Part shown: positions 1 through 64,000 of the stretch, in pieces
Position numbering within the stretch: position 1 is the stretch's first letter
Layout: each line of letters starts with the position of its first letter
Origin: Escherichia phage vB_VIPECOOM01
Reading direction: 5' to 3' (one strand)
Sequence record: OQ721909
Length of the DNA: 64,000 nucleotides
Program-made: the position numbers and the translations under genes
Notes under the pieces: model-generated
The model's input: only the letters and a program-made list of their open reading frames with translations
The model's database searches: none
Told to the model about the DNA's origin: nothing

Positions 1-1
1 G

Positions 2-2009
<2,008 letters not shown>

Positions 2010-2037
2010 TATTAAAGCATATTAAAGAGGATTAAAA

Positions 2038-4017
2038 ATGACTTTATTATCTCCGGGCATTGAGCTCAAAGAAACTACGGTTCAAAGCACCGTGGTTAAT
2101 AACTCTACTGGTACAGCAGCTCTGGCCGGTAAATTCCAGTGGGGTCCTGCTTTTCAAATTAAACAGGTTACAAATGAAGTAGATTTAGTTAATACTTTTG
2201 GTCAACCTACAGCTGAAACTGCTGACTATTTTATGTCTGCAATGAATTTCTTACAATACGGAAATGATTTGCGAGTTGTGCGTGCTGTCGATAGAGATAC
2301 CGCTAAAAACTCATCTCCAATTGCCGGTAATATTGAATACACTATTTCTACCCCAGGTAGTAACTACGCGGTTGGAGATAAAATCACGGTTAAGTATGTT
2401 TCAGAAGACATTGAAACAGAATGTAAAGTTACCGAAGTAGATGCTGATGGAAAAATTAAGAAAATTAATATTCCTACCGCAAAAATTATCGCTAAAGCGA
2501 AAGAAGTAGGCGAATATCCAGAATTAGGTTCTAACTGGACCGCGGAAATTTCTTCGTCTTCCTCTGGTTTAGCTGCGGTAATAACTCTTGGAAAAATTAT
2601 TACTGATTCTGGTATTTTATTAGCTGAAATTGAAAATGCCGAAGCTGCTATGACAGCGGTTGAATTTCAAACAAATCTCGAAAAATATGGAATTCCAGGA
2701 GTAGTAGCTCTTTATCCAGGCGAGTTGGGCGATAAAATCGAAATTGAAATCGTATCTAAAGCTGACTACGCAAAAGGGGCTTCTGCATTACTTCCAATTT
2801 ATCCAGGTGGCGGAACCCGCGCATCTACTGCCAAGGCAGTGTTTGGATATGGACCACAAACTGATTCACAATACGCTATTATAGTTCGTCGCAATGATGC
2901 TATTGTTCAAAGTATTGTTCTTTCAACAAAGCGTGGTGAAAAAGACATTTACGATAGTAACATCTATATTGATGACTTTTTCGCAAAAGGTGGTTCAGAA
3001 TATATTTTCGCAACTGCACAAAACTGGCCAGAAGGCTTCTCTGGAATTTTAACTCTATCTGGTGGATTATCATCAAATGCTGAAGTAACAGCAGGAGATT
3101 TGATGGAAGCCTGGGACTTCTTTGCTGACCGTGAATCTGTTGACGTTCAGTTGTTTATTGCGGGTTCTTGTGCCGGTGAATCTTTAGAAACAGCATCTAC
3201 TGTCCAAAAACACGTCGTTTCAATTGGGGATGCTCGCCAAGATTGCTTAGTATTGTGCTCACCACCGCGTGAAACTGTTGTTGGAATTCCTGTAACTCGT
3301 GCTGTCGATAACTTAGTCAATTGGAGAACTGCAACTGGTTCATACACTGATAATAACTTTAATATCAGTTCAACCTACGCAGCAATTGATGGTAACTACA
3401 AGTATCAGTATGACAAATATAATGATGTGAATCGTTGGGTTCCATTAGCAGCTGATATTGCTGGTTTATGCGCAAGAACTGATAACGTTTCTCAGACTTG
3501 GATGTCTCCAGCTGGTTATAATCGTGGTCAGATTCTTAACGTTATTAAACTTGCTATTGAAACTCGTCAGGCTCAGCGCGACCGTTTATATCAAGAAGCT
3601 ATCAACCCAGTAACTGGTACAGGTGGTGATGGTTACGTATTGTATGGTGATAAAACAGCTACTTCTGTTCCTTCTCCATTTGATCGTATTAACGTTCGTC
3701 GTCTGTTTAATATGTTGAAAACGAATATCGGACGTAGTTCAAAATATCGTTTGTTCGAATTAAACAACGCGTTTACTCGTTCATCGTTCCGCACAGAAAC
3801 TTCCCAGTACTTGCAGGGAATTAAAGCTCTCGGTGGAATTTATGAATATCGTGTAGTTTGCGATACAACAAATAACACTCCGTCAGTAATTGATAGAAAT
3901 GAGTTTGTTGCAACATTCTACATTCAACCGGCGCGCAGTATAAATTATATTACTTTGAATTTCGTCGCAACTGCTACTGGTGCAGATTTCGATGAATTAA
4001 CTGGTCTTGCAGGTTAA
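2038..4017 (+). CDS. 18: contractile tail sheath protein gp18
   Basis: 659 aa, same length as T4 gp18; preceded by TATAAATA late promoter and SD. Confidence 0.96.
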   Translation: MTLLSPGIELKETTVQSTVVNNSTGTAALAGKFQWGPAFQIKQVTNEVDLVNTFGQPTAETADYFMSAMNFLQYGNDLRVVRAVDRDTAKNSSPIAGNIEYTISTPGSNYAVGDKITVKYVSEDIETECKVTEVDADGKIKKINIPTAKIIAKAKEVGEYPELGSNWTAEISSSSSGLAAVITLGKIITDSGILLAEIENAEAAMTAVEFQTNLEKYGIPGVVALYPGELGDKIEIEIVSKADYAKGASALLPIYPGGGTRASTAKAVFGYGPQTDSQYAIIVRRNDAIVQSIVLSTKRGEKDIYDSNIYIDDFFAKGGSEYIFATAQNWPEGFSGILTLSGGLSSNAEVTAGDLMEAWDFFADRESVDVQLFIAGSCAGESLETASTVQKHVVSIGDARQDCLVLCSPPRETVVGIPVTRAVDNLVNWRTATGSYTDNNFNISSTYAAIDGNYKYQYDKYNDVNRWVPLAADIAGLCARTDNVSQTWMSPAGYNRGQILNVIKLAIETRQAQRDRLYQEAINPVTGTGGDGYVLYGDKTATSVPSPFDRINVRRLFNMLKTNIGRSSKYRLFELNNAFTRSSFRTETSQYLQGIKALGGIYEYRVVCDTTNNTPSVIDRNEFVATFYIQPARSINYITLNFVATATGADFDELTGLAG

Positions 4018-4052
4018 TACGGTGCATTCTAAAGGCCTGTTTCGGCAGGCCA

Positions 4053-4060
4053 TATAAATA
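4053..4060 (+). promoter_or_regulatory. late promoter TATAAATA (gene 19, distal)
   Basis: Exact TATAAATA directly after post-gene-18 hairpin. Confidence 0.55.
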
Positions 4061-4111
4061 CACTATATCCTTAATTCTTTAATTCTATATGCCCTAGGTT
4101 AAACATAGGGA

Positions 4112-4119
4112 TATAAATA
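4112..4119 (+). promoter_or_regulatory. late promoter TATAAATA (gene 19, proximal)
   Basis: Exact TATAAATA 15 nt upstream of ATG. Confidence 0.7.
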
Positions 4120-4133
4120 CTACAGAGGCTAAT

Positions 4134-4625
4134 ATGTTTGTAGATGATGTAACACGAGCGTTTGAATCTGGTGATTTTGCTCGACCTAACTTATTCCAAG
4201 TAGAAATTTCTTATCTTGGACAAAATTTTACGTTTCAATGTAAAGCCACTGCTTTACCAGCTGGTATTGTAGAAAAAATTCCAGTCGGATTTATGAACCG
4301 TAAAATTAACGTAGCAGGCGATCGTACATTCGATGACTGGACTATTACAGTAATGAATGACGAGGCGCATGATGCACGTCAGAAGTTTGTTGACTGGCAA
4401 AGCATTGCTGCTGGGCAAGGGAACGAAATTACTGGTGGAAAACCAGCAGAGTATAAAAAGAGCGCTATTGTTCGCCAATATGCTCGTGACGCTAAAACTG
4501 TAACAAAAGAAGTCGAAATTAAAGGCCTGTGGCCTACTAACGTGGGTGAACTTCAATTAGATTGGGATTCAAACAATGAAATCCAAACCTTTGAAGTAAC
4601 TCTCGCTCTCGATTATTGGGAATAA
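4134..4625 (+). CDS. 19: tail tube protein gp19
   Basis: 163 aa as in T4 gp19; two upstream TATAAATA boxes. Confidence 0.95.
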   Translation: MFVDDVTRAFESGDFARPNLFQVEISYLGQNFTFQCKATALPAGIVEKIPVGFMNRKINVAGDRTFDDWTITVMNDEAHDARQKFVDWQSIAAGQGNEITGGKPAEYKKSAIVRQYARDAKTVTKEVEIKGLWPTNVGELQLDWDSNNEIQTFEVTLALDYWE

Positions 4626-4632
4626 AATGAAT

Positions 4633-4646
4633 GGGGAGAAATCCCC
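4633..4646 (+). terminator. GAAA-tetraloop hairpin after gene 19
   Basis: gggga-gaaa-tcccc. Confidence 0.5.
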
Positions 4647-4657
4647 ATCCTGCTTAA

Positions 4658-6282
<1,625 letters not shown>

Positions 6283-6283
<1 letters not shown>

Positions 6284-6531
6284 TGGAAGGTTTAATTGAA
6301 GCTATTAAATCAAACGACCTCGTAGCCGCTCGTAAATTCTTTGCTGAAGCCATGGCTGCAAGAACGATTGATTTAATTAAAGAAGAAAAAATCGCTATCG
6401 CTCGTAATTTCTTAATCGAAGGTGAAGAACCTGATGATGAGGATGACGAAGACGAGGATGATGACGAAGATAGCGATGATAAAGACGACAAAAAAGACAA
6501 AGACTCTGACGAAGACGAGGATGATGAATAA
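6283..6531 (+). CDS. 67: prohead core protein gp67 with poly-acidic C-terminal tail
   Basis: 82 aa, TAATG overlap with gene 20 stop; C-terminus '[19 protein letters not shown]...'; position between 20 and 68 as in T4. Confidence 0.85.
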
Positions 6532-6956
6532 TGCTTCTGATCCCTGAAACTCATGAATTAGTTCTCGAGAATGTCGAAGCACTTATTCCTGAAGCACAGG
6601 GTCGCTTTGACGAATTGTCTTCTGCTTTAAATAAAGACGATATAAATACAATTATCGAGAATATGCTTGATGATGAAACTGATTTAGCAATTGCATTAGC
6701 TTCTATTAATGAAGATATGCCGCTAAATGAATTCATTGTTAAGCATGTTTCAGCTCGTGGTGAAATTACACGTACTAAAGACCGCAAAACGCGCGAACGT
6801 AATGCATTTCAAACCACTGGGCTGTCTAAAGCAAAACGTAGACAAATTGCTCGCAAAGCTACCAAAACGAAGATTGCCAATCCAGCAGGTCAATCTCGTG
6901 CTCAGCGTAAGCGTAAAAAAGCTCTTAAACGCCGTAAAGCATTAGGATTAAGCTAA
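6531..6956 (+). CDS. 68: prohead core protein gp68
   Basis: 141 aa; TAATG coupling to gene 67; basic C-terminus; T4 order 20-67-68-21. Confidence 0.85.
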
Positions 6957-7594
6957 TGAATGAACCCCAATTACTAATTGAAACTTGGGGTCAACCTGGC
7001 GAAATTATTGATGGTGTGCCAATGCTTGAATCCCACGATGGAAAAGACTTAGGTTTAAAACCTGGTTTATACATCGAAGGAATATTCATGCAAGCGGAAG
7101 TCGTCAATAGAAATAAACGTCTTTATCCAAAACGCATATTAGAAAAAGCGGTAAAAGACTATATCAATGAGCAAGTTTTAACTAAACAAGCTCTCGGAGA
7201 ATTAAATCATCCTCCACGCGCTAATGTTGACCCGATGCAAGCCGCTATCATTATAGAAGATATGTGGTGGAAAGGAAATGACGTATACGGACGAGCTCGT
7301 GTTATTGAAGGTGACCATGGTCCTGGAGATAAATTAGCAGCTAATATTCGTGCCGGATGGATTCCAGGAGTTTCTTCTCGTGGATTAGGTTCATTGACTG
7401 ACACAAATAAAGGTTATCGTATCGTAAACGAAGGATTCAAATTAACTGTAGGTGTTGATGCAGTATGGGGTCCAAGTGCTCCAGATGCATGGGTAACTCC
7501 TAAGGAAATTACCGAATCACAGACGGCGGAAGCCGATACAAGTGCCGATGACGCCTATATGGCTCTCGCAGAGGCCATGAAAAAAGCGTTATAA
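6956..7594 (+). CDS. 21: prohead core scaffold/serine protease gp21
   Basis: 212 aa as T4 gp21; coupled to gene 68. Confidence 0.94.
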   Translation: MNEPQLLIETWGQPGEIIDGVPMLESHDGKDLGLKPGLYIEGIFMQAEVVNRNKRLYPKRILEKAVKDYINEQVLTKQALGELNHPPRANVDPMQAAIIIEDMWWKGNDVYGRARVIEGDHGPGDKLAANIRAGWIPGVSSRGLGSLTDTNKGYRIVNEGFKLTVGVDAVWGPSAPDAWVTPKEITESQTAEADTSADDAYMALAEAMKKAL

Positions 7595-7597
7595 ATA
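7590..7597 (+). promoter_or_regulatory. late promoter TATAAATA (gene 22)
   Basis: Exact TATAAATA 28 nt upstream of ATG. Confidence 0.7.
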
Positions 7598-7624
7598 TTA
7601 TTATCTAAACAACAGGACTACAAA

Positions 7625-8434
7625 ATGCTTAAAGAACAACTGATTGCTGAAGCGCAAAAAATTGATGCTTCCGTTGCTCTTGATAGTATTTTCGAATCAG
7701 TTAATATTTCTCCGGAAGCAAAAGAAACTTTCGGCACTGTATTCGAAGCTACCGTCAAGCAGCACGCCGTTAAATTAGCTGAATCTCATATCGCTAAAAT
7801 TGCTGAAAAAGCAGAAGAAGAAGTAGAAAAAAATAAAGAAGAAGCCGAAGAAAAAGCTGAGAAGAAAATCGCTGAGCAAGCTTCTAAATTCATTGACCAT
7901 CTTGCGAAAGAATGGCTCGCTGAAAATAAATTAGCAGTTGATAAAGGCATCAAAGCCGAACTGTTTGAATCCATGCTTGGTGGATTAAAAGAGCTCTTTG
8001 TTGAACACAACGTTGTTGTTCCAGAAGAATCAGTTGATGTTGTGGCTGAAATGGAAGAAGAGCTGCAAGAACATAAAGAAGAATCAGCTCGTCTGTTCGA
8101 AGAACTCAATAAGCGTGACGCATATATCAATTATGTGCAGCGTGAAGTGGCATTGAGCGAAAGTACTAAAGATCTGACTGAGTCTCAAAAAGAAAAAGTC
8201 TCTGCTCTGGTCGAAGGTATGGATTATTCAGATGAATTCTCAAATAAATTGAGTGCCATCGTAGAAATGGTGAAGAAGTCTAATAAAGATGAAAGCACTA
8301 TTACTGAGGGTATAAATACTCCTGATACTGAAGCAGCCGGACTGAATTTCGTCACTGAAGCTGTAGAAGATAAAGCTGCACCTGGTGCAGAAGATATTGT
8401 AAGTGTATATGCGAAAGTCGCATCTCGTTTCTAA
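7625..8434 (+). CDS. 22: prohead core scaffold protein gp22
   Basis: 269 aa, highly charged coiled-coil (E/K-rich) typical of gp22. Confidence 0.94.
   Translation: MLKEQLIAEAQKIDASVALDSIFESVNISPEAKETFGTVFEATVKQHAVKLAESHIAKIAEKAEEEVEKNKEEAEEKAEKKIAEQASKFIDHLAKEWLAENKLAVDKGIKAELFESMLGGLKELFVEHNVVVPEESVDVVAEMEEELQEHKEESARLFEELNKRDAYINYVQREVALSESTKDLTESQKEKVSALVEGMDYSDEFSNKLSAIVEMVKKSNKDESTITEGINTPDTEAAGLNFVTEAVEDKAAPGAEDIVSVYAKVASRF
8311..8318 (+). promoter_or_regulatory. late promoter TATAAATA inside gene 22 3' end (candidate gene 23 promoter)
   Basis: Exact TATAAATA about 135 nt upstream of gene 23 ATG. Confidence 0.45.
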
Positions 8435-8452
8435 TTTTAAAGGTTAACACAA

Positions 8453-10018
8453 ATGACTATCAAAACTAAAGCTGAACTTTTGAACAAATGGAAGCCATTA
8501 CTGGAAGGTGAAGGTTTACCGGAAATTGCTAATAGCAAACAAGCGATTATCGCTAAAATCTTTGAAAACCAGGAAAAAGATTTCCAGACAGCTCCAGAGT
8601 ACAAAGACGAAAAAATCGCTCAGGCGTTCGGTTCTTTCTTAACAGAAGCTGAAATCGGTGGTGACCACGGTTACAATGCTACTAACATCGCTGCAGGTCA
8701 GACTTCTGGCGCAGTAACTCAGATTGGCCCAGCTGTTATGGGTATGGTACGTCGTGCTATTCCTAACCTGATTGCTTTCGATATTTGCGGTGTTCAGCCG
8801 ATGAACAGCCCGACCGGTCAGGTATTCGCACTGCGCGCAGTATATGGTAAAGACCCAATCGCTGCCGGCGCTAAAGAAGCATTCCACCCAATGTATGGTC
8901 CAGATGCAATGTTCTCTGGTCAGGGTGCTGCTAAGAAATTCGCTGCTTTGAAAGCAAGTGATACTCTTGAAGTTGGAACTATTTACACCCACTTCTTCCA
9001 GGACACCGGTACTGTATATCTGCAAGCTACAGAAGCTAAACAAATTGATTCCACTGCATCTGACGCAGCTAAATTAGATGCTGAAATTAAGAAACAAATG
9101 GAAGCTGGTGTACTGGTAGAAATCGCTGAAGGTATGGCTACTTCTATCGCTGAACTTCAGGAAGGTTTCAACGGTTCTACCGATAACCCATGGAATGAAA
9201 TGGGCTTCCGTATCGATAAACAAGTTATCGAAGCTAAATCTCGTCAGCTGAAAGCTGCTTACTCTATCGAATTAGCACAAGACCTCCGCGCTGTTCACGG
9301 TATGGATGCTGATGCTGAACTGTCTGGTATTCTGGCTACCGAAATCATGCTGGAAATCAACCGCGAAGTTGTTGATTGGATTAACTACTCAGCTCAGGTT
9401 GGTAAATCTGGTATGACCCTGACTCCGGGTTCTAAAGCTGGTGTATTTGACTTCCAGGATCCGATTGATATTCGTGGTGCTCGCTGGGCGGGTGAATCCT
9501 TTAAAGCTCTGTTGTTCCAGATTGACAAAGAAGCAGTTGAAATTGCTCGTCAGACCGGTCGCGGTGAAGGTAACTTCATTATCGCTTCCCGTAACGTAGT
9601 TAACGTTCTGGCTTCAGTTGATACTGGCATTTCTTATGCTGCACAGGGTCTGGCTACCGGCTTTAACACTGATACTACCAAGTCAGTATTTGCGGGTGTT
9701 CTGGGTGGTAAATACCGTGTATATATCGACCAGTATGCTAAACAGGATTATTTCACTGTAGGTTATAAAGGTCCGAACGAAATGGATGCTGGTATTTACT
9801 ATGCTCCATATGTAGCTCTAACTCCGCTGCGTGGTTCCGATCCGAAGAACTTCCAACCAGTAATGGGATTCAAAACTCGTTACGGTATCGGTATCAACCC
9901 ATTTGCAGAATCCGCTGCTCAGGCTCCGGCTTCTCGCATCCAGAGCGGTATGCCTTCTATTCTGAATAGCCTTGGTAAAAACGCTTACTTTAGACGTGTA
10001 TATGTTAAAGGTATCTAA
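8453..10018 (+). CDS. 23: major capsid protein gp23
   Basis: 521 aa; near-identical to recalled T4 gp23; strong codon bias; followed by UUCG hairpin terminator. Confidence 0.98.
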   Translation: MTIKTKAELLNKWKPLLEGEGLPEIANSKQAIIAKIFENQEKDFQTAPEYKDEKIAQAFGSFLTEAEIGGDHGYNATNIAAGQTSGAVTQIGPAVMGMVRRAIPNLIAFDICGVQPMNSPTGQVFALRAVYGKDPIAAGAKEAFHPMYGPDAMFSGQGAAKKFAALKASDTLEVGTIYTHFFQDTGTVYLQATEAKQIDSTASDAAKLDAEIKKQMEAGVLVEIAEGMATSIAELQEGFNGSTDNPWNEMGFRIDKQVIEAKSRQLKAAYSIELAQDLRAVHGMDADAELSGILATEIMLEINREVVDWINYSAQVGKSGMTLTPGSKAGVFDFQDPIDIRGARWAGESFKALLFQIDKEAVEIARQTGRGEGNFIIASRNVVNVLASVDTGISYAAQGLATGFNTDTTKSVFAGVLGGKYRVYIDQYAKQDYFTVGYKGPNEMDAGIYYAPYVALTPLRGSDPKNFQPVMGFKTRYGIGINPFAESAAQAPASRIQSGMPSILNSLGKNAYFRRVYVKGI

Positions 10019-10033
10019 TCTTTGACGATTTAA

Positions 10034-10049
10034 GGGACCTTCGGGTCCC
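10034..10049 (+). terminator. UUCG-tetraloop intrinsic terminator after gene 23
   Basis: gggacc-ttcg-ggtccc followed by T-rich tract. Confidence 0.8.
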
Positions 10050-10066
10050 TTTAGTTGTTTTTATGG

Positions 10067-10074
10067 TATAAATA
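10067..10074 (+). promoter_or_regulatory. late promoter TATAAATA (gene 24)
   Basis: Exact TATAAATA 28 nt upstream of ATG, just after gene 23 terminator. Confidence 0.7.
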
Positions 10075-10101
10075 AATCATATAAACCAAAAGGAAAGCGC
10101 A

Positions 10102-11385
10102 ATGGCTAAAATCAACGAACTTCTGCGCGAATCAACCACAACGAATAGCAACTCAATCGGTCGCCCAAATCTCGTTGCTTTGACTCGCGCTACCACTAAA
10201 TTAATATATTCTGACATTGTAGCAACGCAAAGAACTAATCAACCTGTTGCTGCTTTTTATGGTATCAAATACCTTAACCCAGATAACGAATTTACGTTTA
10301 AAACTGGTGCTACTTACGCTGGCGAAGCTGGATATGTAGACCGAGAACAAATCACAGAATTAACAGAAGAGTCTAAATTAACTCTCAATAAAGGCGATTT
10401 ATTCAAATATAATAATATCGTTTATAAAGTATTAGAAGATACACCATTTGCTACCATTGAAGAAAGTGATTTAGAATTAGCTCTTCAGATTGCAATTGTT
10501 CTTTTAAAGGTTCGTCTATTTTCTGACGCAGCGTCAACAAGCAAATTTGAAAGCTCTGATAGTGAAATTGCTGATGCTAGATTCCAGATTAATAAATGGC
10601 AAACCGCGGTTAAATCTCGTAAACTTAAAACTGGCATCACAGTTGAATTAGCACAAGATTTAGAAGCAAATGGATTCGATGCTCCTAATTTCTTGGAAGA
10701 TTTGCTTGCAACTGAAATGGCGGATGAAATCAATAAAGATATTCTACAGTCTTTGATTACAGTATCAAAACGCTATAAAGTTACAGGAATTACTGATACT
10801 GGATTTATTGATTTGAGTTATGCATCTGCGCCTGAAGCTGGTCGTTCATTATACCGAATGGTGTGTGAAATGGTTTCGCATATCCAAAAAGAATCAACTT
10901 ATACTGCAACGTTCTGTGTTGCTTCAGCTCGTGCCGCTGCGATTCTTGCTGCATCAGGTTGGTTAAAACATAAACCAGAAGATGACAAATATCTTTCACA
11001 AAATGCCTACGGGTTCTTAGCTAATGGTTTACCGCTTTATTGCGATACTAACAGCCCATTAGATTATGTAATCGTTGGTGTAGTAGAAAATATCGGTGAA
11101 AAAGAAATTGTTGGATCAATTTTCTATGCTCCGTATACAGAAGGTCTTGACTTAGATGACCCTGAACATGTAGGTGCATTTAAAGTTGTAGTTGATCCAG
11201 AAAGCTTACAACCATCTATCGGTTTATTGGTTAGATATGCTTTATCTGCAAATCCTTACACTGTAGCAAAAGATGAAAAAGAAGCAAGAATAATTGATGG
11301 TGGAGACATGGATAAAATGGCGGGTCGTTCAGATTTGTCTGTTTTATTAGGTGTTAAATTACCAAAAATTATCGTCGATGAATAA
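10102..11385 (+). CDS. 24: capsid vertex protein gp24
   Basis: 427 aa as T4 gp24; paralog-like to gp23; TATAAATA upstream. Confidence 0.95.
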   Translation: MAKINELLRESTTTNSNSIGRPNLVALTRATTKLIYSDIVATQRTNQPVAAFYGIKYLNPDNEFTFKTGATYAGEAGYVDREQITELTEESKLTLNKGDLFKYNNIVYKVLEDTPFATIEESDLELALQIAIVLLKVRLFSDAASTSKFESSDSEIADARFQINKWQTAVKSRKLKTGITVELAQDLEANGFDAPNFLEDLLATEMADEINKDILQSLITVSKRYKVTGITDTGFIDLSYASAPEAGRSLYRMVCEMVSHIQKESTYTATFCVASARAAAILAASGWLKHKPEDDKYLSQNAYGFLANGLPLYCDTNSPLDYVIVGVVENIGEKEIVGSIFYAPYTEGLDLDDPEHVGAFKVVVDPESLQPSIGLLVRYALSANPYTVAKDEKEARIIDGGDMDKMAGRSDLSVLLGVKLPKIIVDE

Positions 11386-11391
11386 AACAAA

Positions 11392-11407
11392 GGGACCGAA
11401 AGGTCCC
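11392..11407. terminator. bidirectional hairpin terminator between gene 24 (+) and rnlB (-)
   Basis: gggacc-gaaa-ggtccc flanked by A-run and T-run. Confidence 0.75.
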
Positions 11408-11414
11408 TTTTTAT

Positions 11415-12419
11415 TTAACTTACCAATTCAATCCAAGCCGGACGAAGTACATCTTGTACCATTTTAACTAATTCCTTTTTAATCAAAGAAGGATTATCCG
11501 CTTGAGTTAAAGTAATACCTTCACGAGAAGTTTCTTCCAAAATATCTTGAACAGTTAGTCCCATCACCTTTCCAAAATCCTTTGGACCAATTTCGCCAAT
11601 TTTAGAAATAACGTTATTTACTCGGTTCAGTGTAACGTAGCAAGCTAAAATTCCCAGCAATTTATTATCAGCTTCTGACAGCTCAACTTTAGCTTTAATA
11701 GGCTTATCAGACTTTTTCTTTTCGCTAAATTTAGAGTTCTTGCATTTAATCGCTACACGATTGCCATTAGGCATCCAAGAAGGATAACAAGGTTTCAATA
11801 CATATCCTTCAGCAGTAAATACTTCGCCTTTTGCTTCGGCATTCCAAACGCATTTATTTGCATCAACTAATCCAGCGTGGTCTACCGTAAAATTATAATC
11901 CTGGACGACAGAATCTAAATCATTTGGCAATTTAATAAGGTCTTCAAATTTACCACGACCTAAAAGTGGAGCCATTTTAAATTTAAATGTATTACAGAAT
12001 GATTCCATCATATAATCATCGACATAAGTCACATCACCACTTTCGGTAGTAACAATAATGTCAAATACATAAAAATCTTTATCGCCATAATCGACATTCT
12101 TCTGAATGCCAGGTCCAGCAAATTCACCGAAGACTTGATAAGATACAACTGCTGAAGTTTCCATAATATCTTGTACTGCTTTAATGGAATCAGCATAATT
12201 CTTTAAAATAATTTCATACCCAAAGAAATCTTCAGCAGGAAGAATCAGTCCAGTACGTTTAGCACAAGTTGCTTTATCACGCTCAATAATCAATGAAAAG
12301 TTTGTACCGTGAATCTTTTCACGAGCTACCCATTCGCCACCAGTCAATCCTAAACTGTAAAGTTTTTCAATGAATTTAGAATTGTAATGATTTTCAAGAC
12401 TGCTATACTTTTTAAACAT
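11415..12419 (-). CDS. rnlB: RNA ligase 2 (Rnl2)
   Basis: 334 aa; nucleotidyltransferase motif I 'KIHGTN'; T4 position after gene 24. Confidence 0.9.
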
Positions 12420-12428
12420 AATTAATCC

Positions 12429-12707
12429 TCAAAATGTAATTTCTAACCAATCACCATCACGCTGGTCACTATTGACTTTAAAGCTAAATCCTTCTTTTCT
12501 CAGCCAATCACCAATTTCTTCAGTAATCAATTTATCGCGAGCAGTACAATAATAACTAAAATATGTTTTACCTTGTTCAGCTGCTTTATTAGCAAGTTCC
12601 GAAAAATCTTTAATAAAACACTCTAGTTTAAACTGTTTACTTTTAAGTGCTTTTTCGCGCAATTGATTAGCAAAAGATTCATTTTCATAAAGATCATACT
12701 GTTCCAT
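12429..12707 (-). CDS. hypothetical protein (24.2-like)
   Basis: 92 aa ORF with ATG, syntenic position. Confidence 0.55.
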   Translation of the reverse strand: MEQYDLYENESFANQLREKALKSKQFKLECFIKDFSELANKAAEQGKTYFSYYCTARDKLITEEIGDWLRKEGFSFKVNSDQRDGDWLEITF

Positions 12708-12909
12708 TTTTCACCTTTTTATTAATATGTCTTTTTCTATAGACAACTTTTTCTCGAGTCTCAAATTTATTCTTAGCAGTCATAGCTCGAGCCCATAATA
12801 CAGCCACTTCCTTTGCCTGTAAGTTCAATTCACGAGCAATTTCAATGAATGACTTTCCAGACTCATGGAGTGTAAACACCACAACCTCAGTTCTCATAAT
12901 CAATCTCAT
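12694..12909 (-). CDS. hypothetical basic protein (24.3-like)
   Basis: 71 aa ORF, overlaps downstream ORF by 14 nt. Confidence 0.55.
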   Translation of the reverse strand: MRLIMRTEVVVFTLHESGKSFIEIARELNLQAKEVAVLWARAMTAKNKFETREKVVYRKRHINKKVKNGTV

Positions 12910-12978
12910 GTTATCGAGTTGGTGCCATTATATACATCGTTTTCTGACTATGTTTTGCGTGCTTTCAAAATGAAGAAA

Positions 12979-12992
12979 GGGGCCGAAGCCCC
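12979..12992 (-). terminator. hairpin terminator after hoc
   Basis: ggggc-cgaa-gcccc; T-rich on minus strand after stem. Confidence 0.6.
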
Positions 12993-12997
12993 TGAGA

Positions 12998-14128
12998 TTA
13001 TGGATAGGTATAGATGATACCAGTTTCTAAAGCAGTTTTATGAATGATGTATCCATTACGCGATTCTTGAACATCAACTTCCGGATAGTCTTTCATCATC
13101 TTCTGAAGAGTGTAACGATGCAAGTAGTACTTACTATCTGGGTCGTCAGTTTTCCAATCTTTACCTTCTTCAGTCATTTTTTGGATTTCATCCATAACCC
13201 ACCAACCGCACCAGATATAAGCTGAAGTACGATGTGGAAGAGGATGAACATAAGGTAATTCACCTTCTGGTTCCGGAGCAACTTTATCAGTTACCTGAAC
13301 TTGACCTGTTGTTTTAACTGTTTTGCTATCATAGTCAGTTGCTGTAACGACAGCAGTAACTTCAATAGTTTGACTTCCAACAGATGAGGTATCGATAGTA
13401 TATACGTTAGTTGACCCTTCTACAGGAGAAGAATCTTTCTTCCATGAGTAAGTAATTTGTGCTGCGTCAGGTGCGCCAGTAACATTAGCAGTAAATGTAG
13501 CCGAAGCATCTTGCTGAACGTTAATAGAAGGAGGAGTCAATGTAACCTGTGGATTCATTGTCTTCTTATTAACCGTCAATGATACTTCATTAGAAGTAAC
13601 TTCCTTTGCATCATAATCTGTCGCGGTTACTTGAGCTACGCATTTAATTCTTTTTACTCCACTTGTAGTTGGAGTATAGCTAAATGTAGCGGAAGTTGCT
13701 TCACTAACAGGAGAATCATCTACATGCCACTGATATGTAGCAGATGCACCTGATGGTTGAGAAGCTAAGACAGCAGTAAATTCAACAGGAGTTCCAATTA
13801 CTCCAGCAGCAGGACTAGCAGGAGTTACAGCTAAGGTAGTTGTCTGTGTCTTATTTTGAACTGTGATAGTTGTAGAAGCTTCTGCTGTTTCAGCCTCAGC
13901 TTCTGGAACTGTGTTTGTTGCAACTACTTTAATAGTCTTTTGACCGGCAGGTCCTTTTAGTACATAACTAAAAGTTGCTTCAGTTCCATCTTGTGGAACA
14001 TCATCTACAGTCCAAGCATAGGTAATAGTTCCACCTCCAGTTTCACCACTGGGTGTAGCAGTAAACTGCTGAGTCTGATCTATAACTCCAGTAGGTGTTT
14101 TAGGAGTTATATCAACTGTAAAAGCCAT
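12998..14128 (-). CDS. hoc: highly immunogenic outer capsid protein Hoc (tandem Ig-like domains)
   Basis: 376 aa as T4 Hoc; T/S/V-rich beta-strand repeats 'Y.W..D'; hairpin terminator downstream. Confidence 0.9.
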   Translation of the reverse strand: MAFTVDITPKTPTGVIDQTQQFTATPSGETGGGTITYAWTVDDVPQDGTEATFSYVLKGPAGQKTIKVVATNTVPEAEAETAEASTTITVQNKTQTTTLAVTPASPAAGVIGTPVEFTAVLASQPSGASATYQWHVDDSPVSEATSATFSYTPTTSGVKRIKCVAQVTATDYDAKEVTSNEVSLTVNKKTMNPQVTLTPPSINVQQDASATFTANVTGAPDAAQITYSWKKDSSPVEGSTNVYTIDTSSVGSQTIEVTAVVTATDYDSKTVKTTGQVQVTDKVAPEPEGELPYVHPLPHRTSAYIWCGWWVMDEIQKMTEEGKDWKTDDPDSKYYLHRYTLQKMMKDYPEVDVQESRNGYIIHKTALETGIIYTYP

Positions 14129-14137
14129 AAGTTATCC

Positions 14138-14818
14138 TTATTTTAATGTTACGAAAGAAGAGTTGCGTGTTTCACGAATTAAAACTGATCCGTCACGGTT
14201 AATGTAGTAAATTAAGCTAAATAAAGTTTGATGTGCCGACGCGTGTTCAAAACTAGTTGGGTGAGATTTCCAATCCGGAGTTTCAGCAATCCACTGGTAA
14301 ATCCACCAAGGAACAGTGCAGAATCCTGGATTTTTTCCAATCAGCTGAAGATTCGGACTAAAGTTTTCCGGAAGAGTAAATACAGACGGCTTTTCAGATT
14401 CAATAATCTCAGCTACGGCCTGCTCGAATTTTTCTTCAACAAAAGGAGTATCTTCAATCAAAACATCGGTATTTTCAGGAATTTTATCCGTTTCTACTAC
14501 TTCAATTTTAATGTCAGATTTAAGTGGAGAATCAATCAGAAGTGCTGCTTCTGGATTGACTTCTTCATCGTCATATTTTAATCCCTCTGCAGCATCAGCA
14601 GCATTAATTAAGTCTTTAATAGATAACCCATCAGTCTCTGGCATAGGTTCACTAGCGAGCTTCTGGAGGGCTTCTTCAATATCAATAACGATATTATCAA
14701 AAGATTTATTCTTTTTGACCTTTATACCAAACTGTTCAGCATATTCAGCTAATTTAGCTTTAGCTTCTTTATTATCATCAAGAGCCTTCAGCTCTGCAAT
14801 ATAATCTTTATCTATCAT
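14138..14818 (-). CDS. inh: Inh, inhibitor of prohead protease
   Basis: 226 aa; syntenic between hoc and uvsW. Confidence 0.75.
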   Translation of the reverse strand: MIDKDYIAELKALDDNKEAKAKLAEYAEQFGIKVKKNKSFDNIVIDIEEALQKLASEPMPETDGLSIKDLINAADAAEGLKYDDEEVNPEAALLIDSPLKSDIKIEVVETDKIPENTDVLIEDTPFVEEKFEQAVAEIIESEKPSVFTLPENFSPNLQLIGKNPGFCTVPWWIYQWIAETPDWKSHPTSFEHASAHQTLFSLIYYINRDGSVLIRETRNSSFVTLK

Positions 14819-14831
14819 AATATTTCCTCAG

Positions 14832-14839
14832 TATAAATA
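14832..14839 (+). promoter_or_regulatory. late promoter TATAAATA (uvsW)
   Basis: Exact TATAAATA 30 nt upstream of uvsW ATG. Confidence 0.65.
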
Positions 14840-14868
14840 TAGATATATTTATTACATGGTATTTAGAC

Positions 14869-16380
14869 ATGACTGACATTAAAGTACATTTTTATGATTT
14901 TAGTCACGTGAGAATTGATTGTGAAGAAAGTACATTTCATGAACTCCGTGATTTCTTTAGCTTTGAAGCTGATGGGTATCGTTTTAATCCGAAGTACAAA
15001 TATGGCCACTGGGATGGACGAATCCGTCTTTTAGATTATAATCGCCTTCTTCCATTTGGCTTAGTCGGGCAAATTAAAAAGTTCTGCGATAACTTTGGCT
15101 ATAAAGCTTGGATTGACCCACAAATTAACGAAAAAGAAGAATTATCAAGAAAAGATTTTGATGAATGGCTTTCTAAATTAGAAATCTATTCAGGAAATAA
15201 AAGAATTGAACCGCATTGGTATCAAAAAGATGCAGTGTTCGAAGGATTAGTTAATCGTCGTAGAATTCTTAATCTTCCAACATCCGCAGGTAAATCTTTA
15301 ATTCAAGCTTTGCTTGCACGTTATTATTTGGAAAATTATGAAGGTAAAATTCTTATCATTGTTCCAACAACTGCTTTAACAACTCAGATGGCTGATGACT
15401 TTGTTGACTATCGTTTATTCAGTCATGCAATGATAAAGAAAATCGGCGGTGGAGCATCAAAAGATGATAAATATAAAAATGATGCACCGGTAATTGTTGG
15501 TACATGGCAAACTGTAGTAAAACAACCGAAAGAATGGTTCTCACAGTTTGGAATGATGATGAATGATGAATGCCATCTTGCCACAGGAAAAAGTATTTCA
15601 TCTATCATATCAGGTTTAAATAACTGCATGTTTAAATTTGGTCTATCAGGTTCATTGCGTGATGGCAAAGCTAATATCATGCAGTATGTTGGAATGTTTG
15701 GTGAAATATTTAAGCCAGTAACGACTTCTAAATTAATGGAAGATGGACAAGTAACTGAGTTAAAAATTAATAGTATTTTTCTTCGCTATCCCGATGAGTT
15801 CACTACTAAATTAAAGGGAAAAACTTACCAAGAAGAAATAAAAATTATTACTGGGCTCAGTAAAAGAAATAAATGGATCGCTAAATTAGCTATTAAACTT
15901 GCACAAAAAGATGAAAACGCTTTTGTCATGTTTAAGCATGTATCACATGGTAAAGCTATTTTCGATTTAATTAAAAATGAATACGATAAAGTTTATTACG
16001 TATCAGGAGAAGTTGATACCGAAACACGCAACGTAATGAAAACCCTAGCTGAAAACGGTAAAGGAATAATTATAGTAGCTAGTTATGGTGTATTTTCTAC
16101 TGGTATTTCAGTTAAAAATCTGCATCACGTTGTTTTAGCGCACGGTGTTAAATCTAAAATTATTGTATTGCAAACAATAGGTCGCGTATTACGTAAGCAT
16201 GGTTCTAAAACAATCGCAACGGTCTGGGACCTCATTGATGATTGTGGCGTCAAGCCAAAATCTGCTAATACGAAAAAGAAATACGTTCATTTGAACTATC
16301 TTTTAAAACACGGCATTGATCGTATTCAGCGCTACGCAGATGAAAAATTTAATTACGTAATGAAAACAGTTAATTTATAA
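14869..16380 (+). CDS. uvsW: UvsW RNA-DNA/DNA helicase (SF2)
   Basis: 503 aa; Walker A 'LPTSAGKS', DEAH-like 'NDECH'; late promoter upstream. Confidence 0.93.
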   Translation: MTDIKVHFYDFSHVRIDCEESTFHELRDFFSFEADGYRFNPKYKYGHWDGRIRLLDYNRLLPFGLVGQIKKFCDNFGYKAWIDPQINEKEELSRKDFDEWLSKLEIYSGNKRIEPHWYQKDAVFEGLVNRRRILNLPTSAGKSLIQALLARYYLENYEGKILIIVPTTALTTQMADDFVDYRLFSHAMIKKIGGGASKDDKYKNDAPVIVGTWQTVVKQPKEWFSQFGMMMNDECHLATGKSISSIISGLNNCMFKFGLSGSLRDGKANIMQYVGMFGEIFKPVTTSKLMEDGQVTELKINSIFLRYPDEFTTKLKGKTYQEEIKIITGLSKRNKWIAKLAIKLAQKDENAFVMFKHVSHGKAIFDLIKNEYDKVYYVSGEVDTETRNVMKTLAENGKGIIIVASYGVFSTGISVKNLHHVVLAHGVKSKIIVLQTIGRVLRKHGSKTIATVWDLIDDCGVKPKSANTKKKYVHLNYLLKHGIDRIQRYADEKFNYVMKTVNL

Positions 16381-16405
16381 GGGCTCCGGCCCTTTGGAGA
16401 AAAAG

Positions 16406-16636
16406 ATGTTACTAGAATTTAAACAATTTCTTTATGAAGCTTCTATTGATGAATTTATGGGTAAAATTGCCTCTTGCCAAACATTAGAAGGTCTAGAAGA
16501 ACTTGAAGCTTATTATAAGAAAAGAGTTAAAGAAACTGAATTAAAAGATACTGATGACATCTCTGTGAGAGATGCTTTGGCAGGAAAAAGAGCTGAATTA
16601 GAAGATTCAGACGATGAAGTAGAAGAAAGCTTTTAA
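16406..16636 (+). CDS. UvsW.1-like small acidic protein
   Basis: ORF track start 16394 is TTG; ATG 16406 with GGAG gives 76 aa 'MLLEFKQF...'. Confidence 0.65.
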   Translation: MLLEFKQFLYEASIDEFMGKIASCQTLEGLEELEAYYKKRVKETELKDTDDISVRDALAGKRAELEDSDDEVEESF

Positions 16637-16692
16637 ATTAAAAAAAGGCCCAACCAAAAAGGAAGGGCCAAAACTATAGACTAAAGGTCACA

Positions 16693-16860
16693 CTATAGCA
16701 AAAGTTGTGTTTCATTTAATTGTTCTTCCGAACTTTCTGAAACTGGTAGTTCTTTAATGTAATTATAGCAAGGCCCAGGATGTACAGGACCTTTGTCTGT
16801 TTCAACAACCAATGCAGAATCGATTGGAGTTTTACAGACAACACAAATCTTATCTGACAT
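16693..16860 (-). CDS. small Cys-containing protein, possible zinc ribbon (not in ORF track, 55 aa)
   Basis: Hand-translated: 'MSDKICVVCKTPIDSALVVETDKGPVHPGPCYNYIKELPVSESSEEQLNETQLLL*'; ATG 16860, TAG 16693-16695. Confidence 0.45.
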   Translation of the reverse strand: MSDKICVVCKTPIDSALVVETDKGPVHPGPCYNYIKELPVSESSEEQLNETQLLL

Positions 16861-16888
16861 GATTGTCTCCTCTAAATTATATATCTAT

Positions 16889-17113
16889 TTATATAACTCT
16901 CATATGCATATCAATGCCCATATCTTTAGAATAAAAATATTCATCAAGATATCCGGCAAATTTTCCTTTAATATAAAGTACATCTTCACCGCATGGGTGG
17001 TCGGCCAGAATACGAATATCCTGACGCTTGAGATTATACTTTTTCATTAAGAATTGAATTTCCGTTTCAAATTCTTCTTCATAATTAAAAGCATCATCAA
17101 TGCTATATTTCAT
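16889..17113 (-). CDS. hypothetical protein (uvsY.-2-like)
   Basis: 74 aa ORF directly downstream of uvsY, overlapping stop/start. Confidence 0.55.
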   Translation of the reverse strand: MKYSIDDAFNYEEEFETEIQFLMKKYNLKRQDIRILADHPCGEDVLYIKGKFAGYLDEYFYSKDMGIDMHMRVI

Positions 17114-17526
17114 TATTTTCCAGCCTCAAATGCTCGCATGTCTTGAATATGCTTAATAGCAAATCCACGTGATTTAATAGCATCAAGAGCTCCGCTACAG
17201 AAATCCAATAAAATTCCCCAATATTGTAATGAAGTATCAACTTTTAAAACATCCTTATCAGCTGATAGAACTGTCTTCATTTCTGATTTCTCATAACGGT
17301 CCATACTAAATTCATCACCATCTCCTCGTCCCGAGTAGTAGTCTAATTTAGCTTTAAGAGCAACTTTTTTCTGTGCGTCAATTCTAAGCATTTCCTTTTT
17401 AATACTTGAATGCTTATTGAGCCATTTACTATATAACATCACATTATTAGCTGCTTCATACTGTAATTTAGTCGAATCTATAAACACATCTTTCTTCAAT
17501 TCTTCTTGAAGATCTTCTAATTTCAT
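17113..17526 (-). CDS. uvsY: UvsY recombination mediator
   Basis: 137 aa as T4 UvsY; classic MotA-box middle promoter upstream. Confidence 0.92.
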   Translation of the reverse strand: MKLEDLQEELKKDVFIDSTKLQYEAANNVMLYSKWLNKHSSIKKEMLRIDAQKKVALKAKLDYYSGRGDGDEFSMDRYEKSEMKTVLSADKDVLKVDTSLQYWGILLDFCSGALDAIKSRGFAIKHIQDMRAFEAGK

Positions 17527-17566
17527 ATTGTTCTCTATTCAATTGTTATTGGATGGACTTAGATTC

Positions 17567-17592
17567 ATTATACCACGTTTATACGTGAAGCA
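17567..17592 (-). promoter_or_regulatory. MotA-dependent middle promoter (uvsY)
   Basis: Minus-sense 'aTGCTTCA' (MotA box), 13 nt, then 'TATAAT'. Confidence 0.7.
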
Positions 17593-17991
17593 TTATACTC
17601 TGTTACTGGAAGCCAGTTGTAGTTTTATCTGCTCAATATCATCAGGGTTATCGATGACCGAAAAGCGTATTTCTACTATCAGAGTATAATCATCATAAAC
17701 CGGTATTACATTAACTGCTAATTTATCAATACGTGGCTCGTAGTTTCTTACTGCGCTTTCAATGTTACGCTCAACAGTATCAGCAGTAAGAGGAGTCATA
17801 TTCTCAAAAAGCTGATCAGATAAATCACATCCAAATTCCGGGTCAAATGGTCTCGACCCTTTTCTGGTTGTAATAATTCCCAAAAGGCTATTTTTAATTG
17901 ACCTTAATCCAAGAGATCTAGAAACATCTTTGTCCCAATCCATTTTCATTTCTGGGTCAATGTCAGAATAAAGCTTATTAATATTTGCCAT
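17593..17991 (-). CDS. 25: baseplate wedge / sheath initiator gp25
   Basis: 132 aa '[22 protein letters not shown]...' matches T4 gp25. Confidence 0.92.
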   Translation of the reverse strand: MANINKLYSDIDPEMKMDWDKDVSRSLGLRSIKNSLLGIITTRKGSRPFDPEFGCDLSDQLFENMTPLTADTVERNIESAVRNYEPRIDKLAVNVIPVYDDYTLIVEIRFSVIDNPDDIEQIKLQLASSNRV

Positions 17992-18617
17992 TACAATAGC
18001 TCAAAGAATTCTTTGAGTCCTCTTATTACATGAGCGTGAGATTTTCCACACTCTGGACATTTAATTGGAACAGCCAAATAAACAGTAGGCTTTAAAAGCA
18101 TATCTTTTATAGCTACAATATCTGACTCTGTGATGATAGAATATAAATCTTCCAACTCTTTTTCATTTAAGTCTTCAATTGGAATGCTTTCTCCGTTAGC
18201 ATGAATCGTTTCTATACATGATACTATCATGTGGGCTATGTTTTTATCATCAAAAATTTTAGGGTAATGGAACTTAATTTTAATGTCACCCAGTGTATAC
18301 CAGAGGTCTTCTGGTGCATCTATTCGTGTATGTAATAGATTTATATGGGTTGGTATTTCAGTTCCACAGGTGCACTTCCAGGAGTTTTCGTGATTAACTT
18401 CTCCAAGAGAATGTGCCCATAAATGAATCAATAGTAGTTCTGATTCTTGGCGGTTTAAATCTTTTGCATTTGTACAGTCTTTGATTAGCTTTTTAACGAT
18501 CTCTTCTACTGAACCGTTCTTTTTAGCAGTAATAAGTTCTAGATATTCTTTAAGAGTAAATGCGCGACAGTTGATTATTTTAGAACCAACTCTCACATCA
18601 AATTTGTATTCATACAT
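17991..18617 (-). CDS. 26: baseplate hub protein gp26
   Basis: 208 aa; Cys-rich; coupled to gene 25. Confidence 0.88.
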
Positions 18618-18638
18618 ATTTAGCTCCTTTATTTATCA

Positions 18639-18650
18639 TATTTATAAATA
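18639..18650. promoter_or_regulatory. overlapping divergent late promoters (TATTTATAAATA) for genes 26 and 51
   Basis: Plus TATAAATA 18643-18650 (gene 51); its complement TATTTATA 18639-18646 serves minus-strand gene 26. Confidence 0.6.
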
Positions 18651-18667
18651 GAATAAAAGGAGCATCT

Positions 18668-19417
18668 ATGGCAAACATTATTCGTTGTAAATTACCAGAT
18701 GGTGTTCATCGTTTTAAACCATTTACGGTAGAAGATTATCGAGATTTTTTGTTAGTTCGAAACGATATAGAACATCGGTCACCACAAGAACAAAAAGAAA
18801 TAATTGCTGATTTAATTGCTGATTATTTTGGAGACTATCCGAAGACTTGGCAACCATTTATATTTTTGCAGGTATTTGTAGGGTCAATAGGTAAAACTAA
18901 AGTACCGGTCACATTTGTATGTCCAAAATGTAAAAAAGAAAAGACAGTTCCATTTGAAATATATCAAAAAGAATTAAAGGAACCTGTTTTTGATGTAGCT
19001 AATGTTAAAATTAAATTAAAGTTTCCTTCTGAGTTTTATGAAAATAAAGCAAAGATGATTACTGAAAATATTCATTCTGTTCAAGTAGATGAAACATGGT
19101 ATGATTGGAAGGAAATTAGCGAATCAAGTCAAATAGAACTTGTTGACGCCATCGAGATAGAAACATTAGAAAAAATTCTCGATGCAATGAATCCTATTAA
19201 TTTAACATTGCACATGTCGTGTTGTAATAAGTATGTAAAAAAATACACTGATATAGTAGATGTGTTTAAGCTATTAGTTAACCCAGATGAGATATTTACT
19301 TTTTATCAAATTAATCACACACTTGTAAAAAGTAATTATAGCTTAAATTCAATAATGAAAATGATTCCTGCCGAGCGCGGATTCGTATTAAAACTGATTG
19401 AGAAGGATAAACAATAA
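18668..19417 (+). CDS. 51: baseplate hub assembly catalyst gp51
   Basis: 249 aa; divergent from gene 26 with shared late-promoter region. Confidence 0.88.
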
Positions 19418-20592
19418 TGAGTATGTTGCAACGCCCTGGATATCCAAATCTCAGCGTTAAATTATTTGATAGCTACGACGCTTGGAGTAATAATAGATTT
19501 GTTGAATTAGCTGCTACTATTACCACATTAACTATGCGGGATTCTCTTTATGGCCGAAATGAAGGAATGCTGCAGTTTTATGATTCTAAAAATATCCATA
19601 CAAAAATGGATGGAAATGAAATAATTCAGATTTCTGTAGCTAATGCAAACGATATTAATAATGTTAAAACAAGAATTTATGGATGTAAGCATTTTTCCGT
19701 GTCAGTAGATTCAAAGGGTGATAACATCATTGCTATTGAATTGGGAACTATTCATTCTATAGAAAATCTTAAATTTGGCAGACCGTTTTTCCCTGATGCA
19801 GGTGAATCTATAAAGGAAATGCTTGGCGTCATTTATCAAGATCGCACATTATTAACTCCAGCGATAAATGCTATAAATGCTTATGTTCCTGATATTCCAT
19901 GGACTAGCACATTTGAAAACTATTTGTCGTATGTCAGAGAAGTTGCTCTAGCTGTAGGAAGTGACAAATTTGTATTTGTATGGCAAGACATCATGGGAGT
20001 TAACATGATGGACTATGATATGATGATAAATCAAGAACCATATCCAATGATTGTCGGTGAGCCATCTTTAATAGGTCAATTCATCCAAGAATTAAAATAT
20101 CCATTAGCATATGATTTCGTTTGGTTGACTAAATCGAATCCTCACAAACGTGACCCAATGAAAAACGCTACTATCTATGCGCATTCGTTTTTGGATTCTT
20201 CATTGCCAATGATTACTACAGGAAAGGGAGAAAACTCTATTGTAGTGTCAAGGTCAGGTGCTTATTCTGAAATGACTTATAGGAATGGATATGAAGAAGC
20301 TATTCGTCTTCAAACTATGGCGCAATACGATGGCTATGCTAAATGTTCTACTGTCGGTAATTTTAACTTAACCCCTGGCGTTAAAATTATTTTTAATGAT
20401 AGTAAAAACCAATTTAAAACAGAATTTTACGTTGATGAAGTCATCCATGAATTATCCAATAATAATTCAGTAACTCATCTATATATGTTCACTAATGCAA
20501 CGAAACTGGAAACAATAGACCCAGTTAAGGTTAAAAATGAATTTAAATCTGATACTACCACTGAAGAAAATAGTTCTTCCAATAAGCAATAA
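19417..20592 (+). CDS. 27: baseplate hub protein gp27
   Basis: 391 aa as T4 gp27; TAATG coupling. Confidence 0.93.
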
Positions 20593-21070
20593 AGAAGTTT
20601 CTATTCCTAAAATGGGTCTTAAACATTATAACATTTTAAAAGATGTTAAAGGTCCTGATGAAAATTTAAAACTTCTTATTGATTCTATTTGTCCAAATTT
20701 ATCACCGGCAGAAGTTGATTTCGTTTCTATTCATTTATTGGAATTTAATGGAAAGATTAAATCTCGTAAAGAAATAGATGGTTATACTTATGACATTAAT
20801 GATGTTTATGTATGTCAAAGATTGGAATTTCAATACCAAGGAAATACATTTTATTTTAGACCGCCTGGAAAATTTGAACAATTTTTAACTGTGAGCGATA
20901 TGTTATCCAAATGCTTGCTTAAGGTCAATGATGAAGTTAAAGAAATTAATTTTCTTGAGATGCCAGCATTCGTTTTAAAATGGGCAAATGATATTTTTAC
21001 AACTTTAGCAATTCCTGGCCCTAATGGTCCAATAACCGGAATTGGCAATATTATTGGATTATTTGAATGA
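20537..21070 (+). CDS. 28: baseplate hub distal protein gp28
   Basis: 177 aa; overlaps gene 27 3' end. Confidence 0.85.
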
Positions 21071-22839
21071 AAAAGCCACAAGAAATGCAAACGATGCGTA
21101 GAAAAGTTATTTCAGATAATAAACCAACACAGGAAGCGGCTAAATCCGCTTCCAACACTTTATCTGGACTTAACGATATATCTACGAAATTGGATGATGC
21201 TCAAGCTGCTTCTGAATTAATTGCTCAAACTGTCGAAGAAAAATCGAATGAAATAATTGGAGCAATTGACAACGTAGAAAACGCAGTGAGTGATACTACT
21301 GCCGGTTCTGAGTTAATTGCTGAAACTGTTGAAATTGGCAACAATATTAATAAAGAAATCGGTGAATCGCTCGGGAGTAAATTAGATAAATTAACGAGTT
21401 TATTAGAGCAAAAAATTCAGACAGCCGGAATTCAACAAACAGGAACTAGTTTAGCTACGGTTGAAAGCGCTATTCCTGTTAAAGTTGTTGAGGACGATAC
21501 AGCTGAATCTGTGGGTCCTTTATTACCGGCTCCTGAAGCAGTTAATAATGATCCTGACGCTGATTTTTTCCCTACCCCTCAGCCAGTTGAACCCAAACAA
21601 GAATCACCAGAAGAAAAACAGAAAAAAGAAGCATTTAACTTAAAATTATCTCAAGCTTTAGATAAATTAACAAAGACGGTTGATTTTGGATTTAAGAAAT
21701 CCATTTCAATTACTGATAAAATATCAAGCATGTTATTTAAGTATACCGTCAGTGCTGCTATTGAAGCTGCTAAAATGACTGCAATGATATTGGCTGTTGT
21801 TGTCGGAATAGACTTGTTGATGGTTCATTTCAAATATTGGTCAGATAAATTTTCACAGGCTTGGGATTTGTTTAGTACAGACTTTACTAAATTCTCTAGC
21901 GAAACCGGAACATGGGGTCCTTTATTACAGAGCATCTTTAGTTCTATTGATGAAATTAAAAAATTCTGGGAAGAGGGAGATTGGGGCGGTTTGACGGTAG
22001 CTATTGTAGAAGGGCTTGGAAAGGTTCTTTATAATTTAGGAGAACTTATTCAGCTTGGAATGGCTAAATTATCTGCGGCAATTCTTCGAGTTATTCCTGG
22101 TATGAAGGATACTGCTGATGAAGTAGAAGGAAGAGCACTAGAAAATTTCCAAAATTCTACTGGAGCATCTCTCAATAAAGAAGACCAGGAAAAAGTTGCA
22201 AATTATCAAGATAAACGAATGAACGGAGACCTTGGTCCGATAGCAAAAGGATTAGATAAAATTGCGAACTGGAAAACTCGTGCATCTAACTGGATTCGTG
22301 GCGTTGATAATAAAGAAGCACTAACTACTGACGAAGAACGTGCAGCAGAAGAAGAAAAATTAAAGCAACTTTCACCAGAAGAAAGAAAAAATGCTTTAAT
22401 GAAGGCTAATGAAGCCCGTGCCGCGATGATTCGTTTTGAAAAATATGCTGATTCGGCTGATATGAGTAAAGACTCAACAGTTAAATCAGTTGAAGCTGCC
22501 TATGAAGACCTTAAAAAACGGATGGATGACCCAGATTTAAATAATTCACCGGCAGTTAAAAAAGAACTTGCTGCTAGATTTTCTAAAATTGATGCTACAT
22601 ATCAAGAGCTCAAGAAAAATCAGCCTAATGCCAAACCTGAAACTTCTGCTAAATCGCCAGAAGCAAAACAAGTCCAGGTAATAGAAAAGAACAAAGCACA
22701 GCAAGCTCCTGTTCAACAAGCATCTCCTTCGATCAATAATACTAATAATGTTATTAAGAAAAATACTGTCGTTCATAATATGACACCCGTAACGAGCACG
22801 ACTGCTCCTGGTGTATTTGATGCGACTGGAGTTAATTAA
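21067..22839 (+). CDS. 29: baseplate hub / tail length determinator gp29
   Basis: 590 aa; ATGA overlap with gene 28. Confidence 0.9.
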   Translation: MKKPQEMQTMRRKVISDNKPTQEAAKSASNTLSGLNDISTKLDDAQAASELIAQTVEEKSNEIIGAIDNVENAVSDTTAGSELIAETVEIGNNINKEIGESLGSKLDKLTSLLEQKIQTAGIQQTGTSLATVESAIPVKVVEDDTAESVGPLLPAPEAVNNDPDADFFPTPQPVEPKQESPEEKQKKEAFNLKLSQALDKLTKTVDFGFKKSISITDKISSMLFKYTVSAAIEAAKMTAMILAVVVGIDLLMVHFKYWSDKFSQAWDLFSTDFTKFSSETGTWGPLLQSIFSSIDEIKKFWEEGDWGGLTVAIVEGLGKVLYNLGELIQLGMAKLSAAILRVIPGMKDTADEVEGRALENFQNSTGASLNKEDQEKVANYQDKRMNGDLGPIAKGLDKIANWKTRASNWIRGVDNKEALTTDEERAAEEEKLKQLSPEERKNALMKANEARAAMIRFEKYADSADMSKDSTVKSVEAAYEDLKKRMDDPDLNNSPAVKKELAARFSKIDATYQELKKNQPNAKPETSAKSPEAKQVQVIEKNKAQQAPVQQASPSINNTNNVIKKNTVVHNMTPVTSTTAPGVFDATGVN

Positions 22840-22847
22840 GGAATAAT

Positions 22848-23942
22848 ATGGCAATTGTTAAAGAAATAACTGCTGATTTAATTAAAAAGTCCGGTGAGAA
22901 AATTTCAGCCGGACAGAGTACTAAATCAGAAGTAGCAACTAAAACATACACTGCCCAGTTTCCAACTGGGCGTGCTAGTGGTAATGACACTACAGGGGAC
23001 TTCCAGGTAACAGATCTATATAAGAATGGATTATTATTTACTGCATACAATATGTCATCTAGGGATTCTGGAAGTCTTAGATCGATGAGATCTAACTACT
23101 CTTCTTCATCTTCGAGTATTTTACGTACAGCCAGAAACACTATCAGTAATACAGTATCAAAACTGTCAAATGGATTAATATCAGATAATAATTCAGGAAC
23201 AATAAGTAAAGCACCTGTTGCAAATATTCTTTTACCAAGATCTAAATCCGATGTTGATACATCATCACATAGATTTAATGATGTTCAAGAAAGTCTTATC
23301 AGTAGAGGCGGAGGTACTGCTACTGGTGTGTTAAGTAATATTGCTTCAACTGCAGTATTTGGGGCACTGGAAAGTATAACGCAAGGTATAATGGCTGATA
23401 ATAATGAACAGATTTATACGACAGCCAGAAGTATGTATGGCGGTGCTGAGAATAGAACTAAAGTGTTTACATGGGATTTGACGCCACGTTCAACAGAAGA
23501 TTTGATGGCTATTATTAATATCTATCAATATTTTAACTATTTTTCTTATGGTGAAACGGGCAAATCTCAATATGCTGCTGAAATAAAGGGGTATTTAGAT
23601 GATTGGTATCGTTCTACATTAATTGAACCTTTATCTCCGGAAGACGCAGCTAAAAATAAAACACTATTTGAGAAAATGACATCGAGTTTAACTAACGTTC
23701 TAGTAGTTTCAAACCCGACAATTTGGATGGTGAAAAACTTTGGTGCAACATCTAAGTTTGATGGAAAAACGGAAATATTTGGCCCATGCCAAATACAGAG
23801 CATCAGATTTGATAAAACACCTAATGGTAACTTTAACGGATTAGCTATTGCTCCAAACCTCCCTAGTACATTTACTCTTGAGATTACTATGAGAGAAATT
23901 ATCACGTTAAACCGTGCTTCTTTATATGCGGGGACTTTTTAA
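22848..23942 (+). CDS. 48: baseplate-tail tube junction protein gp48
   Basis: 364 aa as T4 gp48. Confidence 0.9.
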   Translation: MAIVKEITADLIKKSGEKISAGQSTKSEVATKTYTAQFPTGRASGNDTTGDFQVTDLYKNGLLFTAYNMSSRDSGSLRSMRSNYSSSSSSILRTARNTISNTVSKLSNGLISDNNSGTISKAPVANILLPRSKSDVDTSSHRFNDVQESLISRGGGTATGVLSNIASTAVFGALESITQGIMADNNEQIYTTARSMYGGAENRTKVFTWDLTPRSTEDLMAIINIYQYFNYFSYGETGKSQYAAEIKGYLDDWYRSTLIEPLSPEDAAKNKTLFEKMTSSLTNVLVVSNPTIWMVKNFGATSKFDGKTEIFGPCQIQSIRFDKTPNGNFNGLAIAPNLPSTFTLEITMREIITLNRASLYAGTF

Positions 23943-24907
23943 TGTATTCTTTAGAGGAATTTAATAATCAAGCAATAAACGCAGATTTCCAACGTAATAA
24001 TATGTTTAGCTGCGTTTTTGCGACAACTCCATCAACTAAAAGCTCTTCGTTGATAAGTTCAATTAGCAACTTTTCTTATAATAACTTGGGTCTAAATTCA
24101 GATTGGTTAGGATTGACTCAAGGCGATATTAATCAGGGAATTACCACGCTAATTACCGCTGGCACACAAAAACTGATAAGAAAATCAGGGGTTAGTAAAT
24201 ATCTTATTGGTGCCATGAGTCAACGTACAGTTCAAAGTTTATTGGGCTCATTTACAGTTGGTACATATTTAATCGACTTCTTTAATATGGCATATAACTC
24301 ATCTGGATTGATGATATATTCCGTAAAAATGCCAGAGAATAGATTATCCTATGAAACTGACTGGAACTATAATTCTCCTAATATTCGTATAACTGGGAGA
24401 GAATTAGACCCTTTGGTTATTTCATTTAGGATGGATTCAGAAGCTTGTAACTATCGTGCAATGCAAGACTGGGTTAACGCTGTTCAAGACCCAGTAACTG
24501 GACTGCGTGCTTTGCCGCAAGATGTCGAGGCAGATATTCAGGTTAATCTTCATGCTCGTAATGGATTACCTCATACTGCTGTGATGTTCACCGGATGCAT
24601 TCCAGTGTCAGTGAGTGCTCCTGAGTTATCATATGATGGAGATAACCAAATAACTACATTTGATGTTACTTTTGCGTATAGAGTCATGCAGGCTGGGTCG
24701 GTTGATAGACAAGCTGCGCTTGAGTGGCTTGAATCTGCTGCTATAAATGGCATCCAAAGCGTTCTCGGAAATAGCGGAGGCGTTACTGGATTATCTAATT
24801 CGCTTTCACGACTTAGTAGATTAGGAGGAACTGCGGGAAGCATTTCAAACATTAGTACTATGACGGGAATTGTCAATTCGCAAAGTAAAATATTAGGAGC
24901 AATATAA
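23942..24907 (+). CDS. 54: tail tube initiator gp54
   Basis: 321 aa; TAATG coupling; GAAA hairpin terminator downstream. Confidence 0.9.
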   Translation: MYSLEEFNNQAINADFQRNNMFSCVFATTPSTKSSSLISSISNFSYNNLGLNSDWLGLTQGDINQGITTLITAGTQKLIRKSGVSKYLIGAMSQRTVQSLLGSFTVGTYLIDFFNMAYNSSGLMIYSVKMPENRLSYETDWNYNSPNIRITGRELDPLVISFRMDSEACNYRAMQDWVNAVQDPVTGLRALPQDVEADIQVNLHARNGLPHTAVMFTGCIPVSVSAPELSYDGDNQITTFDVTFAYRVMQAGSVDRQAALEWLESAAINGIQSVLGNSGGVTGLSNSLSRLSRLGGTAGSISNISTMTGIVNSQSKILGAI

Positions 24908-24911
24908 CAAT

Positions 24912-24929
24912 GGGGACCGAAAGGTCCCC
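24912..24929 (+). terminator. hairpin terminator after gene 54
   Basis: ggggacc-gaaa-ggtcccc then 'atattttt'. Confidence 0.75.
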
Positions 24930-24935
24930 ATATTT

Positions 24936-25226
24936 TTATTTGCGGAATGAAATAAAAGCAGCAACTGAAGCAACTAAACTGTCTTCAATATAAACTTCAA
25001 TTTTTACCGGAGCTTCTGATTCAAATTTACCTGTTACTACACCTTGGAAAATGCTTTCAGTCTGTTCTGGCTTTGAAAAATTTTCAGAAGGAAAAATTCC
25101 GAACTTTTTATCTGTTCCAAAAATTTTGATAAATTCATCATAAACTGCTTCATTAAAAGCATTATCAGCAGGAATAACGCCTTCAACTACAAGTTCTTGA
25201 CCTAAAAAGCGCAAAGAAGATTTCAT
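24936..25226 (-). CDS. hypothetical protein (alt.-3-like)
   Basis: 96 aa ORF immediately downstream of conserved early-promoter element. Confidence 0.55.
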   Translation of the reverse strand: MKSSLRFLGQELVVEGVIPADNAFNEAVYDEFIKIFGTDKKFGIFPSENFSKPEQTESIFQGVVTGKFESEAPVKIEVYIEDSLVASVAAFISFRK

Positions 25227-25234
25227 TTTGTGTT

Positions 25235-25287
25235 CCTCATGTTATGTAAGTAAAATTACTATAACACAACACGAGGGACTTGTAAAC
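25235..25287 (-). promoter_or_regulatory. conserved 53-bp early-promoter element, copy A (upstream of alt.-3-like ORF)
   Basis: Minus-sense 'GTTTACaagtccctcgtgttgtgttatagta...'; 49/53 identical to copy B. Confidence 0.55.
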
Positions 25288-27344
25288 TACATTTTGAACT
25301 TTTTAGACATTCCGTTGATGTTAACCAAAGAAGCCAAGATTTGAGAAACTTCGTTTTCCTCTTCTTTTGATTCTTCTACAAGGAATTGATTAAATCCAGC
25401 CATTGGACGAACTTCACCAGTTTCCATCAGATGGTCGCCATCATATACCGATTCTTCTAATTGTTCAGAAGGAGGAACGATTGTGCCTTCGACTAGATAC
25501 TTATTATAAGCAGTTTCTTTCATCATGTACGTACTCACTTTATTAATCTTCAGTAGAATTCCACGTGGTAGAATAATTTCAGCTTCTGATGGAAATCCTG
25601 ATAAATGACCTGGAACGATAACTTTGATTCGCTCAGCTCCTTTAATTACCATACCAACGCTAGTTTCAGCATCTTCATTCGCATAAGCAGAGCGACTGCC
25701 CATATGCATCAAATCTTCTGCGTCAACTGAACCTTCTCCTTCACCAGAAAATACTGCACCGGAATCATCTAGAGCCATATAGTTTTTACCATACTCACCG
25801 AAGATATTTGGTTTAAGCGATGTGGATACGAAGTTCTTGAAATAAAACATTTTATTTTCAATATTATGGCGTAAAGTTTTGAAAGTAACTTCTTGTCCAC
25901 GGTAAAGTGTAGTTCCTGGAGGAAGAACTGAACCTTTAGCAAAGGCAGAATCCATTGTCTCGATGTGTTTAATAGCTCGTTCCATATATTCTTCACGGGT
26001 AGAATCTGGTTTACCTAAAAGGAACGAGTTCATTTCAACATATGAATCTGCACAATAATCTTCAATTACATCAGATTCAGCTTGAGTCAGTCCTTTTGGA
26101 GTTACTTCGGTGCTTGCGTATTCATATGCCTGGGCGGCAGATTCATTAATCAATTTATAAATGCCATTCATGACAAATTGAATAATAGCTACCTTTTCAT
26201 CTGGCGTGGCTTTAGAACCTTTAACTAAATCATTAACAATTTTCTTAATAACATCAAAGCTGTTAGAAATATTAATATCAGAAAGATCACTTAAAATTTT
26301 ATCAGTTTTATAATCAAAAAATTCTTTATTCTTTAAATATTCTTGAGAACCTTGATATGTTATATCGCTCTGTAATTTAATAGATGGATCACGTAAACGT
26401 GCATGAGCCAATGCAATATGATTTCGGAAGCTTTCTAGTTCATAATCGTTAGATTTAAAACGAGAAGCGCTTCTCATACCACCTATAGCTCCTTTGCTGA
26501 AGTTTGAACCAATTTGAATAACGCCAGAGTTCATTGATCCTTCTGCTTTATATACCGGAACTTTAGATTCAAACTCTTGATATTTCTTAGCAGCGAAGCT
26601 ATCGCCCTGAAGTGAAGCATCAACAGTAGAATATTGAGCTTGTGCTGCTAATCGACGACTAATTTTAGTTTTCTGAATAACAGCTTGATCCGTGCGCTTA
26701 TCATTTTCTAAAGCAATAGAAGCAGCAACAGCAACAGCTTTAGGAACAGCATTACCCGTTTTAACGTCTACATAAACATCACCAACCTTTGATTCAACTT
26801 TTGTGAATAACTCAGTTGAAATAGGAGGTACACCTGGAATGTCTTCTAAATTGGCATTTTTACGGTAAACCATAATATATGCATACTTTTTATCGTAATC
26901 CCAGATTTCCTTTAAAAGAACATATCGACCTGCTCCTTTAGTACGTACTAAACGGTCGGCAATAACTTGCATTTGACGAGCTGCGCCGTTTGTTTTACTC
27001 TTTAGTACGCGGAATAAGCATGCATCAATTTTATACTGTTTCATTGTTTGAAGAGCAGTATCAAAAACCGCATTAATGACACCAATTGGGTTTCCACCCA
27101 AGTTTTTAAGTTTAACTAATGATAGTTTTTCATTGACACCTATCATTACGATATGCATCATTTTATCGCCTGGCTTAACGTTTTTATTTGTATCACCACC
27201 AGAGGTGTATGTACAAAATCTAAATCCAGGAAGCACACTTTCTTCACCGGCTTGAATAGCAAAAATTTGAGGTATTTTATGCTTAGGATTTAAGTTAACA
27301 ACCGGCGCCGAAGCGCCGTCAAATAATTCTGTAATAAGTTCCAT
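25287..27344 (-). CDS. Alt-like ADP-ribosyltransferase paralog
   Basis: 685 aa; N-terminal about 230 aa near-identical to adjacent Alt; ART motifs 'LYRGQ' (Arg), 'FVSTSL' (S-T-S), C-terminal 'YDGDHLMETGE'. Confidence 0.85.
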   Translation of the reverse strand: MELITELFDGASAPVVNLNPKHKIPQIFAIQAGEESVLPGFRFCTYTSGGDTNKNVKPGDKMMHIVMIGVNEKLSLVKLKNLGGNPIGVINAVFDTALQTMKQYKIDACLFRVLKSKTNGAARQMQVIADRLVRTKGAGRYVLLKEIWDYDKKYAYIMVYRKNANLEDIPGVPPISTELFTKVESKVGDVYVDVKTGNAVPKAVAVAASIALENDKRTDQAVIQKTKISRRLAAQAQYSTVDASLQGDSFAAKKYQEFESKVPVYKAEGSMNSGVIQIGSNFSKGAIGGMRSASRFKSNDYELESFRNHIALAHARLRDPSIKLQSDITYQGSQEYLKNKEFFDYKTDKILSDLSDINISNSFDVIKKIVNDLVKGSKATPDEKVAIIQFVMNGIYKLINESAAQAYEYASTEVTPKGLTQAESDVIEDYCADSYVEMNSFLLGKPDSTREEYMERAIKHIETMDSAFAKGSVLPPGTTLYRGQEVTFKTLRHNIENKMFYFKNFVSTSLKPNIFGEYGKNYMALDDSGAVFSGEGEGSVDAEDLMHMGSRSAYANEDAETSVGMVIKGAERIKVIVPGHLSGFPSEAEIILPRGILLKINKVSTYMMKETAYNKYLVEGTIVPPSEQLEESVYDGDHLMETGEVRPMAGFNQFLVEESKEEENEVSQILASLVNINGMSKKFKM

Positions 27345-27347
27345 GAT

Positions 27348-29444
27348 TTATCCTTGAACGAACTTGTAAGGCATGTTTGTAATATCTATGCAAGACGCAA
27401 TAATTCCAAGAGATGATTCTGCTTTCTGTTTAACATTTGATGAAACAAATGATGCAAAGTCAACTCTGTCTTCTATTTCAATATCACCTGTCATTGCAAC
27501 CAATTCACCAGTTTCCATTAAATGGTCTCCATCATAGATTACCGATTCGGTGAGTTCTTCCGTAGTCATAACTTCAGCTTGAATGAGTTTTGTATTATTA
27601 GATGTTGTTCCGTCATTATTGGAAGCATCAGTTATTTTATTAACTTTGACCATCAATCCGCGTGGTAAAATAACTTCAGCTTCAGTTGCTATTCCGAGAC
27701 TTCCTGGATATACAACATTAACTTTATGAGCTCCATCAATTGCCCATCCTATTTGAACTTTAACGTATTCAGGATTTTCTTTATACGCTCTTATTTCGTT
27801 TGGATTAATAGTTATTCCTTCTTCATTTTTATCAACTGTTAATTCATTGCGAGCTTCTGGTTCTAAAAGACCAATACCAGCATGCGTAATTCCAAAACGT
27901 CCAAAAATGATAGGAGTTAAAGAAGTAGATACAAAATTTCTGAAATAGAACACTTTATTTTTAACTAGTGCTTCGTATATAGGAGCAGTCATACTTTGAG
28001 CACGATAAACTGTAATGCCTTCTGGTATACGGTCACCATTTTCAAAGGCTGAATCTAAATTATTTATCGCAGATTCAATTTCTTTTTCACTCATTACATC
28101 ATATCGTTCTGGATTATAGCGTCCTAAAAGAAGATTATTGATGTCAGTATATCCTGATCCACAATACTCTCTAATGCCGCGCTTTTGCGATGGAGTATAT
28201 TTAGAACCATCACGGGCAATAGTAATATCAATCATTGGACCTGCACCAATTCCAGAAAAGCTATAAATCATTCGTTTGAGGAATTTAGTTTTTGCTGCGT
28301 TCCAGGAATTTTTAGTTATTTCTTCCCAGACTTCATCTGGCTGTCCTTTACGGGTTTTATTATGTTTATCAAGCCAAGTATCTTTATATTCTTCAAAGAA
28401 TTTATTAATAGCTGCTGCATACTTCTCTAAACATTTTATTGAAGTAGTTGGTTCATTTTTGATCGCGTTAAAAATTACATCTTTAATTTTTTCAGAAACT
28501 TCATTAACCTCACTTTTTGAAAAGAATTTATAGTCATAGTGAAGTTCATCTGCAGTCCCTTCGGCAATAATTTTTGCTGCCTTAGTTTTAGAAGCTAATG
28601 AATTAATTCCAAGTTTCATTTCTTCCGCTTCGGGAATTAAAGGAGCTGTAGCAGGTTTATTGAAATTAGCTGCAGTAGATTCATACTTCTGGAATAATTC
28701 ACTTTCAAATCTAGAAGATTCCAATGACTGACTTTGTGCAATTGCTCTACGGGAAATTTTAACTTTAACTATTACAGCTTGGTCAGAACGTTTATCGTTT
28801 TCTTGCGCAATAGATGCTGCAATTGCCTCATTTTTAGTTACTTGAGCTCCAGTATCTTTATTGATATAAACATCGCCGACCTTCGATTCAACTTTAGTAA
28901 AGAGCTCGGTACTAATTTCTGGAACTCCTGGAATGTCTTCTAGTGATACATTTTTGCGATGTATAAGAATATATGCATACTTTTTATCGTAATCCCAGAG
29001 TTCCTTAAGAAGGACGTATCTGCCACCTGAACGACTACGGATAAGTCTATCAGCAATAACTTGAATTTGTCGAGCTTGACCAGCAGTTTTAGACTTAAGA
29101 ATACGGAGCATACAGGCATCAATTTTATACTGACGCATCGTCTGCATTGCAACAGTAAAAACTGAATTGATATAATTAATTGGGCTTGGACCGAGACCTT
29201 TTAATTTAGCAATTGAACCTTTAGCAGTTAATGTAAAAGGAACAATATGCATCATTTTATCGCCCATTTTTAAATCGCGATTAGTATCACCTCCAGATGT
29301 ATAGGTACATAAACGAAAGCCTGGTTGTTCAATTGCGTCATCAACATGAACTGAAAAAATTTGCGGTATTTTCTTCTTTGGATTTAAGTTTGTAATCGGA
29401 AGAGTAGTATCTTCGTCAAATAATTCTGTAATGAGTTCCATCAT
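27348..29444 (-). CDS. alt: Alt, packaged mono-ADP-ribosyltransferase
   Basis: 698 aa; ART motifs 'VYRAQ', 'FVSTSL'; late promoter TATAAATA 15 nt upstream; adjacent to gene 30 as in T4. Confidence 0.9.
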   Translation of the reverse strand: MMELITELFDEDTTLPITNLNPKKKIPQIFSVHVDDAIEQPGFRLCTYTSGGDTNRDLKMGDKMMHIVPFTLTAKGSIAKLKGLGPSPINYINSVFTVAMQTMRQYKIDACMLRILKSKTAGQARQIQVIADRLIRSRSGGRYVLLKELWDYDKKYAYILIHRKNVSLEDIPGVPEISTELFTKVESKVGDVYINKDTGAQVTKNEAIAASIAQENDKRSDQAVIVKVKISRRAIAQSQSLESSRFESELFQKYESTAANFNKPATAPLIPEAEEMKLGINSLASKTKAAKIIAEGTADELHYDYKFFSKSEVNEVSEKIKDVIFNAIKNEPTTSIKCLEKYAAAINKFFEEYKDTWLDKHNKTRKGQPDEVWEEITKNSWNAAKTKFLKRMIYSFSGIGAGPMIDITIARDGSKYTPSQKRGIREYCGSGYTDINNLLLGRYNPERYDVMSEKEIESAINNLDSAFENGDRIPEGITVYRAQSMTAPIYEALVKNKVFYFRNFVSTSLTPIIFGRFGITHAGIGLLEPEARNELTVDKNEEGITINPNEIRAYKENPEYVKVQIGWAIDGAHKVNVVYPGSLGIATEAEVILPRGLMVKVNKITDASNNDGTTSNNTKLIQAEVMTTEELTESVIYDGDHLMETGELVAMTGDIEIEDRVDFASFVSSNVKQKAESSLGIIASCIDITNMPYKFVQG

Positions 29445-29464
29445 ATCCTCTCTAGTGTTTATTC

Positions 29465-29472
29465 TATTTATA
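29465..29472 (-). promoter_or_regulatory. late promoter TATAAATA (alt)
   Basis: Plus 'tatttata' = minus TATAAATA about 20 nt upstream of alt ATG. Confidence 0.6.
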
Positions 29473-29477
29473 AAATT

Positions 29478-29495
29478 AAAGGCCCGAAGGCCTTT
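29478..29495 (-). terminator. hairpin between alt.1-like ORF and alt late promoter
   Basis: aaaggcc-cgaa-ggccttt. Confidence 0.5.
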
Positions 29496-29682
29496 AATAA
29501 TCTAGTGGTAAGAGAGTACGGTATATTTCAAACTTCGGACCTTTTTCATAGGCATCAAATGTTTCTGTAAATTTATTATAAGCATATGCATCTACAAATT
29601 CAAGAACGATTTGTGATACAGAAGTAGAAACATCTCCACCTTCTTTTTGAGCCACGACAATTGTTTCTAAGTAAGCTTTCAT
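29494..29682 (-). CDS. hypothetical protein (alt.1-like)
   Basis: 62 aa, ATGA-type overlap with gene 30 stop. Confidence 0.5.
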   Translation of the reverse strand: MKAYLETIVVAQKEGGDVSTSVSQIVLEFVDAYAYNKFTETFDAYEKGPKFEIYRTLLPLDY

Positions 29683-31139
29683 AGACCAGTTACCTCATGA
29701 AAATCACCAAATACATCCTCGAATGTATTAGCTTTAGTTTTATCTTCACGTAAACGAATCGCAATTGGAAGAAATAATTTAACGTAATCAGTGCGGCCAT
29801 CAGATTTTAACCAACCATTGCATTCGCACTCTAGAATTTTTCCAATATAATAATTTTGGTTTTCCATAATGCGAGTACGGTCAAGTTCATGTGATTTTAC
29901 ACCGGCTTTATCTTTTAAGCCTGAACCTGCATTTACTTTAATTTTTCCACACTCTGATTCAAGAATAAATCCACCTGCTTTAGTAGGGTCTTTACGGTGA
30001 GGATAAATTCCTACAATTTTTAAATCAACATCAATTACTTCTTTAAATTTATAAAGATTTTTTGAACGAGCATTTTCCCACAATCCATCGGTATTTTTGA
30101 GAATAATACCTTCAAGACCTTGGTCAATATATTTTTTATAAATTACCTTAGCTTCATCTAGGTTATTTACTACCTGGTTTTCAATTAAAATTACTTTATC
30201 ATATCCTGATGTCATTTGTTCTAGTTTAGAAAAACGTACATCATATTTTAAACGAAACGTCGGAAGACCGTATATTTCTACCAACGGAACATAATCCCAG
30301 ACCTGAAACTTCATGCATTTGGCTTCTTTTTCTGAAATAGTTCCCTTTAAAGATTTATTGGCGATTCCATTAGAAGCAGTACGAGATTCAGCTACTTCGG
30401 CAAACTCTTTAGCTTTACTGATTTCAGGAGCGTCAAAAAGAAAATCTAGGCCTTCTGGTTCCTTTTCAACTTGCTCATGGTATACCAATTCGCCATCAAT
30501 TAACACACCTTCTGGATGAATCTGGCGGGCTTCAGCGGTCATTTTGATTAACTCTTCCTTAAGAAGATCTAATCCTAGATATTCATTACCAGCTCGTGAT
30601 AAAAGACGAACATCATCTAATTCATCACCTCGAACTTCAGCAAAACACCGAGCTCCATCTGCTTTTAACTGTGCAAAGGCTGGAAATTTGATATTCTTAC
30701 TAATGCCTTTTTCATCATAAGAACTTGCCAGCATTTGAGGTTGTTCAGGAATTAAACCTGGCCAAACTTTGTTTGCAATAGATACTGAAGCACCGCATTC
30801 AAGGTCTCGCATCATAACTCGACGCAAAACTTCAACATCATCCTTTTTACCATCGGTGATATATCCAGTTAATTCCTCAATTGCTGCATTGCCAGTTAAT
30901 TTCCGAGTAGCTAACGTGAATTCAATGAAGTCAAGCATATCGGTAATAGTCAACATTCCAAAACTCTGGGTAGCAATACCAGGTTTAGGCCATTTCTTGA
31001 TATAATACTGTAACCCACGAGAATAAGTCAGACGATATACTCGTTTAAGCAATTCATTATCTTTATTCTTTTCAAGAATTGCTTGCTTCTGCTTAGTTGA
31101 TCCAATAGATGCTATTTCATTCAGAATTTTAAGAATCAT
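29679..31139 (-). CDS. 30: ATP-dependent DNA ligase gp30
   Basis: 486 aa; motif I 'KADGAR'; matches recalled T4 ligase. Confidence 0.97.
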   Translation of the reverse strand: MILKILNEIASIGSTKQKQAILEKNKDNELLKRVYRLTYSRGLQYYIKKWPKPGIATQSFGMLTITDMLDFIEFTLATRKLTGNAAIEELTGYITDGKKDDVEVLRRVMMRDLECGASVSIANKVWPGLIPEQPQMLASSYDEKGISKNIKFPAFAQLKADGARCFAEVRGDELDDVRLLSRAGNEYLGLDLLKEELIKMTAEARQIHPEGVLIDGELVYHEQVEKEPEGLDFLFDAPEISKAKEFAEVAESRTASNGIANKSLKGTISEKEAKCMKFQVWDYVPLVEIYGLPTFRLKYDVRFSKLEQMTSGYDKVILIENQVVNNLDEAKVIYKKYIDQGLEGIILKNTDGLWENARSKNLYKFKEVIDVDLKIVGIYPHRKDPTKAGGFILESECGKIKVNAGSGLKDKAGVKSHELDRTRIMENQNYYIGKILECECNGWLKSDGRTDYVKLFLPIAIRLREDKTKANTFEDVFGDFHEVTGL

Positions 31140-31405
31140 TGTTCATCCTTCAAAGTTTGATTTACATCTCTATTATAAATCAATTCATCATTAAGCTCAG
31201 GCAAAGACTTATGATATGTAGTTCTAACTTTATTTCCTTGCATCCAGTGCTTGACGTAAATGAAACCTTGCTCTACACATTTTTTAAAAATTCGTTCGTC
31301 TTTTTGAGCTCGGAATTCTGGATTGCATCTAAAAAATTGATTTACGTGACCGTAATCACGTGTAGTATTACCTTCATTTTCATAAATAGTATGAACAACA
31401 AACAT
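31136..31405 (-). CDS. hypothetical protein (30.1-like)
   Basis: 89 aa, coupled upstream of gene 30. Confidence 0.55.
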   Translation of the reverse strand: MFVVHTIYENEGNTTRDYGHVNQFFRCNPEFRAQKDERIFKKCVEQGFIYVKHWMQGNKVRTTYHKSLPELNDELIYNRDVNQTLKDEQ

Positions 31406-32244
31406 TAGAATGCTCCTTGAAAAATATTATCACCACTAGTAGGTCTATTATACAAATACTCTATGCCACCAGGTTTAATATAGTTCCATGTCTGAAACGG
31501 ATGTGTCTGATATGGATGATATAGATGATTATAAGGATTTAATCCAGGCGTTCTCCAGGTAGTGTTCCAAGGAAAAGAATCATTTTTAACCATCTTCTCA
31601 ATTAAATCTTTTATAGCTTTTTCACTATCAAAACTTTCTTTATTTTCCTTCGGCGAAAAAAGCTTATTTTCTACATCATTCCATGTATAAACTCGCTGTG
31701 CAGTTTTTGGAATATTGTCACGCTCTCCTCGAGCCATCCAATAAACTGGAACATTTAATATTTCACTCGCATGATCGCAGTGATGAGCGAGATCGTCAAT
31801 ATAACAAATTACGTTATATTTCTCTTTTGCCTTTTTGAACAGCTCTTCTTTTGAAGAATCATGACCACACATCATTACTTCTGAGAAGGCACCAGGAAAA
31901 AGAGCATTCAAATTAAATTGACGATTCAACAGAGCGTCAATAGAATCACCCAATGCTGTAACAGCTACAAAATTATAATCTTCTTTTAATTTGTTAATTA
32001 CACACAGGGCATCTTTATACGGAGACAAGTAACGAATAAAATCTGAACGATTGTATTTTTCAATTAACTTGACGCCAAGTTCTTCGTCACAATTAAAGAG
32101 TTTACCTGGAGAAATAAATTTCTCATCTTGGATCATTTTTAAAATATGTTCTAATGGAAGATTATATTTCTGAGCAAAATAAGGAAGGCCTGATTGCCAG
32201 CTTAAACATACTCCATCAATATCAGTTAAAATAGTAGGCTTCAT
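31405..32244 (-). CDS. HAD-superfamily-like hydrolase (30.2-like)
   Basis: 279 aa; N-terminal 'ILTDIDGV' resembles HAD motif I DxDG(T/V). Confidence 0.65.
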   Translation of the reverse strand: MKPTILTDIDGVCLSWQSGLPYFAQKYNLPLEHILKMIQDEKFISPGKLFNCDEELGVKLIEKYNRSDFIRYLSPYKDALCVINKLKEDYNFVAVTALGDSIDALLNRQFNLNALFPGAFSEVMMCGHDSSKEELFKKAKEKYNVICYIDDLAHHCDHASEILNVPVYWMARGERDNIPKTAQRVYTWNDVENKLFSPKENKESFDSEKAIKDLIEKMVKNDSFPWNTTWRTPGLNPYNHLYHPYQTHPFQTWNYIKPGGIEYLYNRPTSGDNIFQGAF

Positions 32245-32699
32245 AGAGAGTCTCTTAATAGGTTTAACACATCAATAAATTCAGCTTCGGTTAGTATTGT
32301 ATCATCTTTTGTTAGACCACTAGCCATGCTGTGCTTCAAAACTTTTCCTTTCGAAGCTTGTAATGCATCACGAAAGCCCCTGTTTTGGATCGCTGCTTCA
32401 AAATATGCATTTGTGTATAATTCTTTCCACGCTGGAGAGTATCTTGAAAATGGAACTCCAAGCCAGAACAACGTGCCACGGTCCTGAGCTCTAGCATAAG
32501 ACCTTCCAGCTTGTTGCGCATCCAATCCGGACATCCCAAATATACGTCTTTGCTGTTCAACATTTTTCACCTTACATCCTTGGAGGAATCCTTCGAGACC
32601 TCCAAATTGGATACCATCCATAACGAAAGGCCATTGGGCGAAATTACTTAATGCACATGATGGCCATCTAAAATTGCTTCTTATCTCTAGCTCAGACAT
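32241..32699 (-). CDS. NADAR/YbiA-like (DUF1768) putative N-glycosidase (30.3-like)
   Basis: ORF-track start 32705 is TTG; ATG 32699 gives 152 aa; motif 'ALSNFAQWPFVMDGIQFGGLEGFLQGCK' vs YbiA 'FSNFAAWP..VDG...SEHYFQAQK'. Confidence 0.6.
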   Translation of the reverse strand: MSELEIRSNFRWPSCALSNFAQWPFVMDGIQFGGLEGFLQGCKVKNVEQQRRIFGMSGLDAQQAGRSYARAQDRGTLFWLGVPFSRYSPAWKELYTNAYFEAAIQNRGFRDALQASKGKVLKHSMASGLTKDDTILTEAEFIDVLNLLRDSL

Positions 32700-32898
32700 T
32701 TTCAATACTTATAATTTCAACATCAGCCCAATGACCATAGCAAGGAAGACGAAATTCAACTGGCCAGTTAGGGTCCTTTTCTAATATAATAGACTTAACT
32801 TGTGGTTCTTCATGTTCATCGGTATACGGACCTTTATACGTTACTTTATATGTGACCTTAATGTACTGAATTCCAAAAATCTTATTAATTATATTCAT
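32692..32898 (-). CDS. hypothetical protein
   Basis: 68 aa; overlaps flanking ORFs by 4-8 nt (coupled array). Confidence 0.45.
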   Translation of the reverse strand: MNIINKIFGIQYIKVTYKVTYKGPYTDEHEEPQVKSIILEKDPNWPVEFRLPCYGHWADVEIISIENV

Positions 32899-33092
32899 AC
32901 TAATTCCTTTAATCCATAGATAGGAGATAATTCATCACCCATACGAAGGTCTTCATTTCCATCTACCCAGGAAACAATATAAGCCTCTTTTATTTGAATA
33001 CCACTCCATTTAAATGGAGGTAGAACCTTAGAAATTAATCCAGGTATACCGACTCCCTTTAATTCAACAGTTTGACCCAAAAAGAATTTCAT
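32895..33092 (-). CDS. hypothetical protein
   Basis: 65 aa; ATGA coupling. Confidence 0.45.
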   Translation of the reverse strand: MKFFLGQTVELKGVGIPGLISKVLPPFKWSGIQIKEAYIVSWVDGNEDLRMGDELSPIYGLKELV

Positions 33093-33379
33093 TAGAACCT
33101 CATCTGAAAACCATGCGATTTAACATTACCGCCGTCAATATCAGAAATGTTAATTTCACGCGCAATTGAAGGGTCAATGTCAATTTCACGATTGAGTTTA
33201 GCGATAGTTAGAGTATCGCGCCCATTTACAGTACGGAACTCTAAAGGGCAGACTACATTAACGTAGTTTTTAATCGATTCACTGGTAGGCTGCAAATGAG
33301 CAGGAAGGTCTTTAGGCGCCTTAGAGAAAACCACTTCACAGAAATTTTTGCGGGTATCAAAATAAGTAGTCATAAACAT
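33092..33379 (-). CDS. hypothetical protein
   Basis: 95 aa ORF with ATG. Confidence 0.5.
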   Translation of the reverse strand: MFMTTYFDTRKNFCEVVFSKAPKDLPAHLQPTSESIKNYVNVVCPLEFRTVNGRDTLTIAKLNREIDIDPSIAREINISDIDGGNVKSHGFQMRF

Positions 33380-33419
33380 AGTATTTTCCTCAGTAAGGGG
33401 CCGAAGCCCCTATTTTATT

Positions 33420-33785
33420 TTAAATATCAAATTCGTTAAGAACTACATCAAAAATCGCTTCAAGATGCTCAGGTTTAGCTCTGTTACTCAGAATATGACG
33501 AATCCAAGTTTTAACCAGAAGCTTACGATTGACGCCATTCCAGCAAGGATGAGTCCCTAAATCACGTTGACGGAAATCATCATCTAATGCGATTTTAAAA
33601 GAAGAACCTTCTTTCGTGATTGAAACTGTGATGCCATTTTCAAATCGCATATAAACGTAGTTAGGAGTCATATACTGTTCAATTTCGCATACTGATCCAT
33701 TTTGATGTTTCCAAAGGCAAATAGTATCATTAGAACCTGCAATACCGTTAGAAACATATTTACGTTCAAAGTTGATGTAGTTCAT
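33420..33785 (-). CDS. hypothetical protein
   Basis: ORF-track start 33797 is TTG; ATG 33785 preceded by GGAG; 121 aa; early promoter upstream. Confidence 0.5.
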   Translation of the reverse strand: MNYINFERKYVSNGIAGSNDTICLWKHQNGSVCEIEQYMTPNYVYMRFENGITVSITKEGSSFKIALDDDFRQRDLGTHPCWNGVNRKLLVKTWIRHILSNRAKPEHLEAIFDVVLNEFDI

Positions 33786-33821
33786 TTTATTCTCCAAGAT
33801 GTTTAATTGTGGTACAGGTAT

Positions 33822-33850
33822 ATAATATCATATCCTGTACCAAAGTAAAC
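33822..33850 (-). promoter_or_regulatory. early promoter (GTTTAC, 17 nt, TATTAT) with embedded inverted repeat
   Basis: Minus-sense 'GTTTACtttggtacaggatatgaTATTAT'; IR ggtacagg/cctgtacc at 33811-33841. Confidence 0.5.
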
Positions 33851-33852
33851 AA

Positions 33853-34185
33853 TTATTTTACTACTTTCCAGTGCTGCATGTCAAGTTTACCAACTTTTTT
33901 CATCTTCTCAATTAAGCGTTCTGCACGTTGGCGAGCTGTAACATAATACCATTCGCCTAATTCATTTTGTTCAATTTTTCCAACGATTACTGTATTCAAT
34001 TCATAAATCCAACCAGTAAAGAAATTATGAACTTGAATTGTAAAGGTGAAATCTGTTCCCATACCTTCTGTTGTTTCTACTTCAATAATATCACCTTCAA
34101 CTGCCATTAAGAACCACATAGTTTCATCATATTTACCATTGAAGCATTTAGTTTTAACTGTAGCGTTCAGATTAATCGTTTTCAT
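33853..34185 (-). CDS. hypothetical protein
   Basis: 110 aa; early promoter upstream (34214-34242). Confidence 0.5.
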   Translation of the reverse strand: MKTINLNATVKTKCFNGKYDETMWFLMAVEGDIIEVETTEGMGTDFTFTIQVHNFFTGWIYELNTVIVGKIEQNELGEWYYVTARQRAERLIEKMKKVGKLDMQHWKVVK

Positions 34186-34213
34186 TTTATTCTCCTTTGC
34201 TTGTGTAAGATAA

Positions 34214-34242
34214 TACTATCACAAAGGAACTATACTGTAAAC
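34214..34242 (-). promoter_or_regulatory. early promoter (GTTTAC -35)
   Basis: Minus-sense 'GTTTACagtatagttcctttgtgatagtattat'. Confidence 0.45.
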
Positions 34243-34272
34243 AACTTTGTGCAATCTTTGGAAAATAAAAAA

Positions 34273-34290
34273 GGACTCCCGAAGGAGTCC
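34273..34290 (-). terminator. hairpin terminator downstream of small basic ORF
   Basis: ggactcc-cgaa-ggagtcc followed on minus strand by T-run. Confidence 0.6.
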
Positions 34291-34295
34291 TCAAC

Positions 34296-34514
34296 TTATG
34301 CTTTCTGCTTACCAAAACGAGAAGCATCATCTCGAAGAACCGCACGTGCTCGGCGCATGATCTTCTCAACAGTTTGATTGATACGAGAGTTCGACCCACG
34401 CTTGTAACCAGCGCGTTTAGAATCACCAACTTTCTTTTCAACTGCTTTCTTTGCTTTAGCTTGTTTTGCCATTATAAATTCTCTTTTAAATGAAAATGCA
34501 GGACTTATTGGCAT
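34296..34514 (-). CDS. small highly basic protein (start uncertain; may begin at internal ATG 34472, 'MAKQAKAKKAVEKK...')
   Basis: 72 aa Lys/Arg-rich ORF; hairpin terminator immediately downstream. Confidence 0.4.
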   Translation of the reverse strand: MPISPAFSFKREFIMAKQAKAKKAVEKKVGDSKRAGYKRGSNSRINQTVEKIMRRARAVLRDDASRFGKQKA

Positions 34515-34666
34515 TGCCTGCGCAAGCCCTCAAGGGGAACATAGGTTTTGAGTATTTACCGACAGGATAACCATAAACCTCGTCAACATTCAAGAGGTAC
34601 ACCGTAAAACAAAGTTCGACGGCTCCTCGATTTTAGCTCACACTAAGGCAGTGAATCTCCAATAAA

Positions 34667-34915
34667 TTACTTCAGTGTTACCACAAAGTGACGAACTGCT
34701 TTTCGTGCAGCAGAAGCCAGAGGCTTAGCATACTTAAGTTCATCTTTTTCCTGGAGCTCAGCAGCTAATGCAGTTTGAGCAGGATTCAGATGTTTGAAAT
34801 AACGCAGGATTTCAAGGGCTTCGGCTTCAACATCAATAGATGCGCCATAGTTTTCGTGACCATTATTCCATGCGTTTCGTTGCAGTTCAAGAGCGTGTTG
34901 TAATTGTTTAATCAT
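34667..34915 (-). CDS. rIII: rIII lysis-inhibition accessory protein
   Basis: 82 aa as T4 rIII; syntenic next to gene 31. Confidence 0.85.
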   Translation of the reverse strand: MIKQLQHALELQRNAWNNGHENYGASIDVEAEALEILRYFKHLNPAQTALAAELQEKDELKYAKPLASAARKAVRHFVVTLK

Positions 34916-35054
34916 TTAAAAATTCTCGTTAGAGATTAAAACTCGGTAGTCACGTTCTTCTGAATTTCATCTTCTTTCGACAGATCTCTCAGTTGTAGAC
35001 TACCACGTAGAATTGTTCGGTTAACTTATTATTCCGACACCCAATTCATATTAT

Positions 35055-35062
35055 TATTTATA
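35055..35062 (-). promoter_or_regulatory. candidate late promoter (rIII) with long leader
   Basis: Minus-sense TATAAATA immediately downstream of gene 31 stop. Confidence 0.35.
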
Positions 35063-35398
35063 TCACTTATAAAGACACGGAATAGCTTTATAGTGACAGG
35101 TAACGAATTTTTGTTTAATTTCTTTTGGCTGCTTAAGACCTAGAGCTACAAAAGGATGCGGAACGTTTCGAATTTGACCAACTGGAAGAGAAGTCAAATC
35201 ACCAACTTCGCAGAAACCTTCAGGAACATCAGGACCAACAGAGTGAACTACACACAGTTCAGGAACTTCACCTTGAACACGTTTACCGATAATGAGTCCT
35301 GATTCTGTAACTTCTTCATCACCAGCTTGCGCAGGTTCAGAAACTAAAATAACATATTCACCGACAGCACGAATTGGTAGCTGTTGTACTTCAGACAT
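35063..35398 (-). CDS. 31: co-chaperonin gp31 (GroES-like)
   Basis: 111 aa as T4 gp31; MotA-box middle promoter upstream. Confidence 0.92.
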
Positions 35399-35428
35399 CG
35401 TTTTTCCTTTTTGTTAACAGATGAATTA

Positions 35429-35453
35429 ATAATAACAAATAATTCTTAAAGCA
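35429..35453 (-). promoter_or_regulatory. MotA-dependent middle promoter (gene 31)
   Basis: Minus-sense 'aTGCTTTA', 12 nt, then 'TATTAT'. Confidence 0.6.
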
Positions 35454-35454
35454 T

Positions 35455-35763
35455 TTATTTACCAATAAATTGAAGCAAATGCTCAACTTTCATACCATTA
35501 ACGGAAATCAATTTGTCAATAGAAAAACCTCGCCATGCACCAATCTCAACATCAAATACTGGAATCATATCAGTAGATTCTTTCCGAGTAGATTCAGTCA
35601 ATTTACCGGTTTGCATGGTTGGCATAAAGTCTGCATCACGAGTACCTTTCATAGTACGAATAGTACCATCAGACTTTTCAAAAACCACGTTTGAAATACC
35701 CATGGACAATTTAGTTTTCAAAATTTCACGAATTGCTACTTTCTGCTCAGTTGTCAGTTTCAT
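35455..35763 (-). CDS. hypothetical protein (31.1-like)
   Basis: 102 aa ORF. Confidence 0.5.
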   Translation of the reverse strand: MKLTTEQKVAIREILKTKLSMGISNVVFEKSDGTIRTMKGTRDADFMPTMQTGKLTESTRKESTDMIPVFDVEIGAWRGFSIDKLISVNGMKVEHLLQFIGK

Positions 35764-36000
35764 TTATTTACCTATCACAGTTTTAATATGAGTTGTTCCA
35801 CGTTCTTTAAGAGTGGAAAGTAATTTTTGGCATTTTTCTAAATCAGATTTCCAACTATACGGTCTATCAATACAAACCCATTCTGACTTATAATACTGCT
35901 TCCATTTAGAGAAAAAATATTTCTTATACTCTACAGCAAATGAAATGTTCTCGTTAGAATAAGAACTAATTGCTGTGAGCTGTACCAAACGAAATTTCAT
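35764..36000 (-). CDS. hypothetical protein (31.2-like)
   Basis: 78 aa ORF coupled to cd. Confidence 0.5.
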   Translation of the reverse strand: MKFRLVQLTAISSYSNENISFAVEYKKYFFSKWKQYYKSEWVCIDRPYSWKSDLEKCQKLLSTLKERGTTHIKTVIGK

Positions 36001-36581
36001 TATTCACCACAGAATTCGTTGATATTTTCCCAGTTTAACTTATTCAAGTTTTTCTTAGGAACATTAAACACTTCAATACCTGCATTTCGCAGAATATCAT
36101 CCCAGCCAGGTTTATTTTTATCGTATGTTTCACAATAAACCAACTTTTTAATTCCAGATTGAGCTATCGCTTTTGCACAATCTGGGCAAGGAGAAAGTGT
36201 TACATACATAGTAGCACCTTCAATTGAAGAACCATTTCGTGCAGCAAACAAAATTGCATTTAGTTCAGCATGAATTTCATTTTTAGACGACCATTCAGAA
36301 TGAGCGCTGCGGTGTTCTTTCGCCAAGACAAAACGATCAGTTGAACCAAATGATACACATTCAGGCTTATGACCTTGAATGATAGTATGTTTAGGTTTAT
36401 TCAACAACCAACCTTGCTCGGCAGCATAATCACAGCAATTCACACCGCCTGCAGGCGAACCGTTATATCCAGTAGAAATAATACGTCCATTCTTTTCAAT
36501 TACTGCTCCTACCTTCCAGGAGCAACATTTTGATTCTTGTGATACTAAATATGCAATTTGAAGTACTGTACTCGCTTTCAT
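36000..36581 (-). CDS. cd: dCMP deaminase
   Basis: 193 aa; zinc motifs 'HAELNA' and 'PCPDCAKAI'. Confidence 0.95.
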   Translation of the reverse strand: MKASTVLQIAYLVSQESKCCSWKVGAVIEKNGRIISTGYNGSPAGGVNCCDYAAEQGWLLNKPKHTIIQGHKPECVSFGSTDRFVLAKEHRSAHSEWSSKNEIHAELNAILFAARNGSSIEGATMYVTLSPCPDCAKAIAQSGIKKLVYCETYDKNKPGWDDILRNAGIEVFNVPKKNLNKLNWENINEFCGE

Positions 36582-36916
36582 TTCATAATCACCAGATAAG
36601 CAGATTTAGCAGTTTCAACACGATAAATTTCGTGACGAAGTTTAGTTATACTTTTAATAACAGAACTAATTATATTCTGCCCATCTTTAAAGCGGTTTTT
36701 CTTATCAATAAAAATTGCACCAGCCATCTTTTTGTGAAGCTCAACTGGATACTTCGTCACAATAATAGCATCATACACAGAAGGATGAATACTATTCACT
36801 AAAGTATCGTTCATCAAAGTTATTCTAATGAACTGAGCTGTTTCAGAGTCAAGCGCTCTATGATCGCCAGTATCATTTTCAAGACAATTATCAATTATAT
36901 CAGTTAAATTCATCAT
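36578..36916 (-). CDS. hypothetical protein (cd.x)
   Basis: 112 aa; ATGA coupling to cd. Confidence 0.5.
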   Translation of the reverse strand: MMNLTDIIDNCLENDTGDHRALDSETAQFIRITLMNDTLVNSIHPSVYDAIIVTKYPVELHKKMAGAIFIDKKNRFKDGQNIISSVIKSITKLRHEIYRVETAKSAYLVIMK

Positions 36917-37149
36917 AGTACGCCATACACCCTTTGTGCTTCAACTAATCCATCAAAATCCAATTTGAGATGCGTTATTTGGTCACCATCACCTGGATTC
37001 ACAATTACTAATACTGAACGAGGAGTTTCGGTAATAACACGAACCGATGTTTCTGGAAATCGTTCAGAAACCTTATTTACTAATTCCTGAGCAAATAGTT
37101 TAACTTTTTCTTGGAATTCTTTAACAGTAATTGGTTTTTCGCTTAGCAT
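36913..37149 (-). CDS. hypothetical protein (cd.x)
   Basis: 78 aa. Confidence 0.5.
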   Translation of the reverse strand: MLSEKPITVKEFQEKVKLFAQELVNKVSERFPETSVRVITETPRSVLVIVNPGDGDQITHLKLDFDGLVEAQRVYGVL

Positions 37150-37670
37150 GTTGATCCCAGCTCCTTACTTTCAACGTTTTTAACTAATTTGACAGAAACT
37201 AATTCAGCATCTTGAGTAATCATTACCGGACCTTCTTCATACTCTTCGAGATATTCTAGAGCTTTCTTTTTAGCTTCTTCCTTCGTATCAGTTTGAGCAT
37301 AGATATAAAACATACAACCAGTAATACCTACTACTTTCCACTTAATTTCTTTATCAGCTTTAATTTCAAATTTACTGACAGAGTCATCTTTTTGAACTTC
37401 TTCGAAAAAAGAATATTCTAACATATAAGCAATTGAAAATAACGGGCTAACTTTATAGGATTCGCCCATTACATCAACAGCTTTATACCAGCAATCATCA
37501 ATTTCACGTTTAATGCTAATAACATTTTTCGCAGGATCTATTTTTACTTTAAATGAATTTTCCCCAATAAACTGGGCAATTCGTTTATTAGCCCCACAGG
37601 TTTCATTAAAAATATCTTTATATCCAGCTTTAAAGCGATAAACCTTATCTTCTTCAAACCATTCGCTCAT
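37143..37670 (-). CDS. hypothetical protein (cd.x)
   Basis: 175 aa; early promoter upstream. Confidence 0.55.
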   Translation of the reverse strand: MSEWFEEDKVYRFKAGYKDIFNETCGANKRIAQFIGENSFKVKIDPAKNVISIKREIDDCWYKAVDVMGESYKVSPLFSIAYMLEYSFFEEVQKDDSVSKFEIKADKEIKWKVVGITGCMFYIYAQTDTKEEAKKKALEYLEEYEEGPVMITQDAELVSVKLVKNVESKELGSTC

Positions 37671-37700
37671 TTCAATTTCCTCATTTGTTTTGGTAGAGCT

Positions 37701-37730
37701 ATAATATCACAACTCTACCGTAAAGTAAAC
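37701..37730 (-). promoter_or_regulatory. early promoter (GTTTAC, 18 nt, TATTAT) with embedded inverted repeat
   Basis: Minus-sense 'GTTTACtttacggtagagttgtgaTATTAT'; IR ggtagag/ctctacc at 37692-37719. Confidence 0.5.
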
Positions 37731-37732
37731 TG

Positions 37733-38008
37733 TTAAATTGCTTTGAATTCTGATGTCTGCGATTCAAAACGAATATCGCCTTTGATAACTAGCTCAGCAT
37801 CAAGACCGAACACAACAATGATATGCGCGGAGCCTGGATACAGTGTAATGGCGATAGAATCAACCTGGTCTGGAAGTAAAGTGTTCAATACATGAGTCAC
37901 TTGAGCATGAATTCGAAGCTCAGCTGCGTTATCAAGCTTTTCAAACATATTATTAGCTATAATTTGGCTAAACACTACTTCTACGATTTTAGAATAAGTC
38001 GGAAACAT
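37733..38008 (-). CDS. hypothetical protein (cd.x)
   Basis: 91 aa. Confidence 0.5.
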   Translation of the reverse strand: MFPTYSKIVEVVFSQIIANNMFEKLDNAAELRIHAQVTHVLNTLLPDQVDSIAITLYPGSAHIIVVFGLDAELVIKGDIRFESQTSEFKAI

Positions 38009-38010
38009 AT

Positions 38011-38211
38011 TTACCTCACATAATTTTCTTCAAGCCAATCAATAACATCTAAAGCATTATCAAAAATTGAGCCATCTACTTTGTCTTCTGTTTCATAATC
38101 AAGAACATCTAAGCCTACTCTTCCATCAACAATAGGCCATAAACAAAATAGATATTTCTTTTCTTTTTCAATCTTATCGCAAAGACGATAAATCTTTTCT
38201 AAGTTATTCAT
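38011..38211 (-). CDS. hypothetical acidic protein (cd.x)
   Basis: 66 aa. Confidence 0.45.
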   Translation of the reverse strand: MNNLEKIYRLCDKIEKEKKYLFCLWPIVDGRVGLDVLDYETEDKVDGSIFDNALDVIDWLEENYVR

Positions 38212-38400
38212 AAGTTTTCCATGGTAAAGGCAGTTTAGTTTTCTTTACTGTTAGTTCAACATCAGGATTCTTTTCTCTTAATTTAAGACATTCCTCCCAA
38301 GCCCTGATTTCACTAGTGAATACGCAAAATTGCCCATCACTAGTACCAACTAAACCACTATTTACAATAACAATAGCCCAAGTTTCATGATGTAAAGCCA

Positions 38401-38401
<1 letters not shown>
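38204..38401 (-). CDS. hypothetical protein (start set at ATG overlapping pseT stop, TGATG)
   Basis: ORF track gives 75 aa from 38431; ATG at 38401 gives 65 aa with translational coupling to pseT. Confidence 0.4.
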
Positions 38402-39622
<1,221 letters not shown>

Positions 39623-39626
<4 letters not shown>

Positions 39627-39853
39627 CTATTTTTCTCAACCAATGATTGAATATAATCATGCAGGTCTTTAGATGCTTTACCCCACTTATTTTGATATTC
39701 ATTTTTAAGATTAGCACGTGATTGAGCTAATAAAACATCATTAGTTGGAGGTAAAGATTCTAATCGTTGAATCTGGCGACCATAAATCATTGCAGCCATT
39801 TCGGATTCATAAATCAATCCTTTAAGATGTTCAAATTGATGCCATGAAATCAT
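39623..39853 (-). CDS. hypothetical protein
   Basis: 76 aa. Confidence 0.45.
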
Positions 39854-40149
39854 TTACATTTATCCTCTTTTAACTCTTGACGATAATAACATATCATAGT
39901 TTTCTGGTCATGCACATATCGTTTTACATCATTAAGCCAAATACGAAATTCCTGGGAATCTTCAAATGGCATACCGACCCAAGCTTTACCATCGATAACT
40001 TTAACTTGCCAAGATAGTTTAGCTTCATCATATGACTTTATCTGCACAGGCCAATTAGGATGAACTGTTTCTTTCTTTACTTCTAGAGGCTTTGTCGAAC
40101 AACCAACTAGAAGACCAATAGATAATATTACTGCTGATAGTTTAATCAT
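39850..40149 (-). CDS. outer-membrane spanin lipoprotein (Rz1-like; pseT.2-like)
   Basis: 99 aa; signal peptide with lipobox 'LLVGCS'; 4-nt overlap with upstream i-spanin. Confidence 0.65.
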   Translation of the reverse strand: MIKLSAVILSIGLLVGCSTKPLEVKKETVHPNWPVQIKSYDEAKLSWQVKVIDGKAWVGMPFEDSQEFRIWLNDVKRYVHDQKTMICYYRQELKEDKCK

Positions 40150-40499
40150 TTAGAAAGGTCCTGGATGTCTTCTGCAAACTTGTTGAAGGAGTTGTTGATT
40201 TGTTTTTCAACCAATCCTGGTTTATGAGCCACCACATCCGCCTTCTTTGCGTCTTTGCGCAGTTTTTCATTTTCACGCTCAATAGCAGCAATTGCCTCAC
40301 GATTTTTATTATTCATCGCATCAATATAATTATATTGAATTTTTAAATCATTTAATGCTAAAGCGTTTTCATTGGCCGTTTTTGTAATTTCTACAACAGA
40401 CGTTTCTAATCTTTCAATTTTACTTTTTAAAATTAAAGAAGTTCCGCCCAATGCAATTACAATTAATAACAAACCCGCTGTCGTATTACTTAATTGCAT
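40146..40499 (-). CDS. inner-membrane spanin (Rz-like; pseT.3-like)
   Basis: 117 aa; N-terminal TM helix 'AGLLLIVIALGG', then charged coiled-coil. Confidence 0.65.
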   Translation of the reverse strand: MQLSNTTAGLLLIVIALGGTSLILKSKIERLETSVVEITKTANENALALNDLKIQYNYIDAMNNKNREAIAAIERENEKLRKDAKKADVVAHKPGLVEKQINNSFNKFAEDIQDLSK

Positions 40500-40996
40500 A
40501 AAGTTTTAATAACCTCTACAATATCGTCTTGAGAAAGACCGTTAATTAAAATATGATGTTCAGCCGGAGATTTAGAAATTTTAAAGCATGCCTCAACATC
40601 TTCTGCCATATCTGATGCACTACGATTTGGATTACTAATTCCAAGACGATGTTTTCCCGTTAAAGGATTAACGATGATATAGCATTTACAGTTATTAATA
40701 TGAACATTAGGTTGAGTCTGATTAATGAACACATCACAATCATATTTTGCAAGCTGATTTTCTAAAAAGACTTTCATCTCCTCAACCGCATCAGGAAGCA
40801 TATCACGGGCTTGCTCAAGACGACGATTTCGATATTCTTTAATGGTCGTTTTCCGCTTGACTTGCTTAGCTAAATCTTTCTTAAGATCGGTGATATATCC
40901 AACTCGACGATTTCCTTTAAATACAGAAATCCCATCTGTAGTATCACCGTATGCTTCAACGACCATTTCAGTAGTAATAAGCTGTAAATCCATCAT
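40490..40996 (-). CDS. alc: Alc, inhibitor of host transcription
   Basis: 168 aa (T4 Alc about 167 aa); syntenic between pseT.3 and rnlA; conserved early promoter upstream. Confidence 0.8.
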   Translation of the reverse strand: MMDLQLITTEMVVEAYGDTTDGISVFKGNRRVGYITDLKKDLAKQVKRKTTIKEYRNRRLEQARDMLPDAVEEMKVFLENQLAKYDCDVFINQTQPNVHINNCKCYIIVNPLTGKHRLGISNPNRSASDMAEDVEACFKISKSPAEHHILINGLSQDDIVEVIKTLCN

Positions 40997-41001
40997 AAAG
41001 T

Positions 41002-41054
41002 CCTCATGTTATGTCAGTAAGACTACTGTAACACAACACGAGGGACTTGTAAAC
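41002..41054 (-). promoter_or_regulatory. conserved 53-bp early-promoter element, copy B (upstream of alc)
   Basis: Minus-sense 'GTTTACaagtccctcgtgttgtgttacagta...'. Confidence 0.55.
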
Positions 41055-41057
41055 AGC

Positions 41058-42645
<1,588 letters not shown>

Positions 42646-42653
42646 AATAAAAT

Positions 42654-42667
42654 GGGCCTTACGGCCC
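42654..42667 (-). terminator. hairpin between nrdB and denA
   Basis: gggcc-ttac-ggccc in 27-nt spacer. Confidence 0.4.
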
Positions 42668-42672
42668 ACTCC

Positions 42673-43851
42673 TTAAAAATATTTTTTAAAACTCATCATA
42701 ACTTTATCATCAACATCATTATCAATCTGTGCTACAAGGTAAGATGACAGTTCTACTTCTTGCGGCGCTGATTGAACATTATCAGAATTAAGGTATTCAC
42801 GAATCCAAGGATACGGATGTTTAACCGGAGCATCGGTAATTGGGCATGGAAGACCGCACTGTTTCATACGAGATACAGTTAAGTAATCAATAAAGCTCCA
42901 CATGCTATTTGTATTTAATCCAGGAACATCACCATCTTTAAATAAATGAACTGCCCAGTCTTTTTCTTGACGGTTAACTTCCATGAAAATATCAACTGCT
43001 TCTTGTTCACACTCTTGAGCAATTTTAACCCATTCATCACCGTCAGTGCCAAGTTGAAGTTGACGAATAATGTACTGGGTACCTTTAAGGTGAAGCTGTT
43101 CATCACGTGCAATGAACTTCATAATCTTAGCATTACCTTCCATGATTTCCATATTTTTGTGGAAGTTAAAGGTACATGCGAAAGATACGTAAAAACGAAT
43201 AGCTTCCAGGGCATTGATTACATGGAGACAGAGATAAAGGGACTTCATTAAAGCACGTTTAGCTTCGGCTTCTTGTTTAATAGCTCGGTTTAAACGAAAG
43301 ACAGCATCAGGAGATTCTTTAGCTAGTTCTACAAATTCTTTAGCATTTTCCCATTCACGGGTTTTAATCAGAACATCATCATAATAACGCCCAATGGATT
43401 CAGCACGTTTCATAATAGCTTCATCTAATACAATTTCATCAAATACCTTCGATGGATCAGTATAAAGATTTCGCATGATATGAGTATATGAACGACTGTG
43501 AATAGTTTCACTAAAAGTCCATGTAGCAACCCATGTATCAAGGCTTGGATCTGAAATTAATGACATAAGTACAGCAGACGGTGCACGACCCTGAATGCTA
43601 TCCAAAAGTGATTGATACTTCAGGTTATTAGTAAAAATATCTTGCTGATACTGAGGAAGCTTGTTAAATTGTGCAGCATCCATCATTAAGTTTACTTCTT
43701 CAGGACGCCAGAAAAATGATAATTGCTTTTCGGTTAAATCTTCAAAAACTTTATGACGTTGAATATCATAACGCGCAATACCAAGACCTGAACCAAAAAA
43801 CATAGGTTCTTTTAAAACATCGACTGGATTTGTATTAAAAACTGTGCTCAT
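42673..43851 (-). CDS. nrdB: ribonucleotide reductase beta subunit (uninterrupted)
   Basis: 392 aa continuous ORF matching recalled T4 NrdB; no intron-sized interruption. Confidence 0.96.
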   Translation of the reverse strand: MSTVFNTNPVDVLKEPMFFGSGLGIARYDIQRHKVFEDLTEKQLSFFWRPEEVNLMMDAAQFNKLPQYQQDIFTNNLKYQSLLDSIQGRAPSAVLMSLISDPSLDTWVATWTFSETIHSRSYTHIMRNLYTDPSKVFDEIVLDEAIMKRAESIGRYYDDVLIKTREWENAKEFVELAKESPDAVFRLNRAIKQEAEAKRALMKSLYLCLHVINALEAIRFYVSFACTFNFHKNMEIMEGNAKIMKFIARDEQLHLKGTQYIIRQLQLGTDGDEWVKIAQECEQEAVDIFMEVNRQEKDWAVHLFKDGDVPGLNTNSMWSFIDYLTVSRMKQCGLPCPITDAPVKHPYPWIREYLNSDNVQSAPQEVELSSYLVAQIDNDVDDKVMMSFKKYF

Positions 43852-43902
43852 AAATTTTCCGCTTAGTTAATAGTTGGTGACTCGTCCATGAGTCAAATTA
43901 TA

Positions 43903-46167
43903 TCATAATTTACAGGATGAACAATCTTCAGCTTTTGGAGTTTCTATTTCGTAATCATCAGTACCGGAACCATCACGAGTATTATGATAATAGAAGTTTT
44001 TAATTCCATAATACCATCCATATAGCATGTCATCAATCATTATTGACATTGGAACCTTTCCTTTTGGAAAAATCTGTGGGTCATAATATGTATTCGCTGA
44101 AGCTGATTGACATACCCATTTCAGCATAATAGCTACCTGCGTAAGATAAGGTTTATTACCTTTCTTAGCTAATTTCCATGTATAATCATAGAGGTCTATG
44201 TTATGCTCAATATTGGGCACGACTTGATTAAAGGAACCCTCTTTTGATTCTTTAACAGAGACTGGTCCACGTGGAGGCTCGATACCGTTTGTACTGTTAG
44301 AAACTTGGGAAGATGACTCACATGGCATAAGTGCTGATAATGTGCTATTACGGATGCCAAAGAGCTTAAGGTCTTCCCGCAGCGACGACCAGTCACAAAC
44401 GTATTTTGGAGCTGCGATTTGGTCAATCTTTTTATTGTACCAGTCGATAGGTAATTCGCCTCGAGACCAACGAGTGTCTGAATAATATTCGCAAGGTCCT
44501 TTTTCTTTGGCGAGCTTAATGGATGCTTTAATGAGTCCATACTGTAATCTCTCAAACAATTCATGAGTCAAATCGTTAGCGTCTTCATATGAAGCAAAGT
44601 TAGAAGCTAACCATGCAGCATAGTTAGTAACACCTACACCAAGATTTCGACGCTTTTTAGCTTTTTCTGCTTCAGGAACTGGATATCCTTGGTAATCCAA
44701 AAGATTATCAAGAGCACGAACTTGAACTTCTGCTAATTCATTAATTTTATCTTGGTCTTGCCAATCGAAGTTATCTAACACAAATGCAGATAACGTACAC
44801 AATCCAATTTCAGCATCAGGACCATTCACATCATTAGTTGGAATAGCAATTTCACAACACAAGTTACTCTGACGAATAGGTGCCTTTTCACGAATAAATG
44901 GAGTATAGTTATTCGTATTATCAATGAACTGTACATAAATCCTTGCTGTTCCTGATCGTTCAGTCATTAGCAATTCAAACAGTTCACGGGCTTTAATACG
45001 CTTTTTACGAATATTAGGGTCTTTTTCTGCGGCTTCATATAATTCACGGAAACGATCTTGGTCTTTAAAATAAGAATAATAAAGCTCGCCACCCATTTCA
45101 TGCGGACTGAACAAAGTAATGTAGTCGTTCTTTCCAAAACGTTCCATCATTAGGTCATTCAGCTGAACGCCATAATCCATATGACGGATACGGTTTTCTT
45201 CTACACCTTTGTTATTTTTCAAAACGAGAAGATTTTCAACTTCCAAATGCCAAATAGGATAATAAGCAGTAGCAGCGCCGCCACGAATTCCGCCCTGTGA
45301 ACATGATTTAACAGCAGTCTGAAAATGTTTCCAAAAAGGAATAACACCAGTATGACGCACTTCACCTGTGCCAATCTTAGAACCTTCGGCACGAATCATA
45401 CCAACGTTAATACCGATTCCGGCTCGTTTAGAAATATACTCAACAATTGAAGCAGAAGCCTTATTGATAGACTTCAGCGAATCGCCTGCCTCAATAACGA
45501 CGCATGAACTAAACTGCCGAGTTGGAGTACGACATCCAGCCATAATAGGAGTAGGCAGTGAAATCTGTCGAGTAGATACTGCTTCATAAAAACGAATAAC
45601 ATGTTTTAATCTGTCAACAGGTTCATCTTGATGCAATGCCATTCCAATAGTCATAAATGCAAACTGTGGAGTTTCATAAATTTGACCAGTGGTTTTATCT
45701 TTAACGAGATATTTTTCTTTTAATTGCATCGCCCCGGAATAAGTAAATTCCATATCCCGCTCATGCTTAATTTTTGATTCTAAAAATGTAATTTCTTCTG
45801 CAGAATATTTTGACAACAATTCAGGGTCATATTTACCTTCATTTACACAGTAAGAAATATGGTCAATAAATGAACGGGGCTCATACTGTCCGTACACATG
45901 TTTACGAAGAGCAAACATTAAACAACGTGCAGCTACGTATTGATAATCAGGCTCTTCAACCGAAATAGAATTCGCAGCAGCCTTAATTACAATAGTTTGA
46001 ATGTCATCAGTGGTCATTCCATCACGGAGATATGATTTAATATTTTCATATAATTCATAAGGATCTACAGATGTTCCTTCAGCTGCCCAAGATAAAACTT
46101 TAATAATTTTTTGCGGGTCAAAGCTCTGAGAAACACCACTACTTTTGATAACATTAATTAATTGCAT
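43903..46167 (-). CDS. nrdA: ribonucleotide reductase alpha subunit
   Basis: 754 aa; active-site region 'NLCCEI...' and C-terminal 'CSSCKL'. Confidence 0.97.
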   Translation of the reverse strand: MQLINVIKSSGVSQSFDPQKIIKVLSWAAEGTSVDPYELYENIKSYLRDGMTTDDIQTIVIKAAANSISVEEPDYQYVAARCLMFALRKHVYGQYEPRSFIDHISYCVNEGKYDPELLSKYSAEEITFLESKIKHERDMEFTYSGAMQLKEKYLVKDKTTGQIYETPQFAFMTIGMALHQDEPVDRLKHVIRFYEAVSTRQISLPTPIMAGCRTPTRQFSSCVVIEAGDSLKSINKASASIVEYISKRAGIGINVGMIRAEGSKIGTGEVRHTGVIPFWKHFQTAVKSCSQGGIRGGAATAYYPIWHLEVENLLVLKNNKGVEENRIRHMDYGVQLNDLMMERFGKNDYITLFSPHEMGGELYYSYFKDQDRFRELYEAAEKDPNIRKKRIKARELFELLMTERSGTARIYVQFIDNTNNYTPFIREKAPIRQSNLCCEIAIPTNDVNGPDAEIGLCTLSAFVLDNFDWQDQDKINELAEVQVRALDNLLDYQGYPVPEAEKAKKRRNLGVGVTNYAAWLASNFASYEDANDLTHELFERLQYGLIKASIKLAKEKGPCEYYSDTRWSRGELPIDWYNKKIDQIAAPKYVCDWSSLREDLKLFGIRNSTLSALMPCESSSQVSNSTNGIEPPRGPVSVKESKEGSFNQVVPNIEHNIDLYDYTWKLAKKGNKPYLTQVAIMLKWVCQSASANTYYDPQIFPKGKVPMSIMIDDMLYGWYYGIKNFYYHNTRDGSGTDDYEIETPKAEDCSSCKL

Positions 46168-46484
46168 AAGTCCTCAACTTGAAAATCGTCTTTAAACAAT
46201 CGGTTAACTATATGAGCTATTATATCACCATGACACGGCTTTGGTTTACATGTGCATCCTAGCCTCATTCCACGTAAAGGCTCTAAATGTGCTTTAGTTA
46301 TTTCTCCGGATTTAATTCGACGTATAAAATCTTTTTTGAATAATTCAATGGCAGCCTCCCGGCTGCCAGCATCTTTACCGACGTAATTTCCCCAAAATGT
46401 ACCACGGTGAATATTAACATCAAAGTCGGATTTATATTTATTCACTACCTGGCATAGACGGCCCGCGCGGCGATAATTCGTCAT
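46158..46484 (-). CDS. hypothetical Cys/His-containing protein (nrdA.1-like)
   Basis: 108 aa; '[12 protein letters not shown]'; overlaps nrdA start by 10 nt. Confidence 0.55.
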
Positions 46485-46701
46485 ATTGTTTTTCCGTTAA
46501 AACAGTAATATCATAGTAACAATCTGAAGAAGTTTTAACTGTAGAAATTTTATTATCAAAATACTCACGAGTCATTTTATGAGTATAATATTTTTTGCCG
46601 TAAATGATAATAGGCTGATTTGGTCCTGGAACTTCTAACTCACTTGGGTTAGGAAGTGTAAAAAGAACTACACCAGAAGTATCTTTAAATCGTAAAATCA
46701 T
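46438..46701 (-). CDS. hypothetical protein (nrdA.2-like)
   Basis: 87 aa. Confidence 0.45.
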
Positions 46702-46719
46702 ATATCCTCACAATTAAAA

Positions 46720-47579
46720 TTACACCGCCATTTTTCCTTTCAAGACACCATGGGACTGATAATCTTTGAGAACGAAATCTCGCGCTGTCATATATTCAGT
46801 TAACCAATACATTTGAGTTTCAGTATCGCATTGACTGAATCCATTAGGCCAATTAATACTGAGTTTGCACAGGTCCATAGGGGTTCTATTTAATATCTCT
46901 TTGCATTGCTCAATATGGTTAGAATAAATGTGTGTATTGCCGCCCGAGAATATCAAATCGCCCGGAACTAGTTCACACATGTCAGCAACAATATGTAAGA
47001 GAGCAGCATAGCTCGCGATGTTAAATGGAAGACCGAGGAAAACATCTACCGAGCGTTGATACCATTGGAGGTCAAGGTATCCGTTACGAACATTAAACTG
47101 ATAGAACATGTGACAAGGTGGTAATGCCATTTGCTTAAGTTCAGCTGGATTCCACGCTGACACAATTTGACGCCTATCGTTTGGAAATGTTTTAATACGA
47201 TTAACAACTTCTACAATTTGGTCTACACCGCCAAAATCACGCCATTGTTTTCCGTAAATTGGACCAAGTTCACCACTATGATATCCTAAATCTTTTGCTT
47301 GATTTTCGTAATTTTCATCCCAAATCGTTTTTCCAGCAATTAAAGATCCATGAGTACGTTTACGTAGATCATTTACGTTAGTACTTCCTGACAGAAACCA
47401 TAGTAACTCAGAAATACATGCATTCCAAGCGAGCTTCTTAGTCGTTACTGCAGGAAAACCTTTAGTTAAATCCCAGCGTAATTTAGTACCGAACAAAGCA
47501 ATTGTTCCTGTGCCTGTTCGGTCATCGGTTTCGTAGCCATTTTCTAGAATATCTTTAATTAAAAATTGGTATTGTTGCA

Positions 47580-47580
<1 letters not shown>
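46720..47580 (-). CDS. td: thymidylate synthase (uninterrupted)
   Basis: ORF-track start 47592 is TTG; ATG 47580 gives 286 aa 'MQQYQFLIKD...'; TS motifs 'LPPCH', 'DLQWYQRSVD'; no intron. Confidence 0.95.
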
Positions 47581-48605
<1,025 letters not shown>

Positions 48606-48609
<4 letters not shown>

Positions 48610-48965
48610 ATTATCTCCCATTGAAAAGGGCCAGGAACATATCCGCTAGAGTTAACCATTTTAACTAAAGTTGCCATTCCTCTATTAACTGCTTGTGCGA
48701 TTTCATCAAAAATTTTGTCACTACCACCGTAAAAGTCATTAAAAAATTCTAACGCGTTCTCCCGAACTTTTAATTTACGGCCGACAATTTCGCCTACAGT
48801 AAATTCTCTTCCGCAAAATCCAGTGTAAATTGTAATTACACCCGTTAACTGACTTTCACGGGAATTTATGTCGTGTGATAAATTAATAAAAGCCGTCCCA
48901 CGCGCGGTTTTAAGTTGGCAACGAATTTTTACTTGAGTAATTCCAGTTACATGAATGTCAGACAT
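48606..48965 (-). CDS. hypothetical protein
   Basis: 119 aa ORF with ATG. Confidence 0.5.
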
Positions 48966-48975
48966 AATATTTTCC

Positions 48976-49218
48976 TCAAACAGACTTTTTCACAATTTTC
49001 CAATCAGCTTTAAACTGATCAACGTCAGAATAGTAAATCCAGAATCCTGCGCTTTCTCCATCCTCATAAAGAGGGCATCCATCGCATTCATCTTCCCATC
49101 CCATATCACGTAAAAGATGTTCAGCTTTTTCAACAAGTTCAGAATCTTTACCAATGATATTAAAATACCATTTACCTCTAACTTCTGAATCTTTAATGCT
49201 CTGGCGTTGTAATCTCAT
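48976..49218 (-). CDS. hypothetical protein
   Basis: 80 aa; early promoter 49245-49273 upstream. Confidence 0.5.
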   Translation of the reverse strand: MRLQRQSIKDSEVRGKWYFNIIGKDSELVEKAEHLLRDMGWEDECDGCPLYEDGESAGFWIYYSDVDQFKADWKIVKKSV

Positions 49219-49244
49219 TTTATTCTCCTTAGTTGATAGGGTAA

Positions 49245-49273
49245 TAGTATCACACTACTACCCTGTTGTAAAC
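49245..49273 (-). promoter_or_regulatory. early promoter (GTTTAC -35)
   Basis: Minus-sense 'GTTTACaacagggtagtagtgtgatactatta'. Confidence 0.45.
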
Positions 49274-49659
49274 TACTTTTTGAAAGTTTTTCGCAAAAGT
49301 TCAATGATTTCATCTACATTGTTTTCGTCTACAATGCAGTGAATTTTTGTTACGCCAGAAATCTTGTCTTCGACTTCATCTTCTTCAGAAGTCGGTTCTT
49401 TATACTCGCGGAAACAATAAAACTCTTCTTCACTAAGTTCAAAATAATCATCACCCATACCATCATCATTATAGATTTCGCCATTAGCACAAATGATTTC
49501 AGTTACATAATCAAATCCATCTAAACTTGATATTGATTTAACTTCAAACCAACCACCATTTTCTTGAATGATGCCGACCATATTAGCATTTGATGAACTA
49601 ATATCAATGAAAGATTTAATACGATGTGGATTTAACTCATATTTTTTGCCAATTTCCAT
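49273..49659 (-). CDS. hypothetical acidic protein
   Basis: Start moved to ATG 49659 (GAGG SD); 128 aa. Confidence 0.5.
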   Translation of the reverse strand: MEIGKKYELNPHRIKSFIDISSSNANMVGIIQENGGWFEVKSISSLDGFDYVTEIICANGEIYNDDGMGDDYFELSEEEFYCFREYKEPTSEEDEVEDKISGVTKIHCIVDENNVDEIIELLRKTFKK

Positions 49660-49704
49660 TTTGATTTTCCTCATTTTGATAGGGGCTTGACAGCCCCTTG
49701 ATAA

Positions 49705-49931
49705 TTATTGTTCGATCAGTCCCATGTAAAATTCTGCGTCTTCAGCATCCATACCATCGCAATATTCATTAGCCATAAAGCGGGTGAGGTCTTCAAGAGG
49801 ACCTTCAATAACAATTTGAATGCTCCAAAACTTAGAATCTTGCACACTTGTGATACTAAGTTCAGGATAACGATTACGAATAATTTCTTCAATATATTCA
49901 AAATCAACGATGTCAATATCAACTTTAGCCA
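49705..49931 (-). CDS. hypothetical protein (frd.3-like)
   Basis: ATG 49931 with AAGAGG SD ('[13 protein letters not shown]...', 75 aa); the longer ORF-track version lacks an SD. Confidence 0.5.
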
Positions 49932-49976
49932 TATTGTTTTCCTCTTTAATCGTCAGCAGTATTGCCGATAGTTGTA

Positions 49977-50005
49977 TAGTACCATAGAAGAACAGGGATG
50001 TAAAC
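49977..50005 (-). promoter_or_regulatory. early promoter (GTTTAC -35) downstream of gene 32 terminator
   Basis: Minus-sense 'GTTTACatccctgttcttctatggtactata'. Confidence 0.45.
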
Positions 50006-50037
50006 CGTTTTGTGAAAAAAATTTTTGAAATAAAAAA

Positions 50038-50056
50038 GGGGACCTCTAGGGTCCCC
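50038..50056 (-). terminator. hairpin terminator after gene 32
   Basis: ggggacc-tctag-ggtcccc followed on minus strand by T-run. Confidence 0.7.
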
Positions 50057-50078
50057 AATTAATTAGTAATATAATCTA

Positions 50079-50987
50079 TTAAAGGTCATTCAAAAGGTCA
50101 TCCAGGTCCGTGTCATCAGCACTAGATGAACTGCCAGAGCTTGAGCTCATAAAATCATCTTCAGTTTTTGTTTTGAAGTCATCAACATTAAATGCATCCA
50201 AATCATCAGCAACTTTATCAGCTTTCTTAGCGGCAGTCGCTGCGGCACCACCCATAGCAGCAGTTCCCATAACTTGACTGAACTTAGTGCTCAATTCTTC
50301 AAACGATTTGAATTTATCTTTAGAAGTCATTTCAGAAAGGTCAACCATTTGTTCGAACAGTTCTTTCTGGAAAGATTCATCATCGATGTTTGGAATCGCA
50401 GATTGATTCAGGAATTTAGATTCGTCGTAGTTACTAAAACCAGAAACTTGTTTAACTTTCAGTACAAAGTTAGCACCTTCCCACGGACAAGTTACATCAA
50501 CCGGAGTTTCACCCATTTCAACATCAACTGCAATCATTGCATTGATTTTATCCCAGATTTTCTTACCGAAACGGTATTTAAATACTTTACCTTCATTTTC
50601 TGGAGCAGCTGGGTCTTTTACTACAAGAATGTTAGCCCAGTAAGAAGTTTTACGTTTAACAAGACCATACTCTTTATTGTCAGTGTTATACAAATCATTT
50701 TTACTGATGTACTGACATACTGGACAAGAATCGTAATCACCGTGGGTAGATGAACAGTTTTCAATATACCATTTACCATTTTTCTTGAAACCGTGATTTA
50801 CAAGAATTGCAAATGGTGCTTGTTCATCATTTTTAGACGGAAGAAAACGAATTACTGCTTGACCGTTACCCGCATTATCGAGTTTCAGTTTCCACTCGCC
50901 TTTATCTTCAGAAGAAAAACCACCTTTATTTCCAGCCAGTTTAGCCATTTGTGCAGCGAGTTCAGCAGTAGATTTACGTTTAAACAT
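50079..50987 (-). CDS. 32: single-stranded DNA-binding protein gp32
   Basis: 302 aa; zinc site '[14 protein letters not shown]'; acidic C-terminal tail; autoregulatory leader upstream. Confidence 0.97.
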
Positions 50988-51020
50988 TTTTATTTCCTTT
51001 TTAATTTAATTAACAGTTGG
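50988..51020 (-). promoter_or_regulatory. gene 32 translational operator (AU-rich leader)
   Basis: mRNA sense '...UUAAUUAAAUUAAAAAGGAAAUAAAAAUG', the classic gp32 autoregulatory site. Confidence 0.7.
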
Positions 51021-51061
51021 TGCTATGACGATGTATGACCTCATAGCTGGTCAGTGAGATA

Positions 51062-51086
51062 ATTATAATCTATTTATAATAAGCAA
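51062..51086 (-). promoter_or_regulatory. MotA-dependent middle promoter (gene 32)
   Basis: Minus-sense 'tTGCTTA', 12 nt, then 'TATAAT'; overlaps late promoter. Confidence 0.6.
51071..51078 (-). promoter_or_regulatory. late promoter TATAAATA (gene 32)
   Basis: Minus-sense TATAAATA about 85 nt upstream of gene 32 ATG. Confidence 0.55.
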
Positions 51087-51740
51087 TTAGTACTTACAAG
51101 ATTTCACAGTTTCAATGAAAACATTTTTAGCTTTCTGTGAATCAATATTTAAAATTTTTCTATAAGCCTTTAACTTTATAGAATAATTATTCCAGACTAA
51201 ATTATCAGTCTGTTCATCATGTTTATCGATTATATTTAAAAACGAATCAAGCAAGATAAACGTCTCAAACGAAATTATATTCGATTGAAGTAGTTTAAAA
51301 ATATAACTTGATTGAACTTTTGGATTATATTCAAAAATTTCTTTAAAAGCAGAAACTTCAACTTTTTTACTAAAATAATAAATGTTGCGAATATCTTCTT
51401 CAAACTTAAATTTAATTTGCTTTAAGCGTCCGATATATTCACGATAAAACACAAGTGCATCAGCGTCAGAGATGTCACCAATCCAAGCATCCTGGTTAGC
51501 AACAAGATTGCTTATAAAGATTAAAGCAAGTTCCTTTAATTTATATTTTTCTGATAACTTCTGGAAAAAATACTTATCCCTTCGCTTTTGATAAGCGGCA
51601 TCAGACACCCGCATGCACCAATTATACTTAATTACATCATACTTTCCATTCATATGTTGTTTTATCATTAAGTATAATTTATAAACTGATTTACCATCAA
51701 TGTATCTTTCACCACCAGCAGGCATGCGGAGTTTAATCAT
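51087..51740 (-). CDS. 59: helicase loader gp59
   Basis: 217 aa as T4 gp59; syntenic. Confidence 0.9.
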   Translation of the reverse strand: MIKLRMPAGGERYIDGKSVYKLYLMIKQHMNGKYDVIKYNWCMRVSDAAYQKRRDKYFFQKLSEKYKLKELALIFISNLVANQDAWIGDISDADALVFYREYIGRLKQIKFKFEEDIRNIYYFSKKVEVSAFKEIFEYNPKVQSSYIFKLLQSNIISFETFILLDSFLNIIDKHDEQTDNLVWNNYSIKLKAYRKILNIDSQKAKNVFIETVKSCKY

Positions 51741-52075
51741 AGTAGAAAATCTAATGTATTAGTTTTTTCACAGCGAACAACAGAAGGACGTAAAAGATTT
51801 TCGTCAATAGCTTCTGACTGAATTTTTTCAATTATACCCGAAGGAATAAATTTAGCAAATTGAGTTTCAGGAATAGAATTTTCTTCCAAGAATGCTGTTG
51901 TAGCTTCAAGATAACTCATTCCAAACTCTTCTACCATTTTTTCAATAATAAATCCATTTTCTTGACGATCAAGAAGCTTTGCAATTTCATCCTTTTCTTT
52001 CTTAATTGAAAGTTCTTTTTCTGAAAGACCGGTCTCATCGACCGGACGAATATCATTTAGAGAAAACTGTGTCAT
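51737..52075 (-). CDS. 33: late transcription co-activator gp33
   Basis: ATG 52075 gives 112 aa 'MTQFSLNDIRPVDE...' as T4 gp33. Confidence 0.85.
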   Translation of the reverse strand: MTQFSLNDIRPVDETGLSEKELSIKKEKDEIAKLLDRQENGFIIEKMVEEFGMSYLEATTAFLEENSIPETQFAKFIPSGIIEKIQSEAIDENLLRPSVVRCEKTNTLDFLL

Positions 52076-52322
52076 AAAGTTCAACTACCTCTTCGGTTTC
52101 AGCTTCAAACACATCACGGTTATCTTTATGATACAAAGCTAAAAGACGATTAAACATCTTACCATCAACGCCAAGTTCATCTTTGGCACGAATTCGAATA
52201 TCTTTAATTAATTCATTATAACCGGAAATTTTCAGTTTATGATCAGATGCTTCTTTGATAAATTTAGCTAAGTCTTCGCCATGGATAGCTTCATCAAATT
52301 CAACCATTTCTTTTTTAGCCAT
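52053..52322 (-). CDS. dsbA: DsbA dsDNA-binding late transcription enhancer
   Basis: 89 aa; syntenic between rnh and 33. Confidence 0.85.
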   Translation of the reverse strand: MAKKEMVEFDEAIHGEDLAKFIKEASDHKLKISGYNELIKDIRIRAKDELGVDGKMFNRLLALYHKDNRDVFEAETEEVVELYDTVFSK

Positions 52323-52330
52323 TATTCACC

Positions 52331-53248
52331 TCAAAATTCATTAATGCTATTAGTTAATTTAGAAAGACCCGCTTTTACAAAATATGAATAAATTTTGCCA
52401 CGCGGTGGTAATTTATATGAATTATAGTAATTCACAATGTTTGAAGCAATATTATCAGGAATATAATCAAAGTCAATTAGAACTAAATTTTCTTTATATC
52501 GATTATATTCAGATTCAGTGAGAAGCACCTTAGCTTGCTCACGGTCATTAGCAATAGCTTCAACAATAGATGTTTTCATTGAAGGAGTTCGTTCACCTTC
52601 AACTCTGGTAAACCAAAAGTCAGATCGTACTTTAACTGAAGCAACGTTATCCTTTTTGTCGCCTTTAAGGATTTTAGTCATACAGTCAATTTCAGCAGAA
52701 CCACTTTTAATTTTAACCCATTTCTTATGCATCGGTGACCATTGCTTAACATTTGGGTATTTGTGAAGTTGAGTAAAGTCACCATCCGATGAAATGATTA
52801 AAATCTTGTGTCCTTCTAAAGAGAACTTTTTAACAAGAACAGCAACGTGGTCATCTGCTTCATACTTATCAATATCCATAACAATGTATGGCATATAAGC
52901 TTTCAATTCATCTATAACTTTATGACTGGATTCAAAATAACCTTCCCAGTCCCAAGTAGATTCTTCTCGCGCTTTTCCACGGTTTTTCTTATAGTAATAA
53001 GCGAAATCACGACGCCAATATCCGGATTTTGCGTTATCGATACACAACACAATTTTAGTGTATCCAAGAGTTTTTGCTTTTTTGACATTAAACTTAATTG
53101 AGTTCAATATCAAATGACGAACCATTGATAAATTAATTTTTTCTTTATCTGGGAAGTTTACTAGAGCAGTCGAAAGTGCAATTTGACTAAAGTCAATTAA
53201 GCAAATTCCTTCTTTGTAATCTTCATCCAGCATCATTTCTAAATCCAT
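52331..53248 (-). CDS. rnh: RNase H (5'-3' exonuclease/FEN)
   Basis: ORF-track start is TTG; ATG 53248 gives 305 aa 'MDLEMMLDEDYKEGICLIDF...' as T4 RNase H. Confidence 0.95.
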   Translation of the reverse strand: MDLEMMLDEDYKEGICLIDFSQIALSTALVNFPDKEKINLSMVRHLILNSIKFNVKKAKTLGYTKIVLCIDNAKSGYWRRDFAYYYKKNRGKAREESTWDWEGYFESSHKVIDELKAYMPYIVMDIDKYEADDHVAVLVKKFSLEGHKILIISSDGDFTQLHKYPNVKQWSPMHKKWVKIKSGSAEIDCMTKILKGDKKDNVASVKVRSDFWFTRVEGERTPSMKTSIVEAIANDREQAKVLLTESEYNRYKENLVLIDFDYIPDNIASNIVNYYNSYKLPPRGKIYSYFVKAGLSKLTNSINEF

Positions 53249-53310
53249 ATGAACCTCGTTCAATTAGTGAGATTTCTATTATATACTATCCAAATCTTAA
53301 AGTAAACAAG

Positions 53311-53318
53311 TATAAATA
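53311..53318 (+). promoter_or_regulatory. late promoter TATAAATA (gene 34)
   Basis: Exact TATAAATA 35 nt upstream of ATG. Confidence 0.7.
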
Positions 53319-53352
53319 CTTATTATTGAAAACACAATAGGAGCCCGGGAGA

Positions 53353-56300
53353 ATGGCCGAGATTAAAAGAAAGTTCAGAGCAGAAGACGGTCTGGACGCA
53401 GGTGGCGATAAAATAATCAACGTAGCTTTAGCTGATCGTACCGTAGGAACTGACGGTGTTAACGTTGATTACTTAATTCAAGAAAACACAGTTCAACAAT
53501 ATGATCCAACTCGTGGATATTTAAAAGATTTTGTAATCATTTATAATAATCGTTTTTGGGCAGCAACGGATAATATTCCAAAACCTGCTGGAAGTTTTAA
53601 TAGAATTCGTTGGAAAGCATTACGTACTGATGCCGTATATACAACCGTATCATCTGGACCATATCAATTAAAATCCGGAGAAGCAATTTCAGTAGATACA
53701 TCAGTTGGTAATGACATTGAGTTTAATTTACCACCTTCTCCGCTTGATGGAGAAACCGTAATAATTCAAGATATTGGTGGAAAACCTGGTATAAATCAGG
53801 TTAAAATAAATTCTTCAAATCAGAGTATTGTTAATTTTAGAGGTGAACAAGTACGTTCAGTTCTAATGACTCATCCAAAGTCACAGATGATATTCATTTT
53901 TAATAATCGTTTGTGGCAAATGTATGTTGCTGATTATAGCAGAGAAGCTGCGATTGTTACTCCATCGACTGCATATCAAGCACAATCTAATGATTTTATC
54001 GTGCGTAGATTTACTTCCGCTGCGCCGATTAATATTAAACTTCCGAGATTTGCTAATCATGGCGATATTATTAATTTCGTTGATTTAGATAAATTAAATC
54101 CACTTTATCATACAATTGTCACAACATATGATGAAACAACTTCAGTACAAGAAGTTGGAACTCATTCTATTGAAGGCCGTACATCGATTGACGGTTTCTT
54201 GATGTTTGATGATAATGAAAAATTATGGAGATTGTTTGACGGGGATAGTAAAGCACGTTTACGCATTATAACGACTAATTCAAACATTCGTCCAAATGAA
54301 GAAGTTATGGTATTTGGTGCGAATAATGGAACAACTCAAACAATTGAGCTTCAGCTTCCAACTAATATTTCTGTTGGTGATACTGTTAAAATTTCCATGA
54401 ATTACATGAGAAAAGGACAAACAGTTAAAATCAAAGCTGCTGGTGAAGATAAAATTGCTTCTTCAGTTCAATTGCTGCAATTCCCAAAACGCTCAGAATA
54501 TCCACCTGAAGCTGAATGGGTGACTGTTCAAGAATTAGTTTTTAACGGTGAAACTAATTATGTTCCAGTTTTACAACTTGCTTATATAGAAGATTCTGAC
54601 GGAAAATACTGGGTTGTACAGCAAAACGTTCCAACTGTTGAAAGAGTCGATTCTTTAAATAATTCTACTAGAGCAAGATTAGGCGTAATTGCTTTAGCTA
54701 CACAAGCCCAAGCTAACGTCGATTTAGAAAATTCTCCACAAAAAGAATTAGCAATTACTCCAGAAACATTAGCTAACCGTACTGCTACAGAAACTCGCAG
54801 AGGTATCGCAAGAATAGCAACTACTGCTCAAGTAAATCAGAACACTACATTCTCTTTTGCTGATGACCTTATCATCACTCCTAAAAAGCTGAATGAAAGA
54901 ACTGCTACAGAAACTCGCAGAGGTGTTGCTGAAATTGCTACGCAGCAGGAAACTAATACAGGTACTGATGATACTACAATCATCACTCCTAAAAAGCTTC
55001 AAGCTCGTCAAGGTTCTGAAACATTATCGGGTATTGTAACTTTTGTATCTACCGCAGGAGCTACTCCAGCTTCTAGTCGTGAATTAAATGGTACAAATGT
55101 TTATAATAAAAATACTAATAATTTAGTTGTTTCGCCTAAAGCTTTGGATCAGTATAAAGCTACTCCAACACAGCAAGGTGCAGTAATTTTAGCAGTTGAA
55201 AGTGAAGTAATTGCTGGACAAAGCCAAGAAGGATGGGCAAATGCGGTTGTAACGCCAGAAACGTTACATAAAAAGACATCAACTGATGGAAGAATTGGTT
55301 TAATTGAGATTGCTACGCAAAGCGAAGTTAATACAGGAACTGATTATACTCGTGCAGTCACTCCTAAAACTTTAAATGACCGTAAAGCAACTGAAAGTTT
55401 AAGTGGTATAGCTGAAATTGCTACACAAGTTGAATTCGACGCAGGTGTCGACGATACTCGTATCTCTACACCATTAAAAATTAAAACCAGATTTAATAGT
55501 ACTGATCGTACTTCTGTTGTTGCTCTATCTGGATTAGTTGAATCAGGAACTCTCTGGGACCATTATACCCTTAATATTCTTGAAGCAAATGAGACACAAC
55601 GTGGTACACTTCGTGTAGCTACACAAGTTGAAGCTGCTGCAGGAACATTGGATAATGTTCTAATAACTCCTAAAAAGCTTTTAGGTACTAAATCTACTGA
55701 AGCGCAGGAAGGTGTTATTAAAGTTGCAACTCGGTCTGAAACTGTAGCTGGAACGTCAGCAAATACTGCTGTATCTCCAAAAAATTTAAAATGGATTGTG
55801 CAGAGTGAACCTACTTGGGCAGCTACTACTGCGATAAGAGGTTTTGTTAAAACCTCATCCGGTTCAATTACATTCGTTGGTAATGATACAGCTGGTTCTA
55901 CGCAGGACTTAGAACTATATGAGAAAAATAACTATGCAGTATCACCATATGAATTAAACCGCGTATTAGCAAATTATTTGCCGTTAAAAGCAAAAGCTGT
56001 AGATAGTAATTTATTAGATGGTTTAGATTCACTCCAGTTCATTCGTAGGGATATTGCGCAGACGGTTAATGGTTCACTAACCTTAACGCAACAAACGAAT
56101 CTGAGTGCCCCTCTTGTATCATCTAGTACTGCTACGTTTGGTGGATCAGTTTCGGCAAATAGTACATTAACTATTTCTAATACTGGAACGGCAACTCGTC
56201 TGATTTTTGAAAAAGGGCCTCAAACTGGGACGAACCCAGCTCAAACGATGACAGTCAGAGTGTGGGGAAATCAATTCAGCAGTGAATCGGACACAACACG

Positions 56301-57222
56301 TTCTACTGTATTTGAAGTTAGTGATGAAACGTCTAGTCACTTTTATTCTCAGCGCAATAAAGCTGGTAATATAACATTTAATATAAACGGTACAGTAACG
56401 CCGATAAATGTGAATGCTTCAGGAACATTGAATGCGAATGGCGTTGCAACATTCGGTAGTTCAGTTACTGCTAATGGCGAATTTATCAGTAAATCATCGA
56501 ATGCTTTTAGAGCAATAAACGGTGATTATGGATTCTTTATTCGTAATGATGGTGCTAACACCTATTTTATGCTTACTGCATCTGGTGATCAGACCGGTGA
56601 ATTTAATGGATTACGTCCTTTATCTATTAATAATGCATCTGGTCAAGTAACGATTGGTGAAAGCTTAATCATTGCCAAAGGTGCTACTATAAATTCAGGC
56701 GGTTTGACTGTTAACTCGAGAATTCGTTCTCAGGGTACTAAAACATCTGATTTATACACCCGTGCCCCAACATCTGATACTGTAGGATTCTGGTCAATAG
56801 ATATTAACGATTCAGCCACTTATAACCAGTTCCCGGGTTATTTTAAAATGGTTGAAAAAACTAATGAAGTGACTGGACTTCCATACTTAGAACGTGGCGA
56901 AGAAGTTAAATCTCCCGGTACATTGACTCAGTTTGGTAACACACTTGATTCGCTTTACCAAGATTGGATTACTTATCCAACTACCCCAGAAGCGCGCACC
57001 ACTCGCTGGACACGCACATGGCAGAAAACCAAAAACTCTTGGTCAAGTTTTGTTCAGGTATTTGATGGGGGTAACCCTCCTCAACCTTCGGATATAGGAG
57101 CGATCCCATCTGATAACGGAATAATAGGTAATCTTACTATTCGTGATTTCTTGCGAATTGGTAATGTTCGCATTATTCCTGACCCAGTGAATAAAACTGT
57201 TAAATTTGAGTGGATTGAGTAA
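53353..57222 (+). CDS. 34: long tail fibre proximal subunit gp34
   Basis: 1289 aa as T4 gp34; late promoter upstream; internal tandem modules of about 40 aa. Confidence 0.95.
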   Translation: MAEIKRKFRAEDGLDAGGDKIINVALADRTVGTDGVNVDYLIQENTVQQYDPTRGYLKDFVIIYNNRFWAATDNIPKPAGSFNRIRWKALRTDAVYTTVSSGPYQLKSGEAISVDTSVGNDIEFNLPPSPLDGETVIIQDIGGKPGINQVKINSSNQSIVNFRGEQVRSVLMTHPKSQMIFIFNNRLWQMYVADYSREAAIVTPSTAYQAQSNDFIVRRFTSAAPINIKLPRFANHGDIINFVDLDKLNPLYHTIVTTYDETTSVQEVGTHSIEGRTSIDGFLMFDDNEKLWRLFDGDSKARLRIITTNSNIRPNEEVMVFGANNGTTQTIELQLPTNISVGDTVKISMNYMRKGQTVKIKAAGEDKIASSVQLLQFPKRSEYPPEAEWVTVQELVFNGETNYVPVLQLAYIEDSDGKYWVVQQNVPTVERVDSLNNSTRARLGVIALATQAQANVDLENSPQKELAITPETLANRTATETRRGIARIATTAQVNQNTTFSFADDLIITPKKLNERTATETRRGVAEIATQQETNTGTDDTTIITPKKLQARQGSETLSGIVTFVSTAGATPASSRELNGTNVYNKNTNNLVVSPKALDQYKATPTQQGAVILAVESEVIAGQSQEGWANAVVTPETLHKKTSTDGRIGLIEIATQSEVNTGTDYTRAVTPKTLNDRKATESLSGIAEIATQVEFDAGVDDTRISTPLKIKTRFNSTDRTSVVALSGLVESGTLWDHYTLNILEANETQRGTLRVATQVEAAAGTLDNVLITPKKLLGTKSTEAQEGVIKVATRSETVAGTSANTAVSPKNLKWIVQSEPTWAATTAIRGFVKTSSGSITFVGNDTAGSTQDLELYEKNNYAVSPYELNRVLANYLPLKAKAVDSNLLDGLDSLQFIRRDIAQTVNGSLTLTQQTNLSAPLVSSSTATFGGSVSANSTLTISNTGTATRLIFEKGPQTGTNPAQTMTVRVWGNQFSSESDTTRSTVFEVSDETSSHFYSQRNKAGNITFNINGTVTPINVNASGTLNANGVATFGSSVTANGEFISKSSNAFRAINGDYGFFIRNDGANTYFMLTASGDQTGEFNGLRPLSINNASGQVTIGESLIIAKGATINSGGLTVNSRIRSQGTKTSDLYTRAPTSDTVGFWSIDINDSATYNQFPGYFKMVEKTNEVTGLPYLERGEEVKSPGTLTQFGNTLDSLYQDWITYPTTPEARTTRWTRTWQKTKNSWSSFVQVFDGGNPPQPSDIGAIPSDNGIIGNLTIRDFLRIGNVRIIPDPVNKTVKFEWIE
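54760..55800 (+). repeat. in-frame tandem modules of about 40 aa inside gene 34
   Basis: About 8 modules with consensus '..TE..G...IAT..E.N.GTDDT..ITPKKL..R'; identical 24-mers at 54781-54804 and 54901-54924. Confidence 0.7.
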
Positions 57223-57230
57223 GAGGTATT

Positions 57231-58346
57231 ATGGAAAAATTTATGGCAGAGTTTGGACAAGGATACGTCCAAACGCCATTTTTATCGGAAAGTAATTCAG
57301 TAAGATATAAAATAAGTATAGCGGGTTCTTGCCCGCTTTCTACAGCAGGACCGTATGTTAAATTTCAGGATAATCCTGTCGGAAATCAAACATTTAGCGC
57401 AGGTCTTCATTTAAGAGTTTTTGACCCTTCAACAGGAGCATTAGTTGATAGTAAGTCATATGCTTTTTCTACTTCAAATAATACTACATCAGCTGCTTTT
57501 GTTAGTTTCATGAATTCTTTGTCAAACAATAGACTTGTTGCTATATTAACTAGCGGAAAGGTTAATTTTCCTCCTGAAGTGATATCTTGGTTAAGGGGAG
57601 CAGGAACTTCAGTTTTTCCATCAGATTCAGTATTGTCAAGATTTGACGTATCATATGCTGCTTTTTATACTTCTTCTAAAAGAGCTATTGCATTAGAGCA
57701 TGTTAAACTAAGTAATAGAAAAAGCACAGATGATTATCAAACTATTTTAGATGTTGTATTTGATAGTTTAGAAGACGTCGGAGCTACGGGATTTCCTAAA
57801 AGAACATATGAAAGTGTCGAGCAATTTATGTCAGCGGTTGGTGGAACTAATAACGAAATTGCGCGATTGCCAACTTCAGCTGCTATAAGTAAACTATCTG
57901 ATTATAATTTAATTCCTGGCGATGTTCTTTATCTTAAAGCACAGTTATATGCTGATGCTGATTTACTTGATCTTGGAACTACAAACATATCCATTCGTTT
58001 TTATGATGCATCAAATGGATATATTTCCTCTACCCAAGCTGAGTTTACTGGGCAAGCTGGGTCTTGGGAATTAAAGGAAGATTATGTAGTTGTTCCTGAA
58101 AATGCAGTCGGATTTACTATATATGCGCAGAGAACTGCTCAAGCTGGTCAAGGCGGAATGAGGAATTTAAGCTTTTCTGAAGTATCAAGAAATGGCGGCA
58201 TTTCAAAACCTGCCGAATTTGGCGTCAACGGTATTCGTGTTAATTATATCTGTGAATCGGCTTCACCTCCAGATATAATGGTACTTCCTACACAAGCCTC
58301 TTCTAAAACTGGCAAAGTGTTTGGGCAAGAATTTAGAGAAGTTTAA
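57231..58346 (+). CDS. 35: long tail fibre hinge protein gp35
   Basis: 371 aa; syntenic. Confidence 0.9.
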   Translation: MEKFMAEFGQGYVQTPFLSESNSVRYKISIAGSCPLSTAGPYVKFQDNPVGNQTFSAGLHLRVFDPSTGALVDSKSYAFSTSNNTTSAAFVSFMNSLSNNRLVAILTSGKVNFPPEVISWLRGAGTSVFPSDSVLSRFDVSYAAFYTSSKRAIALEHVKLSNRKSTDDYQTILDVVFDSLEDVGATGFPKRTYESVEQFMSAVGGTNNEIARLPTSAAISKLSDYNLIPGDVLYLKAQLYADADLLDLGTTNISIRFYDASNGYISSTQAEFTGQAGSWELKEDYVVVPENAVGFTIYAQRTAQAGQGGMRNLSFSEVSRNGGISKPAEFGVNGIRVNYICESASPPDIMVLPTQASSKTGKVFGQEFREV

Positions 58347-58351
58347 ACTGA

Positions 58352-58369
58352 GGGAGCCTTCGGGTTCCC
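58352..58369 (+). terminator. UUCG-tetraloop terminator after gene 35
   Basis: gggagcc-ttcg-ggttccc then 'ttttt'. Confidence 0.75.
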
Positions 58370-58377
58370 TTTTTCTT

Positions 58378-58385
58378 TATAAATA
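58378..58385 (+). promoter_or_regulatory. late promoter TATAAATA (gene 36)
   Basis: Exact TATAAATA 24 nt upstream of ATG, after gene 35 hairpin. Confidence 0.7.
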
Positions 58386-58408
58386 ATATTAAAATAAAGG
58401 GGCATATA

Positions 58409-59065
58409 ATGGCTGATTTAAAAGTAGGTTCAACTGTGGGTGGATCTGTCATTTGGCATCAAGGAAATTTTCCATTGAATTCAGCCGGTGACGATGTACT
58501 CTACAAATCATTTAAAATATATTCAGAATATAATAAACCGCAGGCAGCTGATAACGATTTCGTTTCTAAAGCTAATGGCGGTACGTATTTAAATAAAGTA
58601 ATTTTTAATAAAGGAATGACTGTTCCTGGTGCAGGGTCAGGTGACAATGGTATTTTTGCTGGTCCTGGTGATAATGCCACGTATGATACTACAAATATGG
58701 ATATTGTTTCGTGGTATGGTATTGGTTTTAAATCATCACAGGGTTCAGCGGGTAGAACTGTAGTAATTAACACGCGAAATGGAGATATTAGCTCAAAGGG
58801 TGTAATTGAAGCATCACAAATACGCGCAACTTCATTATCACCAGTAAATAATTATGACCTTACACGGAAAGATTATGTTGATGGAGCAATAAATATTGTT
58901 ACAGCAAACGCAAACTCTAGAGTATTACGCTCTGGAGACACTATGACAGGAAATTTGACTGCGCCAAACCTTTTTTCACAGAATCCTGCATCTCAACCTT
59001 CACATGTTCCACGATTTGATCAAATTGTTATTAAGGATTCTGTTCAAGATTTCGGCTATTATTAA
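58409..59065 (+). CDS. 36: long tail fibre distal connector gp36
   Basis: 218 aa; late promoter and hairpin upstream. Confidence 0.9.
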
Positions 59066-59073
59066 GAGGACTT

Positions 59074-62022
59074 ATGGCTACTTTAAAACAAATACAATTT
59101 AAAAGAAGCAAAACCGCAGGTCAACTTCCTGCTGCTTCAGTATTAGCCGAAGGTGAATTGGCTATTAATTTAAAAGATAAAGCAATTTTCACAAAAGATG
59201 ATTCAGGCAATGTTATAGAATTAGGTTTAAAATATGGAGGAACAATTGATGGTTCTTTAACTGTTAATGGAAATATAACTGGAACTTTAATTGGAAATTC
59301 TAGCACAGCTACTAAATTGCAAACACCTAGGAAAATTAATGGTATATCCTTTGATGGGTCAAAAGATATCACGCTAACTCCATCTGACATAAATGTCAAT
59401 AGCACAACGTTTATAAAAAATAACGGCGAATTACCGGTTGATGCTAATTTAGATGAGTATGGGCCTGTTGAAGAATATCTTGGGGTTTGGTCGAAATCTA
59501 CTTCAACAAATGCGCAACCGGCAAATAAATTCCCAGAAGAAAATGCCGTAGGTGTACTAGAAGTATTTGTGGCCGGTCAATTTGCTGGTACTCAGAGATA
59601 TACTGTAAGATCTGGTAACGTATATGTTCGATCTTTGTCTGCTAAATGGAACGGTGTTAACGGTCCGTGGGGAGTTTGGCGTAATGTTCAAGCGTCAACT
59701 CGTCCACTTTCACAAACGATTGACCTTGATAGCTTGGGAGAATTAGAACATTGCGGCTTATGGCGAAATAGTTCAAGTGCTATTGCATCATTTGATCGCC
59801 ATTATCCAGAAGAAGGATCAGCCGCACAAGGATTTTTAGAAATATTTGAAGGTGGTTTATACACGAGAACGCAGCGATATACTACCCGCATGGGTATGGT
59901 TTATACTCGTTGTCTCGCTGCCGCATGGGATGCTAGCGCACCCAAGTGGGAGGAATGGAAGCAGGTTGGTCATGGCACACCAGCGACTTTTTATGATGGA
60001 GATCTGAATGATTTTAAAACTCCTGGGTTATATAATATTTTAGGCACTGATGCCGTTATTAATTGCCCTACAGGTGAAGGTTTACCAGCCGTTATTGTTG
60101 GTTTGCTAGAAGTTAAACAGCGTGCTTCTGGTGGTGCTATTTTCCAAAAATTTACTACTGCCGGAACGGGTGAAACTACTCGCGATCGTATTTTTGAGCG
60201 TGCATATACTGGTGGTGCGTGGGGTGCATGGAACGAAGTATATACATCTTATTCTCTGCCAATTACTTTGGGTATGGGTGGTATTAAAGCTCAATTATCG
60301 GAGTTAGATTGGCAAACCTTTGATTTTGTTCCTGGTAGTATGTTTAGCGTTCCTTTGAACAAAATAAAGAATATGCCAGCAAATATGGATTGGGGCACGA
60401 TTGATGGAAACCTGGTTATGTTTTCCGTTGGTCCTAGCGAACATACTGGCACAGGACGTACTGTTCAGGTTTGGCGTGGTACTGTATCCCAGACAAACTA
60501 CCGTTATTTTGTTGTGCGTATAGCTGGAAATCCAGGAAACAGGACTAACACTTGTCGCCGTGTTGTTCTTGAAGACGGATCACATACTTGGACTGCTCAA
60601 CAAAACTTTAGGGGATTGCTAAATATCACCGCTGATATTAATCTTGGTGCTAATAAGAAAATTTCAATTGCTCCGGGAGCATATATTCAAGGCCCTGCTA
60701 GCGGTTCTGGTTCAAATACTTACGCAAATCAGAATACTACTATTGCGCCATTATATCAGGCCATTGACGATTCAAATAAAAACCAGTTTGCTCCTATTGT
60801 AAAACAGAAAAACACTGTAACAAATATTACTATGGCTTCTGGTATGGATATTGCTAGTTCAGAATATCGTATCATTGCTCAAGGTGATTTATCCGCTACT
60901 GGAACTACAGCTAATGAATTAGCTACATGGCGTTTCTTGCCGTCTGGCCGATTCATGTCACAAAGTCGAGTTTATGCTGGCGCAGCATTCTTGAACACTG
61001 ATGGTAACATTGCTGGTTCAATCTGGAAGAAATACAACGATGCAACCAACTTAGACGCTGCTTTGAATACTCGCGTAGGTAAAAGCGGTGATATTATGAC
61101 CGGACGCTTGACAATTCAAAGCCCAGGTGATTCTATTGTATTATCAGCACCTGCTAGTAATTCTTTGCATATTCGTGGTGACGTAGACGGGACTGGTAAC
61201 TGGTATATTGGTAAGGGTGGTGATGATAATGGATTAGCGTTCTATAGTTATGCTACTAATGCTGGTGTATACATTACAAACGCAGGAGATATCACGCTAA
61301 GTCCAAAAGGCGTCGAAATGGCTCATGTCAATAACATTCGATTATATGTTCATGGTGAACGTTGGACCGCTAGTCAACCAGGTGATTGGGGCAACCAATG
61401 GCGAGTAGAAGCGCCAATATTCGTCGATCATGGTTATGTTGGATCAGATAGCTATTATCCAATTATTAAAGGAAGAAGTGTAGTCACCAATCAAGGGTTT
61501 GTAACTGCCGTCGATCTTGGTATTCGTCGTGTCCCTAATAATTGGGGACAAGCAATTATTCGTGTTGGATCTGCGGAGGCATCGCCAGCGGCTGGACACC
61601 CTAACGCGGTATTTGAATTTCATTACGACGGTACTTTCTATTCTCCTGGTAATGGTAACTTTAACGATGTGTATATTCGTTCCGATGGTCGACTTAAGAT
61701 CAATAAAGAAGAGTTAGAAAACGGAGCACTTGAAAAAGTATGCCGACTGAAGGTTTATACATACGATAAGGTTAAGTCTATTAAAGATCGTAGTGTTATT
61801 AAACGTGAAGTTGGTATTATTGCTCAGGATCTTGAAAAAGAATTACCGGAAGCTGTGTCTAAAGTTGAAGTTGATGGATCTGATGTTCTGACAATTTCTA
61901 ACTCCGCTGTGAATGCTCTTTTAATTAAGGCTATCCAAGAAATGAGCGAAGAAATTAAAGAATTAAAAACGCCTTTCTTCACTAAAATTGCTCGCAAAAT
62001 TAGTAATTATTTTAAATTCTAA
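59074..62022 (+). CDS. 37: long tail fibre distal subunit gp37 (with C-terminal intramolecular-chaperone-like domain)
   Basis: 982 aa; N-terminal '[22 protein letters not shown]' as T4 gp37; C-terminal 113 aa resemble an endosialidase-type auto-chaperone. Confidence 0.92.
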
Positions 62023-62028
62023 CAACAA

Positions 62029-62041
62029 GGGGCTTTGCCCC
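62029..62041 (+). terminator. hairpin after gene 37
   Basis: ggggc-ttt-gcccc then 'tttgg'; short loop. Confidence 0.45.
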
Positions 62042-62054
62042 TTTGGAGAAAATT

Positions 62055-62855
62055 ATGGCAGTAGTTGGTGTTCCCGGTTGGATTGGAAGTTCATCTGTAA
62101 ATGAAACAGGACAACGATGGATGAGTCAAGCGGCTGGTCAATTAAGATTGGGTGTTCCTTGCTGGATGAGCCAATTCGCCGGACGCTCAAGAGAGATTAT
62201 TCATACCGTAACAGCAAACCATAACTTTAATGGTCAATGGTTCCGCGACCGTTGCTTTGAAGCTGGCGGTGCACCCATTGTATTCAATATTGTTGGTGAT
62301 ATCGTTTCTTATTCTAAAGATGTGCCACTTTTCTTTATGTATGGGGATACGCCTAATGAATATGTTGTTCTTAATATTCATGGCGGTGTTCATATGTGGG
62401 GTCGTGGTGGTAATGGTGGATACACTCACTCAGGAGGCGACGGTAACGGTACACAAGGCGGTCATGTTATTCAAAATGATATCGGTGGACGGCTTCGTAT
62501 TTGGAACTACGGTGTTATAGCTGCTGGCGGTGGTGGTGGTGGCGGTATTGCATATCGTCCACACTCAGGGGCAAACTGGCAAGATATCGGTGGCGGTGGC
62601 GGTCGACCTTTCGGTGGTGCTGGCGGTGGCGGTTATTCCGGTGGTGCTGCTTCGTATGAAGGTCCGGGTGGTGGTTATGACTATGGTAACGCACACTCCG
62701 GCGCAGGCGGTAATGCTGGTGCTGCTGGTCAGAATGCATGGTATGACGGCGGTAAAGTTCTTAAAGTTGGTGTTGGTGGTGCGTCTGGTCATGCAGTGTT
62801 TGGATCTTCTCCAACTTGGGGTGCTGTTGGAACAATTTACGGACCAAGAGTATAA
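62055..62855 (+). CDS. 38: gp38 receptor-binding adhesin, T2-type (glycine-rich motifs)
   Basis: ORF-track start 62043 is TTG; ATG 62055 gives 266 aa; C-terminal half has poly-Gly blocks (GGGGGGG, GGGGG, GGAGGGG) separated by short variable segments. Confidence 0.85.
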
Positions 62856-62885
62856 TTTGAATAAATATCCTTAAAAGGAGGGTCT

Positions 62886-63542
62886 ATGGCAGCACCTAGA
62901 ATATCATTTTCGCCCTCTGATATTCTGTTGGGTGTTCTAGATCGCTTGTTCAAAGATAATGCTACCGGGAAAGTTCTTGCTTCCCGGGTAGCTGTCGTAA
63001 TTCTTTTGTTTATAATGGCGATTGTTTGGTATAGGGGAGATAGTTTCTTTGAGTACTATAAGCAATCAAAGTATGAAACATACAGTGAAATTATTGAAAA
63101 GGAAAGAAATGCACGCTTTGAATCTGTCGCCCTGGAACAACTCCAGATAGTTCATATATCATCTGAGGCAGACTTTAGTGCGGTGTATTCTTTCCGCCCT
63201 AAAAACTTAAACTATTTTGTTGATATTATAGCATATGAAGGAAAATTACCTTCAACAATAAGTGAAAAATCACTTGGAGGATATCCTGTTGATAAAACTA
63301 TGGATGAATATGCAGTTCATTTAAATGGACGTCATTATTATTCAAACTCAAAATTTGCTTTTTTACCAACTAAAAAGCCTACTCCCGAAATAAATTACAT
63401 GTACAGTTGTCCATATTTTAATTTGGATAATATCTATGCTGGAACAATAACCATGTACTGGTATAGAAATGATCATATAAGTAATGACCGCCTTGAATCA
63501 ATATGTGCTCAGGCGGCCAGAATATTAGGAAGGGCTAAATAA
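62886..63542 (+). CDS. t: holin T
   Basis: 218 aa; single N-terminal TM segment 'VAVVILLFIMAIVWY' and large periplasmic domain, as T4 T. Confidence 0.92.
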   Translation: MAAPRISFSPSDILLGVLDRLFKDNATGKVLASRVAVVILLFIMAIVWYRGDSFFEYYKQSKYETYSEIIEKERNARFESVALEQLQIVHISSEADFSAVYSFRPKNLNYFVDIIAYEGKLPSTISEKSLGGYPVDKTMDEYAVHLNGRHYYSNSKFAFLPTKKPTPEINYMYSCPYFNLDNIYAGTITMYWYRNDHISNDRLESICAQAARILGRAK

Positions 63543-63815
63543 TTATTTGTTTGTATACATCTCTAGATATCGATATACACCCTCAAAACCCTCGTTGAAT
63601 TCGTCGATGAGGGTTTTCTTATCTTCTTGAGTTAATTCAGAAACAATTTTACGGAATGAATTCTGATTTAACTTTCTACCTTCATGCGTTACTCCAATCT
63701 CATTCAGAAATGCAATAAAATTAGCACGATTCTCAACAATATCTTCTCTGGAAAATTTAATCAAAATAGACGCAACAGTAATAATTTCACGAACTGTATC
63801 AATATTTTTATTCAT
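63543..63815 (-). CDS. asiA: anti-sigma-70 factor AsiA
   Basis: 90 aa 'MNKNIDTVREIITVASILIKFSREDIVENRANFIAFLNEIGV...' matches recalled T4 AsiA. Confidence 0.9.
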   Translation of the reverse strand: MNKNIDTVREIITVASILIKFSREDIVENRANFIAFLNEIGVTHEGRKLNQNSFRKIVSELTQEDKKTLIDEFNEGFEGVYRYLEMYTNK

Positions 63816-63827
63816 TAACTATACCAC

Positions 63828-63980
63828 TCAATTAGTTGACTTTGTTATAATATCATCAGACGCTTGATTTGTAAACTGGTCTGTGGTATTTTCTTCAAAA
63901 ATTTTTTCTACGAATTCCTTGAACGACTCACGTTCCTGAGCTACATTATGCTCGATTACTTTTTCAAGATTATGACTCAT
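63828..63980 (-). CDS. small hypothetical ORF upstream of asiA (50 aa, not in ORF track)
   Basis: Hand-translated 'MSHNLEKVIEHNVAQERESFKEFVEKIFEENTTDQFTNQASDDIITKSTN*'. Confidence 0.3.
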   Translation of the reverse strand: MSHNLEKVIEHNVAQERESFKEFVEKIFEENTTDQFTNQASDDIITKSTN

Positions 63981-64000
63981 TCGAAATAATCTTCAATTTC

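Follow-up and report, generated by a model that had tools for sequence, protein, structure and literature searches.

Two near-identical 54-nt cassettes in a Tequatrovirus genome, one before alc and one before an alt.-3 homologue, probably act both as an early start signal and as a translational insulator, since according to the predicted folds the Shine-Dalgarno (SD) sequence would be hidden in read-through RNA and exposed in the RNA started by the cassette itself. In this model, a sigma-70 early promoter is built into an RNA hairpin, in which the 5′ arm would correspond to the spacer separating the -35 box from the -10 box, the apex to the -10 box and the start site, and the 3′ arm to the leader including the SD. 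RNA initiated at the cassette's own promoter would lack the 5′ arm, leaving the SD free and allowing alc and alt.-3 to be translated immediately after infection. RNA arriving from upstream would contain both arms and form a hairpin of -22 to -29 kcal/mol in which the SD is buried, and alc and alt.-3 would hence not be translated from later-class read-through transcripts. Such read-through is proposed to enter the alc cassette via rnlA and the alt.-3 cassette via two alt genes, starting at a late promoter.

The two cassettes and their early promoters

A repeat search of the window (the whole 64,000-nt stretch analysed) identified a direct repeat of 54 nt on the minus strand, at positions 25234-25287 (cassette A) and 41001-41054 (cassette B), with 50/54 identical positions (93% identity) and a spacing of 15767 bp. 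The initial annotation gave an identity of 49/53 over 25235-25287, which is correct, and the identity runs one base further, to the A of GAGGA. Read on the minus strand from 25287 to 25234, cassette A is GTTTACAAGTCCCTCGTGTTGTGTTATAGTAATTTTACTTACATAACATGAGGA; the corresponding stretch from 41054 to 41001 differs at four positions, i.e., position 3 of the -10 box (T/C), two bases of the loop and a single base near +4. These are the only two copies in the window when it is searched with a 31-nt core pattern allowing up to 3 mismatches, with 0 expected in 100 shuffles.

Cassette A serves the alt.-3 homologue (phrog_1739; 24936..25226, minus strand), and its first base is the G of the TAG stop codon of a second Alt-like ADP-ribosyltransferase gene (25287..27344, minus strand), from which transcripts would read into the cassette. 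Cassette B serves alc (40490..40996, minus strand), encoding an inhibitor of host transcription, and its first base lies 3 nt past the TAA of rnlA (gene 63; 41058..42182, minus strand), whose transcripts would read into the cassette with no terminator between. These CDS coordinates agree with the earlier description of both blocks as sitting directly after an upstream stop and before an alt.-3-like gene or alc. The same description had the shared leader ending at the ATG, and this holds only in part: the leader is SD-like as stated, but the identity stops at the SD (GAGGA), 4 nt from the ATG for alc and 7 nt for alt.-3.

In the promoter scan, both cassettes display TTTACA, a 17-nt spacer and TAYAGT with a TG before the -10. 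In cassette A, the -35 hexamer TTTACA is located at 25281..25286 (minus strand; the preceding G 25287 is the last base of the TAG stop) and the -10 hexamer TATAGT, with TGn just upstream, at 25258..25263 (minus strand). The corresponding elements of cassette B are TTTACA at 41048..41053 and TACAGT, also with TGn, at 41025..41030 (both minus strand). T4-type early promoters were defined by a -35 GTTTAC(A/T), a 17 +/- 1 bp spacer and a -10 TAnnnT, which selects 37 sites in T4, and both cassettes belong to this sigma-70 class, including the extended -10 (TGn). From a 7-nt spacing after the -10, transcription of cassette A is predicted to start around A 25251, and the spacing likewise places the putative start of cassette B around A 41018. 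The late-promoter motif TATAAATA was absent from both cassettes in a motif scan.

The window phage is a Tequatrovirus, and T4 contains an equivalent pair, 53/54 identical, at 123093 and 136336, to which the window cassettes are orthologous. This orthology, together with the T4 early-promoter geometry, bears out the early-promoter reading of the initial annotation. In T4 omics data (PMC9697503 supplements), alc and alt.-3 were classed as early at both the RNA and the protein level, rnlA as early RNA and late protein, and the alt.-1/-2 RNA as ‘middle’. The cassettes resemble the T4 ‘uber’ early promoters (UP/-35/TGn/-10; Hinton 2010, PMC2988021) in their GTTTACA -35, 17-bp spacer, TGn and TAnnnT -10 and, as for T4 early promoters in general (PMC2988021), further positions are conserved outside the sigma-70 elements. 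They differ from them in that coding sequence reaches the -35, and an A/T-rich UP-element region appears to be absent; the 25 nt upstream of the -35 are coding and have an A+T content of 0.68, which is low within the range of the T4 promoters (0.60-0.88). Furthermore, the identity of the T4 pair is far above that of the family: among 31 T4 early promoters, alc and alt.-3 rank first in similarity out of 465 pairs (53/54); the runner-up reaches 46/54, the 99th percentile ~41/54 and the median 26/54. Similar identity at all early promoters, which had been named at the outset as evidence against selection beyond the polymerase contacts, was hence not seen in this alignment.

A predicted hairpin pairing the promoter spacer with the SD

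In predicted folds, read-through RNA forms a hairpin with an MFE of -22.1 kcal/mol (z -3.9) in cassette A and -28.6 kcal/mol (z -4.3) in cassette B, and both hairpins persist in 251-nt contexts. RNA beginning after the -10 is predicted to be unstructured (-2.2 and -4.1 kcal/mol, z ~ -0.4). Hairpin A comprises 13 + 4-5 bp and hairpin B 17 + 5 bp, so that the dyad noticed in the initial annotation exists but is longer than the 9 bp it was given; it was also missed there that the 3′ arm of the dyad is the SD sequence.

In hairpin A, the predicted 5′ arm (CCUCGUGUUGUGU; 25264..25276, minus strand) corresponds to the promoter spacer and the 3′ arm (ACAUAACAUGAGG; 25235..25247, minus strand) contains the SD GAGGA (25234-25238), while the apical stem-loop (AGUA-AUUU-UACU; 25249..25260, minus strand) overlaps the -10 box and the predicted start. 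In hairpin B, the predicted 5′ arm (AAGUCC-C-UCGUGUUGUGU; 41031..41048, minus strand) consists of the last -35 base and the whole spacer. Its 3′ arm (ACAUAACAUGAGGACUU; 40998..41014, minus strand) contains the SD GAGGA (41001-41005) and three alc-specific bases beyond the repeat, extending the hairpin to 40998, and in its apical stem-loop (CAGUA-GUCU-UACUG; 41015..41028, minus strand) the C at position 3 of the -10 pairs with G 41015. The AAG of the cassette thus pairs with the alc-specific CUU just past the repeat, and is without a partner at alt.-3. In both cassettes, 4/4 SD bases are predicted to pair with the promoter spacer. In 21 of 25 promoter hairpins, the sense strand folded more stably than the antisense strand (Wilcoxon p = 6e-4), which suggests that the dyad acts as RNA rather than DNA.

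With almost all of its bases contributing to the promoter, the stem or the SD, the whole block would be expected to be conserved. The earlier proposal that the identity goes beyond polymerase contacts is supported by this use of nearly every base by the hairpin and by the rank of the pair at the top of the 465 T4 pairs.

The model also depends on transcription entering the cassettes from upstream, and a terminator scan found no terminator-like site at or before either of them. A late-promoter motif TATAAATA is located just upstream of alt (29465..29472, minus strand; motif scan), preceded by a terminator hairpin (29481-29492), and late read-through into cassette A is likely to originate from this late promoter. 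A bidirectional terminator-like hairpin after alt.-3 (24910..24931; terminator scan) is the first terminator that lies downstream of cassette A.

Conservation across genera and origin of the twin copies

Two copies of the cassette are present in each of ~498 related genomes, with 0-3 changes, and the consensus 54-mer is the same at the alc and alt.-3 loci. Pair counting in the Tequatrovirus stems gave 98% pairing but no significant covariation, the pair counts not exceeding those of shuffles, because variation within the genus is too small. All extra pair types (5/5) are one-sided wobble changes. Pair 27:40 was seen as U-G, C-G and U-A, and lower-stem substitutions keep pairing in 5/6 cases.

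No consensus structure emerged when MAFFT and RNAalifold were applied to the alc-upstream regions of 9 genera, since the 3′ arms do not line up in register. A covariance model built from the Tequatrovirus cassettes alone recovered the sites of Karam, Dhaka, Winkler and Braga, all in the sense orientation (E <= 0.006), in a cross-genus alignment too ragged for counting pairs. The replacement analysis therefore combined per-sequence folds at promoter-anchored positions with a test of cognate versus non-cognate duplexes. In these folds, 4/4 bases of the SD are paired with the spacer upstream of alc in Gelderland-, Karam-, Jiaoda-, Dhaka-, Winkler- and Bragavirus. The sequences of the arms differ, and spacer positions 7-23 show 2-5 pair types. 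In addition, cognate spacer/leader duplexes upstream of alc had a mean of -18.6 kcal/mol versus -10.0 for non-cognate ones across genera (p = 2e-4). In all genera examined, the stop codon of the upstream gene lies directly at the -35. The SD-sequestering stem is absent from the alc promoters of RB69 and VR26 and from the alt.-3 promoters outside Tequatrovirus, and the architecture is hence dispensable. Scans for Alc and Alt.-3 relatives in IMG/VR and in JGI metagenomes yielded 11, 5 and 5 loci, and the wider sampling was that of the GenBank phage collection.

A similar complementarity was found among T4 early promoters as a whole, in which cognate spacer/leader pairs scored -11.4 versus -6.7 for non-cognate ones (p = 8e-5). 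Those T4 early promoters that cover the SD also lie directly after an upstream stop more often than the others do (8/10 versus 11/27; p = 0.04). It is conceivable, and here proposed tentatively, that a class of T4-type early promoters uses its spacer as an anti-SD and acts as a ‘temporal insulator’, permitting translation only from immediate-early own transcripts and keeping the gene silent in read-through RNA of the middle and late classes. Such a class would be conserved through arm-for-arm covariation in at least 7 Straboviridae genera, and the alc/alt.-3 twins would represent a unit transplanted whole between genes. Further members are predicted from complementarity between spacer and SD before regB and denV in T4 and RB69 and, in T4, before motB.2 (at a promoter right after dexA), nrdC.8 and ndd.4.

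In Dhaka-, Gapriver- and Mosigvirus, the alt.-3 promoters contain another spacer, in which there is a small internal hairpin. The cassette common to both loci is therefore specific to Tequatrovirus and stems from a copying event; relative to the other genera, the alt.-3 cassette has exchanged the tract from GTTTACA to ACATGAGGA. The probable source of the alt.-3 copy is the alc cassette, copied in the Tequatrovirus ancestor, a donor direction suggested by parsimony and by the 3-bp stem extension at alc. The copied tract would have been bounded by the GTTTACA and ACATGAGGA motifs common to both promoters, and both copies would since have been held by purifying selection. Of the ‘recent duplication or recombination’ put forward in the initial annotation, the copying is retained, but ‘recent’ is at odds with the ~498 genomes that already carry both copies.

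Two further scenarios were considered. Repeated homogenisation of alc and alt.-3 in other genera was rejected on the basis of the RB69 pair, which ranks 228/435 in ungapped and 31/435 in gapped comparisons. Ongoing gene conversion in Tequatrovirus was not supported by five genomes carrying both copies, in which the variants (TACAGT in alc, loop changes) are not common to the two copies of one genome. Upstream of cassette A, the region is rearranged between phages, the window phage having a complete second alt gene where T4 has alt.-1/alt.-2 remnants.

Relation to known elements and alternative explanations

SD-sequestering hairpins with an internal promoter have been described for T4 e, soc, 49 and I-TevI, and lower T4 lysozyme synthesis ~100-fold (Uzan and Miller 2010, PMC3014915). 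In these genes, the long upstream RNA places the SD in a helix and a promoter between the arms produces a short RNA that is translated. The cassettes are predicted to share this layout, with a stable helix whose 3′ arm holds the SD and a start between the arms, giving an RNA without the 5′ arm. They differ in that the internal promoter of the T4 genes is late and restricts translation to the late period, whereas that of the cassettes is an early sigma-70 promoter rather than a late one (gp55, TATAAATA). In addition, the anti-SD arm is the cassette's own -35/-10 spacer, which would restrict translation to the first minutes. An early promoter with the spacer as anti-SD is not among the examples in that review (PMC3014915). 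The cassettes appear to represent a new twist on known T4 regulation rather than a new kind of element.

If true, a hairpin that silences early genes in lasting read-through RNA would constitute a third, cis-encoded layer, and would explain why early-promoter regions are often conserved far beyond the polymerase contacts. Promoter, anti-SD and SD would be movable as one functional module, and some of the promoter-early stem-loops (PeSLs) discussed below would be seen as insulating translation rather than transcription. In annotation and phage engineering, expression from an upstream promoter should not be assumed for genes located behind such cassettes.

Translational coupling, in which the SD would remain hidden until the stem is opened at its base by the ribosome that completes the upstream gene, appears quite unlikely. 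It would fit the stop codon abutting the -35 in every genus examined, and a 5′ arm ~6-13 nt past the stop which, given the known ribosome footprint, may be near the reach of a terminating ribosome. Abutting stops are also enriched among the SD-covering T4 early promoters (8/10 versus 11/27 of the others; p = 0.04). However, the main stem of the window phage and of T4 begins ~13-14 nt away, counted from the first base of the stop, which places it at the limit of the footprint or past it, and is long (13-17 bp plus the apical helix), so that little would open. Moreover, Alc and Alt.-3 belong to the early proteins of T4, whereas the accumulation of RnlA is late (PMC9697503 supplements). It is very improbable that the cassettes are only a recombination substrate or relic, copied by PeSL-type shuffling or gene conversion with a dyad that has no function at either site. 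The sharing of the cassette by both loci only in Tequatrovirus, the rearrangement just upstream of cassette A (second alt versus alt.-1/alt.-2) and the documented PeSL crossovers between SD and -10 (PMC2839356) would be expected of a relic, but not the retention of both copies in ~498 genomes with 0-3 changes, the pairing kept by 5/6 lower-stem substitutions or the same stem geometry at alc in genera without the repeat. Recombination between the two direct repeats, which lie 15.8 kb from each other, would furthermore remove the ligase gene and gene 31, making the repeat a liability rather than a benefit. An RNA processing or stability element (e.g., an RNase III-type site), a protein-binding site, as suggested in the initial annotation, or a DNA cruciform is hardly credible as an explanation. 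Hairpin B, with ~22 bp in total, is near the size of an RNase III substrate, but the cassettes match no Rfam family, the arms are completely different in sequence from genus to genus, which speaks against a sequence-specific binding protein, and G-U pairs favour the sense RNA in 21/25 cases, which speaks against a cruciform or symmetric DNA site.

Of the elements described so far, the PeSL comes closest (Arbiol et al. 2010, PMC2839356; Comeau et al. 2014, PMC4122927). It is a compact intergenic block leading from an upstream stop to an early promoter with a stem-loop over the -10 and on to the SD and ATG. The cassettes have this structure, in the subclass ‘overlapping the -10 box’, and are likewise repeated within one genome with identity ending at the -35 and the SD, the places to which crossovers of PeSLs were mapped. 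The published reading of the PeSL stem is that of a transcription attenuator or terminator, i.e., the hairpin would curb upstream transcription and leave the downstream gene to its own promoter alone; for the cassettes, we regard this as unlikely. PeSL stems commonly lie between the -35 and -10 or overlap the -10, and one of them reduced downstream lacZ expression as much as the rrnB T1 terminator (PMC2839356). Untranslated alc RNA could also indirectly provoke Rho-dependent termination. However, the stem tested by Arbiol et al. was of a GC-rich polyG/polyC type (PMC2839356), unlike that of the cassettes, which is followed by ACACAAAAUG (alt.-3) or UAUGAUGG (alc) rather than by a U-tract, and the motif scan called no terminator-like site at either cassette. 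The SD is moreover consistently in the 3′ arm across 7 genera, which a terminator does not require. Translation or ribosomes are never mentioned in the PeSL papers (PMC2839356, PMC4122927), whereas the 3′ arm of the cassettes is the SD. The stems in PST/T4 were described as just upstream of the promoter. PeSLs are also typically numerous and found around ORFans in hyperplastic regions, while exactly two copies of the cassette, 15.8 kb apart, flank essential genes. Cassette A itself adjoins a rearranged alt paralogue.

Two copies of an early promoter and its leader

The two cassettes form a 54-nt direct repeat on the minus strand, as are all genes in their vicinity, with 50/54 identical positions and a spacing of 15767 bp according to a repeat search of the window. 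Cassette A (25287..25234) and cassette B (41054..41001) share the sequence GTTTACAAGTCCCTCGTGTTGTGTTA(T/C)AGTA(A/G)T(T/C)TTACT(T/G)ACATAACATGAGGA, and a 31-nt core pattern allowing up to 3 mismatches matches only at these two places, with none expected by chance. The first base of cassette A is the final base of the TAG stop of the second full-length Alt-like gene, with the alt.-3 homologue downstream, while cassette B starts 3 nt past the TAA of rnlA (gene 63), with alc downstream. Identity ends at the Shine-Dalgarno (SD) sequence GAGGA, 7 nt before the ATG at alt.-3 and 4 nt before it at alc. The repeat search and the gene map agree with the initial annotation, which had placed a near-identical pair after upstream stop codons and before these two genes.

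The region around the cassettes matches Escherichia phage vB_VIPECOOM03 (OQ721911.1, Tequatrovirus; record position ~96001 corresponds to window position 1) at 100% identity and hundreds of T4-like phages at 96-97%. The T4 counterparts, at 123093 (alt.-3) and 136336 (alc), are 53/54 identical to each other. Searching phage records with the 54-mer consensus returned 995 places in 498 records, all T4-like, which amounts to two per genome; a perfect copy is present in 258. The window carries a tandem pair of full-length Alt-like ADP-ribosyltransferase genes (25287-27344 and 27348-29441, minus strand), whereas T4 has a single alt gene and the short remnants alt.-1 and alt.-2, hence the DNA directly upstream of cassette A is a site of rearrangement. 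The internal repeat families D7 and D12 of the window reflect this alt paralogy.

A sigma-70 scan found in both cassettes TTTACA, a 17-nt spacer and TATAGT (A) or TACAGT (B), with TG before the -10 box. This TTTACA-17-TAnnnT arrangement with TG is the T4 early-promoter format (Hinton 2010, PMC2988021). In T4, alc and alt.-3 have early RNA and early protein, rnlA has early RNA but late protein, and the RNA of alt.-1/-2 is classed as 'middle' (PMC9697503, supplementary files 4 and 6). The likeness of the pair exceeds mere early-promoter consensus. Among 31 T4 promoters defined by GTTTAC(A/T)-N17(16)-TAnnnT with an SD and an ATG downstream, and compared over 54 nt from the -35 box, alt.-3/alc ranks first of 465 pairs; the runner-up reaches 46/54 and the 99th percentile is ~41/54. 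The proposal that identity extends beyond polymerase contacts is borne out, since the pair scores 53/54 against a T4 median of 26/54 and such identity is not general among T4 early promoters. Over the spacer and leader alone, the T4 pair shares 38/39 positions against a median of 14/39. Sub-families of alike early promoters do occur in T4 and RB69 (top RB69 pair 48/54), and alt.-3/alc is the extreme case.

A predicted hairpin over the promoter and the Shine-Dalgarno sequence

RNA reading into cassette A from upstream is predicted to fold at -22.1 kcal/mol (z -3.9), with a 13-bp lower stem (25276-25264 with 25247-25235, minus strand) below a 4-bp apical stem and a tetraloop. The corresponding fold at cassette B reaches -28.6 kcal/mol (z -4.3), with a bulged 17-bp lower stem (41048-41031 with 41014-40998, minus strand) and a 5-bp apical stem. 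Both hairpins are kept in the minimum-energy and centroid structures of 251-nt contexts. The promoter spacer forms the 5′ arm, the -10 box and expected start site are apical, and GAGG(A) ends the 3′ arm. RNA starting directly after the -10 box is predicted to be near-unstructured (-2.2 and -4.1 kcal/mol, z about -0.4). The imperfect dyad noted earlier around the -10 region is present in these folds, but as part of a far longer hairpin whose 3′ arm includes the SD.

The four differences between the cassettes in the window fall on two tetraloop bases and both sides of one apical pair, which is U-A at T4 alt.-3, U-G at T4 alc, C-G at the window alc and unpaired at the window alt.-3. Stem cells are 98.3% paired across 10 distinct Tequatrovirus variants, and 5/6 lower-stem substitutions retain pairing via wobble; this variation is small and not above shuffled controls.

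Comparison of rnlA-alc junctions was extended to VR26, two Gelderlandvirus-like contigs and eight further genera. The rnlA stop adjoins (G)TTTACA in Gelderland-, Karam-, Jiaoda-, Dhaka-, Winkler- and Bragavirus, and their spacers show complementarity to leader segments with a terminal SD (GGAGA, GAGGA or GAGAGG), giving predicted hairpins of -13 to -26 kcal/mol with arm sequences quite unlike those of T4. Anchored on the promoter, spacer positions 7-23 show 2-5 Watson-Crick or wobble pair types per position, and in 9/10 alc-upstream sequences all four SD bases are paired with the spacer in predicted folds. Spacers form more stable duplexes with their own leaders (mean -18.6 kcal/mol) than with those of other genera (-10.0 kcal/mol; Mann-Whitney p = 2e-4), and a covariance model trained solely on Tequatrovirus cassettes recovers the sense-strand sites of Karam-, Dhaka-, Winkler- and Bragavirus (E <= 0.006).

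Exceptions were also found. In Kanagawavirus the predicted hairpin adjoins the alc SD without covering it, the RB69 hairpin is small and internal to the spacer, and in VR26 the -35 box sits in the loop of a terminator hairpin. At the RB69 rnlA-alc junction (L029, 242-309), the alc leader CAACAACACGAGGAG shows complementarity to the T4-type spacer (-20.6 kcal/mol) but not to its own, and looks like the relic of a T4-type hairpin after replacement of the 5′ arm. The VR20/VR26-like contigs L013, L014 and L017 (1405-2245) carry a GGGG...CCCC terminator hairpin upstream of alc with the -35-like loop TGTACA; their tblastn Alc match (739 nt) is split over two overlapping ORFs (1465-1731 and 1643-2245), and alc may have suffered an insertion or frameshift in these phages.

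Across T4 early promoters, spacers form more stable pairing with their own leaders (mean -11.4 kcal/mol) than with those of other promoters (-6.7 kcal/mol; p = 8e-5). In about ten T4 promoters the 3′ arm covers the SD, among them those before regB, denV, nrdC.8, ndd.4 and motB.2, the last directly after dexA; RB69 has such hairpins likewise at regB, denV and others. An upstream stop abuts 8/10 SD-covering promoters vs 11/27 other T4 promoters (Fisher p = 0.04), so that the former tend to be fully exposed to read-through. Because of G-U pairs, the sense fold is stabler than the antisense fold in 21/25 promoter hairpins (p = 6e-4), a bias in the modelled folds which suggests that selection acts on the sense RNA and not on a DNA cruciform or symmetric protein site.

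There is also a second class of early-promoter hairpin, in which the 3′ arm begins right after the -10 box, the box itself forms the loop and the SD is not reached; SD sequestration does not account for its role. Such hairpins occur in T4 (comparison sequences L004-L007) at 7215, 20612, 57990, 65799, 73939, 129918 and 133331, and in RB69 at 57675, 69240, 72340, 76445 and 165269, the RB69 sub-family TAGGACTAtgttatagTAGTCCTA being an example.

Probable origin of the alt.-3 cassette

The alt.-3 promoters of Dhakavirus C6, Gaprivervirus VR26, phage vB_EQ1 and Mosigvirus RB69 have the same stop/-35 junction and a leader ...ACATGAGGA, but their spacers fold into a small hairpin of the CACAAGGATGTG type and show no pairing with the SD. 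At alc, SD-sequestering hairpins are the norm. The AAG after the -35 box pairs with a CUU that follows the SD at alc only, outside the repeat, and the RB69 alc leader retains complementarity to the T4 spacer. Judging from these sequences, the most economical reading would be that the alc cassette replaced the GTTTACA-to-ACATGAGGA segment at alt.-3 in the Tequatrovirus ancestor. Crossovers at promoter-early stem-loops (PeSLs) have been located at comparable positions (Arbiol et al. 2010, PMC2839356). Of the recent duplication or recombination originally envisaged, the copying event is upheld by the differing alt.-3 spacers of other genera, while its recency is not supported, given the presence of both copies in ~498 genomes. 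No sign of ongoing conversion was seen in five genomes with both loci, where variants are private to one copy, and the RB69 alc and alt.-3 loci show no unusual likeness.

Read-through and a possible translational control

A scan of the window found no terminator-like site at or before either cassette; the first one downstream of cassette A is a hairpin at 24910-24931. Upstream of alt, a late-promoter motif TATAAATA (29465-29472, minus strand) follows a terminator hairpin, so late transcripts would traverse both alt genes into cassette A, and the motif is the likely source of such read-through. The whole element (29465-29497, minus strand) consists of the terminator-like hairpin GGCCTTCGGGCC with a T-rich tail and, directly after it, the motif, ~24 nt before the alt ATG; it reads as a compact switch where early transcription would end and late transcription begin. 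Upstream of rnlA, a MotA-box-like TGCTTCC-N12-TACTAT with TGn (42209-42234, minus strand) overlaps the denA stop codon and is a candidate middle promoter, absent from the mapped T4 middle promoters that Hinton 2010 (PMC2988021) lists.

We infer from the folds that the cassettes hide the SD according to the origin of the transcript. Transcripts from the cassette's own promoter would have a free SD and allow immediate translation of alc or alt.-3; those from upstream would contain both arms, bury the SD and leave the gene untranslated. The same promoter-inside-helix logic is established for T4 e, soc, 49 and I-TevI, with a late promoter lying between the hairpin arms and an SD-hiding helix that cuts lysozyme synthesis ~100-fold (Uzan and Miller 2010, PMC3014915). 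The internal promoter of the cassettes is early, and its own spacer would act as the anti-SD, a case not listed in that review. The PeSL papers (PMC2839356, PMC4122927) describe promoter stem-loops overlapping the -10 box, read as terminators or attenuators and recombination sites, with no mention of translation. The cassettes belong to known kinds, namely T4 early promoters, PeSL-type cassettes and promoter-inside-hairpin control, but no description of the early-promoter version with the spacer as anti-SD, which is conserved across genera, was found in the literature examined. The overall interpretation of the initial annotation is supported and extended.

Elsewhere in the window, 34257-34340 (minus strand) matches the Rfam family of the Rhizobiales sRNA Atu_C8 below threshold (31.4 bits vs a gathering score of 50, E = 0.007), probably by chance. 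The terminator stem GGGACCGAAAGGTCCC occurs in two places 13.5 kb apart (repeat family D8), at 11392-11407 and at 24913-24928, with one copy between alt.-3 and gene 54.

Follow-up and report, generated by a model that had tools for sequence, protein, structure and literature searches.

The 64,000-nt stretch of DNA analyzed here (the window) carries a tandem pair of Alt paralogs, altA and altB, which with a probability of roughly 80% are functional members of the T4 Alt family, namely head-packaged, injected, arginine-specific mono-ADP-ribosyltransferases, most likely with different targets. In sequence, the window matches Escherichia phage vB_VIPECOOM03 (Tequatrovirus) at 100% identity, and both alt genes are annotated there as Alt-like. 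The tandem pair is real, ordinary and already known: hundreds of GenBank records annotate it as two Alt-like transferases, tandem Alt paralogs were mentioned by Nolan 2006 (PMC1524935), and a 2026 paper gives the same 'diverged targets' reading of them (PMC13600099). As a genome-scan result, it is a feature previously annotated and remarked upon. The elements of the locus are listed below along the minus strand.

29478..29495, minus strand: GC-rich hairpin AAAGGCCTTCGGGCCTTT followed by AATTTTA, terminator-like, read by eye from the sequence
29465..29472, minus strand: T4-type late promoter TATAAATA, ~23 nt upstream of altA
27348..29441, minus strand: altA, positional ortholog of T4 alt, 697 aa from the GenBank/T4 ATG
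29424..29441, minus strand: altA N-terminal propeptide MELITE, predicted gp21 cleavage after E6, identical to T4 Alt
28728..29423, minus strand: altA N-terminal alpha/beta module (aa 7-238), residues 1-238 matching T4 Alt at 237/238 positions and altB at 68%
28197..28727, minus strand: altA hypervariable all-helical middle (aa 239-415), predicted helical, ~29% identical to T4 Alt, 15-20% to altB
27558..28196, minus strand: altA ART catalytic domain (aa 416-628), with R480 (28002-28004), S505 of STS (27927-27929) and E587-A-E589 (27675-27683)
27351..27545, minus strand: altA predicted C-terminal propeptide (aa 633-697), after LTE-632, contains YDGDHLMETGE
25287..27344, minus strand: altB, second Alt paralog, 685 aa, one uninterrupted ORF
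27327..27344, minus strand: altB N-terminal propeptide MELITE, predicted gp21 cleavage after E6
26631..27326, minus strand: altB N-terminal alpha/beta module (aa 7-238), source of T4 alt.-1/alt.-2 (first ~117 codons)
26085..26630, minus strand: altB all-helical middle (aa 239-420), no similarity in sequence detected with the middles of altA or T4 Alt
25464..26084, minus strand: altB ART catalytic domain (aa 421-627), with R482 (25899-25901), S507 (25824-25826) and E587-A-E589 (25578-25586)
25290..25451, minus strand: altB predicted C-terminal propeptide (aa 632-685), after LEE-631, contains YDGDHLMETGE
24936..25226, minus strand: alt.-3 homolog (DUF5498, 96 aa)
24910..24931, no strand assigned: hairpin resembling a bidirectional terminator, between gene 54 and the alt.-3 homolog

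Both paralogs are located between DNA ligase (gene 30)/alt.1 and alt.-3/gene 54, together with a late promoter. The two neighboring minus-strand ORFs of 698 aa (27348-29444) and 685 aa (25287-27344) described in an earlier sequence-only reading are present, the length of 698 aa reflecting an in-frame ATG one codon before the altA start (29444), and both proteins begin with MELITELFD as that reading had noted. The pairwise alignment it proposed shows AltA and AltB to be homologous over their full length, with 41% identity (BLASTP, E 3e-160). Both match phrog_802, the Alt family in the Alt/VIP2 branch of the R-S-E ADP-ribosyltransferases, over profile positions 2-674 of 674 (E 4.8e-273 for AltA and 5.7e-255 for AltB).

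The TATAAATA sequence is the sole minus-strand T4-type late promoter within positions 18639-35062, and the arrangement of the late promoter upstream of T4 alt is identical. The AAAGGCCTTCGGGCCTTT hairpin lies immediately past the alt.1 homolog and ahead of this promoter; it is absent from the output of the automatic scan, and T4 has the same sequence. The altB gene begins 3 nt past the altA stop codon, its ATG being preceded by AAGGA at a distance of 8 nt. Late transcription of both genes would thus start at the lone TATAAATA promoter in front of altA, and the translation of altB is probably coupled to that of altA, because the genes are only 3 nt apart. The alt.-3 homolog is probably the final gene of this transcription unit.

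Both proteins possess the cleavage motifs of the prohead protease at both ends. In T4 Alt, the gp21 cuts were mapped by mass spectrometry to ITE-6 and LTE-619, the latter stripping a 63-residue C-terminal propeptide (PMC5694885). The N-terminal I/L-x-E motif occupies residues 4-6 in AltA and AltB (MELITE/LFD, the slash marking the cut), as in T4 Alt; the processing signal that the sequence-only reading suspected here matches the mapped ITE-6 site. The C-terminal L-x-E motif is EELTE/SVIYDGD in AltA (E632) and EQLEE/SVYDGD in AltB (E631). Among 56 representatives of the Alt family, E6 and E631 are nearly invariant. When applied to T4 Alt, the same cleavage rule reproduces the published mature mass of 68.2 kDa, and for AltA and AltB it predicts 70.2 and 69.2 kDa, respectively.

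An ADPrib_exo_Tox domain with the invariant Arg, Ser-Thr-Ser and Glu-x-Glu was identified in both proteins; the Pfam family PF03496 matches residues 379-628 of AltA with 129 bits and residues 416-620 of AltB with 72 bits (cut-off 23.4). Both Alt enzymes retain one Arg-type E-x-E, at residues 587-589 in each (EAEVILPRG in AltA, EAEIILPRG in AltB). In T4 Alt, the E577A substitution at the second Glu of this motif (counted from the first ATG) abolishes activity (PMC11404850). The invariant columns across the 56 family representatives are, in AltB numbering, Y430, D465, R482, S507, E587, E589, P593, R594 and G595. The absence of a catalytic Arg or Glu from the paralog, which had been named as evidence against a second transferase, was not observed, as R, S and E-x-E are all invariant. 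The structure predictions called for earlier are in line with these assignments: the AlphaFold2 models have a mean pLDDT of 84.4 (AltA) and 80.7 (AltB), the AltB model being confident, and the catalytic domains match the ART fold. AltB thus appears to keep an active site for arginine-specific ADP-ribosylation and is predicted to be active.

Three ART motifs had been proposed as common to both proteins. All three are indeed shared, namely YR(A/G)Q (R480/R482), FVSTSL (S505/S507) and YDGDHLMETGE (starting at 636/634), and the first two belong to the active site. YDGDHLMETGE is not catalytic, because it is located after the L-x-E cleavage site; it also lies beyond the end of the Pfam ART domain (628 in AltA, 620 in AltB), and its T4 Alt counterpart is inside the 63-residue C-terminal propeptide.

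The ART domains of AltA and AltB are ~35% identical, the loops flanking the active site read LGIATEAE in AltA vs SGFPSEAE in AltB, and the insertions of 40-60 aa after STS are unalignable. The N-termini, formerly called near-identical, share 68% identity over 238 aa, with only ~50% identity at third codon positions. For the AltA N-terminal module, which we propose to be a head-incorporation or ejection module, structure comparison found no convincing structural relative. The central regions are unrelated in sequence (~20% identity, residues 238-421), as was claimed, but they are ~180 aa long rather than ~250 aa. A comparison of the two middle profiles by hhalign gave a probability of 0.2%, and the AltB middle used as a tblastn query matched one place per record and never altA. 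Across phage records, the AltA middle is at least 90% identical in 316, 60-80% identical in 39 and less than 60% identical in 437, whereas the AltB middle is at least 90% identical in 400.

By comparing the Alt parts across lineages, we found that the N-terminal module clusters by phage lineage, whereas the middle, ART and C-terminal parts cluster by gene type; this grouping is a new detail of the present analysis. The Tequatrovirus N-modules of altA and altB are 68% identical to each other vs 41-47% to the copies of each of the other three lineages in the comparison. A Dhakavirus copy shares 95% identity with AltA in the ART domain but only 46% in the N-module. The gene types A and B remain distinct across Tequatrovirus and Dhakavirus, and the alt copy number in related genera ranges from one to three.

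The proposed mechanism can be outlined as follows. Each Alt would consist of an I-T-E propeptide, a ~230-aa alpha/beta module, a hypervariable helical region, an ART domain with the R-S-ExE signature of C2/C3-like toxins, and an acidic C-terminal propeptide starting past the L-x-E site. By analogy with T4 Alt, both proteins would enter the prohead core, where the gp21 protease would trim both ends of each to give the 70.2- and 69.2-kDa products. Once mature, the enzymes would be ejected along with the DNA and, drawing on the NAD+ of the host, would modify arginines of host proteins by ADP-ribosylation within seconds of infection. On this analogy AltB is likely to be packaged, processed and injected, and the differing middles, insertion loops and ARTT loops would most likely direct the two enzymes to different target sets. 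A difference in targets is inferred from their sequence divergence only, and both share the Arg-type E-x-E.

It is unlikely that AltB is a redundant second dose, packaged and active on the same targets as AltA, including RNA polymerase alpha, and merely increasing the amount of injected enzyme. Such a role would fit the Arg-type E-x-E, R and STS motifs, which are alike in both proteins, as well as the common operon and processing motifs, and T4 Alt is described as promiscuous in PMC5512222, which cites Depping 2005. However, the ~35% identity of the ART domains, the unrelated middles, the differing active-site loops and the unalignable insertions all argue against it. Moreover, copies kept for dosage tend to homogenise or be lost, whereas the A and B types have stayed distinct across Tequatrovirus and Dhakavirus. 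Quite improbable is a late product that is not virion cargo and acts in the producing cell, for instance on phage or host proteins late during infection, or has a non-enzymatic role. In the published literature we found neither proteomics of virions nor biochemistry that covers AltB, and no experimental study of either protein in this phage, and the lack of a virion detection of AltB there agrees with such a role. Koch et al. are said to have found in 1995 that full-length T4 Alt made as a recombinant protein shows activity even when unprocessed; packaging would then not be required for activity. On the other hand, both gp21 motifs and the entire N-terminal module of AltB are kept under strong purifying selection, in both paralogs this module follows the phage lineage, as a part that fits the head would be expected to, and the genomic position and late promoter of altB are those of T4 alt.

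There is very little probability that altB has lost its catalytic activity or is decaying toward the state seen in T4. Only remnants of the gene exist in T4, slur03 and Lv5cm, all lacking the full altB, and a few clusters contain shortened copies of 415-624 aa (P0006, P0008, P0010). The main altB cluster nevertheless comprises 772 sequences, and ~400 phage records, including T6, RB32 and AR1, carry an intact gene with 94-100% identity. Its dN/dS of 0.04-0.06 indicates strong purifying selection, the same as for altA; in addition, the catalytic residues are all invariant and the protein model fits the ART fold. The deletion junction is identical in T4, slur03 and Lv5cm, which suggests a single loss event and not recurrent decay. 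Since these three phages lack altB and T4 Alt is non-essential (PMC9026906), the selective benefit of the gene is conditional.

The T4 alt.-1/alt.-2 genes, rightly named in the sequence-only reading as all that T4 has at this position, are the remnant of a full-length altB, with 95-96% DNA identity to its two ends. Nucleotides 1-350 of the remnant are 95.2% identical to the first 351 nt of the aligned altB stretch (its first 3 nt being intergenic), and nucleotides 342-421 are 96.3% identical to its last 80 nt. T4 lost altB by a deletion of ~1.7 kb between the 9-bp imperfect repeats CTAAAGAGT and CTAAAAAGT, with the junction at CTAAA(G/A)AGT, together with a 1-nt frameshift that divides the rest into alt.-1 and alt.-2. 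The corresponding families phrog_23015 and phrog_15247 match altB with E-values of 2e-40 and 3e-38 vs 1e-21 and 2e-19 for altA. The T4 record describes these ORFs as an 'old duplication of the first part of gene alt', whereas our comparison shows the remnant of a full-length gene. We also considered altB of this phage as a pseudogene of the same kind and rejected it, given the uninterrupted 685-aa ORF, the low dN/dS and the absence of the deletion junction.

Nearly all knowledge of injected phage ADP-ribosyltransferases comes from T4, a minority genotype without the second enzyme. If our reading holds, two different Alts are injected by ~400 sequenced relatives, among them T6 and many proposed therapy phages, and the targets of the second could expose another step of host takeover or anti-defence. 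An Alt built of modules, in which protease sites flank exchangeable catalytic cassettes joined to a lineage-specific delivery part, also bears on the delivery of foreign proteins by T4-type heads. Tentatively, and at somewhat less than even odds, the Tevenvirinae alt locus can be viewed as resembling a capsid-delivered polymorphic-effector array, combining a lineage-specific N-module with old mobile cassette types and giving AltB a host target of its own. The cassettes of middle, ART domain and C-terminal propeptide may then represent ancient, separate types that pass from one genome to another and even from genus to genus. If so, AltB could act on a factor of defence or translation instead of RNA polymerase, the YDGD..ETGE propeptide could be a second signal for head targeting, tethering or activity masking, and the model phage T4 would be blind to half of the system because altB is deleted in it.

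Among known systems, the closest is T4 Alt (gpAlt, NP_049811; NAD+:arginine ADP-ribosyltransferase), present in ~40 copies in the mature head and ejected with the DNA (PMC9026906). AltA is its positional ortholog and shares with it the late promoter, the hairpin, the two cleavage motifs (ITE-6 and LTE) and the R-S-ExE residues. The two proteins differ at one of residues 1-238 and are ~95-97% identical over the C-terminal propeptide region, whereas their middles share ~29% and their ART domains ~66%, the DNA identity dropping sharply from 97% to ~47% at the breakpoints. AltB has the same architecture and motifs and is ~41% identical to T4 Alt overall, with an unrelated middle. T4 alt.-1/alt.-2 are the same gene as altB and align to its N-terminus, not to that of altA. 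Tandem Alt pairs occupy the same place in T6, RB32, AR1, Sf21, 6phi13/SHFML-11, 44RR, Dhakavirus dhaeg and MX01, with no difference of substance.

The T4 ModA and ModB proteins are small (~200 aa) and early-expressed. Both fall in the R-S-E clade of ARTs, are paralogs of Alt within T4 itself and, unlike Alt, are not head-injected (PMC5512222); within this clade they form a separate Mod family (PMC9503650). The C2/C3-like R-S-ExE toxins (Vis, C3bot, iota Ia, CDTa, VIP2, Certhrax) are 15-24% identical to Alt in sequence; they have no counterpart of the N-terminal module, the helical middle or the protease-removed propeptides, and are delivered by a binary-toxin pore or a secretion system rather than by a phage head. 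Polymorphic toxins of the Rhs/CDI type combine a conserved delivery part with a swappable toxin tip, and the internal-protein (IPI) locus of T-even phages is hypervariable. Alt can be compared with them by analogy only: it differs from both in having neither homology to them nor an immunity gene and in its delivery via the capsid, and resembles them in joining a lineage-conserved delivery module to variable, apparently recombining effector cassettes.

The tandem alt pair is real and was correctly identified in outline by the sequence-only reading, which fails on two points, the degree of N-terminal similarity and the role given to the motif YDGDHLMETGE. The gene order is T4-like, with genes 29, 48 and 54 on the plus strand followed on the minus strand by alt.-3, altB (the second paralog), altA (the positional ortholog of T4 alt), alt.1 and DNA ligase. 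In Escherichia phage vB_VIPECOOM03 (OQ721911, genus Tequatrovirus) the 4.8 kb around the pair recur at 100% identity, and both genes are labeled 'Alt-like RNA polymerase ADP-ribosyltransferase'. The genes of the locus are:

24936-25226, minus strand, alt.-3 homolog (DUF5498, 96 aa), immediately downstream of altB
25287-27344, minus strand, altB, 685 aa in the ORF list
27348-29444, minus strand, altA ORF, 698 aa from the first ATG (ORF list)
27348-29441, minus strand, altA as annotated, 697 aa; GenBank and T4 start at the second of two adjacent ATGs
29439-29444, minus strand, the two adjacent in-frame ATGs at the start of altA (5501-5506, minus strand, of the T4 alt region for T4 alt)
29494-29682, minus strand, alt.1 homolog, 62 aa (Pfam PF24647 'Phage_blade', E 1e-29)

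Some GenBank records name the alt.1 homolog 'siderophore-interacting protein' or 'GnsA/GnsB toxin'. C-terminal extensions of T4 Alt.-3 block CmdA degradation, by which the phage escapes the CmdTAC defence system (PMC11618068). Because altA and T4 alt begin with two adjacent ATGs, residue numbers differ by one among papers; E577A in one is E576 in another, and the ITE-6 numbering counts from the second ATG.

AltA and AltB each match phrog_802 along the entire profile, as well as Pfam ADPrib_exo_Tox. Among 56 family representatives, picked out of 1.84 billion proteins searched and then aligned, the invariant columns (AltB numbering) are Y430, D465, R482, S507, E587, E589, P593, R594 and G595. 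They show the pattern of Arg, Ser-Thr-Ser and Glu-x-Glu that marks arginine-specific transferases. The Arg and the Glu-x-Glu being invariant, neither paralog has lost its catalytic residues, in line with the shared catalytic site first proposed. The T4 Alt E577A mutant is inactive (PMC11404850); E577, in numbering that starts at the first ATG, is the latter Glu of the E-x-E motif and is equivalent to E589 in both AltA and AltB. No solved Alt structure was found: phmmer retrieved nothing but toxin ART (ADP-ribosyltransferase) domains for AltA and had no match for AltB. NCBIfam holds no family for either protein. A precomputed domain list of full-length Alt-family members gives PF26846.1 beside PF03496.

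The two proteins align end to end by BLASTP (41% identity, E 3e-160). Identity is 68% over the N-terminal module (residues 1-238), which makes the earlier 'near-identical' an overstatement, ∼20% over residues 238-421, ∼35% in the ART domain and ∼40% in the tail. That the middles are essentially unrelated holds for their sequences: the altB middle, used as a tblastn query, hits one place per genome, never altA, and profile-profile comparison of the two middles by hhalign gives a probability of 0.2%. Both middles are predicted to be all-helical with similar helix spacing, and they may thus share a common fold; their present difference may have arisen by extreme divergence or by replacement. For the shared N-terminus, recent gene conversion was considered and rejected, since identity at third codon positions reaches only ∼50% and no near-identical stretch of DNA is longer than 23-31 nt; the better reading is concerted evolution of an older date, or that both copies became adapted to one and the same head.

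Comparison with T4 shows that altA itself is a mosaic. AltA and T4 Alt are identical at 237 of residues 1-238 and ∼95-97% identical in the C-terminal propeptide region, with ∼29% identity in the middle and ∼66% in the ART domain. At the DNA level identity falls sharply from 97% to ∼47% and does not return to ∼96% until the final ∼60 codons; the central ∼400 codons (∼50% identical) are bounded by sharp breakpoints. The altA locus is polymorphic between 27558-28727 (minus strand) of the window and 3455-5503 of the T4 alt region, with near-identical ends; a third type, resembling that of Escherichia phage MX01, shows 64-67% identity in the middle region.

We compared the modules among copies from Tequatrovirus, two Dhakavirus phages, one Kanagawavirus and one Klebsiella phage. 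In the N-terminal module the Tequatrovirus AltA and AltB are 68% identical to each other and 41-47% identical to every copy from another genus, and the latter are 65-97% alike among themselves; this module goes with the phage, not the gene. The middle, the ART domain and the C-terminal propeptide go with the gene type: AltA is 63-66% (middle) and 84-95% (ART) identical to Dhakavirus copy 1, and AltB 48-49% and 57-58% identical to the last Dhakavirus copy. In quartet bootstraps of altA and altB with copies 1 and 2 of the Dhakavirus phage dhaeg, grouping within genomes was recovered in 1000/1000 replicates for the N-terminal module and in 0/1000 for each other segment.

Copy number varies from one (the Kanagawavirus and Klebsiella phages) through two (dhaeg and most Tequatrovirus) to three in MX01, as follows:

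1498-7758 of the MX01 (Dhakavirus) locus, a tandem array of three alt paralogs (of 694, 681 and 707 aa)

The cassette of the middle MX01 copy is unlike both types in the window (middle 10-21%, ART 35-42% identity), and the middle regions of the 56 representatives fall into 43 groups that BLAST does not connect at an E-value of 1e-5 or below, indicating that the middle is hypervariable across the family. Together, the N-terminal module sorting by lineage, the other parts sorting by gene type, and the variable copy number and middle suggest a delivery module fitted to the lineage and joined to exchangeable effector cassettes, an idea that we did not find stated in the literature searched. Four metagenomic proteins of 221-1142 aa (P0202, P0217, P0220 and P0224 of the family search) match only the Alt N-terminal module (∼residues 10-165), and Pfam finds no domains in them, ART included; the module may also be fused to other C-terminal parts.

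In T4, alt is followed by alt.-1 (61 aa) and alt.-2 (67 aa), which the T4 record calls 'an old duplication of the first part of gene alt'. These ORFs align with altB, not altA: nucleotides 1-350 of the remnant correspond to the first 351 nt of the aligned altB stretch, which begins 3 nt before the ATG (95.2% identity), and nucleotides 342-421 to its last 80 nt (96.3%). The deletion junction lies inside an imperfect repeat (CTAAAGAGT / CTAAAAAGT). What divides the remnant into two small ORFs is a difference of 1 nt. Slur03 and Lv5cm share the T4 junction and carry the altA allele of the window; slur03 shows an extra stop codon. The T4 ORFs are therefore what one deletion left of a full-length altB, a remnant that recombination later spread. 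All four combinations were found: T4-type alt is accompanied by the remnant in T4 and by full altB in Sf21, and window-type altA by the remnant in slur03 and Lv5cm and by full altB in T6 and the present phage.

The altB gene is maintained rather than decaying. Its middle shows identity of at least 90% across 400 phage records, among them T6, RB32, RB10, RB18, AR1 and PST, its protein cluster holds 772 sequences, and dN/dS among its orthologs is 0.04-0.06, equal to that of altA. The RB32 altB carries the label alt.-2.

In T4 heads, as mass spectrometry has shown, the gp21 prohead protease cuts Alt at ITE-6 and LTE-619, removing 6 and 63 residues and leaving a 68.2 kDa product (PMC5694885, PMC9026906). 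Applying both cuts to T4 Alt gives a computed 68.2 kDa, which validates the cleavage mapping; the predicted products are 70.2 kDa for AltA and 69.2 kDa for AltB. T4 LTE-619 aligns with LTE-632 of AltA and LEE-631 of AltB. E6 and E631 are nearly invariant and both cleavage motifs are conserved family-wide, the N-terminal consensus being (L/I)-x-E|VFD and the C-terminal one L-x-E|S...YDGD...E(T/S)GE; the N-terminal L/I-x-E signal was therefore read correctly. YDGDHLMETGE had been taken for an ART catalytic motif, a misreading: it starts at most five residues after the L-x-E site, outside the Pfam ART domain, and thus belongs to the predicted C-terminal propeptide, not to the mature enzyme.

Signals flanking the genes are:

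29465-29472, minus strand, T4 late promoter motif TATAAATA, 23 nt before altA, the sole one on this strand near the alt genes
24910-24931, terminator-like bidirectional hairpin (perfect 9-bp, GC-rich, T-runs on both sides) separating gene 54 from the alt.-3 homolog, which converges on it

The hairpin that directly precedes the promoter motif and the spacing to altA are just as in T4, the altA stop is 3 nt from the altB start, and AAGGA precedes altB. A single late transcript of altA, altB and alt.-3 would be the simplest reading. Matches in a sigma-70 promoter scan were no commoner than in shuffled sequence.

In the literature searched we found neither virion detection of the second paralog nor any experiment on it; the packaging of AltB and its modification targets are proposals. 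The tandem pair is ordinary, widespread and already annotated among T-even phages. Paralogous alt duplications, including a full-length one in 44RR and alt.-1/alt.-2 of T4, were described by Nolan et al. 2006 (PMC1524935), and comparative reviews (PMC5512222, PMC9503650) cover the Alt/VIP2 clade, including the head-associated setting in which it occurs. The Sf21 record describes its second transferase as 'distinct from T4 Alt; N-terminus similar to Alt.-1', and in a 2026 paper a Tequatrovirus is reported to encode a pair of paralogous Alt-like proteins, 43% identical, for which diverged targets are proposed (PMC13600099).

Follow-up and report, generated by a model that had tools for sequence, protein, structure and literature searches.

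A 152-amino-acid reading frame identified here as adfN, the orthologue of T4 gene 30.3, is found in a 64,000-nucleotide stretch of DNA from Escherichia phage vB_VIPECOOM01 (record OQ721909; this whole stretch is referred to as the window). An earlier note on this DNA had pointed to the frame because of a motif reminiscent of the YbiA/NADAR fold. The frame was confirmed on the minus strand, with the motif occupying residues 16-43 of the product, ALSNFAQWPFVMDGIQFGGLEGFLQGCK. The ORF listing reaches two codons further, to an in-frame TTG at 32705 (154 aa), and the T4 annotation of 30.3 uses the ATG, which results in an identical gene length of 459 nt. Both ends of the gene overlap its neighbours (Table 1), since 8 nt are shared between the end of gene 30.4, with its TGA stop codon, and the start of adfN (ATGTCTGA), and the ATG of gene 30.2 overlaps the adfN stop codon (ATGA). 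Inspection of the upstream junction sequence revealed no evident Shine-Dalgarno sequence ahead of adfN, whose start codon lies inside 30.4. Therefore, the overlap and the lack of an evident ribosome binding site suggest that adfN translation is probably coupled to that of gene 30.4. In the region 29000-36000, a promoter and terminator scan found 28 elements versus 25.5 ± 5.4 in shuffled sequence, which is not above expectation, and thus no claim is made regarding the transcription unit.

Table 1. Positions in the window of adfN, its internal segments and the neighbouring genes discussed in the text
Feature	Position	Strand	Description
adfN (T4 gene 30.3 orthologue)	32241-32699	minus	ATG 32699-32697, TGA 32243-32241; 459 nt, 152 aa; product named as a single-domain NADAR-superfamily DNA ADP-ribosylglycohydrolase
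adfN codons 36-43 (EGFLQGCK; Glu36, Lys43)	32571-32594	minus	catalytic helix, NADAR active-site helix
adfN codon 123 (His)	32331-32333	minus	charged last-strand residue defining NADAR subfamilies
adfN last 15 codons	32244-32288	minus	C-terminal part of helix 138-151; segment lost in the RB69 allele, intact here
30.3' reading frame	32336-32563	minus	75 aa in T4, other frame inside adfN
gene 30.4	32692-32898	minus	68 aa, directly upstream of adfN; phrog_2042, a family label without function
gene 30.2	31405-32244	minus	279 aa, directly downstream of adfN; phrog_420
alt paralogue (Alt orthologue)	27348-29444	minus	698 aa, PF03496
alt paralogue	25287-27344	minus	685 aa, PF03496

Positions 31000-34000 of the window are 100% identical to Escherichia phage vB_VIPECOOM03 (OQ721911.1, 127000-130000), a T4-like Tequatrovirus, and 97-98% identical to many other T4-like Tequatrovirus phages. 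On the minus strand, the genes follow the order 30.8, 30.7, 30.6, 30.5, 30.4, 30.3, 30.2 and 30.1, and continue with 30 (DNA ligase), alt.1, alt, a second alt paralogue and alt.-3, with the order 30.4-30.3-30.2-30.1-30(ligase)-alt.1-alt being the same as in T4 (NC_000866). Some 2.8 kb separate adfN from the two alt paralogues, which stand downstream of it on the same strand, so that the earlier description of the gene as standing near the Alt genes was right as to position. These full-length tandem Alt-type ADP-ribosyltransferases are 41% identical to each other, and the second copy stands at the place where only remnants of an old duplication, alt.-1/alt.-2, are left in T4, the duplicate being intact here. 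The Alt orthologue shares 70% identity overall with T4 Alt and is a mosaic: about 250 residues at the start and 100 at the end are almost the same in both proteins, and strong divergence is seen in the part between them, which takes in much of the catalytic domain. Such a mosaic suggests that recombination or diversifying selection may have acted on the enzyme core.

The AdfN protein encoded here is identical to T4 gp30.3 (NP_049816) at 148 of 152 positions (97%), the substitutions being L56M, A60D, K107R and I125M, and its last 28 residues are identical to those of T4. At the DNA level, 29 of the 459 nucleotides differ from T4 30.3, and the resulting codon changes comprise 20 synonymous and 4 non-synonymous ones, which is a signature of purifying selection on the adfN frame. 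The protein matched the Pfam model PF08010 (Phage_30_3) along its entire length (model 1-138/138), with an E-value of 7.2e-70 and 233.6 bits against a cutoff of 36, and matched phrog_652 with E = 2e-51. A tblastn search recovered matches in 1509 phage records, about half of them below 60% identity, and these more distant records came from Klebsiella, Acinetobacter, Aeromonas, Vibrio and other T4-superfamily phages. Judged from the PF08010 E-value, the number of tblastn records and the synonymous bias, the reading frame and its motif are far beyond what chance would produce. Additionally, the high identity together with the same genomic position identifies the gene as the orthologue of T4 adfN (30.3) by sequence and synteny.

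Some variation at this locus was observed across the records. Hits such as Shigella phage JK42 (MK962756.1), with 91-94% identity, match residues 1-144 only, and such matches may represent C-terminally altered or truncated adfN alleles like that of RB69, which would predict sensitivity to the DarTG1 defence system. The label 'anti-CBASS protein acb1' accompanies the gp30.3/NADAR match at 65865-66302 in Klebsiella phage Roth20 (PQ657793.1) and seems to be a misannotation, acb1 of T4 being gene 57B. The T4 30.3' reading frame is also open here. Along the 228 nt of overlap, 22 nucleotide differences from T4 change 18 of the 75 residues of 30.3' and 3 in the adfN frame, and the KP15 homologue of adfN contains no ORF of 30 aa or more on the same strand. 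A second product from this locus was judged unlikely, and 30.3' probably has no protein-coding role.

The assignment of this protein to the NADAR superfamily had been proposed from the motif, with a PF08719 profile search and a structural comparison with YbiA named as checks, and these two checks had different outcomes. The Pfam NADAR model PF08719 gave no match to AdfN at E <= 1, the NCBIfam models gave none, and the PADLOC defence models, a library expected to include DarG, gave none at E <= 0.01. The phage family simply has a Pfam model of its own, PF08010. Since both PF08719 and the PADLOC models were silent, superfamily membership rests on profile and structure comparison. A single-sequence phmmer search of AdfN against PDB sequences returned only noise, so a family profile was needed to reach YbiA; it was built from 50 homologues retrieved from a large protein database, the most distant being about 34% identical. 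JGI names several of these homologues 'YbiA (DUF1768 family)', and for a distant one among them (P0069) precomputed hits exist to PF08010 as well as to PF08719. When this profile was searched against PDB sequences with hmmsearch, E. coli YbiA (2b3w) was the sole meaningful match (E = 0.0022), and it is precisely the ALSNFAQWPFVMDGIQFGGLEGFLQGCK stretch that is aligned with YbiA residues 29-83 (FSNFAAWPIKVDGKTWPTSEHYFQAQKF), in agreement with the resemblance first noticed. In the same way, hhalign comparison of the family profile with YbiA from MG1655 gave 94.7% probability and E = 6e-8.

The structural comparison pointed to the same fold. An AlphaFold2 model of AdfN, obtained from an input alignment without the T4 gp30.3 sequence, reached a pLDDT of 94.2 and a pTM of 0.89. 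The top three Foldseek matches in the PDB were YbiA 2b3w (E = 3.6e-4), the Geobacter lovleyi NADAR 8bat and the Phytophthora nicotianae NADAR 8bau, with nothing credible below them. The modelled protein has the alpha-helical core flanked by two small beta-sheets that is found in YbiA, and it includes the C-terminal helix 138-151. Regarding the active site, the E-x-[FY]-x-Q-x-x-K helix of AdfN aligns with the YbiA motif SEHYFQAQK, and among the 50 homologues E36 never varies and K43 is kept in at least 90%. It has been reported that the charged residue of the last strand differs by subfamily, being His in phage NADARs, Glu in YbiA-type proteins and Asp in DarG1-type proteins (PMC11125620; PMC11543638), and that the corresponding Glu residues of the P. 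nicotianae NADAR are in contact with the distal ribose in its structure (PMC11543638). In AdfN, this position corresponds to H123, which follows the modelled strand 120-122 and is invariant among the 50 homologues. Thus, profile, predicted structure and active site agree in placing AdfN in the NADAR/YbiA superfamily.

The function of the T4 orthologue has been characterized in considerable detail. Schuller et al. (2023) treated the phage NADARs as a subgroup of their own, in which the subfamily-defining position holds His (PMC11543638), and T4 30.3 was among the phage NADARs that they found bioinformatically, as noted by Johannesman et al. (PMC11825919). It was then reported that the purified T4 NADAR removes guanosine-ADP-ribose, and not thymidine-ADP-ribose, in vitro (Toxins 2024, PMC11125620); it is also active on guanosine-ADP-ribosylated RNA (PMC11833690) and does not remove cytidine-ADP-ribose (PMC12945103). 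The DarTG1 resistance of T-even phages was mapped by phage crosses to 30.3, which was renamed adfN (Nat Commun 2025, PMC11825919), AdfN standing for anti-DarT factor NADAR in the terminology of Johannesman et al. (PMC11825919). T4 lacking adfN became DarTG1-sensitive and ectopic adfN expression rescued RB69, so that adfN is both required and enough for an infecting phage to overcome DarTG1, and an RB69 frameshift that removes the last 15 AdfN residues correlates with DarTG1 sensitivity (PMC11825919). The T4 AdfN variants E36A and K43A were inactive (bioRxiv 10.1101/2024.07.11.602962, published as PMC11825919), and AdfN strips ADP-ribose from DarT1-modified DNA with no binding to DarT1 itself (PMC11825919). 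DarTG1 resistance was demonstrated for both the T4 and T2 alleles (PMC11825919; HIDEN-SEQ Data S6). In a T4 transposon screen that confirmed this role independently by comparing control with DarTG1 conditions (Data S6), 30.3 showed a log2FC of -7.25 (Padj 0), and only two genes were significant in all, 30.3 and 30.4, adfA/61.2 insertions giving a log2FC of -0.34 that was not significant (10.1101/2025.11.20.689424).

On the basis of this published work, the AdfN encoded here is very probably a minimal NADAR that reverses guanine ADP-ribosylation by DarT1 and serves as a counter-defence against DarTG1. When a host carrying DarTG1 is infected, the DarT1 toxin would ADP-ribosylate guanine in the phage DNA and block its replication; AdfN would then cleave the guanine–ADP-ribose N-glycosidic bond, restoring the intact base and releasing ADP-ribose, and would in effect act as a phage-carried 'orphan antitoxin'. 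Both functional proposals of the earlier note, an N-glycosidase that reverses guanine ADP-ribosylation and a counter-defence against a DarT-like toxin, find support in the 97%-identical T4 gp30.3, for which the hydrolysis of guanosine-ADP-ribose in vitro (PMC11125620) and the requirement and sufficiency against DarTG1 (PMC11825919; 10.1101/2025.11.20.689424) have been documented. The gene structure, the orthology, the NADAR fold and the conservation of the catalytic residues and C-terminal helix were established in this analysis. From these features we infer that the allele with L56M, A60D, K107R and I125M would behave like the T4 allele, and a transfer of function from T4 appears well justified, since the protein is full length, its C-terminus is identical to that of T4 and all catalytic residues are present.

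Comparison with the known members of the superfamily places AdfN with the T4 protein. The two share length, neighbours, overlapping start and stop junctions, the E36, K43 and H123 residues and an intact C-terminal helix, and differ by four conservative-looking substitutions located away from the catalytic residues, from which no functional difference is expected. On the other hand, the DarG1 proteins, represented by the G. lovleyi NADAR 8bat and the E. coli C7 NADAR, share 14% identity with AdfN, are bigger proteins in which an additional N-terminal helix and sheets form an electropositive channel, whereas the phage protein corresponds to the bare core (PMC12945103), and carry Asp where AdfN has His123 in the last strand. 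Moreover, DarG1 adjoins darT1 and protects uninfected cells, whereas AdfN is an orphan that cannot protect them (PMC11825919). No DarT-like gene was found beside adfN, whose neighbours are 30.4 and 30.2, the nearby ADP-ribosyltransferases both being Alt-type (PF03496); hence, AdfN has neither the darT1 neighbour nor the Asp combined with a defence-model match that characterize DarG1. E. coli YbiA (2b3w, PF08719/DUF1768) shares about 20% identity with AdfN and has Glu where AdfN has His at the subfamily-defining position. It is encoded on the chromosome, adjoining dinG in K-12 in an operon reported to be controlled by LexA (PMC11125620), whereas adfN is phage-borne. Functional parallels outside T-even phages are AdfN-Bas32 and AdfN-Bas60, from T5-like and Vequintavirinae phages, which are likewise orphan, guanine-specific phage NADARs that counter DarTG1, and which were acquired independently from other NADAR branches (PMC11825919). 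These neutralise DarT1 without infection and rescue unrelated phages, whereas the T4-type AdfN does not (PMC11825919).

Other roles could be considered for a NADAR protein encoded at this position. A YbiA-type metabolic N-glycosidase acting on riboflavin-pathway intermediates would serve housekeeping or damage control rather than counter-defence, but this is highly improbable for AdfN, given that the family-defining Glu is replaced by a His that is invariant across the phage family, according to the rule established in PMC11125620, and that the phenotype of the T4 orthologue clearly depends on DarTG1, the T4 gene being dispensable when the host is plain K-12 (PMC11825919; 10.1101/2025.11.20.689424). 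The degradation of soluble ADP-ribose-derived immune signals or toxins, instead of DNA repair, had been put forward for the majority of phage NADAR and Macro domains on the basis of context (Iyer et al. 2022, PMC9503650). However, that proposal predates the experiments in which T4 AdfN was found to remove ADP-ribose from DarT1-modified DNA in vitro and to have a phenotype specific to DarTG1 (PMC11825919), and we give it hardly any credence as the role of this gene, although AdfN may have a second, soluble substrate in addition.

A link with the ADP-ribosyltransferases of the phage itself had also been suggested; in this reading, AdfN would act in self-protection or editing by removing the off-target ADP-ribose that Alt, ModA and ModB leave on phage nucleic acids. 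The two alt paralogues downstream would fit such a role, as would the position of alt beside the 30.3-30.2-30 cluster in Acinetobacter phage Acj61 and the early expression that T4-like NADAR genes share with ADP-ribosyltransferase genes, as noted by Iyer et al. (PMC9503650). However, T4 alt insertions were neutral under DarTG1, with a log2FC of -0.01 (10.1101/2025.11.20.689424), and T4 can do without 30.3 on K-12, a host in which Alt, ModA and ModB all function, so that no self-inflicted damage needs the gene. In KP15, 30.3, 30.2 and 30 are still clustered, but no alt is annotated in the 8.4-kb stretch viewed, and the gene order around adfN is the general conserved T4-like order. A self-protective role against its own transferases is therefore very unlikely, and this part of the earlier proposal found no support. 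The neutrality of the alt insertions speaks against a functional link between AdfN and Alt, so the nearness of adfN to alt appears to be a matter of synteny only.

The counter-defence role leaves room for an additional component provided by infection. As T4 AdfN did not neutralise DarT1 in uninfected E. coli or rescue these cells from it (PMC11825919; PMC11125620), and T5 and Bas25 were rescued only weakly (PMC11825919), the picture of a free enzyme that cleans DNA is incomplete and a feature of T-even infection would be needed. The neighbouring genes were considered in this respect. The 30.3-30.2-30 cluster is kept in the distant T4-like phages KP15 and Acj61, which is weak evidence for a functional link because gene order is generally conserved among T4-like phages. 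The gp30.2 protein (279 aa) begins with MKPTILTDIDGV, a HAD-phosphatase motif I (DxDxV; HAD-like DIDGV), and matched a polynucleotide kinase/phosphatase PHROG weakly (E = 0.002); it had no Pfam match, and a search against PDB sequences gave only noise. As a T-even cofactor of AdfN, to which its HAD-like motif, overlap and clustering had recommended it, gp30.2 was rejected in view of the neutrality of T4 30.2 insertions under DarTG1 (log2FC -0.12; 10.1101/2025.11.20.689424).

Gene 30.4, in turn, was depleted in T4 under DarTG1, with a log2FC of -1.79 and a Padj of 0.014 (10.1101/2025.11.20.689424). Its product matched 709 records, almost all of them Escherichia, Shigella, Enterobacteria, Yersinia or Salmonella phages by name, a narrower host range than that of gp30.3 (709 versus 1509 records). 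It is nevertheless unlikely that gp30.4 is a T-even-specific partner required by AdfN, and the likeliest explanation for the depletion is a polar effect on the coupled adfN. Polarity is favoured because adfN starts within 30.4 and no separate Shine-Dalgarno sequence is evident for it, and because depletion was confined to genes upstream of adfN and did not extend to the downstream 30.2, the depletion of 30.5 being nominal and not significant (10.1101/2025.11.20.689424).

The enzyme, its substrate, its phenotype and its evolutionary origin were already published between 2023 and 2026, so the gene is not new and no new biology is opened by its identification here. In the public records of this phage and of the close relatives listed, adfN is labelled 'hypothetical protein', and adfN, DNA ADP-ribosylglycohydrolase (NADAR), can be given as a confident name for the gene. 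An intact adfN would predict resistance to the DarTG1 system of E. coli strains that carry it, which may be of use in phage therapy and in host-range prediction.

Follow-up and report, generated by a model that had tools for sequence, protein, structure and literature searches.

Inverted repeats around the -10 of two early promoters

The DNA analysed here (the window, 64,000 nt) comes from a Tequatrovirus, a T4-like phage. Two early promoters on its minus strand occupy the 62-67 nt gaps between genes 30.8 and 30.7 and between cd.3 and the next gene, each beginning 2 nt past the upstream stop codon and followed by a Shine-Dalgarno sequence (SD) and an ATG. Upstream of 30.7, whose product has a Pfam match to Phage_T4_Gp30_7, the -35 hexamer GTTTAC (33850-33845; the 30.8 stop codon is at 33853-33855) is separated by a 17 nt spacer from the -10 hexamer TATTAT (33827-33822). 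The promoter after cd.3, named early promoter Pe133295 in the T4 record, has GTTTAC at 37730-37725, a spacer of 18 nt and TATTAT at 37706-37701. Both -10 elements are preceded by TG and hence of the extended type, reading TGATATTAT on the minus strand and containing 'ataatatca' on the other.

An earlier note on this sequence had described perfect 7-8 bp repeats at 33811-33841 and 37692-37719, flanking an 'ataatatca' core that it took for the -10 region of a GTTTAC-type early promoter; the positions proved exact and the promoter layout bears out the reading of the core. Dyad 1 pairs ggtacagg (33811-33818) with cctgtacc (33834-33841) perfectly over 8 bp across a 15 nt loop, or over 9 bp if the t/a at 33810/33842 is included. 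Dyad 2 pairs ggtagag (37692-37698) with ctctacc (37713-37719) perfectly over 7 bp, its loop being 14 nt. In the RNA sense, the 5' arm of dyad 1 (GGTACAGG; invariant in T4 and 14 IMG/VR relatives) lies within the spacer, the -10 falls in the apical part of the hairpin, and the 3' arm (CCTGTACC) begins 3 nt past the -10. The arrangement of dyad 2 is the same, with the 5' arm GGTAGAG (identical in T4) in the spacer, the -10 in the inter-arm segment and the 3' arm CTCTACC starting 2 nt past it. The T4 record annotates the homologous 14 nt between the arms as 'inverted complement of previously reported sequence; corrects the early promoter Pe133295'.

Standard sigma-70 geometry would place the start site of the first promoter at about 33815, 7 nt past the -10, and that of the second is expected at about 37694, both inside the 3' arm. 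Because one arm falls within the spacer, before the start site, RNA initiated at the promoter itself cannot form the hairpin, as the earlier note had also stated. RNA reading through from upstream is predicted to fold at -20.4 kcal/mol in the 30.8/30.7 gap (33800-33851; z = -4.26, 0 of 200 shuffles as good) and at -19.3 kcal/mol after cd.3 (z = -4.97). The former fold has a G.U-rich inner helix reaching up to a 4 nt loop and extends outward through GUUUAC:UUAAAC pairing.

Weaker versions, claimed before at 34194-34227, at 49238-49264 and in '53-bp cassettes', exist in both sequence and folds, all on the minus strand. The element at 49219-49273 has the same architecture, with GTTTAC at 49273-49268 and AGGGTAGTAG...TACTATTACCCT around TACTAT (-16.1 kcal/mol, z = -3.0); its arm pair at 49238-49264 is 11 nt long at 91%. 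The early promoter upstream of 30.8 (34186-34242; -12.4 kcal/mol, z = -2.1) has a weak 7 bp stem, TCCTTTG/CAAAGGA at 34193-34228, with the 3' arm over the SD, and is itself preceded by a canonical terminator at 34271-34292. The '53-bp cassettes' correspond to 40997-41057, upstream of alc, where a 13 bp-class stem joins spacer and SD (-25.7 kcal/mol, z = -4.9), and to 25227-25286, a near-identical paralogue located after alt (-21.8 kcal/mol, z = -5.0); both belong to a subclass in which the SD is occluded. GGTA...TACC is common to three promoters of the window. Hairpins without U-tracts also occur in promoterless gaps of the same region, for example at 33380-33419 and 49660-49704.

Association with the -10 exceeds chance

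Perfect inverted repeats of at least 7 bp with loops of 3-20 nt number 172 in the window compared with 94 in shuffles, and those of at least 8 bp number 54 compared with 26. A lone 7-8 bp repeat is unremarkable here; what is non-random, far beyond chance, is the association with the -10. The genome-wide search of GTTTAC promoters, which the earlier note had named as a check, found 39 in the whole phage genome, and 17 of them show complementarity between spacer and downstream sequence of -12 kcal/mol or better. Permuting the partners between promoters, a control that preserves every consensus feature, gave an expectation of 3.8 (maximum 11 in 5000), and shuffling the spacers one of 2.5 (maximum 8 in 300). 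A type-blind dyad score of at least 8 was observed 12 times against 0.8 expected. Two other clades replicate the enrichment (5 of 10 promoters versus 1.8 expected, permutation p = 0.013), while an underpowered test on 50 kb of Jiaodavirus yielded 2 of 9 versus 1.25 and was not significant. We conclude that the inverted repeats around the -10 are real and selected.

Pairing is conserved across genera

Upstream of the 30.7 homologue, the hairpin around the -10 is kept in other Tevenvirinae genera with unrelated arm sequences. This is the case in Winklervirus, Jiaodavirus, Kanagawavirus and Mosugukvirus, where unrelated arms bracket the -10, and in a Karamvirus the 3' arm of the hairpin lies over the SD; the hairpins of the five genera range from -17.9 to -28.4 kcal/mol (z = -3.6 to -5.6). 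The orthologues of the regB promoter carry three arm pairs, TCCTCTTGACTG/CAGTTAAGAGGA, TCTCCTCTAGTTG/CAACTAGAGGAGA and TCTCCTGTAAG/CTTACAGGAGA, all of them complementary through compensatory changes.

On the sense strand, in-stem mismatches are 11 G:T versus 1 A:C (p = 0.006), a bias that the two other clades do not repeat (0 versus 2) and that stands at 11:3 after pooling (p = 0.057). The sole arm substitutions seen in the focal dyads yield G.U pairs: a C to T change in the 3' arm of dyad 1 in one relative (L007), and GGTGGAG as the 5' arm of dyad 2 in another (L026). A DNA hairpin of the sense strand would likewise tolerate G:T pairs. Among relatives with diverged flanks the arms of dyad 1 are invariant, which could reflect a sequence-specific constraint or, alternatively, gene conversion.

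Dyads accompany stop codons and avoid terminators

A dyad at the -12 kcal/mol level occurs at none of the 8 promoters preceded by a canonical terminator, compared with 17 of the 31 without one (Fisher p = 0.0056). All 17 dyad promoters lie -1 to 14 nt from the stop codon of an upstream gene, one of them by virtue of a 33-aa CDS in the record's annotation, and dyads are absent from the 16 promoters with a gap of at least 37 nt or no upstream ORF (p = 2e-6, or 4.7e-5 when this CDS is not corrected for). A bracketing dyad is not obligatory, since 6 of 23 stop-abutting promoters, about a quarter, do without one. This distribution fits dyads that are tied to transcription arriving from upstream and not to the working of the promoter.

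Relation to PeSL cassettes and a proposed role

The elements belong to a known kind, the promoter-early stem-loop (PeSL) cassettes of T4-like phages (Arbiol et al. 2010, PMC2839356; Comeau et al. 2014, PMC4122927). In the accessible text of these papers, PeSL-like elements are reported for PST/T4 (PMC4122927) and for T-even internal-protein loci (Repoila et al. 1994, via PMC2839356). Shared features are the succession of stop codon, AT-rich stretch, strong early promoter, stem-loop in or over the promoter, SD and ATG, the G-T pairs in stems, and the location among small non-essential genes and beside indels; the published reading likewise has the hairpin act on transcription from upstream. Some stem-loops of the RB49/phi1 PeSLs lie between -35 and -10 or over the -10, and G-T pairs were noted in them (PMC2839356). 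However, the RB49/phi1 cassettes have TTGACA-type promoters and polyG/polyC stems (PMC2839356), and the PST/T4 stem-loops, as described in the accessible text, sit just upstream of the promoter (AGNA-loop-TCNT) instead of around the -10 (PMC4122927). The hairpins described here also lack U-tracts, which makes the label 'terminator' doubtful. Within the same accessible text we found no mention of a restriction to stop-abutting promoters, of terminator exclusion, of cross-genus covariation or of an SD-covering subclass.

We consider it probable that these are composite elements of the PeSL type, in which a stop-abutting early promoter is folded into a hairpin in read-through RNA and which serve as the 3' boundary of the upstream cistron. 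A strong T4-type early promoter (GTTTAC, spacer of 17-18 nt, TG-n-TAnnAT) is packed against the upstream stop codon, and its spacer and the stretch right after the -10, as segments tolerant of sequence change, would be selected for mutual complementarity. RNA from promoters further upstream would form a 12-16 bp hairpin on crossing the element, with the -10 in its apical part, whereas RNA initiated at the element should have an open leader without the hairpin because it would start in or past the 3' arm. Selection would then act on sense-strand structure and not on a protein recognition sequence. In the subclass, the 3' arm covers the SD, so that translation of the next gene would rely mostly on own-promoter RNA.

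T4 mRNA contains stable intercistronic hairpins, including those with C(UUCG)G tetraloops. The present elements are similar in that there is one hairpin per early gene junction, distributed in a manner complementary to terminator-plus-promoter junctions, but their hairpin coincides with the promoter itself, has a larger, AT-rich apical part and no U-tract. This hairpin may stand in for the separate intercistronic or terminator hairpin of roomier T4 gene junctions. Its likeliest biochemical role would be to mark where the upstream cistron ends and to shield that 3' end from exonucleases once an endonuclease has cut, possibly acting also as a weak attenuator or pause, while the embedded promoter would re-set transcription of the next gene. 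The literature searched contained no T4 transcript-end or RNA stability results. Recombination at such conserved cassettes, leading to gene shuffling, has been proposed in the literature as a side effect.

Alternative explanations

It is unlikely that the elements act primarily in DNA, as hairpins, cruciforms or conserved cassettes that promote recombination, deletion or insertion of the small genes they flank, with the RNA hairpin incidental. Dyad 2 lies exactly at an indel, a 175-aa ORF (PST ORF213) being present between the promoter and cd.2 in the window and in PST and missing in T4; its 14 nt loop was formerly reported inverted in T4, the arms of dyad 1 persist while their flanks are replaced, and minicircle and recombination data exist for the RB49/phi1 PeSLs (PMC2839356). 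However, recombination requires homology between cassettes, not complementarity within one, and the arms differ from cassette to cassette. The covariation across genera keeps pairing rather than sequence, the excess of G:T over A:C is unexpected for a cruciform because both strands must fold, and the mutual exclusion with upstream terminators would be left unexplained. Recombination may well be a coexisting consequence.

The PeSL papers propose that such hairpins terminate or attenuate transcription by RNA polymerase reading through; for the present ones this appears quite unlikely. Intrinsic termination is poor at a hairpin without a U-tract. None of the 15 hairpins scored has at least 5 T in the 8 nt past the stem (where T averages 1.9 and A 4.3), compared with 5-7 T at eight canonical terminators of the same genome, and the terminator scan called neither focal dyad on either strand. 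With no U-rich tail among the 15, they are not canonical intrinsic terminators, and efficient intrinsic termination is unlikely. The earlier note's suggestion of a promoter that is also a terminator or processing hairpin of read-through transcripts is thus upheld as a structure, which matches PeSLs, but not as a canonical terminator. The distribution complementary to terminator-plus-promoter junctions speaks for termination, as does one RB49 PeSL stem-loop that cut downstream lacZ like rrnB T1 (PMC2839356), a drop that is also compatible with processing or translational effects.

A role of the focal dyads in translational insulation is improbable. In the T4 genes e, soc, 49 and I-TevI, a late or middle promoter lies inside an RNA hairpin that sequesters the ribosome-binding site; the hairpin forms in long transcripts from upstream, and the 5' arm is missing from the proximal one. 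This is matched only by the subclass (alc, regB, 25287 and 34242), whose -35 hexamers in the window are at 41049-41054, 25282-25287 and, weakly, 34237-34242. At alc (41054), regB and a paralogous cassette pair located elsewhere in the genome (record positions 165960 and 49905), the SD is predicted to be unpaired at 0.00-0.02 in read-through RNA versus 0.51-0.62 in own RNA (0.01 versus 0.53 for the alc cassette), and regB shows covariation; the predicted effect is weaker at the 25287 (0.24 versus 0.51) and 34242 (0.21 versus 0.63) promoters. The focal dyads are at early promoters, fall outside the subclass and do not conservedly cover the SD. The SD of dyad 1 is predicted to stay open in read-through RNA (0.73 versus 0.70). 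That of dyad 2 is predicted to change in the window (0.25 versus 0.85), but this shift hinges on a weak outer helix and is not seen in T4 or the relatives L025 and L026 (0.74-0.80), where the core hairpin is conserved. Moreover, 10 of 17 strong hairpins stop well upstream of the SD.

An operator for a dimeric protein, which the earlier note had also considered and which might regulate or shut off early promoters, is very improbable. The dyad symmetry is centred on the -10, the mechanism that shuts off T4 early promoters is described as not completely understood (PMC3014915), and three window promoters share GGTA...TACC, a sharing explained by cassette paralogy. However, complementarity is specific to each promoter's own arm pair, a given promoter has unrelated but still complementary arms across the five genera, and the distance from arm to -10 ranges from 0 to 13 nt. 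More than half of the early promoters have no dyad, including all those preceded by a terminator, and G:T wobbles are tolerated, with mismatches biased towards them. That the dyads arise by chance, or follow from the promoter consensus in AT-rich DNA, is refuted by the partner permutation (17 versus 3.8), the cross-genus covariation and the strict association with stop-abutting promoters, even though 7-8 bp repeats are common in the window and the inner G.U-rich helix (UGUGAUAUUAUA) is in part a consensus property.

Phage N4 also has inverted repeats at its early promoters, and its virion RNA polymerase recognises them as DNA hairpins. There the hairpin itself is the promoter for the phage polymerase, whereas the promoters here are of the ordinary sigma-70 type and many equally good ones have no dyad.

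Two dyads embedded in early promoters

The region analysed, all of it on the minus strand, is the early cluster of T4: pseT - cd.5..cd.1 - cd - 31.2 - 31.1 - 31 - rIII - 30.9..30.1 - 30. Window positions 33000-38500 match Escherichia phage vB_VIPECOOM03 (OQ721911.1, Tequatrovirus) at 100% identity and many T4-like phages at about 97%. Matching genomes number more than 800 across Tequatrovirus, Mosigvirus and Dhakavirus. The identity to OQ721911.1 spans window 22001 to ~58380 (window coordinate = record coordinate - 96000). It ends at ~58381, within the distal tail-fibre gene region, so that window ~58381-64000 contains an indel or variable segment relative to this best-matching record.

The inverted repeats at 33811-33841 (dyad 1) and 37692-37719 (dyad 2) have exactly the positions and sequences described in the earlier note. 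On the minus strand, the 67 nt gap 30.8/30.7 that holds dyad 1 has the sequence TAA tt GTTTAC ttt GGTACAGG atatgaTATTATata CCTGTACC acaattaaacatcttGGAGaataaa ATG, and the 62 nt gap after cd.3 that holds dyad 2 has the sequence TAA ca GTTTAC tttac GGTAGAG ttgtgaTATTATag CTCTACC aaaacaaatGAGGaaattgaa ATG. The promoters in these 62-67 nt gaps are of the form GTTTAC-N17/18-TATTAT with a preceding TG; in both, the spacer holds the 5' arm (in RNA sense) and the 3' arm starts 2-3 nt past the -10. Judging from sigma-70 geometry, transcription would start about 7 nt past the -10, inside the 3' arm of either dyad, and RNA started at the embedded promoter (own-promoter RNA) would therefore be unable to form the hairpin. 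This agrees with the initial reading of the sequence, in which the promoter's own transcript lacks the full hairpin.

The RNA folds predicted for the two gaps reach -20.4 kcal/mol (z = -4.3) for dyad 1 and -19.3 kcal/mol (z = -5.0) for dyad 2, and none of 200 shuffles folded as well as either gap. In these folds the stems continue as an inner helix rich in G.U pairs, which is closed by a 4 nt loop. At 33800-33851 and in the relatives L040-L042, an AAAC complementary to the -35 GUUU(AC) often lies a few nucleotides beyond the 3' arm (ttAAAC in the window; AAAC runs in phages Mineola, ZX14 and PM2), so that the promoter from the -35 to about +15 can form one interrupted helix in RNA made from promoters further upstream (read-through RNA). 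Rfam covariance models, searched over 24000-54000, gave no match at the dyad loci; both hits lay elsewhere, far below gathering scores.

T4 itself carries identical dyads at both loci, and its record names the dyad 2 promoter 'early promoter Pe133295'. In T4 NC_000866, the 14 nt at 133300-133313 (homologous to window 37699-37712) were formerly reported as their inverted complement, which corrupted Pe133295. This 14 nt stretch coincides exactly with the part of dyad 2 that separates its arms. The former report could be a sequencing artefact caused by the hairpin, or a real inversion of the loop by template switching.

Enrichment of dyads at early promoters

A lone inverted repeat of 7-8 bp is unremarkable, and it is position that counts: the window holds 172 perfect inverted repeats of at least 7 bp with loops of 3-20 nt, versus 94 in shuffles. 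We rebuilt the whole genome of the phage and selected every perfect GTTTAC that is followed, after a spacer of 16-18 nt, by TAnnnT and then by a Shine-Dalgarno sequence (SD) and an ATG; this gave 39 sites, all on the minus strand. Each was scored by the energy of the RNA duplex that its upstream part (-35 plus spacer) can form with the stretch running from the -10 to the ATG. Seventeen promoters had a duplex energy of -12 kcal/mol or lower. When partners were swapped among promoters, a control that preserves all features of the consensus, 3.8 were expected (maximum 11 in 5000 permutations), and when the spacers were shuffled, 2.5 (maximum 8 in 300). A type-blind dyad score of at least 8 was observed 12 times against 0.8 expected. 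The enrichment is real, contrary to the refuting condition set in the earlier note (no enrichment), and the dyads at early promoters are not due to chance.

In the 20 kb around regB of two other clades, 5 of 10 promoters were strong (1.8 expected, p = 0.013). The first 50 kb of Klebsiella phage Mineola gave 2 of 9 (1.25 expected, not significant), an underpowered comparison in that the T4-tuned filter passed only nine sites. A generic sigma-70 consensus scan was uninformative, with 28 sites versus 32 in shuffles.

Hairpins at tight gene junctions

All 17 dyad promoters begin -1 to 14 nt past the stop codon of an upstream co-directional gene, one of these counts depending on a 33-aa annotated ORF. 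No dyad was found among the 16 promoters with a gap of at least 37 nt or no upstream ORF (p = 2e-6; 4.7e-5 without the correction for the 33-aa ORF), and the rnh promoter (-35 at 53302-53307), which is divergent, has neither an upstream co-directional gene nor a dyad. Dyads and separate terminators also exclude each other: when a canonical terminator is defined as a GC hairpin plus a T-run within 110 nt upstream, a bracketing dyad occurs at none of the eight promoters that have one, versus 17 of the 31 others (Fisher p = 0.0056).

One suggestion made from the sequence alone was that the dyads act as a terminator or processing hairpin for read-through transcripts. The part concerning a hairpin in read-through RNA is supported, but a canonical intrinsic (Rho-independent) terminator is not what we find. 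None of 15 hairpins has at least 5 T in the 8 nt past the stem, and the tails are A-rich (means 1.9 T and 4.3 A), compared with 5-7 T in the tails of the canonical terminators of this genome; a terminator scan called neither dyad. Promoter-embedded hairpins should not carry a terminator label in annotation.

Promoterless gaps in the same region have hairpins of their own. On the minus strand, the early-gene gaps at 33380-33419, 29442-29493, 34271-34292, 49660-49704 and 42646-42672 each contain a hairpin rich in GC, and in several of them the loop is a C(UUCG)G tetraloop (ggggcttcggcccc, aggccttcgggcct, ggactccttcgggagtcc); a U-tract follows some and is absent from others, and the arrangement looks like one hairpin per junction. 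The simplest reading would be that early gene junctions of this phage bear one hairpin. A roomy junction would then have a separate hairpin or terminator, and where a promoter is jammed on the stop codon the hairpin would be placed in the spacer and in the segment after the -10, the sole positions that the promoter leaves free.

Two subclasses with respect to the Shine-Dalgarno sequence

The hairpins fall into two subclasses. In the first, the 3' arm begins 0-3 nt past the -10 and leaves the SD open; it includes dyads 1 and 2, the promoter with its -35 at 49273, and, outside the window, promoters at record positions 74045, 73715, 73414 and 63929, which flank genes annotated as internal proteins, 19333, ahead of the Dmd gene, and 6737, ahead of the MotB-like gene. 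In the second, the SD is covered by the 3' arm; examples are the alc promoter (-35 at 41054), its paralogue at 25287, regB, weakly the promoter at 34242, and others. The predicted SD accessibility of this second subclass is near zero in read-through RNA versus 0.5-0.6 in own-promoter RNA.

The best-supported putative role for the first subclass is that of a 3' boundary hairpin of the upstream cistron. Such a hairpin would block 3' exonucleases following cleavage by RegB or RNase E, and might add a pause or weak attenuation. Translational control by a promoter within a hairpin, of the T4 e/soc/49/I-TevI type, is predicted for 41054, 25287 and regB, whereas the two dyads do not show it. The SD of dyad 1 is predicted to be unpaired at 0.73 in read-through and 0.70 in own-promoter RNA. 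With dyad 2, the predictions give an SD effect in the version of this phage but none in T4 or in the relatives L025 and L026, and SD occlusion was rejected as the explanation of the dyad.

Two cassettes of the SD-covering kind, at 25227-25286 and 40997-41057 (minus strand), are near-identical (about 49 of 53 nt from GTTTAC to GAGG) although 16 kb apart; the latter lies upstream of alc and the former upstream of a small ORF after alt. In both, a 13 bp-class stem joins the spacer to the SD, and the outer stem differs compensatorily between the copies.

A far-reaching proposal, which we regard as speculative and on balance unlikely, is that promoter-embedded hairpins are a general, conserved device of the Tevenvirinae by which the fate of an RNA is set by the promoter that produced it, with a contribution to early shut-off. 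If so, read-through copies of a junction would be structured and the upstream cistron protected at its 3' end, and own-promoter copies would be open. In the SD-covering subclass, the next cistron would be silent in read-through RNA and its GGAG shielded from RegB. Immediate-early genes close to their promoter, alc and regB among them, would in that case go off with this promoter despite continued upstream transcription, which would supply a post-transcriptional part of early shut-off, itself not yet fully explained.

Pairing is kept while arm sequences change

Close relatives share the arms of dyad 1 unchanged but have diverged in its loop and downstream flank. The only arm change seen in dyad 1 is C->T in the relative L007, and the only one in dyad 2 is A->G in L026; each yields a G.U pair. 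The promoter ahead of the 30.7 homologue is laid out in the same way in five other genera, but with arms of unrelated sequence: GGTGAGGGTC/GACTCTCACC in Kc304 (Winklervirus), TTGGGTGGT/ACCACCCAA in Mineola (Jiaodavirus), GCTGATTGAGTGT/ACACTCAATCAGC in ZX14 (Kanagawavirus), TTGTAGGAGAC/GTCTCCTACAA in PM2 (Mosugukvirus) and CCTCCGTTAGTTG/CAACTAACGGAG in CkP1 (Karamvirus), in which the 3' arm covers the SD. Each of these five folds to between -17.9 and -28.4 kcal/mol (z -3.6 to -5.6). Their MAFFT/RNAalifold alignment gives a poor consensus structure (-3.8 kcal/mol) because the arms vary in length and register; the structural evidence for the five genera is that of the per-sequence folds, not of the alignment. 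The regB promoter likewise has three different complementary arm pairs in three clades.

Arms that are unrelated yet complementary, in the five genera and at regB, rule out a shared sequence-specific operator and show selection for pairing. The alternative proposed at the outset, an operator for a dimeric DNA-binding protein, calls for a shared half-site at a fixed spacing; the arms are instead promoter-specific and differ by genus with pairing kept, and the distance from arm to -10 varies from 0 to 13 nt among the hairpins. We reject it.

Mismatches within the stems bear on which molecule folds. In this genome they comprise 11 G:T, 1 A:C and 4 others (p = 0.006), an excess of sense-strand wobble that fits sense RNA but not a cruciform. 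Two extra clades did not reproduce the bias (0 G:T versus 2 A:C; pooled 11:3, p = 0.057), and we treat it as moderate evidence for sense RNA, not as proof. A broader tally of 14:3, which adds orthologue substitutions and weaker stems, was compiled by eye and is for that reason not relied on.

Relation to promoter/stem-loop cassettes

The dyads belong to a described class, the PeSL-like promoter/stem-loop cassettes of T4-like phages. In RB49 and phi1, Arbiol et al. 2010 described intergenic cassettes in which an AT-rich stretch with a stop codon is combined with a strong early promoter, an SD and an ATG, with stem-loop subclasses 'between -35 and -10' and 'overlapping -10'; one of these stem-loops cut downstream lacZ like rrnB T1, and there was evidence for recombination between cassettes (PMC2839356). 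The same paper credits Repoila et al. 1994 with finding analogous stem-loops, rich in AT, at early promoters of T4 type in the T-even internal-protein loci. As far as the accessible text of Comeau et al. 2014 goes, PeSLs were extended there to PST/T4 with a promoter consensus TTTACW-N17-TAYWAT, and the stem-loops were placed just upstream of the promoter (PMC4122927), whereas here the -10 is bracketed.

The features of the class recur at both dyads: a strong sigma-70-dependent early promoter (17+/-1 nt spacer) in a short gap, a stem-loop in or overlapping the promoter with G-T pairs allowed, an upstream stop codon within AT-rich sequence on the 5' side with an SD and start codon at the 3' end, and an association with variable small genes or indels, seen in an ORF213-type gene after dyad 2 and in the divergent flanks of dyad 1. 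Terminator or attenuator activity and recombination that forms minicircles are further marks of the published class. The PST GenBank record has no PeSL features, and two T4 reviews do not mention dyads at early promoters. In the accessible parts of the PeSL papers and T4 reviews we found neither the -10-bracketing form in Tequatrovirus, nor the restriction to stop-abutting promoters, nor the exclusion with canonical terminators or the cross-genus covariation.

The present analysis adds rules to this class: the hairpin is confined to early promoters that abut the stop codon of the preceding gene, never occurs together with a separate terminator, and is kept by covariation across genera. These rules allow one to ask what intercistronic hairpins devoid of a U-tract do in T4 mRNA metabolism, and to test whether the SD-covering subclass ties translation to the promoter of origin.

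Between the dyad 2 promoter and cd.2 lies a 175-aa ORF (37143-37670, minus strand) with no Pfam match. This phage, PST (ORF213) and several IMG/VR relatives have the ORF; T4, L025 and L026 lack it. Its junction is just past the cassette SD and its 3' end overlaps the cd.2 start. The position of dyad 2 next to this indel is consistent with the recombination idea put forward for PeSLs.

A hairpin of 5 bp (ccaca/tgtgg) lies in the spacer of the gap upstream of rnlA at 42183-42234 (minus strand; tGCTTccacatggagtgtggTACTAT), which also has a MotA-box-like TGCTT at about -30. Three early promoters at other places in the genome, and Klebsiella phage Mineola, have a similar hairpin within the spacer, ccacaagga(t/c)gtgg.

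Follow-up and report, generated by a model that had tools for sequence, protein, structure and literature searches.

C-terminal intramolecular chaperone (IMC) domains are removed by autoproteolysis from the fibres of phages S16 and T5 and from the spikes of K1F and phi29 (PMC7289586). The residues involved were experimentally defined as S911 and K916 in the K1F endosialidase and as S1264 and K1269 in T5, where an S1264A mutant was uncleaved and Lys1269 was proposed to activate the serine (PMC4690869). In the T5 protein, an Arg from the neighboring subunit would make cleavage depend on correct folding of the trimer, an Arg and an Asp of the neighboring subunit were proposed as the oxyanion hole, and the IMC has been described with a coiled coil and with an insertion forming a long beta-hairpin “tentacle” (PMC4690869). 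Among the T-even-type fibers, the last 113 residues of S16 gp37 constitute an IMC that cuts itself off between the two serines in DLNVS^SDRRIKK and thereby uncovers a docking surface for gp38 (PMC7917993), and the gp37-gp38 structure was solved by Dunne et al. (2018; as summarized in PMC7917993, PMC6851490, and PMC7289586). Three N-terminal Trp residues of gp38 plug into gp37 (PMC6851490), and the docking site reportedly stays hidden until cleavage has taken place (PMC7917993). Processing of T2 gp37 and the role of T2 gp38 as the adhesin are attributed to Drexler, Riede and Henning (1986) and Riede et al. (1987), as cited in PMC3157838, and for the fPS Yersinia phages the predicted cleavage site is DVYIR^SDGRLKI (PMC7917993). 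Most T-even phages are reported to carry S16-like rather than T4-like tips (PMC6851490), the gp38 of T4 being an unrelated assembly factor that is absent from the virion (PMC6851490, PMC3157838).

The window analyzed here, a 64,000-nucleotide stretch of Escherichia phage vB_VIPECOOM01 (OQ721909), contains the canonical T-even long-tail-fiber block in the order gp34-gp35-gp36-gp37-gp38-holin t-asiA. The genes for gp34 (53353..57222), gp35 (57231..58346), and gp36 (58409..59065) precede gene 37, and gene 38 is followed on its 3' side by holin t (62886..63542) and then by asiA on the minus strand (63543..63815). Gene 37 (59074..62022, plus strand) comprises 982 codons plus the stop and was assigned as the long tail fiber distal subunit precursor (PHROG 1699, E 9e-203). 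The tail-fiber segment that was searched, gp37-gp38, showed 100% identity to its counterpart in Escherichia phage vB_VIPECOOM03 (OQ721911.1, Tequatrovirus), whose entry for gene 37 reads “long tail fiber protein distal subunit” and leaves the peptidase domain unmentioned. A 57-aa open reading frame on the minus strand (61824..61997) was rejected as a chance occurrence inside a well-supported coding region. Gene 38 starts 32 nt past the gene 37 stop and is preceded by the ribosome-binding site GGAG (62045-62048). A short G+C hairpin, AGGGGC-UUU-GCCCCU (62028..62042, plus strand), is located between the gene 37 stop and this site, and hairpins with different stems are present in the same spacer of T2 (GAGGGC-UUCG-GCCCUC) and S16 (GAGCC-UACG-GGCUC).

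An earlier note on this DNA had suggested that gp37 ends in an endosialidase-type chaperone-like domain, and the 113 residues it quoted were exactly the plus-strand translation of 61681-62019, corresponding to gp37 aa 870-982 (12.8 kDa). The Pfam check that it proposed for a peptidase S74 domain returned PF13884 (Peptidase_S74, “chaperone of endosialidase”) at 50.0 bits (E 3.6e-13) versus a gathering cut-off of 22 bits, with the match beginning at the first residue of the 113-aa stretch and covering aa 870-928 (61681..61857, plus strand), including G914-I-I-A-Q918, and profile positions 1-57 of 58. The domain makes up the very end of a tail-fiber protein, as expected of the S74 type, and the same stretch aligned with the far C-terminus of over 25 PHROG families including tail-fiber, hyaluronidase, and PblB proteins. 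Searching with tblastn gave matches to the IMC in 1345 phage records, among them T-even relatives, T5-like phages, and hyaluronidases of Streptococcus prophages, and all of the matches in the sampled rows were annotated as tail-fiber or tailspike proteins. A protein database search with the 113-aa domain identified 17 close relatives that were mostly fragmentary, and the closest solved structure by sequence was S16 gp37 from the gp37-gp38 complex (6F45_A, E 1e-4), aligned through the whole domain. No second IMC was identified among the other open reading frames of the window with an HMM derived from the IMCs of five proteins (next best E about 1). Judged by sequence, the last 113 residues of gp37 are an intramolecular chaperone of the endosialidase/T5 type.

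The residues predicted to carry out cleavage were located by a MAFFT alignment of window gp37, T2 gp37, S16 gp37, T5 pb1, and the K1F endosialidase that spanned the IMC plus 20 residues upstream (alignment A1). The aligned junctions were VT^SNGERK in K1F (S911, K916), NT^SDARLK in T5 (S1264, K1269), NVS^SDRRIK in S16 (S637, K642), VYIR^SDIRLK in T2 (S1243, K1248), and VYIR^SDGRLK in the window (S870, K875). The Ser and the Lys were invariant in A1, as were the G and Q of the G.IAQ motif, so that Ser870 (TCC, 61681..61683, plus strand) is the predicted nucleophile, at which the released domain would begin, and Lys875 (AAG, 61696..61698, plus strand), five residues past the Ser, the predicted general base. 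This alignment with K1F and T5 bears out the chaperone-like assignment of the earlier note, and the motifs it had listed fared differently: S...K(+5) and G.IAQ proved to be family-wide, while “LK.Y.Y” is lineage-specific only, with LNGVIY in T2 and IGGYTY in S16. The spacing between S and K(+5) was kept in all 30 viral-contig relatives, with NDVYIR directly before the Ser in 26 of them; T2 has NVYIR at this position.

Comparison of the window junction with the published string showed that DVYIR^SDGRLKI of the fPS phages is identical to it. By analogy with the homologous systems, gp37 of this phage would be cleaved between Arg869 and Ser870, and the cleavage-site alignment with S16, T5, K1F, and T2, together with PMC7917993, predicts a mature gp37 of aa 1-869 (59074..61680, plus strand) that ends in NDVYIR. 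The corresponding masses are 106.7 kDa for the full-length protein, 93.9 kDa for the mature fiber subunit, and 12.8 kDa for the released domain. The NDVYIR residues (aa 864-869, 61663..61680, plus strand) would form the last strand of the mature fiber and the predicted gp38 docking surface, a role taken from PMC7917993.

Fold comparison used an AF2 monomer model of the IMC that was built from a shallow alignment, had low confidence (mean pLDDT 59), and displayed the element order H-E-E-H-E-E-long H. With this low-confidence query, Foldseek against 350,542 PDB chains filled ranks 1-10, 12, and 16 with IMC structures (TM only 0.48-0.54), including 7DC3 (MyRF ICA domain, E 2e-5), 3GUD (titled “a novel intramolecular chaperon” in its deposition), the endosialidase IMC 3GW6, and 4UW8 (T5 pb1 with its IMC). 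The best fold matches were IMCs, and given the poor monomer model the search is weak on its own and is taken as corroboration rather than proof. The predicted long C-terminal helix (model residues 74-110 by DSSP of the same low-confidence model, equivalent to aa ~943-979 and 61900..62010, plus strand) would be the part that assembles into a trimeric coiled coil in the IMC. Gp37 ends in ~17 lineage-specific residues, a tail unlike that of most relatives.

The earlier note had further claimed that the fiber tip is of the T2 rather than the T4 mode, and this was upheld by the gene downstream. Gene 38 (62055..62855, plus strand) codes for a T2/S16-type receptor-binding adhesin of 266 aa from the ATG at 62055, the start annotated in OQ721911.1. 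Its product matched PF21721 (Gp38_N, E 1.4e-19) in the docking domain (62055-62180, plus strand) and PF05268 (GP38 adhesin, E 3.4e-66) in the polyglycine body (62193-62852, plus strand), with similarity to the gp38 proteins of PP01 (9V85_A, E 4e-61) and S16 (6F45_D, E 3e-43). The docking domain retains all three Trp residues (W9, W22, and W37), aligned with those of T2 and S16 gp38, and the protein contains 26% Gly, with runs of G7, G5, G4, and G3 at residues 158-207 that align to the polyglycine regions of S16 and PP01. As controls, the same profile search detected PF13884 at residues 1243-1300 of T2 gp37 and both PF05268 and PF21721 in T2 gp38, while T4 gp37 lacked PF13884 and T4 gp38 lacked PF05268 and PF21721. 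Instead, T4 gp37 carries Collar and Phage_fiber domains (PF07484, PF03335) near its C-terminus; Pfam profiles identified no such T4-type domains in the window gp37 and no T4-gp38-like assembly protein downstream.

An IMC alone does not imply a gp38 cap. In 10 of the 30 viral-contig relatives, no gp38 match was found downstream within the flank searched, including L011, L012, and L032-L036. In L011 and L012, a holin gene lies directly downstream of the IMC-ended fiber gene, much as PMC3157838 describes for RB49, and L032-L035 are siphovirus-like. As some relatives have an IMC without an adjacent gp38, the assignment to the T2 mode depends on the presence of both the IMC and gp38, and on this combination the profiles support a tip of the T2 mode and not of the T4 mode. 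By analogy with S16 and T2, gp38 would be present at the tip of the virion fiber in this phage.

Three other readings were weighed against cleavage and capping. In one, the IMC-like domain stays uncleaved as a structural or receptor-binding tip, with gp38 located elsewhere or acting only as an assembly factor. Such an outcome would fit the residue before the Ser, which is Arg in the window compared to Thr in K1F and T5 and Ser in S16, and also the shortened form of the T-even IMC, which is without the tentacle hairpin. However, the VYIR^SD junction with its Arg is shared with T2, whose gp37 is reported as processed, and the S16 IMC is of the same short type and is reported to be autocleaved (PMC7917993, PMC7289586). 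The invariance of the Ser and Lys also argues against an uncleaved domain, as does the full docking domain of gp38, whose site reportedly needs cleavage for its exposure (PMC7917993), and this reading is considered highly improbable.

The other two readings are given scarcely any weight. Gene order identical to that of T4 and membership of the genus Tequatrovirus would suit a T4-mode tip, in which gp37 bears its own receptor-binding domain and gp38 is a non-virion assembly chaperone like that of T4. The profiles already refute it at both proteins, since the Collar and Phage_fiber domains of T4 gp37 are missing from the window protein, T4 gp37 in turn lacks PF13884, and the window gp38 is of the PF05268/PF21721 type, neither of which was found in T4 gp38. 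Resemblance by chance or composition, for instance from a generic coiled-coil tail, could be argued from the helical C-terminal third with its generic heptad-like composition, but the PF13884 match falls in the first 59 residues of the domain, which are non-helical, and its E-value refutes this explanation on profile statistics. The 1345 phage records matched by tblastn, with the sampled rows all tail-fiber or tailspike, and the lack of a match in any other open reading frame of the window also count against chance.

The preferred reading, comprising an IMC, self-cleavage, and capping of gp37 by gp38, is assigned a probability of about 0.93. Gp37 would be made as a 982-aa precursor of 106.7 kDa in which Ser870-Phe982 forms the peptidase-S74-type intramolecular chaperone. 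Three IMCs would come together, probably via their C-terminal helices, and start the folding of the distal shaft, a beta-structured trimer, at its C-terminal end. Correct folding of the trimer would be followed in each chain by attack of Ser870, with Lys875 as its activator, on the Arg869-Ser870 bond, as in the chemistry of K1F and T5. The 12.8-kDa IMC would then be released, as is reported for S16 and as processing is for T2, leaving a flat tip of three NDVYIR strands on which one gp38 monomer may dock via W9, W22, and W37 of its N-terminal helical domain, as in 6F45. The polyglycine-sandwich domain of gp38 with its hypervariable loops would form the receptor-binding tip. Direct sequence evidence covers the IMC with its aligned catalytic residues, the neighboring adhesin gene with the Trp residues for docking, and the difference from T4; the part played in folding, the proteolytic step, and the capping by gp38 are modeled on the homologs S16, T2, T5, and K1F. 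The T-even IMC is without the tentacle insertion, so the details of chaperoning may differ.

For annotation, this reading would set the end of the mature fiber at Arg869 and assign host range to gp38 and not to the gp37 C-terminus. These assignments matter for host-range prediction and for engineering, where adhesin swaps would target gp38 itself or the NDVYIR/IMC/Gp38_N boundary. For the biology of these fibers, the finding of an IMC in gp37 adds nothing new.

The close IMC relatives that reach this position all carried NDVYIR, and the sequence upstream of it was unrelated among them, placing a mosaic boundary at the last strand. IMC relatives with 63-70% identity and an identical junction were found on unrelated shafts in siphovirus-like viral contigs of 7-45 kb that are probably prophages, and these contigs encode shortly downstream a 168-aa protein with a Gp38_N domain and without the polyglycine body. 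Stx phages have a similar pair, consisting of an IMC-ended fiber and a small Gp38_N protein also without the polyglycine body, and database annotations already name the small Gp38_N proteins “Gp38” or “tail fiber adhesin.” A tentative suggestion, which we regard as somewhat less probable than its opposite, is that NDVYIR, the IMC, and Gp38_N make up a portable dock-and-cap cassette used beyond the T-even long tail fibers. If the interface were interchangeable, adhesins could swap between phage families by recombination at the cassette. The idea may be only partly new given the existing annotations.

The locus shares with T4 its position, the gp34-36 partners, and a conserved gp37 N-terminus. 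It differs in that T4 has no IMC and its receptor-binding domain is part of gp37, which forms a needle tip with gp38 and gp57A as intermolecular chaperones. The K1F endosialidase (endoNF, MEROPS S74, 3GW6) and T5 pb1 (4UW8) resemble the window gp37 in ending with a module of the self-cleaving type that carries Ser/Lys(+5), the conserved G..(A/V)Q motif, and, behind these, a C-terminal helix, and they belong to the same Pfam family and were recovered by the fold search. They differ in showing 15-19% identity, in an insertion of 30-50 residues that is absent from the T-even IMCs (99-117 aa), and in having as the tip after cleavage their own C-terminal domain with no separate adhesin cap.

The S16 gp37/gp38 pair (6F45) is closer, with a 113-aa IMC of the short type without the tentacle hairpin, the motif S-D-x-R-x-K, the order gp37-gp38-holin, and a gp38 with three docking Trp residues and a polyglycine sandwich. 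Differences from S16 include 27% identity over the segment in A1 (the IMC plus 20 residues upstream), a pre-scissile Arg in the window (NDVYIR^S) compared to Ser in S16 (DLNVS^S), and an unrelated upstream gp37 shaft, the window protein being longer (982 versus 749 aa). T2, of the same genus, shares the junction VYIR^SD.RLK and the combination of PF13884 with PF05268/PF21721, with 44% identity over the last ~125 residues of gp37 and 53% identity at the gp38 N-terminus including all three Trp residues. It differs in its 99-aa IMC, which is without the extra C-terminal tail of 14-17 residues present in the window, and in a gp37 of 1341 aa with a largely different shaft. The published site of the fPS Yersinia phages (PMC7917993, 2021) is identical to that of the window, and cleavage there is likewise predicted only. 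Descriptions of the mechanism date back to 1986 for T2, as cited in PMC3157838, and at the structural level to 2018 for S16, as summarized in PMC7917993 and PMC6851490. The gp37 finding is correct and, with the S16 and fPS cleavage sites published, already known, and a gp37 IMC with a gp38 cap is the ordinary arrangement of T2/S16-type phages.

Alignment of the close relatives of the intramolecular chaperone domain of gp37 (IMC) revealed that NDVYIR, the predicted last strand of the mature protein, and the IMC were kept while the sequence 5' of NDVYIR was unrelated (window 61600-61680). This pattern places the recombination boundary at the final beta-strand of the mature fiber, and the same boundary has been remarked on for the fPS phages (PMC7917993).

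The junction NDVYIR^SD.RLK was also identified, identical to that of the window, at the end of the fiber in approximately 20 viral contigs of 7-45 kb with a siphovirus-like tail module (L013, 362..4050, and also L014-L031), which are probably prophages. The IMC of these fibers was 63-70% identical to the window IMC, and the fiber gene preceded a tail-tube-like ORF, after which came a 168-aa ORF with the Gp38_N docking domain (PF21721, E 1.9e-15). This ORF lacked the glycine-rich body of the adhesin and had Asn in place of the third docking Trp. A small, 44%-identical "tail fibre adhesin" was encoded directly after the IMC fiber in Stx phages such as HG792105.1 (43172-44058). In a single 36-kb viral contig (L035, 2875..3781), the IMC-ended fiber gene was followed by three tandem paralogous ORFs of ~100 aa that occupied the place held elsewhere by the Gp38_N adhesin. 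All three carry "FDIPNG(W/Y)" close to the N-terminus and have "(Y/H)FKF" or "YRRL" at the C-terminus.

Two further relatives, a 9-kb fragment (L011, 2858..3765) and a 165-kb contig of T-even size (L012, 2915..3802), encoded a gp37 that ends in the IMC, with a 65-72-aa ORF and then holin t downstream of it, and a search of their downstream flanks did not find the gp38 adhesin. This order resembled the arrangement described for RB49 (PMC3157838).

The last ~17 residues of the window gp37 (aa 966-982, window 61969-62019) take the place of the coiled-coil ending ..AELAELKATK found in most close relatives, and were common to only P0001 and P0002 (96-97% identical) among the 16 relatives aligned. 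The gp37 of T2 has no counterpart of this tail, whereas that of S16 has one of similar length but unrelated.

The spacer from the stop codon of gene 37 to the Shine-Dalgarno sequence of gene 38 contained a hairpin with a 6-bp G+C stem (AGGGGC-UUU-GCCCCU, window 62028-62042). The hairpin lacks a T-run and is thus not a typical terminator. The z-score of the 51-nt region was only -1.2. The mechanical ORF of gene 38 begins directly 3' of the hairpin, at TTG 62043; based on the public record and GGAG at 62045-62048, a start at ATG 62055 (266 aa) is favored instead. Hairpins were present at the matching position in the spacers of T2 (GAGGGC-UUCG-GCCCUC) and S16 (GAGCC-UACG-GGCUC), each with a different stem sequence.
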